Shown piece after piece: positions 1-64,000 of a stretch of 64,000 bases of DNA. The stretch covers positions 1,255,566 to 1,319,565 of the forward strand of contig MU004195.1 in NCBI GenBank assembly GCA_010093605.1, in the 5' to 3' direction. The DNA comes from Lophium mytilinum. Taxonomy: Eukaryota. The notes under the pieces are model-generated. The model was not told the DNA's origin and made no database searches. It saw only the letters and a list, made by a program, of their open reading frames with translations. The position numbers were made by a program, and so were the translations under genes. How positions within the stretch are numbered: position 1 is the first letter of the stretch; each line of letters starts with the position of its first letter.

Positions 1-3000
1 ACTCATACTATCGGCCTTCACAACTGGTTCTACCTTTGCTCCCTGAGCAACAAGAACATTGTGTACAAGGGACAACTTGCACCTGTGCAAGTATATCAGT
101 ACTACTTTGACCTTGTGTCTGTGGACTACGAGGGTCACTTCGCATTGGTCCACTCACGGTTCTCGACGAATACCTTTCCGAGCTGGGACCGCGCTCAGCC
201 ACTTCGATGGGCTGCCCATAACGGCGAAATCAACACTCTCCGGGGAAACAAGAACTGGATGAGAGCTCGCGAAGGCGTGATGAAGTCAGACATCTTCGGA
301 GACGAGCTCGACTTGCTTTACCCGATCATTGAAGACGGTGGCTCCGACTCGGCGGCTTTCGATAACGTGCTGGAATTGCTCGTCATCAACGGCGTCCTTT
401 CCCTTCCCGAGGCGGTCATGCTGATGGTTCCCGAAGCCTGGCAGGGAAATCGAGCCATGGATCCGGCTAAGCAGGCCTTCTACGAGTGGGCTGGCTGTAT
501 GATGGAGCCTTGGGATGGACCTGCCCTCTTCACATTCGCCGACGGTCGATACTGTGGCGCCAATCTTGACAGAAACGGCCTGCGTCCATGTCGTTACTAC
601 ATCACAGATGATGATCGCATCGTCTGTGCCTCCGAGGTCGGTACAATCAACATTGAGCCGGAGAGGATTGTCCAGAAGGGTCGTCTTCAACCAGGACGCA
701 TGCTCCTCGTGGATACCGTGGCAGGTCGCATTGTCGATGACGCTGAATTGAAGGCAACGGTTGCAAACCGACACGACTTCAAGTCTTGGATCGAGAGCCA
801 GCTTCTGACTTTGCCCTCAATCCTGAGTCAATTGGTTGAGAATGGGACTGTTCTGTCGCAAAAGCCAACGGATACCCGTGTCCAGGAAGATCCCCGCCTC
901 CGAGCCTTCGGATACTCGCTCGAACAGGTCAGCTTGTTGCTCGGTCCCATGGCAGCAGATTCGAAAGAAGCCCTCGGATCCATGGGCAATGATGCTCCTC
1001 TTGCCTGCCTCGCCACGCAGCCCCGTCTCCTTTATGAGTACTTTCGCCAACTTTTCGCGCAAGTTACAAATCCGCCTATCGATCCCATTCGAGAGGCAAT
1101 TGTCATGTCTCTAGAAGCATACGTCGGTCCGCAAGGTAACCTCCTAGAGATGAACGAGACTCAATGCCATCGGATGCTTCTTCCATCTCCTGTTCTGTCT
1201 GTTGAAGAATTCAATGCTCTCATAAATACGCACGTCTTATACCCTGATTGGTCCGTTAAGCTCATTGACATTACATTTCCTAAAAAAGATGGCGTAAAGG
1301 GATACATGGCGGCCTTAGACCGCATTTGCGAAGCCGCCACAGAAGGCATCACAAGCGGCGACAACATCCTGGTTCTCTCAGACCGTGCCACCTCAGCAGA
1401 TCGCGTTCCGGTGTCCGCTCTCCTTGCTACTGGCATGGTGCACCATCATCTCGTGAGGAATCGGTGGCGATCTCAAGCTGCGTTGGTCGTCGAGACAGCT
1501 GAAGCTCGCGAAGTTCATCACATGTGTGTGCTTGTCGGCTATGGTGCTGATGCAATCTGCCCATACCTGGCAATGGAGTGCATTCTCAAGATGCAACGCG
1601 AGGGCCTGATCCGGAAGAAGCTGTCCCCGGAGCAGCTCATTGAAAACTACAAGCACTCATGCGACGGTGGCATCCTCAAAGTCATGAGTAAGATGGGTAT
1701 CTCGACTCTCCAGAGTTACAAAGGTGCCCAGATCTTCGAGTCCCTTGGAATCGATGACACTGTTGTTGATCGATGCTTCACCGGAACCGCAAGCCGAATC
1801 AAGGGTATGACCTTTGAGTTGATTGCTCAAGATGCCTTTGCTCTGCACGAAAAAGGATACCCATCGCGAAGCATCGTCGAAATCCCAGGCCTCGCTGAAA
1901 CCGGAGAGTACCATTGGCGTGACGGCGGAGAACCGCACGTGAATGACCCGACAGCCATTGCCAACATCCAGGATGCCGTCCGAACCAAGAATGACAAGTC
2001 TTACGAAGCATACTCCATTGCCGAGTATGAGAGAATCAAGGACTGCACTCTTCGAGGTCTGATCGACTTCAACTTCGATGAGAGGACCTCCATTCCCATC
2101 GACCAAGTTGAGCCATGGACCGAGATTGTTCGCCGCTGTGTTACAGGTGCCATGTCCTATGGATCCATCTCCATGGAGTCTCACTCCACTCTAGCTGTAG
2201 CCATGAACCGTCTCGGAGGCAAATCGAACACTGGAGAAGGAGGTGAAGATCCCGAGAGGAGTCTTCGCCTGACCAATGGTGACACAATGCGATCTGCCAT
2301 CAAGCAGGTTGCTTCTGGACGTTTCGGGGTCACCAGCAACTACCTCGCTGATTCCGACGAGTTGCAGATCAAGATGGCCCAGGGAGCGAAGCCCGGCGAA
2401 GGAGGCGAACTTCCAGGACACAAAGTTTCTGGTCCAATTGCGAAGACACGCCATTCCACTCCTGGTGTCGGTCTTATCTCACCCCCTCCCCATCACGACA
2501 TCTACTCGATTGAAGATTTGAAGCAGCTCATCTACGATCTGAAGTGCTCGAATCCTCGGGCTCGTGTGTCCGTGAAGCTTGTCTCTGAGACTGGAGTTGG
2601 TATCGTCGCATCTGGTGTCGCCAAAGCCAAGGCTGATCACATCCTCATCTCTGGACACGATGGCGGTACTGGTGCGTCCAGATGGACTGGCATCAAATAC
2701 GCTGGTCTTCCTTGGGAACTCGGTCTCGCTGAAACCCATCAAACCCTTGTGCTGAACGACCTCCGAGGACGTGTTGTCGTCCAGACTGATGGTCAACTGC
2801 GAACCGGTCGGGACGTCGCCATTGCTTGCCTGCTCGGTGCCGAAGAATGGGGCTTTGCAACTACGCCTCTGATTGCCATGGGCTGCATCATGATGCGTAA
2901 ATGTCATCTGTAAGTATTGCGGCTCCCTTGTCGACTGATCAATGCTAACGTAGTCGTTAGCAACACCTGTCCCGTCGGTATCGCCACGCAAGATCCTGAG

Positions 3001-5820
3001 CTGAGGAAGAAGTTTACCGGCACGCCTGAGCACGTTATCAACTTCTTCTACTACGTTGCCAACGAGCTGAGGGCCATTATGGCCAAGCTGGGATTCCGCA
3101 CCATCAACGACATGGTTGGACACTGTGAGGTTCTTCGCATCCGTGACGATCTGCGAACTGCGAAGACTGAGAATATCGACTTGTCTCTGATCCTGACGCC
3201 CGCTCATACTCTTCGACCAGGTGTGGCGATGTACAACGTACGCAAGCAGGACCACAGGCTCCATGTCCGTTTGGACAACAAGCTCATTGCCGAGGCCGAA
3301 CTCGCTCTTGAGAAGGGAATCCCGGTCCGCGTTGAGTGCGACATCGTCAACACGGACCGATCCCTTGGTACCACTTTGTCATACCAGATTAGCAGACGCT
3401 ACGGCGAAGCCGGGTTGCCTCAGGACACCATCCACGTGAACGTCCGCGGGTCCGCAGGTCAATCCTTTGGCGCGTTCCTGGCTCCGGGAGTGACACTTGA
3501 GCTCGAAGGGGATTCCAACGACTACGTCGGAAAAGGTCTTTCGGGAGGACGTCTTATCGTTTACCCACCACGCAATTCAGTCTTCAAAGCCGAGGAGAAC
3601 ATCCTCATCGGGAATGTGTGCCTCTATGGTGCTACCAGCGGCGCTGCCTACTTCAGAGGTGTTGCTGCCGAACGCTTCGCCGTCCGCAACTCCGGTGTGA
3701 TCACTGTCGTCGAGGGTGTCGGAGACCACTGCTGTGAGTACATGACTGGTGGTCGTGTCGTCGTCCTCGGCTCAACCGGTCGTAACTTCGCCGCGGGTAT
3801 GTCCGGAGGAATCGCCTACGTTCTTGATATGCATCATGACTTCGAGGGGAAGGTCAACCAGGAGATGGTAGAGCTGTCCGGTATCGACGATCCGCAAGAG
3901 ATCGCATCTGTGCGTGGCATGATCGAGGATCATCACCACTATACCGGGTCTGAGCTCGCTGCTCGCATCCTGCTCGACTTCAACCGTGCTCTTCCTCGTT
4001 TCGTGAAGGTCATGCCTACCGATTACAAGCGTGTTCTTCTTGAAGAGCAGGCGAAAGAAGCAGAAGCGAAGAAGAAGGAATACCCGCTGCCGATCCTTCC
4101 AGGAAACCCGGTGCGACAGGCTCATGAAGAGTCCAACAAGGCTGAGCATGAGCACGAGGCTAAGGAAAAGAAGAAGGCAGACCTTCTCGACATTGAGGAG
4201 AGCGTTAGTGATGCGAAAGCGGAGAAGAAGAAGTCGGCCTTGGTCCTTGACAAGACTAAGGGATTTATGAAGTACCAACGACGGTCGGAGAAGTACCGCA
4301 ACCCAAAGACCCGGACGCGCGACTGGAACGAGCTGTCCACGCGCCTCAACGAGGACGAAGTCAAGTATCAGACTGCTAGATGCATGGACTGCGGTGTGCC
4401 ATTCTGCCAGTCCGACTCAGGTTGCCCTATCAGCAACATCATCCCGAAGTGGAACGAGCTTGTCTTCCAGAACCAGTGGAAGGACGCGCTGAACCGCCTG
4501 CTCATGACCAATAACTTCCCTGAGTTCACTGGTCGTGTGTGCCCCGCTCCGTGCGAGGGCGCTTGTGTCCTTGGTATCAATGAGGATCCTGTCGGTATCA
4601 AGTCGATCGAGTGCGCAATCATCGACCGCGGCTTCGAGATGGGCTGGATGGTCCCTTCGCCGCCGAAGTATCGCAGCGGCAAGAAGGTCGCGATCATTGG
4701 TTCCGGTCCGTCAGGTCTTGCTGCTGCTGATCAGTTGAACAAAGCTGGTCACTCCGTCACCGTCTACGAGCGCTCTGATCGCGTCGGCGGTCTCCTGATG
4801 TACGGTATTCCGAACATGAAGCTCGACAAGAAGGTAGTGCAGCGCCGCGTTGACTTCCTCGCAAGCGAAGGAGTCAAGTTCGTTACTTCCGTGTTCGTGG
4901 GCCAGGAGGGGCAGCCTAGTTTGGAGTCGCTTCGAGCTGAGAGCGACGCGGTCATCGTCGCTACTGGAGCAACCGTTGCGCGCGACCTTCCTCTCCCGAA
5001 CCGCAACCTCGAAGGAATCCACTTTGCTATGCAATTCCTGAGCAAGAACACCAAGTCGCTCCTCGATTCCAACCTCGAAGATGGATCGTATTTATCAGCA
5101 AAGGGCCGAAACGTGGTCGTCATCGGCGGCGGAGATACAGGAAATGATTGCATCGGAACTTCCCTGCGACATGGAGCGACCTCAATCACAAACTTCGAAC
5201 TCCTCCCCCAGCCAGAACCCAAGCGCGCGCGCGACAACCCCTGGCCGCAGTGGCCCCGTATCTACCGCGTCGACTACGGCCACGCCGAAGTCAAAACTCA
5301 CATGGGCAAAGATCCGCGCGAGTACTGTGTCATGTCTACCGACTTCGTGGACGACGGGGCGGGCCACGTCAAAGGCATCAACACAATCTCCGTCGAATGG
5401 ACCCGAAAAGCCAACGGCGGGTGGGACATGAAGAAGCTCGACGGCAGCGAACGCTTCTTCCCGGCTGAGCTCGTCCTGCTGTCTATGGGGTTCCTAGGTC
5501 CGGAAGAACTGGTCTTGGGAGATATCGAGAAGGACGCGCGCTCCAATATCAAGACCCCGCCTGGCAAGTACAGCACCAGCATTCCGGGAGTGTTTGCGGC
5601 CGGAGATTGTCGCCGCGGACAGTCACTCATCGTCTGGTAAGTCACGCAACGTCCACGCTTTGTTGCTTTTCACTAACAAATGTCACGCAGGGGGATCAAC
5701 GAGGGCCGTCAATGCGCACGAGAGGTGGATTCTTTCCTAAGCGGTGTTGGTAGTATGCTTCCAGTCACTGGAGGCATCGTCAAGAGTGCTCCTTATGTTG
5801 CTCTTTCTGGCGAGAATTAG
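1..5820 (+). CDS. GLT1: NADH-dependent glutamate synthase (fused alpha/beta GOGAT), 5' end outside window
   Basis: Frame open from base 1 ([24 protein letters not shown]). Motifs [71 protein letters not shown] introns 2910-2960 and 5637-5690; last exon ends ...GEN* at 5820. Confidence 0.97.
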
Positions 5821-6020
5821 GCAGTTACTCATGGTGGAAAAGGTGCTGGGAGTGACGGAAAGCGTGGTTACTAATGATGGTCTTCCAAACAAACAGTAGT
5901 TAGTTTAGCACAAGTAACCACAGAGCGTGATATTCAGGCAGGCCTGGGGGCGTCAGGCGTCGGGGGGTTAGGCGTATGTACGATTAATCAAAAGCATAAG
6001 TTCTTACATTTGTGCCTTCG

Positions 6021-6247
6021 AAATGGTGACATTACTCCCCAAAGTAGCCACGTGGTGTGGTACTCTTACTTGTATATGTAACTTAGAAATGGTAGTATTG
6101 CTACTAAAAGTAACTACGTGGTGTAGTACTTTTACTTGTATATGCAACTAAGAGATGGTAATATTACTTACAGAAGCAACTACGCGATAGTCCTTGTACT
6201 TGTATTTATAACTAAGAAAAGGTAATATTACTTGTAAAAGCAACCAC
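6021..6247. repeat. Tandem minisatellite, ~66-bp AT-rich unit, ~3.5 diverged copies
   Basis: Units start at 6021, 6087, 6153, 6217; approximate consensus AAATGGTARTATTACT..AAAGYAACYACGTGGTGTRGTACTYTTACTTGTATATGYAACTWAG. Confidence 0.85.
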
Positions 6248-6317
6248 CCGTCGTCCGCTTTAAGCACCGAATGCGTGCCCACTTAGGGGTCCCTCTGCGT
6301 AGTTCCTTCAGGCGTAC

Positions 6318-6759
6318 TTGCAACTGTTTTCCAAACACTTCGAATCGTATATTCTCGTGGTTTCGTTTTGGGGGGTTGGATACGAGTTCGGGCGCCCCAG
6401 GAGGTTGCGGTGTTTGGAAAAGAAGGATGTCATTTCCGGACGCACTGAATTGGATGGGTGGAAATGACATGCCGATTCGTAAATTTTTTGGAGGTGGCTG
6501 TAAATTGGACATTGTCGTGTCTTCGGTTTAGGGGGGTGTGATACGGCTTCGGGCGCCCCAGGACGTTGTAGAGTTTTGAAAAGGAGGATGTCATTTCCGG
6601 ACGTGCTGAATTGGGTGGGTGGAAATGACATCCCGATTTGCGATTGTTTTGGAGACCGTTGCAAATTGGATATTATTATGTCTTCCTTTTGGGGGGTGTG
6701 ATACGTCTCCAGGCGCCTCACGCGGGTGCGAGATTTGAAAAAACACGATGTCAAGTTCC
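6318..6759. repeat. Tandem repeat, ~161-bp unit, ~2.7 copies, with an internal inverted repeat in each full copy
   Basis: ATGTCATTTCCGGACG at 6427 and 6588, degenerate copy near 6748; a GGGGGG.G.GATACG block occurs three times. Inverted repeats: ATGTCATTTCC-N22-GGAAATGACAT (6427-6470) and GGATGTCATTTCC-N22-GGAAATGACATCC (6586-6633). Confidence 0.85.
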
Positions 6760-6828
6760 ATACAGTCTGAATTAGACGCTCACACCAACATACCCAAAAA
6801 AACGCCCAAAGCGCACCCTCTCAACGCC

Positions 6829-9649
6829 CTAATCCAACTCCTCGTCCGCATCCAAGCCGACCAGCCTCCGCTCCGCCAACTCCCGAATCTTCTCAGCCAA
6901 AACATCACGCTGGTATTTCCGCGCCAGCTTCTCCGCCGCGGTCAACATGTTCCCATTCGGGTCCTTCAGGAGCCCAACAATTTCCAAGGCTTTCATACCG
7001 CGCTCCTCCCCCGCGAGGCACTCGAGTTGCAGGAGCTGGAGGAGTGCTTTGTTGACATCGGATTCGCGAAGTGCGAGAGCGTGGCGTTGATCAGACGTTG
7101 TACGGGTAACGGAGAACGTATCTGTTTGTTGTGCCAGCAGGACAGAGTTCCGGACAAAGCGTTCTTCGATTTCCAGCTGTTTGTTTGAGGCTTCTTCTGT
7201 GTCATCATCCATTTCTGTGTCCACGTCGCCTTTTCCTTTCTTGGACGGGCGCGGCCCCGAGAGCGGAATCTGGAATTCGAAGTCTGTGAGGATCGAGCGG
7301 GGGAAGTAAGGATGCTTGTCGGCGCCTTTGAGAATTACACAGTAGAATTTGTTGCCTGCAACTGCAACTGGCCAGTAAGATTCGGTCTTCGTGCCCGCGG
7401 CCAGACGGGAGAGTTGGCGCGTATCCAAGAGCGGTGTCCAGCGTGCCTGGGACGGTGTTCGCCAGTGAAGGAGTGTGAGGAGAACGCCAGTGGAGTCATA
7501 TATATACGGGTCCTACGCGGGACGTGTCAGTCTAGAGCTTCACAGGATGTATCGGTTACACTTACGCCATTGTCAGAAAAAAATACGCTTTGGAGACTGG
7601 CCCCTGGGGCTAGTGCCACAACGTCTTCACTCTGGCATACTTCATCGCGTTTGATATTTTCGATAGTGTAAAGAAGGCGACATATGCCGTCTCCTCCAAT
7701 AGGTCCATTTCCTATCGTCATAACGTAGTCGCGCCACGCAGCACACGTTACGGTCGGCGAGCTTTTCTGTCGATATACCCGAACTGGAACTCCAAAAAGC
7801 GTAAAGATACGGACATAGTTCGAGGACGTAGTCACAACTGCGTAGGATTCGCTTAGCGCGATGGCGCTGACCTCTTCGCCAGCAGGTAGCTCGGTACGCC
7901 ATTCGGTTCGTGTCGTCCAGGTCTCATGGGGCCTGTAAAAGATCATTGCTGGGCTCGCACCGTTAGGCTGACTTGAAAAAAGTGCGCCGTTATCGTTGAG
8001 ACAGGCCTTGTCGTACAGGTAGGGGTCTGTGAAGTGAAAGTCGCGATGAGCTTCCCGGTCATAGAACTCCACGGTGACCGTGTGATGAGTCTCCTGGCTG
8101 ACTGTCCAAGCGAAACCCGTTAGATTCAGACACAGATACCGTCGATTACCTTGCCACGGTGTACTTCCGGGCTGAAACGATGGATGGACTTCAGGCTCGA
8201 AGGAGTGTGAAGCAGGAACTCTGCGTTTCGTTGCGCCGTTAAGGGCATCGAGATGGCCGTTCGTTCGTTTTCCATGGCCATTGAGCACCTCATCTGCGTA
8301 ACCCGCACCATCGTCATCTACAACGAAGCCATCGTCTTCGGCGTCGGACATGCCATCGAGCATGTCATCCAGAGAATCGGGTGTGCCCGCTCGGGCTCCT
8401 CGCATTGCCAATTTCTCCGGGCCATTGTTCAAATTGCGTACTCCGTTAGCTCCATTTTCGGCAAGAGGGTCATGAAGAAAAGGAGCTGGTTGGAGACCCT
8501 GTCGAAGTAGGGCAACGTGTTCTTCAGGAACAAAGTCAGGACGAATAAAAAGCTGGCCCTCTCCATTCGTGTACGAAATAGTGTTTTCCGTTGGATGCCA
8601 TGCGACTGCAAGGACTGTTTCTCGAATGTCATCATAAGTTTTGATCACCTTTAGCGATTTTGCATCCCATAAGTAAAGCTTTCGATCCGTAGCGGTAGTG
8701 ACTAGAAATGCGCCATTGGGCGACCAGGCTGCAGTTGTTATGTCGCCAATGTGATCAGTCTTGAAAGTCTTCTGTCGGTGCCAATCTAGGCGCGACATCA
8801 CTTGTATTTCTGCGCAAACTGTCAGCATAATGCTCCTCTCTGTTGTAAAGCATGCTCCTACCCCTGGTTGGTGTTGGTGTTGCGAACGCTCGCCCGTCGG
8901 GATGCCATAGCACCTTGGAGCTCGCTTCAGAAGCCGAACCCATACTCCTAATCATGCCGTCCACTCTCTTTATCAATTGAGGCTCGTTAGTGCTCATCGA
9001 ATACACGTAGATCTGGCCGTCGGTGCAGGATACGGCAAGGTAGGTTCCGCTATTGTCGAAGGCTACATGCTTGACGGCCTTCGGTTGCTCTTGAAGCCGA
9101 AATACTCGGGTCATGTCTTCCGTGTTCACGACTTTAACAACAAGCTCGCTATGATCAATTAGTACTTTGTAAGAAAGAGGGAACAATATCATACTCGCTG
9201 GCAACAGCCACCCAATTTCCATCTGGAGATAGCGCAACATCTCGAACAGGCAATGTACTCCGTACCAGTATTGTTTCGAGTGAATTGGTCTCCAAAGAGT
9301 ACTTGCATACCGTCCCATCCTCGGAGCCAGCAATGAAGAAGGTATTCTACGTCGTGTGATCAGCCTATTTCCAAATTATAATCCTGCAACACGTACACTT
9401 GCAACTACAGAAGTGTTATCTGGCATGCAGTCGTCAATGTTTATGGGTTCCGCATCCGATCCGCTGGTAAAAACGCGTATTGGGTTGCTCGCTCCAGCGG
9501 TAATCAGTTTCTTGCCGTCCGGTGTGTAGCATAGAACGGTCGTGCCGGGAGTATCTTTCGAACAATTAGCGCAGGTTTTTCGCATTATCTTAACCAATTG
9601 GGGAATACATACGCGCCTGGCGGGGCTGGACCCGCTGTTGAATAGACAT
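6829..9649 (-). CDS. CTF4: Ctf4/Mcl1/SepB replisome hub protein (WD40 + SepB domain)
   Basis: Multi-exon. N-terminal WD40 repeats (TPGTTVLCYTPDG, WHPDGRAFA, WSPNGAFL); SepB domain HPSFQPGSTPW..RRYLCLNLTG, TVEFYDR..HRDFHFTD; C-terminal helical domain. ATG at 9649. Confidence 0.93.
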
Positions 9650-9697
9650 TGTGGGCAGCAGAGAGTGGTGATGGGTTGTACGTTGCTTTGCGGGTTG

Positions 9698-9721
9698 ACG
9701 CGCTGGAGTTTGGCAACGCGT
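9698..9721. promoter_or_regulatory. MCB (MluI cell-cycle box) elements upstream of CTF4
   Basis: ACGCGT at 9716-9721 and ACGCG at 9698-9702, 50-70 bp upstream of the ATG of a replication gene; consistent with MBF-type G1/S control. Confidence 0.55.
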
Positions 9722-10121
9722 AAAGTGTTTGACTGGTTTGCATTGAATGGTCTTGGCGCTATTTTTCACCGCCACATCGACGTGGCAGTGTGGCTCTACC
9801 TTCAGCTGGCAGCCTGCAGGTGCGGACCGGGGTCCATCAACCCTCCATTGCTTTCACTTTCCACTCTAGTCAACTCATAACCATTAAGCACCTCATTCAC
9901 GATCATCACAATCACTAACAATCTACTTTTACCTTGACCTTGATGCACGATGGAACAAACAGGGAAAGCAAAATACCTGGCTCACGCATTAGGTGAAGGC
10001 ATTACCGGACTTGTGAATCTGGCTTCTCATTGGCAGGTAGGATTATTTCCCAGTTTGATGAAAGATAGTTGTCTTACGTTGAAAGATCTCTCTTCCCGAC
10101 GACAAGGTCCCCTGCCCTTTG

Positions 10122-10862
10122 ATGGACAACCCATTTCCGTTCTTAGATCTGCCACTGGACATTCGGGTGATTATCTATTCATATGTCTTATCCTGGCCAA
10201 CTCTGACTCGGAATTTCTCTCGACTCGGTTCGTTAGAGAGCATTTTGCTCAATGCTCGCAAACCACTATCTAGTACGGATCGAGAGAAGGCTCGCGTCAA
10301 GCCCAGACTTGTAACTCCAGCCATATTCCTTGTCAATCGCCAAATCAAGGATGAAGCCATGGGTGAGCTTGCTAGGATGCCAATAGTCATAGACAGCCCA
10401 CCTCTCTGTGTAGCTCTGACCAACCGGCCTTTCGAAATTACCGAGTTCATCTCAGCTCCACTGCTAAAGAGCTGCCGCCGAGTGCTACTTACTATAAATA
10501 CCGACCTGACGCCGGGCGACGGCCTTCTACTCTACCGCAGCGACCTCACATACTGGAAACCCTGGGAGCAATGCCTCTCGGCCCTATTCCTAGATGTCTG
10601 GGCACCCGGTACCCACGATCTACAACTTCTGGATGTCGAGATCGGAGGCGTATGGTCCGCTAAGCCATTCCAGGATCGAGAGATCAAACAAGTCAGCAAG
10701 AAGAAACGATCGCCGCATCTCCGGAGCAAATGCTATCGTCAGAGTGTTCTTCAGCAGATGCGATTCGGCCTGAGGTCACTGGGTCCGGGTGTCAAAGTGA
10801 CAGTTCGGGATCCGAATGGATTGGATATTAAACATCTGCTAACTCGCGCTTCTCGAACATAA
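10122..10862 (+). CDS. Hypothetical protein with N-terminal F-box-like motif
   Basis: Intronless 246-aa ORF starting MDNPFPFLDLPLDIRVIIYSYVL, with a later PAIFLVNRQIKDEA segment typical of expanded fungal F-box-like families. Confidence 0.7.
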   Translation: MDNPFPFLDLPLDIRVIIYSYVLSWPTLTRNFSRLGSLESILLNARKPLSSTDREKARVKPRLVTPAIFLVNRQIKDEAMGELARMPIVIDSPPLCVALTNRPFEITEFISAPLLKSCRRVLLTINTDLTPGDGLLLYRSDLTYWKPWEQCLSALFLDVWAPGTHDLQLLDVEIGGVWSAKPFQDREIKQVSKKKRSPHLRSKCYRQSVLQQMRFGLRSLGPGVKVTVRDPNGLDIKHLLTRASRT

Positions 10863-11114
10863 AAGCAATTCGTTTTTCCCAGATTCGGTAATCGAGGTTC
10901 TTAACTGCGTTGGCATTGGTGTTTAAGAGTACCGATATACCCACGAGGATTTTTGAGAATTGGACCACATCAACGGAATCATCATTTCTTTCCATCGGAC
11001 GAGTACACAGCTATTAACGTCTCACCTTTAATTCTGATTTTGAAATTCCGTGTATGCGATGATTCATAGTGCTTTTGGCGTCTTCCTCCTTCAAACCCCT
11101 GGTTTCTTCACACA

Positions 11115-11705
11115 TTACAAAAATGGCAGTGTCTCAATCCCCCTGGGTCCATTCTCTACTCTCTTCATGATACTCTCGTGGCTTTCTCCAGCATTCAATC
11201 TGCTACAAAGATCCTCTGGATCGAAGTCTGTCCCAAAAGGATTTCCTCCAAACAACGGCCCCGCCATGAACTCGTTCGCCTCTTCAACCGTATTAAAGTT
11301 GTCCGTCTGTGTCTCGAGCATATTCCCATCTGGATCACGGTAAAAGATGCTGGTCGTTGGCCCGTGGTTCACGCTCCAGATGGGCAATATCCCTATTTCC
11401 TTTCGCTGTCGATACGTCAGGGCCAGATCGTCGAGAGTATCGAATGAGAAAGCAAGATGTTCGAGTCCACAGGATGCGTGACTTTTTGGTGCGGTGCCGG
11501 GGATGTAGCCGATTGCTACGCGGTGATGCTCATTGTCGTATGTGAGGAATGAGAGCGTATTAGTCTCGTAGCTAGCGTGTGCACCGAGGAAGTCTTTGTA
11601 GAACTAAACCATTGGGGCGAAATTTGAGGTACGGAGGACCACATGAGCCAGTGCGGAAGGCGACTTCACTATGGGGCTGTATGTGGAGGGACCGTTGATG
11701 ACCAT
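11115..11705 (-). pseudogene. VOC/glyoxalase-superfamily protein (single-domain BphC-like extradiol dioxygenase type) with one in-frame TAG at codon 34
   Basis: Continuous 197-codon frame: ...LAHVVLRTSNFAPMV*FYKDFLGAHASYETNTLSFLTYDNEHHRVAI...GLEHLAFSF...NHGPTTSIFYRDPDGNMLETQ. TAG at 11606-11604; no intron can skip it. Confidence 0.8.
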
Positions 11706-12966
11706 CTTGTGTATATTGCGATGCAGTGGAAAAACTCCCAGGAATGAGTGCGTGGAGACAATTCGAGATTTCCTTTCTCTTTTATTCAAGCAGATTGGCG
11801 ATGTTTGCTGAATTACACACCATTAAAGAGAAACGCATCAAATCCACTACCATCTCCCAAGCTGTAAGCCCACTCCACAACACCCTCACCTCTACCTTTC
11901 ACGGAGCCAGCTCAACTTCACCCGCACAATCATCCCATTCTCGCCTGAGACGAAACCTACCAAACCCTCTCCGCCACACCAAGACTCCATTTACCCTCCG
12001 AGTCTTCTACCTCAGCCACCACATACCCGCCTCACCGAATCCCAGCCCTACCTACGCCCAGCGACGTCACGAGCAACGCCGGCACCCACTTACCCTTTTA
12101 ATCCGGAGCTCTCTCTCACCCGGCCGAAATCCAGCTAAACGCGGGGTCATCTAGAATCCCGCAGTAGCCCGTCGAGCTCAGCCGCTGATCCCATTAGCGG
12201 CAGTTGGAGAACTGGGGTACCCCGCATTAAAACGCACGTCTGGGAGGCACTGGGGTGAATGCATACTGGCTGTAGCCCGGCTTGCAACCGATTTGGACCT
12301 CGGGACCGTTCGTTGCGTCCCTGCATACGGCGCCCCTCTTCGACTTCTAGCGCGCAGATGGAGGAGCGCCGTGAGCCGTGGGGATGGGTGCCCAAGAGAT
12401 CGGAGAGGATGGCGGGCGCATGTGAATGCTGCGTAACCGATCTGCGGTATGCTGGATGGGATGGGGAGTGGGGAGCTAGGGTTGGGGACTGGGGATGCGG
12501 GAATTGGCATTACTATGTATGTACGTGCGTGTTGGTGGGTCGGTGCCGAGATCAAGATCTGGTAATTTTGCGAAGCTCGGGACGGAGGGTCAGCTGGTAA
12601 GAGGGGGTAGGGAGTCCTTTTGGCAGGAGTGACGTTTATGGGTGGGGAGTAAGGCTGCTGAAATGCCGTGTTGAGACATGGTTCGGTATTGGAATATATG
12701 TGCATTAAAATGGCGGCATTAGATACAGTCCGCTCGCCGTACGTAAGATAGCCGAAAGTAAACAATCCTTTCTGATATCCCCCTTTTATCCCAGCGCCCC
12801 CGCCCCCCGCCCCTCCCCCCCACCCCTCCCCTTTTCATAGTACAGCAGCGATTGCGGCGTTCGTTATAGACAATTGTGGAAACCCCCAGATAACCACCAC
12901 CGTCCTCGACTGCGAGGAGTGACTATTATGAATGAACAGCGTAACCAACTCTTCCCACCCCTGAAC

Positions 12967-15904
12967 TCAATTCATGGGTATGAAATCCAGCTCTTCGTCC
13001 CCTAGTAACCCATTCATCGCCATACTCGACACTCGTGAGAAAGAGGGCAGGAAGCTAGGCCAGTTCTCAAGACCGATGTCCATAGAGTCGAGGCCGCCGA
13101 ACTGGAGAAACGAAAAAGTGTCAGGCTGATCGAACGTTTCATTGTGTGAGCTGGAGGTGTTTGTTCTCACCTCGCTCATCGAATACAAAGACTCCACACC
13201 GCTTTGCTGGAGTTGGGGCTCCGCCACGAGCGTCATTGGTGGCGGTGGGTCCATTTGCTGCTCTTGGCCTCCTACTACCCGCTCACGGGCTTTCTTGACC
13301 GTTGCGCGCGCTAAGCTGGTGATTTCGCCGGTGAAGGGGAAGGCGATCTTTGAGTTCGAGGCGAATTCGAGGAAGCCAAAGTGCCCGGCAACGACGTCCA
13401 TGAGTGCGATGTCGGCCGGGGCTGAGGGTTGGTTGGGGAATTTGAGCACGTAGATGAAGACGTTGATCAGGCCCAGTAAGGGGTAAAAGAACGTCAGCCT
13501 ATATAGTACATGACTTGTAAGCCGAAGGTGAGCTTCCGTAGCGGGAAGGAAACCAGAGAGGAGTTTGATGTCAACTTACCAGGTTGGCCATGAACCATTG
13601 GAGTCAATGTATTTAGTTGCTAAAATAATCTTTCGGGATGCATCGACTACTGTCTGTGTACTTGTATTTATTTGCTCCCGGATTGCTGGTGTGGGGTTGC
13701 GGGTGAAACCGTTAGTATTCCACGGGTATGTGAAGACTGAATGAATGGCGATTAGGCTTCCATAAAAGGCAAAATGGAGATATATGATGTGGTAGAGATG
13801 GGTGCCAGGTGGTAGATAGGCTTGGTTAAATGGAAGGTCAGGTCGCAAATGTGGCGGTATGTTGTCTTTCCACTCTCGCAGGCGTCGCTCGACCTCGTGA
13901 GCTTTTTGGATGATAACCTCTGGTGTTTGTTTCGATGCCTTCACAGAACAAAGCTCCCTGGCGATCGAGGAGCCAATCTGGGCATGTTTGATAACGCAAA
14001 TAAAGAAATCGAAATTGATGGCGCTGCCTTCGAGCACAGCAGTGGGAATCTCGGAACTAATATCGTCGTCATCGATGGCCGACGGCCTTCCCGAACGGTA
14101 CGCAATGTGCTTTTCGTAGGCATATATTGCCCAGAATAGCCAGTTGCGGTGCTGAATTTCCGGTTCCCGCATGTTCCAGGTTTCCACTGGCTGACGATGC
14201 AGTCCCTTTGATTGGGCGAGGCGGAGAGCATTTGAGACTAGCATGTATTCCAAAGCCGGATTCCCAAGTCCCTCTGTGAAGAAAGCCTACCAGATATGTA
14301 AGCATGAGACTCGATAAGAGTCGCTTTACTTACCATTGCAAGTAGTGCCTGGACCGCGGATAATCCGGTACGCATATATATCAGGTCTGTGTGCACAGAT
14401 AGGGCGTTCTCAAAGTACGACCAAGCCTTTTCTTGAGCTTCAACAAAGGCGTTCGGGCGATCTTCTTTTGTGTGGACTATTTTGCAGCCTGAGGCATAAA
14501 CAGTGTTTCGCAAAGCGTACCACGCTGAGTCTTCTTCAATCGTCTCTTGCTGGAAGTGTGCTTGCAATCGTGCCTCAAACATTGGTCGATGCACTACTCC
14601 AAAGACCTTATCGAGGCTTTCCTCGAAGTAAGCTTGAAGAAATTAGCAATAGTGCGAAAATAATTTCAACTTGAGCGGACCTTGAGTATATTTCCAGGCT
14701 GTGGCTGGATCTGGGTCCGCTGCTCTTTGCTGGGATATCTTCCGATCCATCTTGAGGTTCCGCGTCACATCAAGAGACAGTGTGCTAGCGCTCGCAGCGA
14801 AATCCGATGCGCCAACTCTCTCCGACACCCATTTCATTCCTGGACTTGAACAAATGGACAAGTATGAGACCGGACCTTCAAGAGTCACGGGTTTAGCATG
14901 AGAGGCTTAGTTCTGACACTGGACTTGGAGCCCTACCATGGTGCTCAGAGTTACTCTAGGTGGTGTTAGCGAGATTATGCTGTGCGAAGAAATGTCTACA
15001 TACCATCTGAGGCGAGACTACAGCTTCTTCTGGAACATTTGCGTTGGAATGCTGCGGGAGTTGATACTCAAGCATTTCTCCGCCACCACTGAAAGTATCG
15101 GACATAGCATTTGACATTCGTCTTATTGATGATTGTGGTGATGCTGTCTGGGGTGGTGAATGGGGAAGCATGTTATTTGGGATTGATAACCGGGGGAGAC
15201 TTGGGGCACCCATATCTCCGCTATGGTCGTTCCTCATGACGTTGTTCAAGGGGCTTCCACCTTGGCCCATACTGGCAGGACTCCGAAGTAGATTCAGATC
15301 CCTCTGGAAGTCGGTTGGAGTCGGCGTTTGGCCAGTCATATCCCCTGGGAATGGCTGGCACTCGGTTGCGGCCGGAGTTTGATAGGACATGTTCAAGGTT
15401 GGGGTCTGCGCCTGCGCTTGGGCGGCCATACTGGCTTGAAGGAGGGTCTCCATGCGGGCGAGTCGCTCCTCTAACATCTTGTTCGCCTCATTGGCCTTCT
15501 TTCGTGTCCGCTGGTGTACCACAGGGTACACACAGTTCTCTCGGTGGTCCTGAGAGTCGTTCAGTAGATGTCTGATCCGGGTATGGTGGAAAGTCGCAAT
15601 ATACCGTGCAATTGGTGCAGGGCCGAGCTCCATTGCCTAAATATACTATTAGTATATTCTCAAGGCTAAAGCTCTTTTCAATTGATGGACTTCACTAAAA
15701 AGAAAGCACAGAGAATAGACTGATAATATGTGGTTTTACGCGTTCTCTCGAGCGCCTCGAGCTCTCAGAAGCTCGAGAAAGCTTCAAGAATGCAGGGAAC
15801 ATGCGTTACGACCAGAACCTCTCAATCAACTCACATTTGACCTTCTTTAGTCGGCAGAAGTTGCACGCGACTGTGCATTTCGTCCCTTCCCTTGGGGTAG
15901 GCAT
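12967..15904 (-). CDS. Zn(II)2Cys6 transcription factor with fungal-specific TF domain
   Basis: Exon 1 MPTPREGTKCTVACNFCRLKKVKC spliced to NGARPCTNCT and DHRENCVY gives six Cys. Middle region ALRLAQSKGLHR...RNWLFWAIYAYEK...GRPSAIDDDD; acidic C-terminus. Confidence 0.92.
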
Positions 15905-16801
15905 GGCGAATGTGAATATCAAGAGAGATGCAAATTCAGGTGCTGAACTTCGCTCGACTCAACCCAGGACCTTGCGCGAGCTCGCCCGCATTCAGGTCGC
16001 AACTCTATCTACTTTCCTTGCACAGCGCCAAATCGAACGCGTGCAAGGCTATTCGGGGCCCGGACACCCCCACAGCCGGACCAGGTTGTGCAAGCGCAGT
16101 GCGGGGCGCATTGGGGTACTAAACACCCCAGACTCTGTCCTGTAAGCTCGCGCACACTTCCAATCAGGGGGAGGTATTGACGATTCAAGGGCGCCAAGTG
16201 GCCACGTCCCAGGCCACGGTGCCACGTTTCTCCCCTGGGGTCTCGGGCTAGGAGAGGCGTTTGATTCACCGTTGAAGAGCCGAGAATGCGGGGTTTCGGG
16301 TTGATGCATGCCTCTTGATCACGCTGGGTGCTGTACGCTGGGTACGCTGGGTACGCCGGGGTATGTATGCTCCCGGGAGCCACGGACCAATTTCTCGAGA
16401 GGGTACACAAATAGTGGTAGGAATACTTCCAATCATCAGCTGGCTGGCTGACATAATGCAGAAGATTTTGTGCTTCACTGATGTTGACCCACCCAAGGTG
16501 TGACGTTATATTTGATTGGTTCGGCTGCGCTCACGTGACTTTAGGGCCGTACAAGTTTTGATTGGACCGGTAGGTCTAGTTGCGCCTTTATATGCTTCCT
16601 GTGTCTCCTTCGTCCTGACTGGCTCAGTTCACAGTCAGTCGAGATGCGGATAGCGGATGGCGCATATCCGTGTTCTGCAACCTCCATCACAAGAGCTCAG
16701 CCTTAGCACCTAGGCACAGACCACATCCCGACATGATGGATCCGACTCAACGTCCTCTGACACCCACAGCGGACTAATTTCACCCCTCCACCGGCGCAAT
16801 T

Positions 16802-18833
16802 CTACTTCTGCATATCGCCGATTTTCTCAAATTCGAACTCGCTGTCCTGCGTCTGCATCCCCACTGTAGACGTGAAGGCTTCCGGCTGGCGGTCCCCATT
16901 CGACAGCTTCGCGACGCCTTGTCCTGCCCCTGTGATGACGCCCACGATCGTCTTTGCGGCGTCCAGGTCTGCAACAGCGTCGCCTCTCCATGACACATGC
17001 CCGTCTGGACGTATGAGCACCAGCCGAGCGCCCCATACACCGTATGCGTGATCTTCCCCGTCCAGCTTGACATGCTTGATGGGAGTTGACGCCGCCTCGG
17101 CCGCTTGCAATACATGGCCTGATCCCCGCTCGCTGCCGTCGGCAAACTCCACCAAAGTAAAGTACTTGCCATAGAGGTCGAAGATAGGGCGCCCGTCCTT
17201 CAGGAAGACATGGGGAGCACGCATGCCAGGCCAGGTACTGGGGTGGTACGCCGTGGGGTCGAATTCTGGCGCCGGCGTCGACTCGTCGGGAATGCAAATG
17301 CTCGATTGGTATCGATATCCCATTTCGACTCCAAAGTCCTTGTTCTCGTTATCGTGCGTCTGGTAGTGTTCATCTAACGCCTTCCTTTTCTGCCGTCCTT
17401 GATCGGTGATGGAGTCGATGATATGCGGGTCGGCGCCGAGAATTTCGCCCACCTTGATATGCACACCGAGGTGCACGCCTGACCGCTCAACACTCATCAG
17501 CGCGACTGGTCGTCGGTCCTCTTCGTATGCCTGCAATAGTCCCGACTTCCCGGTACCGTTCATCACCATGCCTAGCTTCCATCCGAGATCGACCGCGTCC
17601 GCTATCCCCATGTTCATGCCATAACCGCCAGTTGGTATGTTTTGATGTGCCGCATCTCCCGCCAGAAAAACTCGCCCGAGTGGACTAACGTACTTTCGCG
17701 CGACCGCAATATGTGGGCGGTATGTCGACCGTACCAGGATCTCGTCGATTTTGATCTTATACAGCCCACCGAGACCACCGAAGACCTTGTATACGGCTTC
17801 TTCTGATCCGACGCCGTCAGAGCTAACATCCAGAGGGAAGTTCAAATGGCATGTCCATGTATCAACCTCGTCTTGGGCTATGCAGGCTCCGCCAAATCCA
17901 CCGGCCTCGGCTTGGAGGACGAATAAATGCCAGAATTGGCCTTGTTTACGAATACGCGCGAGATCCTTAGACTTGAAATGCACCAAAAGCACGTAGCCAG
18001 GGCTGTGGGTCCCTGTCAGCTTTACCTTTCTTTTCGGTGTCAGGTGTGGATGCACGACTTACATTGGTCCGCCATCTAGTGGCATTTTCAAGCTACGCCG
18101 AACCTTGCTTGATGCTCCATCGCAAGCACCGACGTACCTCGACTTGAAGATATGCCGCTTTCCAGTGGAAATATCTGTGACCGTAGTCTTGACGCCTTCT
18201 TCTAGTTCCTCGGCCCCTTCAACCTTCCATCCGAAACGCACATCCACGGCGGGATCGTTGTCGCAACGCTCCTTCATTATTTTTTCGAATAGTGCCTGCG
18301 ACAGTCTTTGATATGGTTCGAGTGGCTGAGTGCCATCGTTCTTTTCTTGGATGGTTTTTCGCCATTGGTCCACTCCAGGGAGTTTCCAGCTTGTAAGAGC
18401 CTCGGTTTTATCCAAACCACTGGATATTAGGACGGTGTAAGGTATTTCGGAGGAGACGCCTTTTATCGTGAGAAATCAGTACACAGACGCCAAATAGGCT
18501 TTGCAGCAAGAAGTCGTTTGACCATAATGGATAGTTTTGGGGTGTGGAAGCGCTGCTCACCTTCGGTCCTAATGAGCTCAGCTAGGCCGAGCTTTCGAAA
18601 CCATTCCATAGACCGGCAATTGGTCAAGTCCATCTTGGGCCATCTTTTCATGGCTGTCAGCCACCCCTGCAGCCACCACATCGAGGCAAGGACCGGACTT
18701 ACTTTGTTGTCGTATCATTTCTCTCCAGTAAAAGTGACTTAACACCATAGAACGATAAGACTGTCGCCAGGATAAGTCCAACAGGTCCTCCACCTGCAAT
18801 AAGGACAGTGTCTTCGGGCAGTGTATGTTCCAT
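16802..18833 (-). CDS. FAD-dependent monooxygenase (FAD_binding_3, PheA/TfdB/ApdD-like aromatic hydroxylase)
   Basis: VLIAGGGPVGL, WPKMDLTNCRSME, VGACDGASSKVR, VFLAGDAAHQNIPTGGYGMNMG, PGMRAPH, LVLIRPDGHVSWRG; multi-exon. Confidence 0.92.
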
Positions 18834-18923
18834 TACGAATGCTAGTTTTGCTGTCTTGCTCGAGAAGCACGACGGAACTGAGCTTCGACGTTATAAAGAC
18901 ATTTCGATTTTTATGTAGCCAAA

Positions 18924-18981
18924 ATGCTCCGAGACCCATGTGATGACTAGAGGTGCTCGGAGCATCGCTTTCCGGCTCCCG
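18924..18981. promoter_or_regulatory. Putative Zn2Cys6 sites in the divergent FMO/SnoaL promoter
   Basis: Perfect inverted repeat ATGCTCCGAG-N22-CTCGGAGCAT (18924-18965) followed by CCG-GCTC-CCG (18972-18981). Confidence 0.5.
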
Positions 18982-19242
18982 CATGGGGGCGTTTTGTTCT
19001 CTTTGGCCCTCATGATGCCCAGGTGTGCCCCACCCCCACGGTCGTCGTGGCTAGTCAGACTACGAGTGGAAGGTCCCGTTAATACTACCATCTCAGGGCT
19101 ACCTAACTGGGATGGCCGTCGTACGGATTCTGGGTTCAAATGCGTTGTCACATCCATCCTTTTCTTCTCTTTCATTGCTCACGATCTCTCTCGATCCTCA
19201 AGACAAGCCAGCTTCATTTGATCAAAGTGGTACCCTGTTACT

Positions 19243-19902
19243 ATGGCCTCTATATCCTGGCCTACTCCGGACTTCCCTAAGAAGGTCGAGGAACTCATAA
19301 CCGAGTTCTACTCCCTAGCCGACAGCAAGGAGGACACCACTCCGGAGAGGTTCGCCGCTTTGTTCGCCGAGGATGGGAAAATGTATGGATTGGCGGGAGC
19401 ATCTACGGGGCGAGCTGGTATGTTTACCGTCTCAGATCCACGCCACGATTTGTTTACCTTGTGGTGATCATCCGCGTTGCGCTGATGGCCAGATCATGCT
19501 TCCGAACCTTGGCGCCCTCGGTTCAATTCCTCCGAGATCATCAAAACTTCCCGTCCCATAATACTGACAATCTACGGTATAGATATTGCAGCCGCCCGAC
19601 CGAAGTCTTGGAATATGATCGCTTCACGGAAGCATCAGCCGGTGAAAGTTTACAGCTTTAAGTCTGATTACAGCGACGTCCTCGTCATGGGACAAATCTC
19701 TGCAACACTGACGAACGGCAACTCTGTCTCCGTCGAGTATATTGCGCAATTCGTACTCAAAGGCGATACCAGCGCAACTCCAGTTATTGCATCATATAAA
19801 TCTTGGGCTGTCAGAATCCACAATCTTCCCCTCTGCAAGCGAGTCCCGCTGACCCGGATACAGGACTCTGCTCCATGGTTCAAGGCCATGGGAGTACAAT
19901 GA
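19243..19902 (+). CDS. SnoaL-like / NTF2-fold small protein
   Basis: Three exons: ...ITEFYSLADS...FAALFAEDG...GRA|DIAAARPKSW...RKHQPVKVYS...YKSWA|DSAPWFKAMGVQ. The LFAEDG..GR..I pattern is typical of SnoaL-like proteins. Confidence 0.75.
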
Positions 19903-20140
19903 TTCAAAGGCGTTTCTTTCCGTCATACAGTAGCTAGCCGCATTATTCCCACTCGCAATTGAAGCGAATCGATGATTTTTCTTGGATCTTTACACACGAA
20001 TGGTATAATAGTCTCTGAATAGGGATGCCACATCGACTCGACCGCCAGGTACCGATGAAAACCTTGCAAACTCCCCCAAAAAGTTTATTTTGCAGTACAT
20101 CCATGTTTCTGTTGACAAAGCAGTGCAAGAAGTCTAGCTT

Positions 20141-22377
20141 CTATAACTTAGCGACCTCATCTACATCAACTTCCTTTGCCGCGGCCTCGACATCAAAATA
20201 CTTCTGATACAACCCCACGGCATCAGGGTTCGCGACCACGTTACTCTTGCTGTCTCGCCCACTAATCACGTTCTTCACCAATATCTCCAGCTTCTTACCC
20301 ACGTGCGAATACGGGATGTCGTCAACGTAGAAGACATACTTGGGCACATGTCGTCTACTCAGCTGCTTGCCAATCTCCGCCTTGAGTTGATCCTTGAGGG
20401 TTTGTGTCCGCTTTTGGCCTTGTGCCATCTTCAGGAACAGAATGACGGATTCATCGCGGTCTTGCGGCCGGCGCTGTCCCACACAGACGCTGTCGGCGAT
20501 GCTGTGGAAGAGGCGGACAACGGCGTAGATTTCGGCGCTACCGAAGCGGACGCCCGAGGGATTCAAGACGCCGTCGCTAATTAATTTCCGCGTTAGCTAT
20601 TGCAAATGTGGGTTCTCCCTCCTCTCCTCCGAAGCCACTTACGATCGCCCGAGCATCTGTATGCCGCCCGTCGTTGTCGAAATCCTAATCAAATCACCTT
20701 GGACCCAGACTTTGGGCCCAAACAAGTCGTAGTAAGCTTCTCGATACTTGGCGTCACCTCCGAGGCCCCAGAATGTGACCGGTTGACTGGGGAATGGTTG
20801 CCTCACTATCAGCTCTCCGGGCTCGTTGCTGGCATGTATGCTGACGCCTTCTGGATGGCTGGGGTCGAACACATCCACTGCCATTCCTAGCACTTTTGCC
20901 TGGATTTCGTCGGCATACAGAGGGAGGAGAGGTGAGCCACCGACAACTGTAAGTCATTAGAGAGAAACTTTCAAGAGCTCAGCTGACCGTAAAGCACTTA
21001 CAGGCGCACGAACAGTCTGTACCACCGCTTCCAGATATTAGCTGAACTTTAGAAGGAAAGCCCTTTGCATAGAACCATTCCACAACGTCTGGTGGAAGGA
21101 CCGATCCCGTTGATGTTACTTTCCGCAGAGCTGAAAGGTCGTGCTCATCCCGGGGACGCTTGTTGCTGTCCATGAGGTCGGTAAGGTACTTTGCAGATGT
21201 CCCAAAGACGTTGACTTTCAGCTTTGCGAGCAACTCTGGCAAGAACCCTACATCGGGGTAAAGAGGCGATCCAGAATACACTACCACGGCTGCTCCGGTT
21301 CCTAGGGCGGAGAGAACGAATGCCCACATTATCCATGCAGTTGTAGTATACTGGAACATCAGATCTCCTGGGCGTAAACCGATCTGGACTATGTAGTCCT
21401 TCTTCACCTGCAAAAGAACACCGCCAGCAGTGTGGAGTATGCATTTTGGTGCGCCAGTAGTTCCGGAAGAGTAGAAGATGAATGCGGGCTGACTGAAAGG
21501 TAGCTGTTCGAAGACCAGTTGCCGGCCAACCCCTTTGGCATAGAACTCTGGGAATGTGATCCCCTTCTCAATCGACGCAGCCTGCTTCGGATCCGAGGAC
21601 GTAAGCACGATATGCACCAGCTCCTCTCCTTGGGCAACCGTCTTCGCCCAGGTCTGCACAGTGCCCATCAGATCCCGAAGCTTGCCGTTATATATCACAG
21701 ACGTGTCCGAGAAAACGAGCTTGGGCTTCGTCTGTACCAGGCGATCCAAAATACCCTGAACTCCAAAATCCGGGGATACCGAAGACCAGATCGCGCCAAT
21801 TGATAGCGCCGCCAGACATAGGATGATGGGCTGCGCGTTATTCCCGATGACTGCGGCAACTCGATCTCCAGTCTTCACGCCCAGACTCCGCATTGCGTCG
21901 GCGCTTTTTTCGACGAAGTCGTACAGCTCGCGCCAGGTTATCACAGTAGCATCTAGCGATGCTTCGACGACTTCGAGGATTGCTCTTCCATTGGGGTCGC
22001 GGTTTAGCAGCACACTTCCTGCGAAGTTCATCTTTGCGCCCGGGAAGAATTTAGGCGACGGGTAGAGGTTTCCGCCATGCTGACTCCCTAAAGTGGTAAG
22101 CAAAGCTTAGAGTCATATCCGGGAACTATTTTGAGGGGCAACGGACAGGTTCGAAAGCTGCTCTTGGGGGAGCTGTTGCACGCATGTCTAGAAAGTCGAA
22201 CAGCGCCAGCCAGAAATCGCCCGCAGTATTGGGACTTATCGACCACGCGTGGAGCTCCGAGTAAGATTTCATGGATAGATGGTAGCGCTCATTTGAGTAG
22301 TCCCTGAATCTTGCCATCGCAGAGTCGTTCAGGTCTTCGTGCGAAGGTCGCCATATCGGAGCTCTTTGCTGCGCCAT
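20141..22377 (-). CDS. Acetoacetate-CoA ligase (acetoacetyl-CoA synthetase family, ANL superfamily)
   Basis: IWRPS, YSELHAWSI, FFPGAKMNFA, SPDFGVQGILDRL, YSSGTTGAPKCILH, QYTTTAWIMW, SGGTD, GRSDGVLNPSGVRFGSAEIY, GKKLE. Confidence 0.92.
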
Positions 22378-22658
22378 TTTGATTGTAGAGTGAGTAATTA
22401 GAGGACGCGAGAAATCGAATGGCTCGAAATAAAACAGAAATCGCAGACAGATTTAGAAACAGTTCAGTGATTGAGGTGTGGAGACTGAAAACCATCTGGC
22501 ACCTTCAAGAGCTATCCTCGCCAAATAGCTTCTTAAGCTCGAAGCTCCCTGGCCCACTTCTATCGACCAAAGCTCACAGCCGCTACAGAGAGGTCCTCGG
22601 ATCCTAAGCTCCTAGACCAATAAGATGTTCCAGATTTCGCTGCAGGGACAAGTTCGAC

Positions 22659-22712
22659 CCGAGCTCCGAGCTTAGTTTGGCTAGCTGGGGAAGAAGAGCA
22701 GGCCGAGCTCCG
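22659..22712. promoter_or_regulatory. Two identical CCGAGCTCCG sites in the divergent CoA-ligase/FMO promoter
   Basis: CCGAGCTCCG at 22659-22668 and 22703-22712; CCG-N4-CCG direct repeats are a known Zn2Cys6 site architecture. Confidence 0.6.
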
Positions 22713-22865
22713 GATCAGCTCGCCTCCCCGCGAACACTCGGCGGGCTACCTACACCTCCGACCAGCATTACCACAGCACTTCAGGTACAATTATCAAGAT
22801 GACTTACTTAATTCATTGCAAGCGAATTCGGCGATCTTCGTGCTTTGAGGTCACACATTTTCAAA

Positions 22866-24324
22866 ATGGCTAAGAAAGATCTCAACGTCATCATTGTCGG
22901 CGGAGGATTTGGAGGACTTGGTAGTGCGATTGAGCTCACGAGACATGGTTTCAAAGCTCATGTTTATGAAGCCTCTCCGGATCTTACTAGGCAGGGTAGG
23001 TCGACATCGAAAGCAATGTGATTCGGGTCACTGATTCCGGCTCTAGGCGATGTCATCATGCTGGGCTCGAACTGCACCCGTATTATAAAGAAATGGGGCA
23101 ACGTCTTAGACGAAATCCTCAAGATAAAGTCGCAACCAGATACGCTAGCCATCCAAGACAAGAATGGCAAGGTCATGCTCGAGCAACCGCTGCCGAAAGA
23201 GTTTGACGGATTCCCTAATATCTACACGAACCGGACTAAGGTGCAGAATTTTTGCTACGAGTACGCGAAGTCCATCGGCGTCAAGTTTACTTTCAACGCT
23301 CGAGTAAATGAGTACTTCGAGGAGGGCGACAAAGCTGGCATCGTCCTCAATGGGGAGAAGCTCACCGCAGATTTCGTCATTTCAGCGGATGGCGTGCATA
23401 GCAAAGGTCGTGCCTACGTCACCGGCGTAGCGGACAAAGCCCAAAAGAGTGGATTTGCGGTGTACAGATGCTGGTTCCCGATAAGCAAAATTGCTGATCA
23501 TCCTCTGACGAAGTACATTGCGGAGTCCAAGAAGGACATGTTCGCCATCTGGATCGCGGAGGATACGCACGCCATCCTTACCACCAACGTCAACCTCCAG
23601 ACTTGCACCGTATTTGCGACCCATAAGGACTACTCCGATATTGCGGAGTCGTGGCATTTGAAAGGGGATGTCAAGGAAATGGAGCGCGCGGTTGAAGGTT
23701 GGGATCCAAAGCTCATTCAGCTCGTCAAGTCGATCCCAGAGGATGGCTTGATTGATCATAAGCTACTGTGGCGCGATCCTGTGAAGAAGTGGGTGTCGAA
23801 TAAGGGCCGCGTTTGCGTAGTGGGCGACGCAGCTCACCCTCATCTGCCGACCTCCGGTACTGGCGGTGCATCGGCTATTGAAGACGGAGCAACGATTGCG
23901 GCATTGTTGGAGAGGACTGGAGACGTCCCGCTTGCACTGAGGTCGTATATGGCGCTGCGGCAAGTTTGACTCCCCTGGATCGTCGCAAATAGCTAACTGA
24001 TCGTGAAGATACGAGCGAACTGCATTGACTCAACGCATGGGCTGGGAAACGCGCCACAGATGGCATCAAACCGACTGGGATGAGGTGGCCAAGAACCCAG
24101 CTTTCTTGAAGCTCCCGCAGCCAGTGTGGTTGAACGGACATGATGCGGAACAGTATGCGTATGATAACTTCGACGCTGTCAGTGCGAATGTTCTAAAACA
24201 AGCACCTTTCACATCTACCAATGTGCCGGATGGTCATGTTCATGAGGACTGGACGATTGCAACAATGATGTCGGCGGAGGGCGAGAAGGCTGAGGCTGGG
24301 TTTTATGTCGTCAATAATGACTAG
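22866..24324 (+). CDS. FAD-dependent monooxygenase (group A, salicylate hydroxylase/OpS4-like)
   Basis: VIIVGGGFGGL, ISADGVHSK, SGFAVYRCWF, KLLWRDP, VGDAAHPHLPTSGTGGASAIEDG; two introns. Confidence 0.92.
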
Positions 24325-24715
24325 GTATGGAGAACATCCTCGAGTCATAAGCCATCTAAGCCTTTGGAATCGATAAGAATCAGACAACGACGAATTCTTG
24401 GATGCATGAATGAACAAAATAAGGTGACTATAGACAAGGATGCCGAAAACTTGGACTGACACAAGCTCTTCAAGGATACAATATTGAGCCTTTGATTCTC
24501 AAGATCAACCACGCCAATTCATGTTGTAAGGAAGTTAATGGGACATTTGCTAATAGGTATGCTGTTCCGCACCACCTCAACGCTGGTGAACTACAACTTC
24601 CGATATGAATCTTGCTATGATCGATACACGACTTCATGGCGTTTTCGTGTGGCAACTTGACATGCTCTCATTGTGGTATGTTGCAATACTCTGATGGTAC
24701 GGATCCGATCCATTA

Positions 24716-25849
24716 TCACTTGACCGTCTTTCCCGTTCCTCTCTCTTTCTTTAGTATATCAGTAATAGGCTGGTAGGCCTGATCCAACGCTTCCTGTGGC
24801 ACGCCAGTTCCCTCTACGGGTGTGTCTGGGTCGAATCCAGGCGGCGAAACGAACCATGTTCCGATCGTCCTCTCTCCAACTTTGCAGGTTTCGAAGACAG
24901 TTCCTCCGGGGTACTTGCCCTCCTTGATTATCTTCATGTATCCCTTCGCGACATCAATCGCATCGATGGCGATGTCATCGGTGTATCCGTACCGTGCTTG
25001 TTTCTCTGGGTGATTCAACCAGAGCGGGGTTCTTACAATGCTGAAGTAGTAGAAAGATTAGAGAGCTATGTTAGATGTTAAAGAGAGATAGTTTGACTGA
25101 CCCAGGTGCAATAGTGACGACTTTCACGCCCTCCAACCGATCCGTTTGGCCCATTGATCGAGTGAAGCCGATCAGGGCATGCTTTGTGGTGCAATACATG
25201 GGAGCAACATCCTGTCCCATATAGCCTGCCATTGAAGCCATGATGGCTACCACACCTTTCTTGTTCTTGCTGAGGAGAGCAGTGACGGCGATACGAGTGA
25301 GCTTCAGGGGGTGGTTGACATTGATGTCAACGTAGGCGTAGCGTTCATTCTCGTTGTCTTCCCAGTAATCTGACCACGGCTTTTCAAACGAACGACGTTA
25401 GTGGAGCTTCTTCTATATTACTCCGTTCATCTGGAATACTAGGTATGGGAAATTGGGATATCCCTCACCGGTTCGAAGACACCGGCTCCAGCGACGTAGA
25501 CATCAGGGACGTCTTCAAACTTCTCCTCCGACACCTTGACCAAATGCTTCAGCTCTGTCCATTTCGCTACATCGGTCTTTTGGAAGAAGACAGTTTTCGG
25601 GTTCGCTTTTACGAACTCATCGCCATCTGGCTGCAGATTGAGGTCTGCAATGATGACTTTGGCTCCTTCCGCAAGTACAAGCTTCGCAAGCTCGAGATGG
25701 ATGCCTTTGCTATAGTTAGTAAAATCGTTCTTGCTTCAAACTAGAGAAAATCACGGAATAAGCTTGAGACTGTTCTTACCCCCACCACCTCCAGTTATAA
25801 GCACGATCTTGCCATTGAGGTCAAAGTCGCCGACAGGACCGTGAGGCAT
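24716..25849 (-). CDS. Short-chain dehydrogenase/reductase (15-hydroxyprostaglandin dehydrogenase-like)
   Basis: KIVLITGGG..GI, VIIADL, AGAGVFEP, ASMAG, catalytic YCTTK, IAPG; multi-exon. Confidence 0.88.
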
Positions 25850-26040
25850 GATGTTTGAGAGGTTGAAAAAGGTGAATAGGTTTCAGGATACAGAGATAGC
25901 CTACAAGCTCAAAGTTGTAGCATAGATATTAGTGACTATAAATAGTTGGTTCCCGAGCTTCAATTAAAATTCAATGGAGCCCTGTATAGTAGGCTTCCCG
26001 AGGAACATGTATTGGTCTAGCATCCCGGTCAGGACACTCT

Positions 26041-26050
26041 CCGGCCTCCG
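26041..26050. promoter_or_regulatory. CCGGCCTCCG cluster motif upstream of the SDR
   Basis: CCG-N4-CCG about 190 bp upstream of the SDR ATG; identical to the site at 36738. Confidence 0.5.
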
Positions 26051-26223
26051 ACTATGGGTGGGATCATTCCGAAAAGATTCTGGTCCCTCCCAAAACGAGA
26101 CGACCAAGCGACCGAGAGGGTGAGCGAATCAAATCTTCTCTTCCCCCATCCGCAGACGAAGTCCACGCATCACCTCTCCGATCTTCTGCTCCCATTTCAC
26201 ATCATAAGTCGCCAAGCGGCTAT

Positions 26224-27333
26224 CTACTGTCCCTTCCGCGCATGCGCCCTCTTCCTCTCAATATCGCCCTCGGCTAGCCACCGACTCGCCTTCACAAGCT
26301 GGATCATGTTAATAATCTGCTTGCCCGCCATGACGGGAAAGGAAGTAATAGCCAAGATCCAGGGGATAGTAGAGTCCATTTTGTTAGCGCTATAATGGAA
26401 AGGTTAGCACGTACAGACGCGCAAATCTTAGATTACGAAATTTTAGGAGGGGTAGCTTTTAAGTAAAGATAGATATTGGACACCACATTAGAGAAAGTCA
26501 TAGACGTACCGGGCATATTCCATTGCGCCTGCCGACCACGGACTTGCAAATACCATAGAGCGTTCTACTGGCGCAGGCTTCCCGACGGGCAAGCTTGCAA
26601 GGTTATCCGAGGTCTTTAGGGTAGGCGAGAGGTAGGGCGAGGAGAAGGAGAGGAGGTAGAGCGCGATAAAGAAGAGTTCGTTCAAGGCGCAAAAGATGAA
26701 AAGGACTTTCTGGGGGGCAGTATCAGTTCATCTGTGCCGCGGGGACGTAAAGTGAGGTAGGGCGGAAATAAGGCTTAGGATCCGACGCACCTTATTCGTA
26801 TAATACATCTTCAAGACCCAACTCCTGCTCTCATCAACATCCTTGTGGCTCCGCCCGCTTTCCCCCATGCTTAGCGTCGCGTACATGTGCATGTAATGGC
26901 TTGCCAGATCCAGACTAATAAGGCCTTGGAATATGATGCTCCACCGGGGGAACGCGCTAGCAAGGAAAACAAGCAAACAGGACGTGGTGCAGCGATCTGT
27001 TACCATGTCCAGTACGATGCCGAACTTCGTCTCCTGGTCAAAGTACCGCGCCGCCATGCCGTCTAGTGCATCAAGTAGGCAGGATGCACTGTAGAGGAGG
27101 GAGCAGGTCCGGGGATGGAGCGGCATATAGTAGAGGGAAGCGATAGTAAGGACAACGCGGGAGTAGCCTGGAAAGAAACTATAAGTTGGTAGGGTTGCAA
27201 ATAAGAATAGGGGTTTCGTACCGACTAGGTTTGGATAGAAGAGGAAAATGTTCTCTTCTCGCTCTTGGGTTTGCGATCGAGCGGGCCTCATAGTGATGCC
27301 ACTGCCGTTTGCCAATGGCCGTGGGCCCGCCAT
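26224..27333 (-). CDS. PIS1: Phosphatidylinositol synthase (CDP-DAG-inositol 3-phosphatidyltransferase)
   Basis: ENIFLFYPNLVG, CDP-alcohol motif DALDGMAARYFDQETKFGIVLDMVTDR, LDLASHYMHMY, KQIINMIQLVKASRWLAEGD; stop at 26226-26224. Confidence 0.95.
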
Positions 27334-28078
27334 GGTAGATACACCAGTAAGGTCAAGGGCGGAAAATCCTCCCTGGAAACTAGCTTGAGCTTGTCCGACT
27401 AACACAATGATATGTGGCCTTGATTCGTGACTTGGGGATGTATTTTAAGACCCCTCGTTGAAACTTGACAATTTCTAGTGAGGTAAGTTGGAACCTGTGC
27501 CGCGGTAGTGAGCCAGGCACCCAGGGTGAGCACCTGCAGGTGGACCTAAGCCAAACTCAGCCACTGTGGCGTATGGTCACGTGAGCATATGGGGTTAAGC
27601 AGCGTGCATATTGGGGTATTCGCCAGCTAATCCGGGGTCTATATTTGAGAGGCAACTTTGCGCATTCACGGCGTGTATCAATCTACCATGATGGATTTGC
27701 AGGTTCCGAGTGATTACGAGCACACGTGGGCAGGCGTCTGTCGATCTTTAAGGAGAAGGATTTAGGAGGGATCATAGAAGAGTAGGTCGCTGATTCGACA
27801 ATCGATCAGGGAACATCATATATATCAAGCGGGCAACATCTGCCCACATGCTCTTGAAAGTTGAACCGAAGTTCGGGGAAATTCCAGATGCAGGGGCGGG
27901 AAGGAACTTAAAGTGGGGTATATGTAGGTTGCTTAACTCGTGCAATCTCCCCGAGGTCAATTTGCAGAGCTCGCGGAGAAATGTCAAGATTTTGACTGTG
28001 TCAAGAGTACTGAATTTATTCTGCAGGGTGACTGACGATAGTGACCCTCTTCCAGACGAGAAGCTGCTTGTAAAGCTC

Positions 28079-28887
28079 TCATCTTATAACCTTGCTAACC
28101 TTGGTCTCGATAATCATGGGTTTGCCCTCTTCAACGACGAAGTGAGCTGACCCCACAAACAGGTCGTGTTCAAGCGATTTAAGGTGCTCAGCTCCAGTCT
28201 AGATGGACAATTAGCTTTTGCATTCGAATGCTGTGATCCTGTTTACCTCAATTTTGATTTGAGTAACTGGTAGATAATTAGCCCTGCGCTTCAATGGTTC
28301 CAATGGTCACTTACATGCGTCTCCAAAGTCCGTTGTTGTCGCATCTGGGCTTTGGAGCAGAATCTTGACGAACTGCTCGGTTAGGCGAATAATTCCGGTG
28401 TAAGAGTACGAGAGGAACTACGGATCTCGTTAATACAGATATGTTTATTCGCGATCTTAACTGACTGCTCCGTCTACGGTTCTAGAAAAAGACGAGAAGT
28501 TAGCTAGGCCGTTCCGAAAAACGTCCAATGCCCCTTACTTTATCGCAGCGTTCACATTGATCCGTGCGTGCGTCTGTCCTGGTTCAGGGCGAACATAGTC
28601 CGACCCGTAGACAACTTCGCCGTCAATAGCTGGCTCGAAACCAGGCTCGCTCTTAATCGATCCTGTCACGATTGGCTGACAGGCCCGTTCAGCGTCGAGA
28701 AACGGACAAATTCAAAGGTGAGGCCTACTGTGATTTGGAGCCCACCACCGGTTGCGACACTTCCTGAAGGCTTATCAGTGAAGAAGGAGAGACTTTAACC
28801 GCGATGTATGTACCTACCGACATCATAAGGTATTGTTGCTTGGAGAAGAACAGTAAAGGCAGGCTGGAGGGAAGGGAAGCCGGACAT
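28079..28887 (-). CDS. DUF3237 / UPF0311-family protein (~166 aa, 7 exons; absent from the ORF track)
   Basis: Manual splicing: MSGFPSLQPAFTVLLQATIPYDVG|SVATGGGLQIT|PIVTGSIKSEPGFEPAIDGEVVYGSDYVRPEPGQTHARINVNAAIK|TVDGA|FLSYSYTGIIRL...TTTDFGDAF|TQIKIE|TGAEHLKSLEHDLFVGSAHFVVEEGKPMIIETKVSKVIR*. All six introns are GT-AG and in phase. Confidence 0.85.
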
Positions 28888-29209
28888 AATGATATTGAAA
28901 GTCTTGAGGCAAATACGGAGTGTCTCTGATGAATTAAGAAGTGAAAGTTAGGAGAGGAAGCAGACTAGGTTGATTAATATGTTCGAGCAAGTACCATGAC
29001 CAAAGGGACCGGGGAAGGATGCGCCTCTTCCGGGATGCCTGAACTACGGAGCCGAACGAGTATGTCTTGGGTACGCTAGTGTAGTGGTTGCCGGATTGCA
29101 CCGACAAACATTGAATAGTGAGATCTCATAGGAGCTAATAGTGCAAAATAGGCTGGCTATTCGCTATGATTCAAGATGCCATGGCGCATCTGCAGAGCAC
29201 TTTATCCAT

Positions 29210-29908
29210 TTACTCCAACCTGATGTTCTCTTCTATTTTCAAGCCACTAGTGAGATCCGCCTTTTGTGTAGCCATATTCACCGGGAACGAGAAATGCTCA
29301 TGCACATACTTCCAGTTGCCATCATCCCTCTTACGGACGAGACTCGTAGTGCGAAAAGTGAAATCAAAAGCGTTTCCATCAGCAGCTACTCCCCAATATC
29401 GTTGCAACGCAGTTGCATATCCAAAAGTCTCCGTTACAGCCGTGATCTCGAGGTCCTTAAACGCGATCTGTGCGTCCGCGAGATAGGGAGTGATGTTGTC
29501 ATAGTGGGGACGGAATCCAGGCCGTTGGACCGATCCCATCAGGTCGAAGTACATGGCCTCATCGAGGTCGTAGAACTTCTTCCCCCAATTGGGATGGTCT
29601 TTACAGTCGAAGTTACAGAAGTAGGCAAAGTCTTTGTAATGTTGAAGAATCTCCTCCTCAGCCCTCGCAAGTTTGGGATCGTGGTCCTAGCGTTTTGCTT
29701 AGTAAGTAGCTCGGTTCGGCTAAACTTCCCCTTTCCCTCAACGTTCTCCCATATCGTCACCACTCACTTTGTTTGCAGGTCCCGGAAGATCTTTGTGGAG
29801 CTCCGGGATGGTTGTCAGCGTTTTCTGCCACTCTAGTCAGCCTACTTGATGTCTGGATAGGTCCGGTATGTTCAATTCATTGCTCACCTCGTCCTTGAAG
29901 TCAGACAT
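29210..29908 (-). CDS. SnoaL_3/NTF2-like (ketosteroid isomerase-like fold) protein
   Basis: Three exons, MSDFKDE|KTL...NK|DHDP...; C-terminal FTFRTTSLVRKRDDGNWKYVHEHFSFP signature. Confidence 0.82.
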
Positions 29909-30268
29909 AATGATATCAAACGCTGTGTCGTTCTTTTTCCATCATTGTGTCCTCGGGTCAGCCCATCATTAAGACTCGAACCGGAGTACCACATCAGTAG
30001 CCGCGTAAAACTGAAGCCGGGGCAATAGCCTTGTCCTGAGCTCCGGGGAACCCACATTACGTCTAACCCAGCTCCCCGAATGGATCGACTTAGCCTGCGG
30101 AAGGCCGGAGAAAGCGCCCGCGATAGGTTGGAGGCTCTTTAGTATGGTGTGGATATGACACGTGTGGTCGTGTGCATCTACATTCATCTTGCGTAGTGAC
30201 CCTTTACATCGGCGAGTTTGGAAGAACCAGGGCGTGAAGAGCTAAACGATAGGGCACCGCAATCGATC

Positions 30269-32029
30269 ATGGCTATCCTCACGACCATTGAAAGTTTTCT
30301 CCCAGCAAAATCTCAGGTACCAGGAGGCTATATAACCTACTTGGCTGCCTCATTTGCGGTAAGTTTCCCAACTACGGCCATCATCACGTGTATCTAACGA
30401 AACGCATTAGCTTTTGATTGCGGTATACAAAGTATTAACGTATGACAAACGCCGTAAAAGCTTGCCACCTGGCCCGAAAGGGCTGCCCTTTATCGGGAGT
30501 CTCCTTGACTTCGCAGACGCCAACAAGCTTCCTGAAGTATGCTTAGGCTGGGCCCAGAAGTATGGCAAGATCTCTTACGCGAAGATTGGTGGTACCGATT
30601 TCGTCTTCCTTAACACACCTACGGTTGTCAAGGACCTTATGGACAAGCGTGGACAAAAGTATAGCGATCGACCACATATGCCAATGGCATTCGATGCCGT
30701 TTCCAACCAGAAACGCCAGTTTTTCATGCCATATGGTGACATCTGGCGTAACGTGCGAAAAATCAGCCACGCAGCTCTGAACCTCAAGACATCTTCCTCA
30801 TACAAGCCGGTGCAAGATTTTGAATCCAAGCAAGTGGTATATGACCTTCTGCATTCCAAGAATGATACCGACTTTTACGACATCAACCGACGGTACTCCA
30901 ACAGCTTGATCATGCTGATCACTTATGGCCGTCGCGTAGCCACTATGGAAGACCCGGCATTCCAAAAGATCTTCAAAGTTCTTGAGCATTTCACCGCAAT
31001 GGCTGAGCCCGGTGCTTGGTTGGTCGACGCATTCCCGTCCCTTGCAAAACTACCATCATGGATGGTGCAGAATTGGTGGAAGATTGGCCGAGAATGGCAC
31101 GCAGAGGACTCCGCAATCTACCTTGGTTTCTACCGCGAGCTGGTCGAGAAAGCGAAGAACGGCACTGCGCCCGAGTGTTTTGTTCGGGACTTCTACGAGA
31201 GCAATCCCGAAAAGAATGGCGTCGACGAGGAGGGTGCTGCTTACGCTGCTGGTACGCTGGTAGAGGCAGGGAGCGAGTCTACGTCTACTGCGATCAACAG
31301 CTGGCTTCTAGCATGCTTGCTCTATCCCGAAGTTGTCACGAAGGCACAAGCAGAGCTTGACCGCGTGGTTGGCCATGATAGAATGCCTACTTTCGAAGAC
31401 GAAGATAATCTGCCTTATATCAGAGCGATGGCCAAGGAAACTCTCCGCTGGCGACCGATCACCAAGATTGGCGTCAGTCATTCCACTACTGAAGACGACT
31501 GGTACGAAGGCTACTTCATCCCGAAGGGATCAGTTGTCGTTCTTAACTGGTGGTGAGTTGACACAGCAAGAATGTTCTGTTTCCTTTGACTACAAACTTA
31601 CGCACTTTTAGGTCAATCCATTTTGACGAGAAATTCCACAAAGACGCTCAAGCCTTCAACCCTGACCGCTACGTCAACGACCCTCTTTCCACAGCCGAAT
31701 GCCTTAATGCCGCCGACCCCAACGCGCGAGATCATTACACCTACGGAGCCGGCCGTCGGGTCTGCTCTGGTATTCATGTGGCTCAGAACTCGCTTTTCAT
31801 CAACATGGCACGGACACTTTGGGCTTTCAACGTGAAGAAGGCAAAAGGCCCTGATGGTAGAGAGGTGACACCTCCAGGAACCATGGAAGACGGTTTCCTG
31901 TGTGTACCAAAGAAATTCGCGTGTCACTTTGAACCTAGAAGCCCAAAACACGCCAAGATCGTGGAAGAATCCTGGATCGAAGCGGAGAAAGAAGGCTTGA
32001 GCTGGCTAAGGACCAAGCATAGGCTGTAA
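30269..32029 (+). CDS. Cytochrome P450 monooxygenase
   Basis: PPGPKGLPFIG, I-helix AGTLVEAGSEST, KETLRW, FNPDRY, heme motif YGAGRRVCSG; two introns. Confidence 0.95.
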
Positions 32030-32483
32030 GCTATTCTGGAAGACACATTCCATCACTGCATTACGAGAAGTGTGATGGCATATTGTTTTGAAGCTGAGTT
32101 GATTGAGTGCAAGCGGTGGTATTACTAATATTAGTCTCATTCACAGAAAGAGAGAGCTATGATAGAGTACCTATTCGACCGCTTTCACCTTTAATGCCTA
32201 AATCAATGAACGTGTGCTTTGTGCTATTGTGTATCCTCCAATGTTGGTGTTGACTTCAATTTATTTGCGGCTAGCTGAATATATCCCGCTATTCAATTCA
32301 CGGTCCAATCAACGGGCTCCACTTTTATTCCTTCACAACCGGGCATCATACTTCGAAATTTCTCTACCATTACTCCTGAACCCTGACTACCCCTCACTTC
32401 GGCATCAAAGAGCTTGGGGTGAAAGAGGGTCAACCTGCGTCTCATTCTCCATCTATTTACGCTCTTGGCCGGCGGGCATAATT

Positions 32484-32493
32484 CCGGGCTCCG
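32484..32493. promoter_or_regulatory. CCGGGCTCCG cluster motif upstream of the intronless RDRSWG gene
   Basis: CCG-N4-CCG about 300 bp upstream of ATG 32791; a GCGGAGG-N10-CCTCCGC inverted repeat follows at 32621-32644. Confidence 0.5.
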
Positions 32494-32790
32494 AGATACC
32501 AGTTTACATCCACTATACCCCAGTCCGTCACAACAGCTTTCCTTCTTCGAGCTACTTCGAGTTCAAGATCACGTACCGAGCTCAGGGTAGCACGGGATAC
32601 AGCCATTGGTAACGAATAATGCGGAGGACAAGATCAACCTCCGCGGATTCCGGGGTTGAGTTATAGCGATCTAATCGAAAAGTCAAGCATATAGCTCTCT
32701 AACTCTCAATACTAAACGTCAACCTCAAGTCACATTTCCCTTTCTTCTCATCTGAGCAAAGTAGTATCACGATCCCTCAATCTCTTCACC

Positions 32791-33867
32791 ATGCCAACCC
32801 AATACGTCCCCCCAGAAGCCGACTACTGGCTCCCCGTCCCGCCCCCCGGCGAAACATGGCACACCCACACCATCCACACGCACTACTTCGGCTGGAGCAT
32901 CCCCTCCGAAAAGCTCGGCTGCTTCATCTACGTCCGCGCCCAGCCACATTTCAAGCTCTGCCTTGCGGGCGTCTCCATCTTCCGCGGCATGAACAACCTG
33001 CGGCCCCTCGACTGCGAGCACTCCAACATCGTCAACACCCTGCCTTGGCCGACGGTCACGCCGAGCGGCGAGGGTGGTTCCATGAAGCTCGAGACGGAGA
33101 ATGGGCTGAGCATCGAGTTTCTGGAGCCGGGCCATAAGATGCGGATTGTGTATAAGAGCAAGGACGGCGCGACGCATTTCGATGTCACGCAGACCGGGCT
33201 TTGTCCTGCGCTGCCTAGGGGTCATGTGATGGCGGGCGAGGACCGTGATAGGCGTGAGGGGCAGAAGCCGGGTGGGTTGGAGCAGTTGATGCATTGCGTG
33301 GGCGACGTGACGCTGAATGGGAAGGAGTACAAGATCGACTGCTCCGCATCGCGGGACCGGTCGTGGGGTCAAGTGCGAACGGAAGACGAAGTCACTTTTC
33401 CCCCCATCGGTTGGTCGCCCATGGCATTCGGAAAAGAGCTCTCCTTCAACCAAGTCGGGATCGAGGATTATCAAAAGAGCACCCCGGATTGGGAGGGCGT
33501 GTTCAAGTATGATAAGAGCAAGCCGTCGCATCACTTTTCGTGGCTGGTGAAGGATGGCACGGAGGTGAGGAATGTTATAAAGGTGCATAGAAGGGTGCTT
33601 GAGTTTCACCCGCAGTTGCATTCGGCGATAAAGCAAGAGATTGAGTTTGAGGATGATAAGGGAGAAAAATACTTCATCAAAGGAGAGGCGATTGCCGTTG
33701 CTCAATTGCCCTCTTGGCCGAATAACGTCTTCGTGGACAGCGTGTACAGATGGGAAGATGATAAGGGGAGGGTCACCCATTGCGCTTATCAAGAGGCGTG
33801 GTACGCAAGATATCAGCAGTTTGTGAAAGGGTTGTTGGATATCAAGCCGAAGCAGGCAATCCCGTAG
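32791..33867 (+). CDS. Intronless 358-aa bacterial-type hypothetical protein (RDRSWG motif; DUF7064/DUF7065-like, probably CrtC/tocopherol-cyclase-like beta fold)
   Basis: Single exon with a good start context (CACCATG); motifs HTIHTHYFGWSIP, EQLMHCVGDVTLNG, SRDRSWGQVRTE. No kinase motifs. Confidence 0.75.
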   Translation: MPTQYVPPEADYWLPVPPPGETWHTHTIHTHYFGWSIPSEKLGCFIYVRAQPHFKLCLAGVSIFRGMNNLRPLDCEHSNIVNTLPWPTVTPSGEGGSMKLETENGLSIEFLEPGHKMRIVYKSKDGATHFDVTQTGLCPALPRGHVMAGEDRDRREGQKPGGLEQLMHCVGDVTLNGKEYKIDCSASRDRSWGQVRTEDEVTFPPIGWSPMAFGKELSFNQVGIEDYQKSTPDWEGVFKYDKSKPSHHFSWLVKDGTEVRNVIKVHRRVLEFHPQLHSAIKQEIEFEDDKGEKYFIKGEAIAVAQLPSWPNNVFVDSVYRWEDDKGRVTHCAYQEAWYARYQQFVKGLLDIKPKQAIP

Positions 33868-34467
33868 GGCGTCTAAAAGCAATGAAAGGCGTTCTGAACA
33901 TACATGACATTTTAAACGACTGAACTCAGCGCGTTTGTTACTCGTTCTTCCTCATGTCCATTCGCAGAATGCAAGTCTCTTGTGCGAAAGTACTGAAGTT
34001 AGGAGGTATCCTCCTTATGATAGTGTCTTTTGAGCCTAAGGTTTGAGTGAAGGGTCGAGGTCATACGGAATAGAAACAGTAATTTATATCACTGCAACAT
34101 CGATAAGCCATAGTTTCGAGCGTGAGTATTGAGGTAGCTGGAGAACAGAACAAGCCATGAGGTTTCTTCGGTTAGGTACACTGGCGAGCGACCTTTGTCA
34201 CCCACTTTGTCTTTCTGAGCATTTGCTAGGAAAATGAAACCTGTCAATACATGATGAACCTTCTTTAGCGTTCTTTGGAGCTCCAATGTTTCAAAACTTT
34301 CCAATGCTTGATGGACACGTTAATTCAAATTGCATCTCGCTCGCTAATGATAGTTCGCACCTGACTGCCGGAGATAATACGACTACATGTAGACTAGTCT
34401 TCCCATTCATAGCACTAGGAAAATTCGCTTACCGACATTCTATATAAACAGTGTGTTGTCATTATAC

Positions 34468-36582
34468 CTATGGCTTCTTCTCCTTCGAGACGAAAACCGT
34501 CTCGAAGAACTCCTCTGTAAAGTTCCCATCCGCATCCAGTGACTTCTGGGCCTCTTTCCAGGAGTCTCGGATGATCTCCACCCTGCGTTGGTCGCGAGGC
34601 TCGATCACAGCGCTATTTCTTGTTAGCTCGCGGGTAGAGGACGCTCCTCCTAGGATAGAGTACTTACGGGTAGGGTACGGGGCGAACGATGAAGCCCTGG
34701 GTGACTTCATCTTGGTTGATCGGGATAGGTACGCCGGCACTATCAAGCTTGCGGGAGAATTTGAACCCCCACAAGAGGCGGGAGACAGCGGTGAAGAGAC
34801 CTCGTTCCGCAACATGGAAGCCAGGGCATACGCGGCGGCCAGCACCAAACGTGAAATGTGGGCGCTTGCTCGAATCGGGATCGATACCGTAATTATCACT
34901 CAGCGTGTTCTCCGCACTGTGACGAGAGGGGTCAAACACCCGAGGATCGTTTTTGACGTTGTTGTTTAGAGTCCAAACATTGATGAACATGGATGCGCCT
35001 TTGGGTATTAGATATCCCTTGTAAATGTCGTCCTTTAGTAGCGAGTGCGGTACTGCAGCACTTAGAGTCGTGGGCATCCCTACTAAAGTTAAGATTGACA
35101 CACTGGAATGTTGGCAGACTTCATACATCTTAGCGACTCCTCGATGACAGCGCGGATATAGGGCAAGTTCTCCCGGTCTTCCCAGACCGGGAGTCGATCT
35201 GGTCCTACGACCTGATCAATTTCACGTTGCGCTTCTGCCTGTACCTCTGGGTAAAGGATCATAGCTTTGACGAATCCCAGCATAGTATTCCATTGCGTAT
35301 CTCTAGTTTCTATTAGCATTGAGTCTCATTGGTACGAAAAATTGAATCACGAACGTGGCTGCGCCGAAGCCATGAGCAGCATTGTTTGCTATCTCAACAT
35401 CGGTCAGTCGATCTTTGTCTTCGCTGAGAAGCATGTCACGTATAAAACCTGGAAGTTCATTATTCTTGAAGATCGGACCATAAGCGGGTACGTTAGCTTA
35501 CTTGGATACACTTTGCCTTCTTGGATGCTGGTCTTTGCGCCCTCCATAAGCTGCATGAATAAGTTCTCTTCGATGACCCTAATTCGTGCCAGCAGCTGCT
35601 TGTAGGGCATTAGGAATGTCGGACAGTAGCGGTAGAATGGTCGGAGAAACGGGAAAAAGTCGACGAGTTGCAGATTCGCGGCCTCACTTGTCAGATCCAT
35701 CCACTTCCTTCGGATTAGCAGGTATTGAGAGGAGGCTGATCATGTGACTTACATCCATCAAGTCCTTAACTCTTCCCCCACTACTCGTCGTCCTGAAGCC
35801 GTAGAGCACCGTGGAAGCTACACTAGTAGTGTACCGTTGCAAGTGACGAGAAAAATCATCGGGCACATCCAGCATTTCGTTTAGCAGCTGAGTGCTGTCG
35901 AACGCCTAAGATACATCAGCCTGAACTATGCAATACGGGCTAGACGAAACATACCTGATAGGGAATGTACTGATTTGCGACCGTTTTGTTTAAGCGCAGA
36001 TGGTACATTTTGCGTTGACGTCTCCAAACATCGTCATTACTGATTGCATGTTAGTGATCCGTCTGATGAGAAAATCTCAGCATCATATTTTACTCTCGAA
36101 ACGCAATATTCATGTTGCCCCCGAACTCGCGAATGAACAAGTCAGGACGAGCAGCATAGGTGTGGCCGCGTTTCTCCAATAGATCCTTGACGACTGTTTC
36201 ATCGTTCATGAGGACCATGGTCTGACCCGCCAACTTCAAGGTCATAATAGGCCCATCTGTTTTTCTATGTTAGACTGCAACGCTGAAAATGGGTACCACG
36301 ACCATTTCTTACATTCCTGAGCCCATTCCCTGAATTTGAAATGAAAGTCTTTCAGTGGCATCTGGTGGAGGTTACCAAGAATAGGGATTGTGGGTGGCCC
36401 TGTCCATCGTGATTAGAGCGAGCAAGGTAATGCTGGATACCAACATGCTACTCACCTGGAGGCATATTTTTGGGCCTCATTCCATAGTTCAACACCTTGT
36501 ACCCTACGAACGCTCCAATAATGGCGATAGCGAGCCAATACACATACGGAAACTCTGAGGTGGTGTTCTGAAGTAGCCCCAT
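34468..36582 (-). CDS. Cytochrome P450 monooxygenase (intron-rich, PatH/PatI CYP619-like)
   Basis: N-terminal TM then [58 protein letters not shown]. Confidence 0.92.
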
Positions 36583-36737
36583 GATTGGTTCAATTAGAAA
36601 AAAGGGCTTTACGAATGCTGTAATATGGGCTACACATGGGACCTATCGAGGCCACTGTGTTCGATATACGGTTGTCGTTGTGGTTGATCTGCAAGTCGGA
36701 GAGCTCGGTACAGCCTGCTTCCTCCCCGGCAAGCCTT

Positions 36738-36747
36738 CCGGCCTCCG
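36738..36747. promoter_or_regulatory. CCGGCCTCCG cluster motif upstream of the second P450
   Basis: CCG-N4-CCG about 155 bp upstream of ATG 36582. Confidence 0.5.
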
Positions 36748-37575
36748 GGGCGACTGAGTAAAGCTACTTTCTACCGCGGAGGAAATTGTGGAGAGGGAGT
36801 ATAGGAAACCCTGGCCACAGATAGACTTCTCCCCGCCTCCATGGTGTATCAGGCGGTCCACGGAGCACCGCGGCATCGGCGAGTGCCTCGAGGAAGGTCG
36901 TACCATTGCCGCATTGGGCTGGGCGGCTTGGATAGGCATCGGGTGAAGATCAAGTAATTGAAAGAAAGATAGGAACGTTTGCTCTCACCCGAAAGTTCAT
37001 GCTGAAGAATTATACGTGTAGACGATGCTCATGTGGAGCAATGCGGTGGTTACAGAGGGGGTTCTCGATTTGGGACAGACCTCTAACCTCTCTGGTAGAA
37101 AGATATCGAGAAGCTTGAGTACGTTGCATCCACTAGCACAGGGCGCTCATCCCATACCTACTTCATTAATGCTACCGTAAGCTCCTAAGCTTCAAGATTC
37201 AATGGCTTGTCGTGGGTTTTTGTACACAATCTTGACCCTTTCATGAAGCATCAAACTTATCTCCAAAATTTCATCGGGCGTAGAACGATCAGTTTGAACA
37301 GTCAGTAGTTCGCGAGGCCATCTCACAGAGAGTCGCAAATATGCAATGCTTTCGGAAAGGGGTGAGTTTGGATGGAAGCGCGCGCAACTCGCCCGTGGTG
37401 TTTGGCTACTTCTAATTGGGCAAAGCGCCAATCTGTCGCGACTGAACTTCCAGACCGCATCGGCGGGATAGAAAAGGCGGCCCTCCCACAACAAACACTC
37501 CACCACTCCTTTGCTCGCAAACCCTCCACCCAATCCGCACCACTCTCTCACACCGTACAACATTCTCGCGCAACT

Positions 37576-38063
37576 ATGGGCGACCACGCAACCGACCACA
37601 AAATGGAGGATGACACCGCCATGCAGAGCCCCGCCGCCAGCGGCGCCATTGAGAACCTGAAGGGCAAGGGAAAGGCCGCTGACCAGCAACCAGAACACAG
37701 CATGGATGAGGAGTCGTCCGATGAAGAGGAGTCTGGCGCTGAGAACGAGGTACGTTTCACTCGTTGCGCCTGAGATGTTGCGTCTGATATTTACTAACAA
37801 CCGTGCCCCACTATAGGCCCATGAAGGTATAAACACCGCCACTGCTCCGCGCCCCCTCGAACAACGTACTGACGAGAGGGACAGCTGAGCCAGAGGACGA
37901 GGATACGATGGAGGAAATCAACACCGACAACATCATCAACGACGGCCGGCGCACTCGCGGTAAAAGCATTGACTTCAAGAAGGCCGCTGCCGAGTTGGAC
38001 GACGACGATGAGGAAGATGACGACGAGGACTTCCAGGACCCAGACGATGCGATGGAGGAGTAG
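37576..38063 (+). CDS. CHZ1: Histone H2A.Z chaperone Chz1
   Basis: Acidic protein with KGKGKA and CHZ motif MEEINTDNII..GRRTRGKSIDF; 10-nt micro-exon at 37817-37826. Confidence 0.88.
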
Positions 38064-39016
38064 AACGCCTTGCAGGTGAGCCGCTAGCCACTACGCGCCG
38101 ACCCATGCGCCTGCCCGCCGCCACGATACTGACAAAACACAGGCGTCTGTCCCTTGTCGCCAACCAGGCCTTACACTTGCATTCTAAAATTTCGTACTGG
38201 TCATTGGGGAGGCCGCCGACAAAGCATCGGATGATCTTGGAGTCTTGGAGTGTGCATGGGAGCTGGATAACGGGCTGGAAAAGGGATCATGGCATGCGGC
38301 TGCTTGGCCATGTAGATTTCCCGGTTGCATAGCATAGTCACTCTGTGATAGTCCTGAAATATCACCATTTGTGGCAGAATGCACTGCTGGCTAGGTGATG
38401 GGTGCAACATAACACAGTCTAGAATTGATGCTCGACTAAAGGAGAATTCCCTTGACTGCCCAATGACGCCAATAAAGACTGAAGGAACCTCGTGATACTC
38501 GAAATGCTAAACCTAGGCCTCTATCTTCTAAGGACCTCTTGCGACCGAAAGAACGCGCAGGTATTCTTAGTTCTTTAGACTTCTGAAACGAGCTCTCAAA
38601 ACATCTATTTTGTGGAATTTTCTCTTTGTCTTGGGTCTTCCTTCTGATAAGTTACCTCCCATTACCTCTTGCGCTCTGCTTGATTGAAACGCTGCGCGTT
38701 GATAGGCCGTTAGGTACGCCATCGGCTAAGTATCCGTAATATTTCTACTTGGAAAGCCTGTACATGATTCCAGCCGGGAGCCTTTTTGTGAAGTCGTGCT
38801 TCGTAGGCTAGTCACCGTTATATGCGGCCAGAAATCAGGATCGAATCAAGTACGCAGTCATCTTGCGAAGTGGAGATAACGTAGTCGGATATATGTTTGT
38901 CTCTGCTATACAATATGACCTCCCCTCCTCTAAAAGTACAGTGAAGGTTCGCTCGAGTATGCCATGCCAGTTCCGGAAACGCCAATTGATGTGTTTGAGA
39001 TGGTGAAGTCGATGAT

Positions 39017-39336
39017 CTACACAAGTTTGCGGACGTACTCGATCGCGAAAGGAGCTGAGCATCGTCATCAGCGTCGTATTGGTCTGATCGTTGGATATTG
39101 TTGGATATACGTACAGAGGTAGAGTAAGAGACACATCCCAGCGGTGAACCTGATCTCCTGGCTTGCTTGCGCTTCTTGAGCCTAAGAATTGCGGTCAGTA
39201 TCTTCCCCGTGGGTGTAATCAGAGAAATCTCCTAACCTCAAGCTCGGCTTTGGAAGGTGGTGGTGGTTCTACCGCGTCCATTAGTATAGATTCTTGGGGG
39301 AGAATTAATCGGAAGAAACTCACGTCCGGCAAACAT
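39017..39336 (-). CDS. TOM5: Mitochondrial import receptor subunit Tom5 (49 aa, 4 exons; absent from the ORF track)
   Basis: Exons of 13, 32, 67 and 38 nt splice to MFAGQPPPPSKAELEAQEAQASQEIRFTAGMCLLLYLSPFAIEYVRKLV*. The MFxG start and LYLSPF tail anchor match Pezizomycotina Tom5. Confidence 0.88.
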
Positions 39337-39579
39337 GGTCATAAAAGGGTTTGTTGGGGGAAGCTGTGCGACCTTAGATGCTCCTCAAATACAAGTAACT
39401 AAAAAGTGAACGGCGTCCGGTGAAACGATATTCCGAGGGGATGGCCCGAGCTCAGCGTCCAGCGCTCTTTCAACGACTTCACGCGCTCCATCGCCATTGT
39501 CTGAAAGGACATCTTCGACATCTCACAGTAACGACACCACCTCTGCTGCGTCACTGCTCCACGACTCACTCGCGCCATC

Positions 39580-41087
39580 ATGGAGGACGTCGAATTCACC
39601 CGCTCTCACTCGAAGTCCCCCCTTCCAGAGGCCGGGCACGATCCTCAAGATCCTCTCCGCCCTGAAATCGAAGAAGAGAACTCCACCCCAACCCCACCGT
39701 TCCTGAACCCAACCCAAGACATGGAGACTGCAGGAAACAGGCCCGAAACGCCAGATGAAGACGACCCGGACGTTCAAGCCGACCCCAACCTCTCTGACAA
39801 TGATTCCGATCTTTCAGATGTAGATGAGGCGCAGTTTGACGACTTCGACCCTGCCAACATCGCTATCGAGGATCGGCCGGTTCTTGACGAGACCAATCTG
39901 AACCTCATCGGTGTGCACAAGCGCAAGCGAACGGAGGGAGAGGCTGACGGGGACGCGAAGAAAAAGAAGAAGCGCGATAATCGACGAGAGAAGCCAAGGA
40001 AGTCACGGAAGGGTCGCAGTGGCGATGATGAAGCTGCAAGTGGAGGTGAGGGCGAGAGCAGGCGGCGAAAGCGAAGGGAGGGAGGCGGCGGGAGAGCTAG
40101 GGCTGCGACTCCGCCAGAGGAGAACGAGGAGAATCTGTCTCCTGAAGAACGTATGTGGCTTCTATGCATGTACACATGTCGACGATTTGGTACTAACTTG
40201 ATTTTAGGACGAAGACGCGCTCTCGACAGGGCTATGGACGAAGCACTGAAGAAGGGTGGTACTCGCCGCCGCAAGAAGGACGGTATCGACCTGGAACAAA
40301 TGGCCGATGCTGAAATCGAAGACATGCGACGGCGCATGACAGACGCTGCGAAGTGGGATAACGAGGGTCGGGACCGTGGCCTGCCTGCGATGCATAAGCT
40401 CAAGCTCCTCCCCGAGGTCGTAGCATTACTCAACAAGAATACGCTGAAGGAGTCTTTGGTGGATCCGGATATCAACCTCCTGCAAGCTGTCCGATTCTTC
40501 CTAGAGCCACTCAACGACGGCAGTCTCCCGGCGTATAACATCCAGCGCGAGCTCTTTACCGCTCTTGGGAAGTTGCCAATCACGAAGGACAGCCTCGTGG
40601 CCAGCGGTATTGGCAAGGTCATCATGTTCTACACGAAGAGCAAGCGCCCTGAGCAAGTTATCAAGCGGCAAGCGGAGCGTCTATTCAACGACTGGACCCG
40701 CCCTATCTTGAAGCAGAACGACGACTACCGCAAGAAGGATTTCCAGTCAGCCGCTTACGATAAGCAGTATGTTTCCCTCAACAATTATCCAATCCACATG
40801 TTTGCGTTGCTAACAGCCTCTCTAGGGATCTCCCTGTGCGTTCTATCAATCCAGTAAACTCCCAGGCTGCTGCCCAGGCCGCTGCTCGCAAGAAGGCGCT
40901 TGAGACACCGAAAGTCTGGAACCGAGCTAGGATGGAAGCCGGTCCTACCACCTACACCATCGTCCCGAAGACCAACGTCCAGGTTGAAGAGAAAAAGGTC
41001 CAACGTGCACCGGGTGCGGCAGGGGACGAGGCCTTTAGGCGTATGCGTGCCAAGCAGCTGGGAAAGACTGGCCGCGGCGGAAGGTAG
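39580..41087 (+). CDS. IWS1: Transcription elongation factor Iws1/Spn1
   Basis: Acidic/basic N-terminus, PAMHKLKLLPEV, FFLEPLNDGSLPAYNIQR, SGIGKVIMFY, WTRPIL (TFIIS N-terminal domain); two introns. Confidence 0.93.
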
Positions 41088-41578
41088 TAGAGCTTTCTGT
41101 TCATCGAGCGTGCTGGCGTTAGTCTGGTGACGGGGTTTCCCGTCATATCTCCTGCATTGGCGGCGTTGAGATTGAATATTTTCGTGGGTAGCGGATGCGA
41201 TAAGTCAACAGGAATATATATTTCTCTTTCGAAAGAATCTTCTGCAATTATGACGAGAACCTAGCTACTATCTGACCAAAGTATCCACTTATGCGCTGTC
41301 CTGGATCGTAGCTTTTTTTTCTTGGGGGGGGGGGGGGAGAGGTACAGTCAACAGTCCCGCATACCTCCCAACGCAGCATCTCTGAACATATAGCAGTTTA
41401 CATCACCACCAAGTCACCATGCATATTATACACCAGCTGATGCCATTCACTAACTACGCTCACAGGCGACGATTTCAGAACTTCGGAGTTTAAAAAATGG
41501 CAACGCGAGACCTATGTACACATATAATGCAACGCCCTAGAAACTTATACACAGCCGCGCCCCAGCTCTCGCAACACC

Positions 41579-44046
41579 TTACGCAGCGGCAGCCAACTGG
41601 CCCGCAGGAGGGCCGTAGCCGACTTGCGGGTTGGGCTCGCCGGGGGCCATGAAGTTGGTTTGGGGGTTCTTTTGTGCCTTGGCGGCGGAGCAGCGGGCCA
41701 TTGTTGGGGAGCTGGAATGGATGTAAGTCTTTTGCTCGTGATAAACGGAGAGGTAGATAGGGGCTGCAACTTACTTTCTTGAAATAGAGTCTGTGAAGTA
41801 GAAGTTATCGATAACCTTCTTCAGTGGCGCACCCGTCGGCTTGGCGCCCTTGTTCATGTCCACGAGCTGCACCTTCGTGAGCTGTGGTAGACCGGTCGAC
41901 TCCACCACGTCGTAGCGTCGTAGCGCGGGGGAAATCTCCTCCATACGGTCTCGCAAGGCTTCGACGTCGTCGAATGGTAGCGGTGCGCCGAGGTATTCTG
42001 ATGCGGCGCGGATGATCTTCCAGTCTTCCCTCGCGGCACCAGGTAATGAGACCGCGTTGCGAGACATCTGTGCGCGGCCCTCGGTGTTGATGTATGTGAC
42101 CGACTTCTCGGTGTATGCAGCGCCGGGGAGAACGACGTCTGCTATTTGTGCACCTCGGTCGCCGTGGTGGCCTTGGTAAACGACAAACGCGTCCTTGGGG
42201 ATCTCAGCTTCGTTGATTTCATCGGCTCCTAGCAGCCAGATGAACTTGGGTTTAGTATCTGCGACGGTTTGGGACGGGACGGTGAAGCCGACTTCGTATG
42301 CACCGGCACGGGAAGCCGACCGTTGGAGGACGTTGTAGCCGTTCCACTCTGGCGTGGTGAAGTTGGCTTTGTGCTTGTCGATAAAGGTGCCGACAATGTC
42401 GTATATAGCTTTGGCGTCGGGGTTCTCGACGACTCCGCTACCCATAATAATCATAGGCTTCTTCGCAGCTTGAAGCTTCTTGCCGAATGCACCGGCGAGG
42501 GCTGACTTCAGACTTGCAGCAGTGTCCCCGAATTTCTCATATTCGAACGTGCTCTCGAAATCCTGACCGACAAGGCCAATTTCCAGATCTGACCTCAGCC
42601 ACTGCTTCCTAATACGGGCATTGAGAACAGCGGCTTCGTGTCGTGGGTTGGTGCCAACAAGGAGTATGGCGTCAGCTTCTTCCACGCCATAAATTTTAGA
42701 GTTGAAGGTGTAGTTGGATCGGACATCAATTCCATGGGCGACTGGCTCGCTCCCTTTGGGCTGGTCCAGAGCTAGGTTCTCGGAGCCCAACTTATTTGCA
42801 AGATCCTTCATGGCCACTAGAGTCTCGGTTTCGACTAATGGCCCGGCAATGACCTTGAACTCATCGCCCTTCGGTGCTATCCGCTTGTATGCATTTCCTA
42901 TCTCAACCAGTGCCTGTTCCCATGAAGCTGGTTGGAAGCTGTCCTCGGTCCGAATGAGCGGGTTGACGAGTCTCTGGGTGCTCAAGGCGTCGCAGGCAAA
43001 TCGTGACTTGTCGTTGATCCATTCCTCGTTGATATCATCATTCAGACGCGGTAGTATCCTCATGACCTGGATACCTCGCGCATCTATCCGAATATTAGAT
43101 CCGAGTCCGTCAAGCACATCTATAGATTCGGTGTGGTATAGCTCCCAGGGCCTGGCCTTGAACGCGTATGGCTTTGATGTCAATGCACCCACGGGGCATA
43201 GATCAATGACATTTCCGGAAAGTTCGGTATCCAAGGCGGTTTCCAGGTAAGTACCAATCTGTAGGTCGTTGCCGCGTCCCGTAGATCCGAGTTCTGGAGC
43301 TCCTGCGACGTCGTTGGCGAATCGGACGCAACGGGTGCAATGAATACACCTGTTCATTGAGGTCTAGCCTGGTCAGCGCATACTCTCTCATACCCTGATA
43401 ACAGCAATTACTTTGATCAAAGGTCCAATGTTCTTGTCCTCAACCGCGCGCTTTCCTCCCATTTCGTGGAACCGCCCTCTGTCCGCTCCATACCGCATTG
43501 ACTGATCCTGCAAGTCGCACTCGCCACCTTGGTCGCAGATGGGGCAGTCCAGGGGATGATTGGCGAGGAGGAACTCCATGACACCCTCGCGGGCTTTGTG
43601 GACGAGCGGAGAGTTGGTCTTGACGACCATTCCGGGTTGTACGGGCCAGGCACACGATGCCACGGGCTTCGGGGCTCTTTCCACCTCCACCAAGCACATG
43701 CGGCAATTACCAGCAATCATGAGCTTCTCGTGATAGCAGTACCGCGGGACTGTGCTTCCGGCCTTCTCGCATGCTTGTATCAAGGCGGATCCGGCTATTG
43801 TGGTTGTCAGAGGGCCATTTAGGGCTCAGCAGGGTCGTAAGGTCCGGCATACCTTCGATTGATACTTTCTTTCCATCTGCAGAGCTCGTTAGCAGCTGTT
43901 CCTGCGGCGCCACGCATCCGGCACATACCTATTGTGAGCTCCACCTCGGCCGGCCTGGCGGTGGTGGACGCAAAGGTCCGGCTGCCATTGAGGGCGGCAA
44001 GCCTCGTCGGCTTCCTCAGCGACCGGAGCAATTGTTGCCGCAGCAT
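41579..44046 (-). CDS. nuo78: NADH:ubiquinone oxidoreductase 75/78-kDa Fe-S subunit (NDUFS1 orthologue)
   Basis: Mitochondrial presequence, [59 protein letters not shown]; last exon SPTMARCS...AAA*. Confidence 0.96.
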
Positions 44047-45957
44047 GTCGGGGCGTGATGAGGGGAGATGGCGATGGCAAAACAGCTCGTTGACGTCTGG
44101 AGTTGGAGTTTCGCCCTCGCGCCACTTTGGGCTAGGCGATTAATAAGGCGGTCATGATTGGCCCACCTGGCCCAAGCTCGCCTTTTTCGCAGTACAAAAG
44201 GAATCGCGCCCTGAGAACCTCTTCCTTCCTCACTCATTACGGACACAATTTATTGTAGGACCCTTTGGCTGGCACTCTTTTGCGCCAGCACCATCGAATC
44301 TTCCTCTATTACGTGCCCCAGATCGCGACTTGTCGTGCGATGTTAGCTGGAGCCGGCTTCGAGTTTTCTCAAGTGGAGCCGTGTTCCTTTACCAACAGCG
44401 CTACATGCCTTTTCATCGGCATTACCTTCGTAGATTTGCTCCTTGATGTTCCCTTCTGACGAACAGAGCTGCAAAACTAGAGTGACCATGATCCTCCATT
44501 CACGATGATATCGCCCTTTCCACTGATGTCTACGTTGCAGCGAGGTGGCTGGCTGAAATGGACACTAGCAATTTGATCAATTATACTTGGTCCGAACAAC
44601 TCCCCTCTCTCGAGGTCTTTCTATCCTGAGCTGTTATCTTCCTGCAACCGTATCTTTACCGCTCTTGTGTCTTTGACTCTTCCTGGCGCCGACCAAGTTT
44701 CAAGATCGCCTAACATAGCAGTATTGATTCTTGAGCTAGTAGACGATATTCCCATTGGACATATCATTAGGTTGCCAGTAGCCGAAATCCATATGCTTAG
44801 TATTGGAACTCCTCTTATGCTCCAGCCAACAGGACCAGGTAGCTTGTTTAGAGCGTTCTCTACCTTCTGGATGAGCTGACAGCTGCGATCACCCTGGGTA
44901 ACTTCACGAATTGTCCACCTTTGCGGTACACTGCAGCAATCGGGCACCCCCGTCATATCCAATGACCATTCGTTCATTACGAGACCTGTGTGCCCCCCTG
45001 ATATACCTTCCAATCTAGAATAAGGCTGTCCGAGAAGTCGTATGCAGGTAATCCGCCATCCCGGATTCCATTTCAAAACCCCCCTCGTACACCACCACGC
45101 CTTTGTTCGTAATGCCTCAGCCCTTCAACACCAAGCAATACCAATCTATATCCATATACGACACATTACATGAGTCCCGAGGACGTGTCCCAAAGCCTCA
45201 ATCGCTTTTATATGCCCCTTCTGTTAATTGGTTCCGGGACCGTTTAACTCTCCCTTTACTTCCTACATGGACTCCAATTGAGATTCACAGCTTGCAAGAT
45301 ATCGCATGTACACTCCTAATCTACTGTAACAAAGCCTCAAGCATACGCCCAGCCCCTAGCAAGCTGACGACTTTATTCAAGAGGTTACCGTATTGCCAGA
45401 GCTTACTGATTCCCTTCATCGTAAAGACTGGTCTAGACGAACCGCAAAGGTCAAACGCGCTGACTGTACCTACCTAGCAAGCTCATCTCGACTCTTTGTA
45501 AAGGCCAAAGTCGAACTACAGCCCTATTTCCAGCTCGTATATCAGCAGTATTTAGGCGTGTACCTCCAAGCTCTCGTAGTGGGGCAGTGATGGATTGCGT
45601 GCTCGACCTCGAACCACCGAACCCGCGCAGCTGTGTCATGCCCGCCCGAAGACTTTTTCCCACCATCCCACCACCGAGCAACGCCGTCGGCCCTGGCATC
45701 AGCAGCATGGCAGAGCGAATTCGGAGCCGGGCTGATGGGAGCAAGACGTGGGAGAGGGGTGGGGAAGTGGCCGAACAAGGCGCGTCTTTGCTATTTAAAC
45801 TCCTTAAAGAATCCATGTGGCCCCATCTTGCACTCCACCACACGCGATTCGATTCCCCAGCTTCCTCGCACTCTAGCCTCCCATTGCGCCGTGGCGAGAT
45901 CCTCAGACTCTATTCACCTTTTCTGGACGCTTTCGGCTGCAAGCTAGCGAATTGCAC

Positions 45958-45980
45958 AAGACGCCATTGTATGACGTGAC
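45958..45980. promoter_or_regulatory. Tandem near-consensus CYS-3/MetR bZIP sites upstream of MET17/cysD
   Basis: AAGACGCCAT (9/10 to ATGRYRYCAT) and ATGACGTGAC (8/10), 160-180 bp upstream of a sulfur-assimilation gene. Confidence 0.45.
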
Positions 45981-46136
45981 GCGCGGGCCACCATCACAGT
46001 TTACTGGGTTACCCCACCTCTTTGTTGCTGGCACGCGAGAGCTTTAGAATCCCAGGATATCCTTCTTCTCGGGATCTGTGACACCGGATTCTACTTGTAG
46101 TTTCAAATTGGGTATTGAACTCGACGAGCTCTCACT

Positions 46137-47931
<1,795 letters not shown>

Positions 47932-49104
47932 GGGAAAAGGTTGGGTGGGTGGAGCGTGGAGAGCAGAGATACCTAGGTTGAAGTCATTTTGGTCGCAATG
48001 TCCGTGTGGCTAGAGCCTCTTGCAAAACAGTGATTGGTGTTTCACATTGCATGTGCAACGCCGAGCTCGCAATCCCTGTGGCTCTCCATACAAATCGAGG
48101 TCCGCTGGCCGCATGTCAGGTGGACACCCCCGGACTGCGGCCGTATAGCGATAGCGAGCTGGCGGAGGATGGTGTCAAGACGTTGTAGGCCCGAGAGAAG
48201 ATACCGAGGTGTCTTTCTCCGCATTTGAACGCAACAACATCAACTCCACAATCTTGATGCTGGCACACGGGCGTCTTGAGGTGCTGGCCTTGTTCTCTGC
48301 GCCACTGCTAACTTAGCGCACAACGCGTTAGGCCTCCCGAGGTACCACCCAGATCTCGCGGCTAGGCCTCCAGGATTAGATCCAAAGATGAGGTGCAGCA
48401 TGTGAAGACAAACAAGCATTTGACGTACCTTGCTACATCATCAAGGGTGACGCGCGCGCTCGTGAATCTTACGGACACATATTCGCTGCACTAATTAGAC
48501 GACATCCCACCACGCCCTCTACCCCAGACTTTCTTCTGACCGTCCCCGATAGCGCTCTCGGTCATTCTGCCCGATCGACGTTCACTCCGCCAGCTTGGCC
48601 CGCACTTTTTCGAACTTTGCTTCTTTGGGAGGGACCGAGGCATCCGCAACTCGTTCCTTTTACAGCAGAAGAGCAGCGGATTCCTTGAAAGAAGGCGACA
48701 GACTTCTTCCACTCCTTTCTCCATAATTTACACCTCTCTCCTTTACACACCACCTCAGTCTTGCACATCGTGACGCTGTGCAACCGTAGAAATTTACTCC
48801 CCGCCGCCCCCACCAACCCCGTCAAGCTTCCCCCAGAGTTCTTGGTAGTGGCGTCGAAGCCCTGTGCATCCGCTGTAAGTGGCTTGCATCCCATCTCGGC
48901 ATCGCCGACACTGCGTTTTCGTTTACCCAGGTGCTGTTCCTGAGGCTGATGCGATGATAGCAACCGCTGTTCGGGTCATCATCCTCCGCAATCCTTCGCA
49001 CGGTGCTGCGCCGCTGAGTCCGGATTCCTAGCTCAGCCGGAGTAGAAAGGGCTCTTCGATCTACGGGAATCGGTCTTGACACTCGAAGCCTTTGATAATT
49101 CAAT

Positions 49105-51415
49105 ATGTTCGGGTCGACTCCTCTCGCTATTGAGCGTGCGGCTGAATTCGCGAAGCCGCCGCCTGTGGGACAGCCTCACAGCGTCGCCTTGCCTGGGTCG
49201 AAGCAGGAGGGGCGGACAGCTGTGTATAGGCATTGGCGGTTCCAGGACGGGCTATTGAAGACGTTGGATCCTGCGGTAAGGAAGACACGGATATTGAGCC
49301 ATGGAACTGTACTGACGGGGTTTGGCGTAGATAACGACCTGCCACGAAGCCTTTGAAGCCACAGGTATGTACTCTTCCAGAAGGTTCAATGGATCGGATG
49401 GCTGATTTTGGTTCTAGCAAAACGGATACCGAAACAGAAATGCCTAGGCCACCGCCCGTGGGACCCCGTAACGAAGACCTTTGGAGCATACCAGTGGGAG
49501 GATTACCAGACGGTACAGAGGAGGAGAGCCAACTTCGGGGCTGGCTTGATCGATTTGCATGAGAAGCACGGAGTGACAGGATCCAAATACGCCGTGGGAC
49601 TGTGGTGTCAAAATCGGCCAGAATGGCAGATTACAGACCTAGCATGCATGTCCCAAGGGCTCTTCACCGTCTCCATCTACGATACCCTAGGCCCAGATGC
49701 TGCAGAGTTCATCATCAACCACGCGAACATGGCTTGCGTGGTGACGTCCTTGGCTCATGTCACCACACTCCTGAAGCTGAAACCCCGGCTGCCGTCTCTG
49801 AAATTTATCGTTGTTCTTGATCCTCTCAGTGCAGGCGAGCAACCCGGACAATCCAAAGGCGACCTTCTGAATTCCCTCGCAAACGACATGGGCCTATCAA
49901 TCCACAATCTCCATGACATCGAGGCAGCTGGCGAGAAATCACCACGTCCCTACAACCCGCCTACTCCTAACGATGTTGTAACGATAAACTACACGAGCGG
50001 GACTACAGGTGACCCAAAGGGAGTAGTCCTGACCCATGCCAATGCGGTTTCAGCGACTATGGCGAGCTTTCTTATTCTGAAGTCTGGCAACAACGACGTT
50101 ACTTCGTCGTTCCTCCCATTAGCACACATTTACCAAAGAGTGGGAGAACATACTGCTCTAGCCTCTGGTGCGGCGATTGGCTACTTCCATGGGAATATTG
50201 CAGAGTTGGTAGACGATCTCAAGCTAATTCGGCCCACGGCAATGGCAGCTGTTCCTCGTCTCTACAACCGATTCGGAACTGCTATCAAGGAGAATACCAT
50301 AGAGCAACCCGGTGTCAAGGGGGCTTTGTCCCGGCATATCGTAGCAACCAAGCTTAGTGCGGTCAACAACAAGACACCTGGGGCTGCTACCAACAAGCAC
50401 GCCTTCTACGACCGGATTTGGGCGAAGAAGGTCCAAGCAGCCTTGGGTCTTGACAGATGCAAAACTCTGGTGTCCGGATCTGCGCCCCTCGACCCATCTC
50501 TCCATCAATTCTTGCGCGTGGTAACGGCGAACCACTTTCTGCAGGGCTACGGCCTGACCGAAACATACGCGGTGTCTCTAGCTCAGCTGGACGGTGACGT
50601 GTCGGCCGGAAACTGCGGAGCAGTGGCTCCAAACGGAGAGTGCTGTCTCGAAGATGTCCCAGACATGGAGTACCTCTCATCAGACAAGCCCTACCCCCGC
50701 GGCGAGCTCCTCATCCGCAGCGAGTCCCTCTTCCGCGAATACTACCGCAACGAGGCGGAGACGTCCAAAGCCATCGACAAAGACGGCTGGTTCCACACCG
50801 GCGACATCTGCCACGTCGACGAGCTCGGCCGCTTCAAGATCATCGACCGCAAGAAGAACGTCCTCAAGCTCTCGCAAGGCGAGTACATCTCGCCCGAGCG
50901 CATCGAGAACGTGTATCTCGCCAATCTCGGCTGGCTGGCGACGGCGTATGTCCACGGCGACTCCCACCAGAGCTTCCTAGTTGGTATCTTTGGCATCGCG
51001 CCTGATAGCTTCGCGGCTTTCGCGGGCAAGGTCCTTGGAGAGCCGATCGACCACCTGGATCTCGCGAAGTTGAATGAGGCGTGCCAGAATCCGCGGGTGG
51101 TGAAGGCGGCGCTGGGGGCGTTGGATAAGGTCGGCAAGAAGAACAAGTTCAATAGCTATGAGAAGGTGCGGTCGATCAAGCTGTTTATTGATCCGTTTAC
51201 CATTGATAACGAGCTTTTGACGCCAACGTAAGTCCACTACTCTTTTTTCCGGTCCGCGTGCCTCTTAAAGTCGATTTTGCTAACATAGATGTTTTATCAG
51301 TCTGAAACTCAAGCGCCCGCAAGCTGCGAGGAAATTCCGCGATCATCTGGACGAACTGTATGAAAGTGCACTTGCCGAAGAGAAGAAGAACGCCAAACCG
51401 AAGGCGAAGCTATAG
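49105..51415 (+). CDS. Long-chain fatty acyl-CoA synthetase, peroxisomal (C-terminal AKL PTS1; Faa2-like)
   Basis: INYTSGTTGDPKGV, SFLPLAHIY, QGYGLTET, GWFHTGD, IIDRKKN, LLTPT|LKLKR; ends ...KPKAKL*. Confidence 0.93.
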
Positions 51416-52767
51416 ATGAGAGGAAAGGAAGTTTGCGTAGAAAACATAAGGTCGGCGTTGTTTTTATTTGTTTGCCGCTCACAGCCTCGGCTAGAATAGC
51501 TTGTGGTGCATGGACTGTTGGTGCGGAGCATCGATTTCAAGGCGGGTAGCTGCATGTAGGTGAACCCTTCTTTTTGGAATTCATACATGGTGGTGTCTTC
51601 CGTGTGATGTTTTGTTGTAGACTAGAAATCGTGAAAGTGGATGTATTAATATGTTGGTTTTGGAGGCGTTCTTGATGCTCGTGATGATTGTATGTTGTTG
51701 CTTTATTGGCACTCTCATAAGGGATTCGAAGGCTGGTTCATTGTAGGACTCGTCATCTTCGACGTCGCACGTAGCTCTCATGCTTTCAATACATGACAAT
51801 TGGGAAAATAAACTTTGAATCACTTTGCTTCTTAACCGTTTGCTTATATATAGGGAAGTGGGCAGCCGCACGGGCCTCTATTAAGGCATCGGGTTTTGCG
51901 GTTCCGTCCCGAATCCCGTTCACTCTCCTCAATGTCTGGACTCTCCCTCTCTAACCGAGCTTTTGATGTCACTGCTTTGTTCACTAATACGCCATGTTAC
52001 TAGGCTCAGAGCCTGTTCTTCTCCGCTAGTGCGCTGTCTCTTTGAAGATGTCGGCGCATGGTAGAGCGTGAGGCTTGCGAACTCAGAATTCATAGTTGAA
52101 AAGCATATTCCAGCTGAATTTCTTAGTTTCCCTCTCCTCTTCTCAGACACATAAATGTTCAATCTCGATTCCTAAAAAATATATACTACATTCTAAGTCC
52201 GTGCTTGTGAGCTCTGTGGCATCTCTGATAGATTGAGGTGTGATAATTTTTTACAATAAAAGCTTGTGAACTTTGGTATAGTAGGGTATAGAACACGGCT
52301 TAGAAACGAAGCCGACCCTGGTCTAGACTGCATAAGCTTTTCCACACATTGAATACAGAAGGAGGGTTTGAGGTTGTCCAGAGGGGTGGTTGGTTGTGCT
52401 GATGAGGTGTAGGTCGACCGGCAACTGGTCTCAGACCTCAAGTGCTCTGGAATAGTTGAGACCTGGCTCGGGGTAATATATAGTGGCCTCACGTAGTGTG
52501 AGAAGCTGAAAGAGGAACGGAGGTGTGTCATCCAACGGGAAAAAGGTAGAAAATTGAGTGTGATTAAAGGAGCAATGACTCTGAAGTTTGGAAGACGGTT
52601 AGGTTCTTACGAATGTTGTCATTAGTGCTCCAGGACTAGATGATTATCTGCTTTACCGCGTCGAACAACGGCGAGACGTGTTGACGAACTGAGTGGGGCG
52701 CTTACATGGCTTGGGTCCATGGATGGTGATAGTTCGGTACCTTGGTACATACCTTTGTTAGTCAGAG

Positions 52768-52863
52768 CTCCCACATCTATTGCCTTGAAACCTCCAACAT
52801 CTCCCACCTTAAGACCTCCCACATATCCCACATATCCCGCCTTAGACCTCTCACATCTCCCAC
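52768..52863. repeat. Short degenerate ~24-bp C-rich tandem repeat upstream of the F-box gene
   Basis: About 4 copies of CCTCCCACATMTCCCRCCTTARA-like units. Confidence 0.55.
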
Positions 52864-52907
52864 TTCCTGAAAAGATTTCCCACCACTATCACCAACCAAC
52901 CAACCAA

Positions 52908-53696
52908 ATGGAGGCATCAGCTGCGCACCAGGCGCTCGGCATCACCGAGCTTCTCGAATACATCCTTCTCGAACTTCCGATCTTTGAAAAGTTCCAAGCT
53001 CAACGAGTCTGCAAGGACTGGAAAACCGTCATCGACAACTCCTCGCCGCTGCAAAAAGCGATGTGGCTCGCCCCTCAAAGTCTATATTCTCCGCCAAATA
53101 AAGACACGGACCCTGCCGATTCTATACAAACCTCTTGGAACATAATGATGCGCGCCATGAAGTCTGGTCCTATCTCGACAGAGTTCAGCCCGCTGTTGTG
53201 GGGCTGCCGCGACCTTCAAATGTGCGGTATTGCCTTGGAAGCAGCAAATACGAAACTGCTTGCGGTTCGCGACCATCCATTCTCTACCCGCTGCCAGGAA
53301 GCTCTGGACGGCAAGTGCAAGATGACGTGGGAGGATATGCAGGTGTGCAACCCACCATGCACAAGCCTGGTGGTGTGCACAGTCGAAGAACCATCTCTAG
53401 CAGGATGGATCATGGGCGCCCAGAGTCGCGCCTCTTTCAAGCGCTTAGAGAACGAAAGCGGAGTGCGAATGGGAGAGGTAGTGAGGTCGCTTTTCGAGCA
53501 AAGGCGGAACCCACAGTACGAAGTACCACAGGAAGTGGATAACCGGTTGGTGGAAGCAATGTTTCGTTACTATATGTATTCTCGCCTCGAGTTGGGATTC
53601 GCCCTAGACTGTGAGGGTATCACAGGATTTTGGCAAGACGAAGAACCGGCACCCTCGCGATTACAATCTATGTTCTGTGATTTTATCGATGAATAG
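52908..53696 (+). CDS. F-box domain protein
   Basis: MEASAAHQALGITELLEYILLELP...AQRVCKDWKTVIDNSSPLQKAMWL; C-terminal WEDMQVCNPP and NESGVRMGEV, typical of an expanded fungal F-box family. Confidence 0.85.
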   Translation: MEASAAHQALGITELLEYILLELPIFEKFQAQRVCKDWKTVIDNSSPLQKAMWLAPQSLYSPPNKDTDPADSIQTSWNIMMRAMKSGPISTEFSPLLWGCRDLQMCGIALEAANTKLLAVRDHPFSTRCQEALDGKCKMTWEDMQVCNPPCTSLVVCTVEEPSLAGWIMGAQSRASFKRLENESGVRMGEVVRSLFEQRRNPQYEVPQEVDNRLVEAMFRYYMYSRLELGFALDCEGITGFWQDEEPAPSRLQSMFCDFIDE

Positions 53697-54371
53697 AGAG
53701 TCTTCTTTTATTGGAATGAAGGGAAGGATGGAAATGGAAAGACTTGTTACTAGATATCGTGAATACACTGAAGACATTCAATCCACCTTACCCAAATGCA
53801 TCTAAGAGAATCGCGATGGAATGATCAACGTTGAAGGCAGAATGCATATTTCTGAACAGAATAAGTCCTACGAAGGGTTCTCAAGCGACCTCTACGACCG
53901 TGCAGCTTAAACCCCATAGCTGGATTTGCTGACGCTGAGCTATATCTACCTCTCATGTCTGAACATCTGGAAACGGAGTGTGAGGCTTCCTCGCCCAGAA
54001 TGTGCCCTTGATTGAGCACTTCATACGCGAACAAATCATTTGGAAGGATTTGGTAGCCCTAAGGCTATGAGATGAACCACAAAAGTGAATGAGTTAATGC
54101 ATTGTGCTGGTGGTAGAGTTCATGTCAGCTTTGACGGTGCTTGGCCTTCCGAGGGGCTCGATACCTACTTTGAAACCCGCGCCGCTCTCAGCTACAACAC
54201 CTCTGGATTTCTTTCATGCGACGATTTTCCACGATACAAAGCACTTTCCGCGTACTAGAACATCACCGTAAAAGCTACAAGATCTCGAAAAGTCATTGGC
54301 AGCCCTTAACCCTCCTGCGCCATTGAGCGCATCTGCGCCAATGCGCCCCCAACCATAACCTCCCTCCAACC

Positions 54372-56412
54372 ATGCAGTTCCCCAAACTCACGCCTCTCCA
54401 GTCGAGGCTTGCGGCCTCCCTCATTGCGTCCGCGATACTAGTCCTCGTATATATATTCCTAACGCCAAATCATTTCGCCTATGCCGCCGAGCTGGACTCG
54501 ATACTCCAAGAAGACCACAACCACCACCGGTTACACGCACGTGCGCCTGCAGACCTTCTCGACGATTTAGACGACTACGATGATGCTGAGGGATACGAGG
54601 CGGAGTTCATGGGAGTGTCGCGGAGTATCACAGGGCGGGTAGCTGCCTTCAGCGATGCGCTTACGAATAATGTGGTCAATAAGATGGATCTTGATCCGGG
54701 CTTGACGCATAATTATGTCTTTGCGAAGGCGGAGGTATTGGGGAACCACACGGATAAAGGAGTAGGATATCCGTCTGTACTGCAATTGCAACGCCGGAGC
54801 GTGAACCTGGATGGAACTGAGTCCTTAATGCTCGACCAGGAAGACCGTGGAGATGGAGAACTATTGGACGAGGAAGAGACGGAGGACATTCACAAAAGAC
54901 AGGACGAGGGACCGGCTGTGTATATCTCTGTCAACGCGTGCCGGCAACCTTCTCCGAATGGGACCGTATCTGGCAGCCCTCCTCACCTTACAATGTACAT
55001 TTCAAAGACGAATAAAGCCCCTGGACGGAATTCCCAGAAGGACCTGGTTACCCCGCCGATTCCTTTTCAAGGAGGATTCGCCAACTATACTCTCAACTCC
55101 ACTGGGGATGTCTACATAGGGATATCTGCACCCGACCTGCCGAAGAACTATGCCGGAAATTGGCACTTTGAGATTGCAGCTTCAATCGACGGGCTATATC
55201 AGCAATACCACGATTCAGAGTTTCTGTTCTCGGTAGACACTGACAGTGGGTCAGCTTTGTTCATAACTCATAACCTTACTCCGAATGATACGATGCCTGA
55301 TGTGGACAGTGAGTGGGTTAAGTTTGGGCCTCTCTTCACGATGTACGCATTCCCTCAAGACTATCGGCCAATCAAGGGCTTGGAGCAGTCATTTTGTGCA
55401 ATACGTGAGTCGTTCGATGCGGCAAGCCTACCGGTTTCGACGGGCATGACACAACGAATGACTCCAGCTCTCAACCAACCGCCTCTCAATCAAAAATTGA
55501 CGAACCAGACAAAGCAGCAGTTCCACATAGACGGGTTGAATGCCAGCTCTACTTACACTGCGTACCTTGCAATGGTCGGGAACGGTACGACTGAAGGCCC
55601 AGACGTCCCTGACGGAAAAGTCGTAGGAGGTGGCGGTCAAATATGGAAAGCCATCACCTTCAACACTAAAACCGGTGTGTTTCCCGTAAACATCACCACC
55701 ATATCTTCTCAACTAACAAATTCCTCCAGATGGAAACTGCCAAGTAATCTACAATCTAACCTTCTGCAGCGACGTTGCCTACGCCGTCCCCGCCAACCCC
55801 TCCAAGTTCAACGCCATCGGCCTCGCCTCGCTCTACGATACCCAGGCCCAATCTTACTACGACAACTTCACCAAGTCCATCGCCCAAGTCGCCTGCGACA
55901 CCACCGACACGGCCCGCTACTCCCTCGCCAAGACCTGCGATGACTGCGCCCAGGACTACAAGAATTGGCTCTGCGCTGTGCAGATCCCGCGCTGCGAGGA
56001 CTTCTCTTCTTCCCCCGCCCTCACGTACCTCCAACCGCGGAACATCGGGCAAGACTTCATCAACGGCACGGAGCCTAACGCGAACGCGACGGCGGAGAAG
56101 CGGATGTCGTTTACGCAGAGCCGCAACCCGCTGATCGATAGCGTGATCAAGCCAGGTCCGTATAAAGAGCTGCTGCCGTGCGAGGACTTGTGTTATAGTA
56201 TTGTGCAGAGCTGTCCCGCGAATTTGGGGTTCTCGTGCCCGAGCGGGAAGAATCTGGAGGCGGGGTATGGGAAGCGGGACCCGAGTGAACAGAACATGAC
56301 GTGTAGTTATCTTGGGGCGGTGTTGCAGAAGCCGAGTGGGGGTGGGAGACTGTCGATTAGTGCTGGCCTTGTAGTCAGTATGGCGTTGCTCGCAGTGATG
56401 CTCGCGGGGTGA
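54372..56412 (+). CDS. MID1: Mid1 calcium-channel regulatory subunit
   Basis: MQFPKLTPLQSRLAASL, EDHNH, VYISVNACRQP, VDTDSGSAL, Cys-rich C-terminus (CSDVAYAVP, CDDCAQDYKNWLCAVQIPRC, GPYKELLPCEDLC..CP), hydrophobic tail; intron near 55675-55729. Confidence 0.93.
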
Positions 56413-57000
56413 AGGGATGCGGTTGAGTGATTATTTGGCATAGGCGTTTGGGATGTTCATGAGATTATGGCGTTGAGAAAGGTGAGGAGCGTAGGCTGCA
56501 TGCAGAGGCGTCAAGACTTTGTGTATAGCGCTACGACTTATGTTACTGGCCTGCTTTAATAGCGCTCGAAGTGCTTCATAACCTTTTATAGCACCTCCAA
56601 TGAGATAGTAGTTTATCATTGTGCATGCCTGATGCTTTACTAGGCTAGCTGAGGTTGTGGGGGTACAAAAGTTTTCACCGGCTGGATGTTTGACCCTTGG
56701 CTCGAGTATTCAATTCATGAGGATAGACTTGGATTTCGAAATTGATCTATCAAACTTGAAAAGCCGCTGAAGGCAAAGGAGGTCCCTATTTAGGCTTCCT
56801 TTCCTTTACGGTAGGAAACCACCCTTCAGATCAGCTATCCAACCTAAGGCGCCGGTTGTAATGGCGATTTTTAGACTCCAAAACTCCACCCGCTAAAATT
56901 GACGCAGAATTGATGCCTGTTGGCTGTTACTAGAAGCGCTCGAAGCCGTCTGGCATAGCTATCCAACCACCCAAGCGCTTCATAGCACACCGCCACATCT

Positions 57001-57780
57001 CTAGTCCCTTGAAATAGTCTCCTCAGCACTCCCATCTCGTCTGTTAACGAATTAGCATCCCATCTCCCGCAACAGCCAGACTTCACACTAAACTTACGGC
57101 ACATAATTCACCCCCGCAGCCTCCACAGCCGCCACTACCTCCTCGGGCAGAACCCCTTCAACCTGCACTGCATAAACCCCCGCAATATAACCCTCCAGCC
57201 GCTGATACCTCGCAACCCAGCTGGTCTTCGTATCGGCCACGGTCATCAGCCCATCGAACACCTGGCTCGTGCACTCATTCACCGCATCCCCGGAGCCCGT
57301 CAGCTCGAGGAACGCCTCGCAGTTCGGGCACCCCCCGCTGACAAACTTGGCGTACGTCTGCACGATGCCGCAGACCATGCAGGCGCGCAGGTTCTTGTAG
57401 TCGCGCGGGCCGACGAAGGCGGAGTTCGACATTTCCTCGGCGGCGGGGTCGGCGGTGTCTTCGGTAGGCGCGAATTGGGCTACGGGGGCCTTCTTCTTCT
57501 TCTTGCGTTTCTTGCGGGGTTCTTCTGGGCTGTGGGAGGAGCCGCGCTCGATGGAGGGGAGGATGTGAGTGTGTTTATGGGAGGAGTCCGCTTCTTTGAA
57601 GAAGGCGGCGGCGGCGGCCTTTCGAGCGGCTTCTTTGGGTGGGGTGTTGAAGAGGTTCTCGAGGGCTGGGTTCTTCGCGGGGCGCTGGGGAGGAGTGGCT
57701 AGGAGGGAGGGATTGGTGTGTGGAGGAGGGGGGAGAGCGGGAGGGTGGTGGTCGTCGTGGTCGTGGGGATTGTTCTCCAT
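57001..57780 (-). CDS. SPT4: Transcription elongation factor Spt4 (conserved core from ATG 57432; possible 116-aa N-terminal extension)
   Basis: LRACMVCGIV, GCPNC, CTSQVFDG, SWVARYQRL, GVYAVQVEG; intron after YVP, last exon RDGSAEETISRD*. Confidence 0.92.
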
Positions 57781-58146
57781 TCTGGCCCAAAGCGCGCTAT
57801 ACCCTTTGTTAGTAGTGAGACAAGGGAGCTGGCGTCAGGCTTACCGTGTTCGGCGCCCAGTGTGGGGTTTTGTGGGTGGTAGGGTGTTTGGGCTAGGCTG
57901 TGTGGCCTCGGCAACCGGTGATGTACTGATTAGGGTACGCGCCCGGGCGGGCAAGCAAAAGCTTCGAGAATCGTCGGGAACGCAGTCGACGCGAGCCAAG
58001 TGTGTGAAGGTGCTGCCTTGAACCCACGCTCTTTCCACAGCTTCACTTGCAACCGTCTGGAATCCGTCCGTGTTGAAACCCTGGCCCCCGTCAAGAGTTG
58101 GATTCTGTCAAGGAGGATTTCACTTCACAGCGCCCCCGCAGGCACC

Positions 58147-59754
58147 ATGGCTGCAGCACAGGAAGAGGCCCTGGCCTTCAAGAACAAGGGCAATGATGCC
58201 TTCAGGAAGCAGGACTGGATCGAGGCCATCGAGTTCTACTCCAAAGCCATCGATGCATATTCTGAGGATCCTTCGTTCTATACGAACCGCGCCCAGGTTA
58301 TTCGCCCCCAGCCCTACCAGCACGCGAGCATGGCTAATGTGTGTTTGATAGGCATATATCAAGACTGAGATGTATGGGTTGGCTATTGCAGATGCAGACA
58401 GTGCCATTGCGTTAGACCCAGAGAATGTGAAGGTGTGTAGGACTTGAGGCTTCGAGTATCATTGCGGGCGCTTATAATTGTGTTCGGTATTAGGCATTCT
58501 ACAGACGGGCGTCGGCCAATACAGCTATTCTACACCACTCCGATGCACTGCGGGACTGGAAGCTTGTGGTCAAGAAGGCTCCCAAGGACACGGCTGCTCG
58601 CATGCGTATGGTCGAGTGCGACAAGGTGGTTAAACGGGATGCATTCCTCAAGGCTATTGAGATTGAGGATGCACCGAGTGCGGCCGAGGGTTTAGATCTG
58701 GAGCATATGGCGCTGGAGAAGAACTATGATGGTGTGAAGCTTGAGGAGCAGATAACACCGGAGTTTGTTGAGGACATGATTGACAGGTTCAAGAACGGGA
58801 AGAAGCTGGCTAGGAAATACGTCTTCCAGATCATATTAGCGGTTAAAAAGATCGTGTATGAAGAGCCAACGATGGTTGAGGTTGAGGTGGAACAGGGGAA
58901 GACTATTACGGTCTGTGGAGATACTCATGGTTAGTCTCTTTCCTCTCCCCAATTGGGTCTGGATTATTGCTGACTTCTTTGCCCTAGGCCAATTCTTTGA
59001 TTTGCTTAACATCTTCAAGCTCAACGGATTTCCTAGCGAAACCAATGGCTACCTGTTCAACGGCGACTTTGTCGACCGTGGCTCCTGGTCCACTGAGGTT
59101 TGCCTGCTCCTATACGCCTACAAATGGTTGTATCCGACAAGTTTCTTCCTGAACCGCGGCAACCACGAAACGGATGATATGAATCGCATGTATGGCTTCG
59201 AAGGCGAATGCCGCGCCAAGTACACCGAGCGTGTCTTCAAGGTCTTCTCCGAATCCTTCTCTGCCCTTCCCCTTGCGACGCTCATTGGCAAGAAACATTT
59301 CGTCCTCCATGGTGGTCTCTTCTCCGACGACGCCGTCTCACTCGACGACATCCGCAAGCTGAACCGTCACAAGCAACGACAGCCAGGCCAGTCGGGCCTT
59401 ATGATGGAGATGCTCTGGACAGATCCACAGCCCGATCCCGGACGTGGCCCCAGCAAGCGTGGTGTGGGTATGCAGTTTGGGCCGGATGTTACGAAGCGCT
59501 TCTGCGAGGCCAATGGTCTTGAGACTGTCATTCGCAGTCACGAAGTTCGCATGGAGGGTTATGAAGTCGAGCATGACGGGCGCTGTATCACTGTGTTCAG
59601 CGCTCCTCACTACTGCGATAACACCGGCAATAAGGGCGCTTTTATCAACATCGGACCAGAGCTAAAACTCAAATTCAACCAATTTGAGGCCGTACCGCAT
59701 CCCGACATCAAGCCGATGGCTTACGCCTCGAACGGGCTGAGCGGGCTGATCTGA
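58147..59754 (+). CDS. PPT1: Ser/Thr protein phosphatase 5 (TPR + PPP catalytic domain)
   Basis: TPR ([23 protein letters not shown]), GDTHGQ, GDFVDRG, RGNHE, HGGL, SAPHYC. Confidence 0.96.
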
Positions 59755-60327
59755 AATAATGAACGCGGGACTTCTAGCGAGGAAGAATCGGGGACATACC
59801 AAAGCGCTGAAAGGGATGGGAAGGAAGAATCTTGCATAGCCCATTGGTGTTAGCGGCGTAGGCATGGGATCATTGCATAGGTGCCTCAGATTGGTGGGGT
59901 GCCGGTGGCTACATCTGTTTCGGTATATCTTGGGAATTATTCAGGCCAGTGACGAGGACTTCGGGATTGTACATGTACCATAGGGGATGGTTGGATGACG
60001 GGCCGGAGTATATAGGCCCTGCGTAGATGAGATTGCAATATACTGAGGGTACTCTGCTCGTACTGAAGCCTTGCCAAACTGTGAACTCGTTGTTAAGGTC
60101 GAGGTGTTCCTCAGATCTATCTGTTTAATTCAATTTCGAAGCAATGAGTGACCCCATACATCCAAATAGTAGCGCGGACGGGAGCTCTCTTTCTCAATGG
60201 CCCGTGCGCCGAGGCACGTGCCCTCGTGGAGTTGCGTCAGATCCCAGATCTAGGAAACAAGGATACCTTCAACACCACCTCGGTCACTCATTCAATTTTC
60301 AAGTAAGTAATGTCGTAGTTTTCGAAC

Positions 60328-63155
60328 ATGATGTTATTCAACTCCACCGCCCGGCGGATACATCCAATGCGGGCAGGCACCGTGTTTGGCCTTCAGAGAA
60401 ACGCGTTTGCCAGTCTACAGGGAACGCTGAGAAAAAGGTATCAGGCGACAGAACCGCTCATGAAATACGAAAGCTAACTCCATGTCAGGACTCCAGTCAT
60501 TTCAGCCCTCGACTCGAGAAATCGAGGAGTACGGCGAGCTACGCTGCAAGCTGGAGAAGGGAAATCCGGGCACATTAACACTGCTCCCAATGAGGGCATC
60601 CTATTCTTTGACAGTGCGTTTCATTGCTTTCCATCATATTGCTCTCTATCTCTATGTTTCTCTAACCGTATTTTCAAGATGTCTTCCCGCTTCGTCTCCA
60701 ATGGCTTCTTCGTGTACCTTTCTCTCCCGAGGACAGGGTACCCGGTCTCTTGAATAGCCTGACCTCGCCCGGTTTGACTGCCGGCGACCCTCTCAATCTC
60801 ATTGAGAAGGCGATGAAAGATAAGACACCCGTCGACATCGTCGAAGTTCTTCCGCGATTGAAAGAAGGTGGCGAGTTTGTGAAGTTCACCCATAATGAGA
60901 CAATGCCATCTGACGTGATCGAACGCGCTATAAAGGAATACCTAAAGGAAAAGCCCATCAAGCCATGGTGGAACCCGTTCGTTCGAATGCGAGTGAATCT
61001 TGTCAGAGGTCGGCCCTGGGTGGAGGATCTTTATCGACTCCCCACGTCAAGATTGAAGGTTGAGTTTCTGCCGTCTAAACCGGGAGAAGAAGCTGTAGAG
61101 CTCTCGCAGGAACAACTTTACGCACACTTTAGGCCATATGGAAAACTCTCCGATATCATACCGCAGCCTCAGGATTCCAAGATTCTGCCGAAATTCGCGT
61201 TCTTGGACTTCACGGCACCGAGACGAGCAATCATGGCCAAGAACTGCATGCATGGGTATTTGGTATCCGATGCTGAGGGAGGAGGAAAATCTGGGACTAT
61301 CATTAGACTCACGTATGAGCAGAAGCGTAAGGCACATTGGTTCTGGGACTGGCTTGTCAACCATCCAAGGGTAACCATTCCTGCCGTCGCTGCTATTGTT
61401 GCCAGCGTAACCATTGCTATCTTCGATCCGTAAGTTGCATGCACGCTCCTTAGGGGGCTTGCTAACAAAACTAGCATCCGAACTTTCTTCATCAAAACAC
61501 ATATCACGAGGTCTTTCCACATCGCAGACAGCAGAATCTATCGCTGGTTCAAAACACAGGCTACGGTTCGTTCAGTTTTTTGCTGGCAAGAGACTAGGTC
61601 ATGCTAACGAGAACGGTAGGACATCTTGAGACTCCACAATAAACAGGACGATGACGCTGGCATGGAAGCTATTTGGGACGACCGACGAGGCAACATCGAA
61701 CAGATCAAGACTTGGCTAATAGAGACTGCCGATACGTTCATCATTGTCCAGGGTCCTCGTGGTTCAGGAAAGAAGGAATTAGTGATCGATCAAGCCTTGA
61801 AGAACAAGAAGTACAAGCTGCTCATTGACTGCAAGCCCATCCAAGAAGCTCGAGGAGATAGCGCCACAATCTGCGCCGCGGCTGCCGAAGTCGGGTACAG
61901 GCCTGTCTTCTCTTGGATGAACAGCATCAGCGGTATGGTTGATCTCGCCGCGCAAGGTGCCACGGGCATGAAGACAGGCTTTTCGGAGACTCTGGATACT
62001 CAATTGGCGAAAATATGGAACAACACCGCAACAGCTCTAAGACAGATTGCATTGGAAGGTCGTAGTAAGGACGACAAGGATTCTCATTTGGGAGATGACG
62101 ACTATCTAGAGGCACATCCTGAGCGTCGCCCCGTTGTTGTCATTGATAACTTCCTGCACAAGAGCCAAGAGAGCGGCATTGTCTACGACAAGATTGCTGA
62201 ATGGTGAGAGCTCTTCTCGTTCCTGCATGATATACAGTACTGACATCATATCAGGGCCGCAACTCTCACTACCAACAACATCGCCCACGTAATCTTCCTC
62301 ACAAACGACGTCTCCTTCTCCAAATCTCTCAGCAAAGCTTTGCCCGACCGCGTCTTCCGCCAAATCTCCCTTTCCGACTCCAGTCCCGAAGTCGCCAAAA
62401 GATTCGTCATCAACCACATCGACTCTGACGCCGACGACGAGCCCGAACCCGACGACGGCTCCAAGAAGCTCACCCCTTCCCAGCGCCGCACCGACCTCGC
62501 CGAGCTAGACTCCTGCATCGAGTCCCTCGGCGGCCGCCTTACCGACCTCGAGTTCCTCGCCCGCCGCATCAAGACCGGCGAAACCCCCTACAAAGCCGTG
62601 CGCGAGATCATCGAGCAATCCGCCTCGGAGATCCTAAAGATGTACATCTTCGGCACGGAGGAATCGACAGATTCGCCACGCCGATGGAGCGTCGAGCAAG
62701 CCTGGTTCCTAATCAAGCAGCTCGCCACCACCGAGGAGCTGCGATACAACGAGATCCTCCTCTCTGACACGTACAAGAGCGGCGGCGAGGCCGTGCTGCA
62801 GGCGCTCGAGCAGGCGGAGCTCATCAGCATCGTCGGCGGGCCTAATGGCCGTCCCGCGGCCATCAAGCCGGGTAAACCGGTGTACTTCCCTGCCTTCAAG
62901 CGGTTGACCGAGGACGACGTGTTGCGCAGCAAGCTGGACCTGGCGGTTGCGACGGAGCTGATCAAGATTGAGAATGCGAACATCGATAAATATGAGAACG
63001 AGTTGTTGTTGATGTCGAAGCTGAAGAGCCAGCCGTGGCAATTGACGCCGCGGGTGCAGTGGTTGTTGGGGAAGGTGGAGGCGAGTCAGGCGAAGGTGGA
63101 GAAGTATGAGAAGGAGTGTGGGGTGTTGAAGAAGGTGCTGGGAGAGGAGTACTAG
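60328..63155 (+). CDS. YME2: Mitochondrial escape protein 2 (Yme2/Rna12; RRM + P-loop domain)
   Basis: GHINTAPNEGILFFD, PRLKEGGEFVKF, LVRGRPWVEDL, FRPYGKL, VQGPRGSGK, VGYRPVFSW, PVVVIDNF, LGGRLTDL; multi-exon. Confidence 0.94.
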
Positions 63156-64000
63156 ACCGAGGACGAGAGCGGTGTATGATTAGATAGCGATGTTCTCTGT
63201 TGGCTTCAAATCGATTGAGCGTGGGCTGAACGGCGGCTTTTCTACATTTGAGGATTGACTTGAGTTGTATATATGTATCATCACTCTTCTGCTCCTCCAA
63301 CATGTGCGAAAATAGTCTCAGGTATATATTCTTGATTGCTTGCACTGGGCTTGGGTGTCCAATGATCCGTATTACGATGTTGGGTGTGCGTGCAGAAACC
63401 GCGCGCGACGCGCCGCCCGCCTCCTGCAATCCATAGACAACAAGCCAAACCACCATCTCGCCGAGCTTCACAGGCGTGATGGGGTGGACGCGAGAGCCAA
63501 AGCTCTCCAAAGATGTCCTTGCAGGATGGAAGAGCGAAAGGTGAACAACGCGAGTGGCCTCAGGGGAGGATGCTGAATAGGGTGAACGAAAACATACATG
63601 TCCAATTGTCTCCAAATTGCATCAAGAACCTTAAATGACACAGTACAAGTGATCGCAATGAGGTGAAATGATTTAAGAACTCAGAACGTGGGTACTGAGC
63701 GGGGTGGAAGAAAGTAAACAATCGCGAGACTCGCGAAAAGCCTCAAAACACCTCGAAAAACCCACTCCCAGGCGTTTCACCGCGGTGAAAAGCCTCTCAA
63801 GCCCTCCAACCCACCCAGCTCCCCTCCCCCTCACAATCCCGCAGCTCCCCGCGCGCGGGAAACCAAATGTAGCGCCCGCCTTCCTCACTGATACCATACA
63901 TACCCCATAATTCCGCTCACATTTCACTAATAAGCAGGTTTACCTAGTTGGTTCCGCTCTCCCTCCGAGCCCGATGCACCGCCCCTCACCAACCGAGCCG

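What the first reader, a model, noticed from the sequence alone, without database searches (positions are those of the whole stretch)
16054..36747. Shared CCG-N4-CCG motif links both halves of the cluster into one putative regulon
Seen: CCGAGCTCCG (22659, 22703), CCGGCCTCCG (26041, 36738) and CCGGGCTCCG (32484) all fit CCGRSCTCCG and all lie in promoters of cluster genes. Variants occur at 18972 (CCGGCTCCCG), 30036 (CTGAGCTCCG) and 16054 (CGGGGCCCGG, reverse orientation, upstream of the TF itself, suggesting autoregulation). With equal base frequencies about 0.5 hits of CCGRSCTCCG are expected in 64 kb on both strands, although the consensus was derived post hoc. I noticed none in the housekeeping promoters by eye. 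Known: Zn2Cys6 factors bind CGG/CCG triplets at fixed spacing. Inference: this is the binding site of the resident TF.
Basis: partly seen in the sequence, partly recalled or inferred. Interest (0 to 1): 0.75.

Follow-up and report, generated by a model that had tools for sequence, protein, structure and literature searches.

The report
Fungal gene-cluster promoter switch sequence
A short repeated DNA word sits in front of most genes of a fungal detoxification-type gene cluster and is probably the docking site of the regulator encoded in that cluster; this is an ordinary kind of switch, though for a regulator family and pathway that we found no study of.

Summary
All eight sites are at the stated coordinates. 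A sixth exact hit (23847) is coding and was missed. In nine upstream regions of a 12-gene, backbone-less oxidative cluster (Mytilinidiales-type fungus), CCG-N4-CCG occurs 14 times against 2-3 expected. It is the best of 63 CGG dyads (0 of 400 shuffles reach it). The published Tac1/Znc1 core CGG-N4-CGGA occurs 8 times against 0.5. The locus is the densest CCGRSCTCCG spot among 345 of 362 genome hits. Without the Zn2Cys6 prior the signal is modest (50 of 175 random sets give an equal de novo motif; left-to-right transfer failed). Refined unit: YCCG-N3-YCCG, about 130-330 bp from start codons. The resident regulator has a complete Zn2Cys6 domain and travels with the cluster's MAK1-like monooxygenase in distant fungi, so it is the likeliest binder (about 0.65). 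Binding and conservation in orthologous promoters could not be tested. The variant sites (16054, 18972, 30036) and autoregulation are weaker. The scan has not reported this motif on other DNA. Verdict: real, new member of a known kind, moderate interest.

The parts
22659..22668 (+). exact element CCGAGCTCCG in the divergent AACS/FMO2 promoter (about 198 bp before FMO2, 282 bp before AACS)
22703..22712 (+). second exact element 44 bp downstream; the only such pair with a 10-40 bp gap in the genome
26041..26050 (+). exact element about 192 bp upstream of the SDR gene
32484..32493 (+). exact element about 298 bp upstream of the DUF7064 gene
36738..36748 (+). exact element (reads as CCG-N4-CCG on both strands) about 156 bp upstream of P450 b, 829 bp from Chz1
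16054..16063 (-). 1-mismatch variant (YCCG-N3-YCCG) about 150 bp upstream of the TF; candidate autoregulatory site
18972..18981 (+). 2-mismatch variant (fits YCCG-N3-YCCG) in the divergent FMO1/small-gene promoter
30036..30045 (+). 1-mismatch variant (first triplet CTG) in the divergent SnoaL_3/P450 a promoter
32576..32585 (+). 1-mismatch variant upstream of DUF7064 (new, weak)
32644..32654 (-). YCCG-N3-YCCG upstream of DUF7064, non-consensus spacer (new, weak)
12571..12580 (-). 1-mismatch variant 866 bp upstream of the VOC gene (new, weak)
23847..23856 (+). exact consensus inside the FMO2 coding sequence; probably incidental
12967..15904 (-). Zn2Cys6 transcription factor: six cysteines over three exons, linker, coiled coil, Fungal_trans domain
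11115..11705 (-). VOC/glyoxalase-family gene with an in-frame stop at codon 34
16802..18833 (-). FAD monooxygenase 1 (aromatic-ring hydroxylase type; RebC/dichlorophenol monooxygenase-like)
19243..19902 (+). small gene; SnoaL/NTF2-like label recalled, no Pfam match on two exons
20141..22377 (-). acetoacetate-CoA ligase-like enzyme (AACS)
22866..24324 (+). FAD monooxygenase 2, MAK1-like
24735..25849 (-). short-chain dehydrogenase
26200..27333 (-). CDP-alcohol phosphatidyltransferase (PIS1 label recalled): housekeeping gene splitting the cluster; no CCG-N4-CCG upstream
28040..28887 (-). small multi-exon gene (DUF3237-like label recalled, no Pfam match on one exon); no element in its 322-bp upstream region
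29210..29908 (-). SnoaL_3 protein
30269..32029 (+). cytochrome P450 a (start codon 30269, first intron 30358-30409)
32791..33867 (+). intronless DUF7064 protein; model resembles 25-phosphosteroid lyase
34468..36582 (-). cytochrome P450 b

Best explanation
The element is the upstream activating sequence of the resident Zn2Cys6 regulator. Two YCCG half-sites (CGGR on the other strand) repeat head to tail with a 7-bp period (CGG-N4-CGG, preferred spacer RSC). A homodimer of the TF would bind them about 130-330 bp before the start codons, in either orientation, and switch on the divergent gene pairs and single genes on both sides of the inserted housekeeping gene when an inducer is present. The inducer is probably a plant-derived aromatic or terpenoid compound that the P450s, flavin monooxygenases, SDR, lyase-like protein and CoA ligase break down or detoxify. 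Shown: the sites, their enrichment and confinement, their position, an intact DNA-binding domain, and conserved TF-enzyme linkage. Inferred: that this TF binds, that it activates, the dimer geometry, autoregulation, and the substrate class.
For: CCG-N4-CCG: 14 observed against 2.1 expected from non-coding background and 3.0 from trinucleotide-preserving shuffles. It is the best of 63 CGG dyads, reached by 0 of 400 shuffles and 1 of 150 length-matched random non-coding sets. The literature pattern CGG-N4-CGGA (10.1101/320028, passages), not derived from these data, is 8 against 0.54 and takes in 16054 and 18972. YCCG-N3-YCCG is 9 against about 1 (genome rate 4,883 in 43.4 Mb). Leave-one-region-out with a CCG seed gives Fisher p 0.0013, above all 20 null sets. 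Unseeded searches return the same word as top motif. Densest locus in the genome: 6 in 15 kb, next best 3, among 345 of 362 hits (partly circular). None in 3 convergent regions of the cluster or upstream of the inserted housekeeping gene. The TF has a complete C-X2-C-X6-C-X5-C-X2-C-X6-C cluster (read). Its homologues share contigs or near locus tags with FMO2 or DUF7064 homologues in Zopfia, Pyrenochaeta, Paraphoma, Cadophora, Aspergillus carlsbadensis, Dactylonectria and Cladophialophora.
Against: Without the Zn2Cys6 prior the signal is not exceptional: 48% of 150 random sets have an equally strong dyad when all triplet pairs are allowed, 50 of 175 give an equal or better EM motif, and unseeded leave-one-out gives p 0.057. 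Left-to-right transfer failed (p 0.84), and N4 is not the best dyad in the right half alone. Plain CCG-N4-CCG is also mildly raised in non-cluster regions (6 against 2.1). Only 5 of 12 genes have an exact site and one gene has none. The two paralogous TF modules in the genome show no N4 enrichment (3 against 1.9 and 1 against 1.3). The genome holds 356 other exact hits, so the word alone does not define targets. The background was a crude ORF-masked 169 kb with lower GC (0.47 against 0.51).
Confidence: 0.65

Rival explanations
1. The element is real but is read by another Zn2Cys6 factor encoded elsewhere (a xenobiotic-response regulator with Tac1/Znc1-like specificity, or a heterodimer with a paralogue), so the cluster is part of a wider regulon.
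For: The architecture equals the Tac1/Znc1 core. The genome has 23 matches to the TF's middle exon, itself included. Two loose YCCG-N3-YCCG sites lie 250-345 bp upstream of an unlinked kinase-lyase fusion gene on C5.
Against: No other genomic locus has more than 3 exact hits in 15 kb. The resident TF is intact and conserved beside these enzymes. The cluster has no transporter of the Tac1 target type. The C5 sites have different spacers.
Confidence: 0.15
2. Chance plus post hoc selection: GC-rich promoters of a catabolic cluster, rich in CCG and CreA-type words, give a few similar decamers with no dedicated function.
For: Unseeded tests are not significant. CCG is 1.4-fold and the CreA consensus (recalled, SYGGRG) 50 against 35 enriched. 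4 of the 8 sites touch a CYCCGS word (read).
Against: Shuffles that keep CCG counts still give family-wise p below 1/400. CTCCG not matching CreA is 15 against 7 (p 0.001). The pre-defined Tac1 core is 8 against 0.76 in shuffles. Sites lie close to cluster start codons even in long regions.
Confidence: 0.15
3. The functional unit is a monomeric half-site or the left-anchored word YCCGAGCT, and the N4 direct repeat is only the best-looking subset.
For: The unrestricted 10-mer search ranks GTCCCGAGCT/TCCCGAGCTC first, in 6 of 9 regions (1 of 80 shuffles, 3 of 93 random sets). SCTCCG is enriched in the cluster and in both paralogous modules (18 against 8.9 for the paralogues together, p 0.003).
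Against: In the paralogues the excess is mostly CYCCGS, which overlaps the CreA consensus; non-CreA CTCCGW is 13 against 9 (p 0.13). The TF has a coiled coil after the linker, which suits a dimer.
Confidence: 0.05

Closest known systems
Candida albicans Tac1/Znc1 drug-responsive element, core CGGNNNNCGGAN (10.1101/320028, passages read; CGGN4CGG in 10.1101/2025.05.04.652153, passages)
   Same: Direct repeat of CGG with 4-bp spacing, often ending CGGA; 8 matches against 0.54 expected in the cluster promoters; proposed Zn2Cys6 homodimer site.
   Different: Spacer here is A-G-S-Y, GC-rich. Targets are clustered oxidative enzymes, not ABC transporters. No yeast protein was among the 66 TF homologues found, so orthology is not indicated and shared spacing may be convergent.
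Cluster-specific regulator sites in fungal gene clusters, the principle behind CASSIS (reviews PMC6781578 and PMC9335490, passages)
   Same: A shared promoter word confined to one cluster that encodes its own Zn2Cys6 factor.
   Different: No PKS/NRPS/terpene-cyclase backbone gene was found among the long ORFs scanned. The cluster looks catabolic and is split by a housekeeping gene.
Pterocarpan hydroxylase (MAK1) cluster class, model 4 with P450s and a transcription factor (10.1101/184242, passages and section 9)
   Same: MAK1-like monooxygenase, P450s and a TF clustered, in many Pezizomycotina.
   Different: No cis-element appears in the passages read. Assignment of this locus to a model needs the supplement, which was not available. 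Substrate unknown.
Leu3/LeuB site CCG-N4-CGG (PMC6221358, passages)
   Same: 4-bp spacing; CCGAGCTCCG is two bases away from the palindrome CCGAGCTCGG.
   Different: Everted, not direct, repeat; 0 copies in the 9 regions. The one 'CCGN4CCG' in that paper is in a supplementary-table title, whereas the text has CCGN4CGG.
Hap1 direct repeat CGG-N6-CGG (PMC10954478, passages)
   Same: Direct-repeat recognition by a Zn2Cys6 dimer.
   Different: Spacing 6; CCG-N6-CCG occurs only 3 times here.

Membership tests
Cluster-specific Zn2Cys6 binding site | CGG triplets at one fixed spacing and orientation, over-represented in the cluster's promoters | tested here: met
   14 against 2-3; best of 63 dyads, 0 of 400 shuffles
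Cluster-specific Zn2Cys6 binding site | confined to the cluster, absent from flanking and housekeeping promoters | tested here: inconclusive
   exact word 0 in 8 control regions but only 0.22 expected; plain dyad 6 against 2.1 there; densest locus in the genome, partly circular
Cluster-specific Zn2Cys6 binding site | resident TF with complete Zn2Cys6 domain, linker and dimerisation helix, linked to the cluster across species | tested here: met
   splicing of the TF exons was read from sequence, not from RNA
Cluster-specific Zn2Cys6 binding site | sites conserved in orthologous promoters | not testable with these tools
   no orthologous promoter obtained
Cluster-specific Zn2Cys6 binding site | binding by the TF and TF-dependent expression | not testable with these tools
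   needs EMSA/DAP-seq and a knockout
Tac1/Znc1 DRE-type element | core CGG-N4-CGGA | tested here: met
   8 against 0.54; 8 against 0.76 in shuffles
Tac1/Znc1 DRE-type element | bound by a Tac1/Znc1 orthologue | tested here: inconclusive
   66 TF homologues; the named ones are filamentous ascomycetes; no direct comparison with Tac1 was made
Tac1/Znc1 DRE-type element | controls drug-efflux transporter genes | tested here: not met
   no transporter among the cluster genes
Leu3/LeuB site | everted CCG-N4-CGG | tested here: not met
   0 in 9 regions
FarA site (CCTCGG, recalled) | CCTCGG enriched | tested here: not met
   4 against 1.75, P 0.10
CreA site (SYGGRG, recalled) | sites match SYGGRG | tested here: not met
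   4 of 8 sites touch one (read); it does not explain the dyad or non-CreA CTCCGW, 15 against 7
Pterocarpan hydroxylase (MAK1) cluster class | MAK1 homologue clustered with P450s and a TF | tested here: met
   against section 9 of 10.1101/184242
Pterocarpan hydroxylase (MAK1) cluster class | homologue groups of a specific cluster model | not testable with these tools
   supplement unavailable; journal version not held

The most novel reading that the evidence does not exclude
The CGG-N4-CGG element marks the regulon of an undescribed, widespread fungal pathway for plant terpenoid or steroid-like extractives that borrows the bacterial phosphorylate-then-eliminate route. A P450 makes a tertiary alcohol, an unlinked APH-family kinase (contig C5, with two related YCCG-N3-YCCG sites in its promoter) phosphorylates it, and the clustered DUF7064 protein, whose model resembles 25-phosphosteroid lyase, eliminates phosphate to an alkene. 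The same TF family, with a conserved DNA-binding domain and linker, would then read this element in dozens of root-, wood- and hydrocarbon-associated fungi.
Probability: 0.12. Interest if true: 0.7.

Novelty: new member of a known kind. Interest (0 to 1): 0.38.

Why it matters
It gives a testable binding site for a widespread Zn2Cys6 family for which no characterised member turned up here (homologues in Dothideomycetes, Chaetothyriales, Helotiales, Hypocreales). It also draws the bounds of a backbone-less cluster that backbone-anchored mining would miss, including genes on both sides of a housekeeping insertion. If confirmed, it would be a filamentous-fungal use of the CGG-N4-CGG spacing that our searches found described only for Candida Tac1/Znc1, and overexpressing the TF would give a direct route to the pathway's substrate. 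The principle itself, a resident regulator with its own promoter word, is well known.

Tried and rejected
Orthologous promoters: a metagenome scan with a DUF7064 alignment returned 32 loci, none closer than 61%. Loci that look fungal by introns or neighbours (L008, L009/L010) share at most two genes with the cluster and show no CCG-N4-CCG upstream of them. Sequencing runs: no holder on record as RNA. The three laid runs are spliced contigs, and the listed pieces and differences of the two ~95% relatives are in or next to coding regions (226 difference rows and 82 pieces not shown), so no footprinting. Run X3 does not cover 32320-33789; this says nothing on expression. Paralogous modules (C15 start, C16) as an independent test: no N4 enrichment; matrix scores p 0.18 and 0.04; half-site excess confounded with the CreA word; no significant alignment between paralogous promoters, so an apparent shared 10-mer was dropped. 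Unseeded motif discovery recovers the word but is not significant against random sets. Leu3/LeuB, FarA, AflR, Mrr1, CGG-N7-CGG and CGG-N8-CGG patterns are not enriched. Kinase-partner test: 1 of 2 APH-DUF7065-DUF7064 genes has two loose sites, none exact. An error was corrected: searches ran the SnoaL_3/P450 a region to 30441, but the true start codon is 30269; the four counts rerun were unchanged. Spliced full-length proteins were not built, so homology rests on single exons and the TF's full reading frame is read by eye. Literature: searches for the spacing (4 papers listed), the exact decamers (one unrelated virus paper, listing only) and the cluster found no description of this element; the library lacks most subscription papers. 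No complex prediction was run.
Full report
Setting. The window is from an intron-rich fungal genome (G000, 43.4 Mb). The nearest named homologues of two cluster proteins are from Mytilinidion, Lepidopterella and Glonium, so the host is a Mytilinidiales-type Dothideomycete. Between Ctf4 plus one unannotated gene on the left and Chz1/IWS1 on the right lie 12 genes: VOC/glyoxalase (11.1-11.7 kb), a Zn2Cys6 TF, FAD monooxygenase 1, a small gene, an acetoacetate-CoA ligase-like enzyme, MAK1-like monooxygenase 2, an SDR, then a CDP-alcohol phosphatidyltransferase (housekeeping, not counted), a small multi-exon gene, SnoaL_3, P450 a, DUF7064 and P450 b. The labels PIS1, DUF3237-like and SnoaL-like (19.2 kb gene) are recalled; the last two had no Pfam match on the exons tried. 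No backbone synthase was seen among the 43 ORFs scanned.

Observation. All eight strings are where stated. A sixth exact CCGRSCTCCG is in FMO2 coding sequence (23847). The genome has 362 exact hits, 0.53 per 64 kb. I defined nine upstream regions by gene bounds (5,862 bp after correcting the P450 a start to 30269). They hold 5 exact hits against 0.16 expected, in 4 of 9 regions, and 14 CCG-N4-CCG against 2.1, in 7 of 9. One site is counted on both strands and one is low-complexity.

Is it more than post hoc chance? With the prior that a Zn2Cys6 site is a CGG dyad (63 orientations and spacings), N4 direct is the best dyad. 0 of 400 trinucleotide-preserving shuffles reach it, and 1 of 400 without the VOC region. 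1 of 150 random non-coding sets reach it. A pattern taken from the literature, CGG-N4-CGGA, gives 8 against 0.54 and 0.76 in shuffles. Leave-one-region-out with CCG seeds gives Fisher p 0.0013 and beats 20 of 20 null sets. Among 345 of 362 listed genome hits this locus is the densest (6 in 15 kb, next 3), and the 22659/22703 pair is the only one with a 10-40 bp gap; both are partly circular. Against: with all triplet pairs allowed, 48% of 150 random sets do as well, mostly through low-complexity DNA. Unseeded EM returns TCCCGAGCTCCGA as top motif but 50 of 175 random sets score as high. Unseeded leave-one-out gives p 0.057. An unrestricted 10-mer search ranks the overlapping word TCCCGAGCTC near the top, in 6 of 9 regions, and its best score is reached by 1 of 80 shuffles and 3 of 93 random sets. 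The signal is therefore real under a well-founded prior and modest without it.

Anatomy. Twelve of the 14 dyads have a pyrimidine before the first CCG (12 against 1.3) and nine fit YCCG-N3-YCCG (genome rate 4,883). The unit is thus a YCCG half-site repeated with a 7-bp period, preferred spacer RSC. The eight reported sites lie 128-326 bp from the start codons of the cluster genes that they flank, in both orientations relative to the gene. In the 993-bp P450 b/Chz1 region the site is 156 bp from the P450 and 829 bp from Chz1. All six exact hits are on the + strand, which I cannot tell from chance. There is none in three convergent regions of the cluster or upstream of the inserted housekeeping gene. 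The 28-kb gene has no site. The variants are weaker: the 1-mismatch class is 4 against 1.1 (P 0.025), and 18972 has two mismatches, although it and 16054 fit the Tac1-type core.

Both halves? Three exact promoter sites lie left and two right of the housekeeping gene. N4 is the best dyad on the left (2 of 300 shuffles). On the right it is second (5 against 1.3, single test 7 of 1000 with one site double-counted; family-wise 0.2). A de novo matrix from the right predicts the left (p 0.03); from the left it locked onto low-complexity DNA and failed (p 0.84). Support is moderate.

Which factor? The resident TF has six cysteines at canonical spacing across three exons, then a linker and coiled coil (read). 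A Zopfia homologue keeps this region closely and aligns to Gal4. TF homologues share contigs or near locus tags with FMO2 homologues in Zopfia, Pyrenochaeta, Paraphoma, Cadophora, Dactylonectria, Aspergillus carlsbadensis (313232/313239) and Cladophialophora psammophila (00788/00790; 04328/04338/04345), and with DUF7064 homologues (11613/11623). Leu3/LeuB, FarA, AflR and Mrr1 patterns are not enriched. Two paralogous VOC+TF modules in the genome lack N4 enrichment; the C15 paralogue has a different linker, and zinc-cluster specificity is attributed to the linker (PMC10954478, passages). Their half-site excess overlaps the CreA word, so they neither support nor refute. Orthologous promoters could not be had.

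Expression. Contigs of three runs skip introns of the SDR, the 28-kb gene and P450 b, and one run also those of P450 a. Spliced transcripts therefore exist in this sequence type and in two relatives of about 95% identity. Co-regulation cannot be read from contigs.

What is regulated? FMO2 is MAK1-like and FMO1 an aromatic-ring hydroxylase. The gene set resembles the pterocarpan-hydroxylase class of candidate plant-compound degradation clusters (10.1101/184242, section 9); the supplement needed to assign a model was not available and may bear on novelty. The DUF7064 model (pLDDT 89) best matches 25-phosphosteroid lyase (TM 0.63, E 2.5e-12), then pericyclases and kievitone hydratase. Homologues lie near APH-family kinases in 4 of 7 bacterial loci and 2 of 4 other loci whose neighbours were scanned, like the kinase-lyase pair of anaerobic sterol degradation (PMC11061730, passages). 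The cluster has no kinase. The genome has two APH-type genes with DUF7065-DUF7064 domains. The C5 gene has two YCCG-N3-YCCG sites 250-345 bp upstream with non-consensus spacers; the C1 gene has none. At the genome rate, two in 1 kb of promoter has P near 0.006, or 0.02 for 2 kb (my arithmetic). This is a lead only.

Comparison and verdict. It works like a cluster-specific Zn2Cys6 site (reviews PMC6781578 and PMC9335490, passages) and has the architecture of the Tac1/Znc1 element, but membership in the Tac1 regulon type is not met on targets and is untested on orthology. Searches for the spacing, the decamers and the cluster (listings only except where noted) found no description. Earlier scan notes hold nothing on this motif elsewhere. 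My estimates: real functional element about 0.85, bound by the resident TF about 0.65, autoregulation about 0.4. New member of a known kind; interest 0.38.

Noticed in passing
window 11115-11705 (-): The VOC/glyoxalase gene has an in-frame TAG at codon 34, while its two paralogues on C15 and C16 are open; pseudogene or assembly error. It also lacks a close exact element.
   Followed up: partly
window 32791-33867: The DUF7064 model's top structural match is 25-phosphosteroid lyase; homologues often neighbour APH kinases and TetR regulators in bacteria. The cluster itself has no kinase.
   Followed up: partly
L116:1606-4620 (G000:C5 about 461.6-464.6 kb) and L119:4045-6845: Two fungal genes carrying APH-like kinase plus DUF7065-DUF7064 domains; on C5 this is one 906-codon open frame with two YCCG-N3-YCCG sites upstream.
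   Followed up: partly
L100:3500-10000, L101:1-3900 (G000:C15 start) and L105/L106 (G000:C16): Two paralogous modules of VOC + TF with SDR, cyclase and SnoaL-like gene, or with FMO and P450; the promoter at L100:9560-9730 holds a dense run of about seven CTCCG half-sites.
   Followed up: partly
cluster and paralogous upstream regions: The CreA-type word SYGGRG (recalled) is enriched in all three modules (50/35, 35/18, 16/8.5) but not significantly in control regions (37/30), which may point to carbon catabolite repression.
   Followed up: partly
window 26200-27333: A housekeeping phosphatidyltransferase gene sits inside the cluster; one RNA contig runs from it across the 26041 site into the SDR gene, so that site may lie in its 3' UTR.
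   Followed up: no
window 18922-18970: Inverted pair of a 10-bp word containing GCTCCG, 22 bp apart, just before the 18972 site in the FMO1 promoter.
   Followed up: no
window 6030-6780: Degenerate tandem repeats (about 65-bp and about 180-bp units) in the intergenic stretch after glutamate synthase (seen).
   Followed up: no
window 30269-30410: P450 a starts at 30269 with a first intron at 30358-30409; the ATG at 30442 is out of frame.
   Followed up: yes
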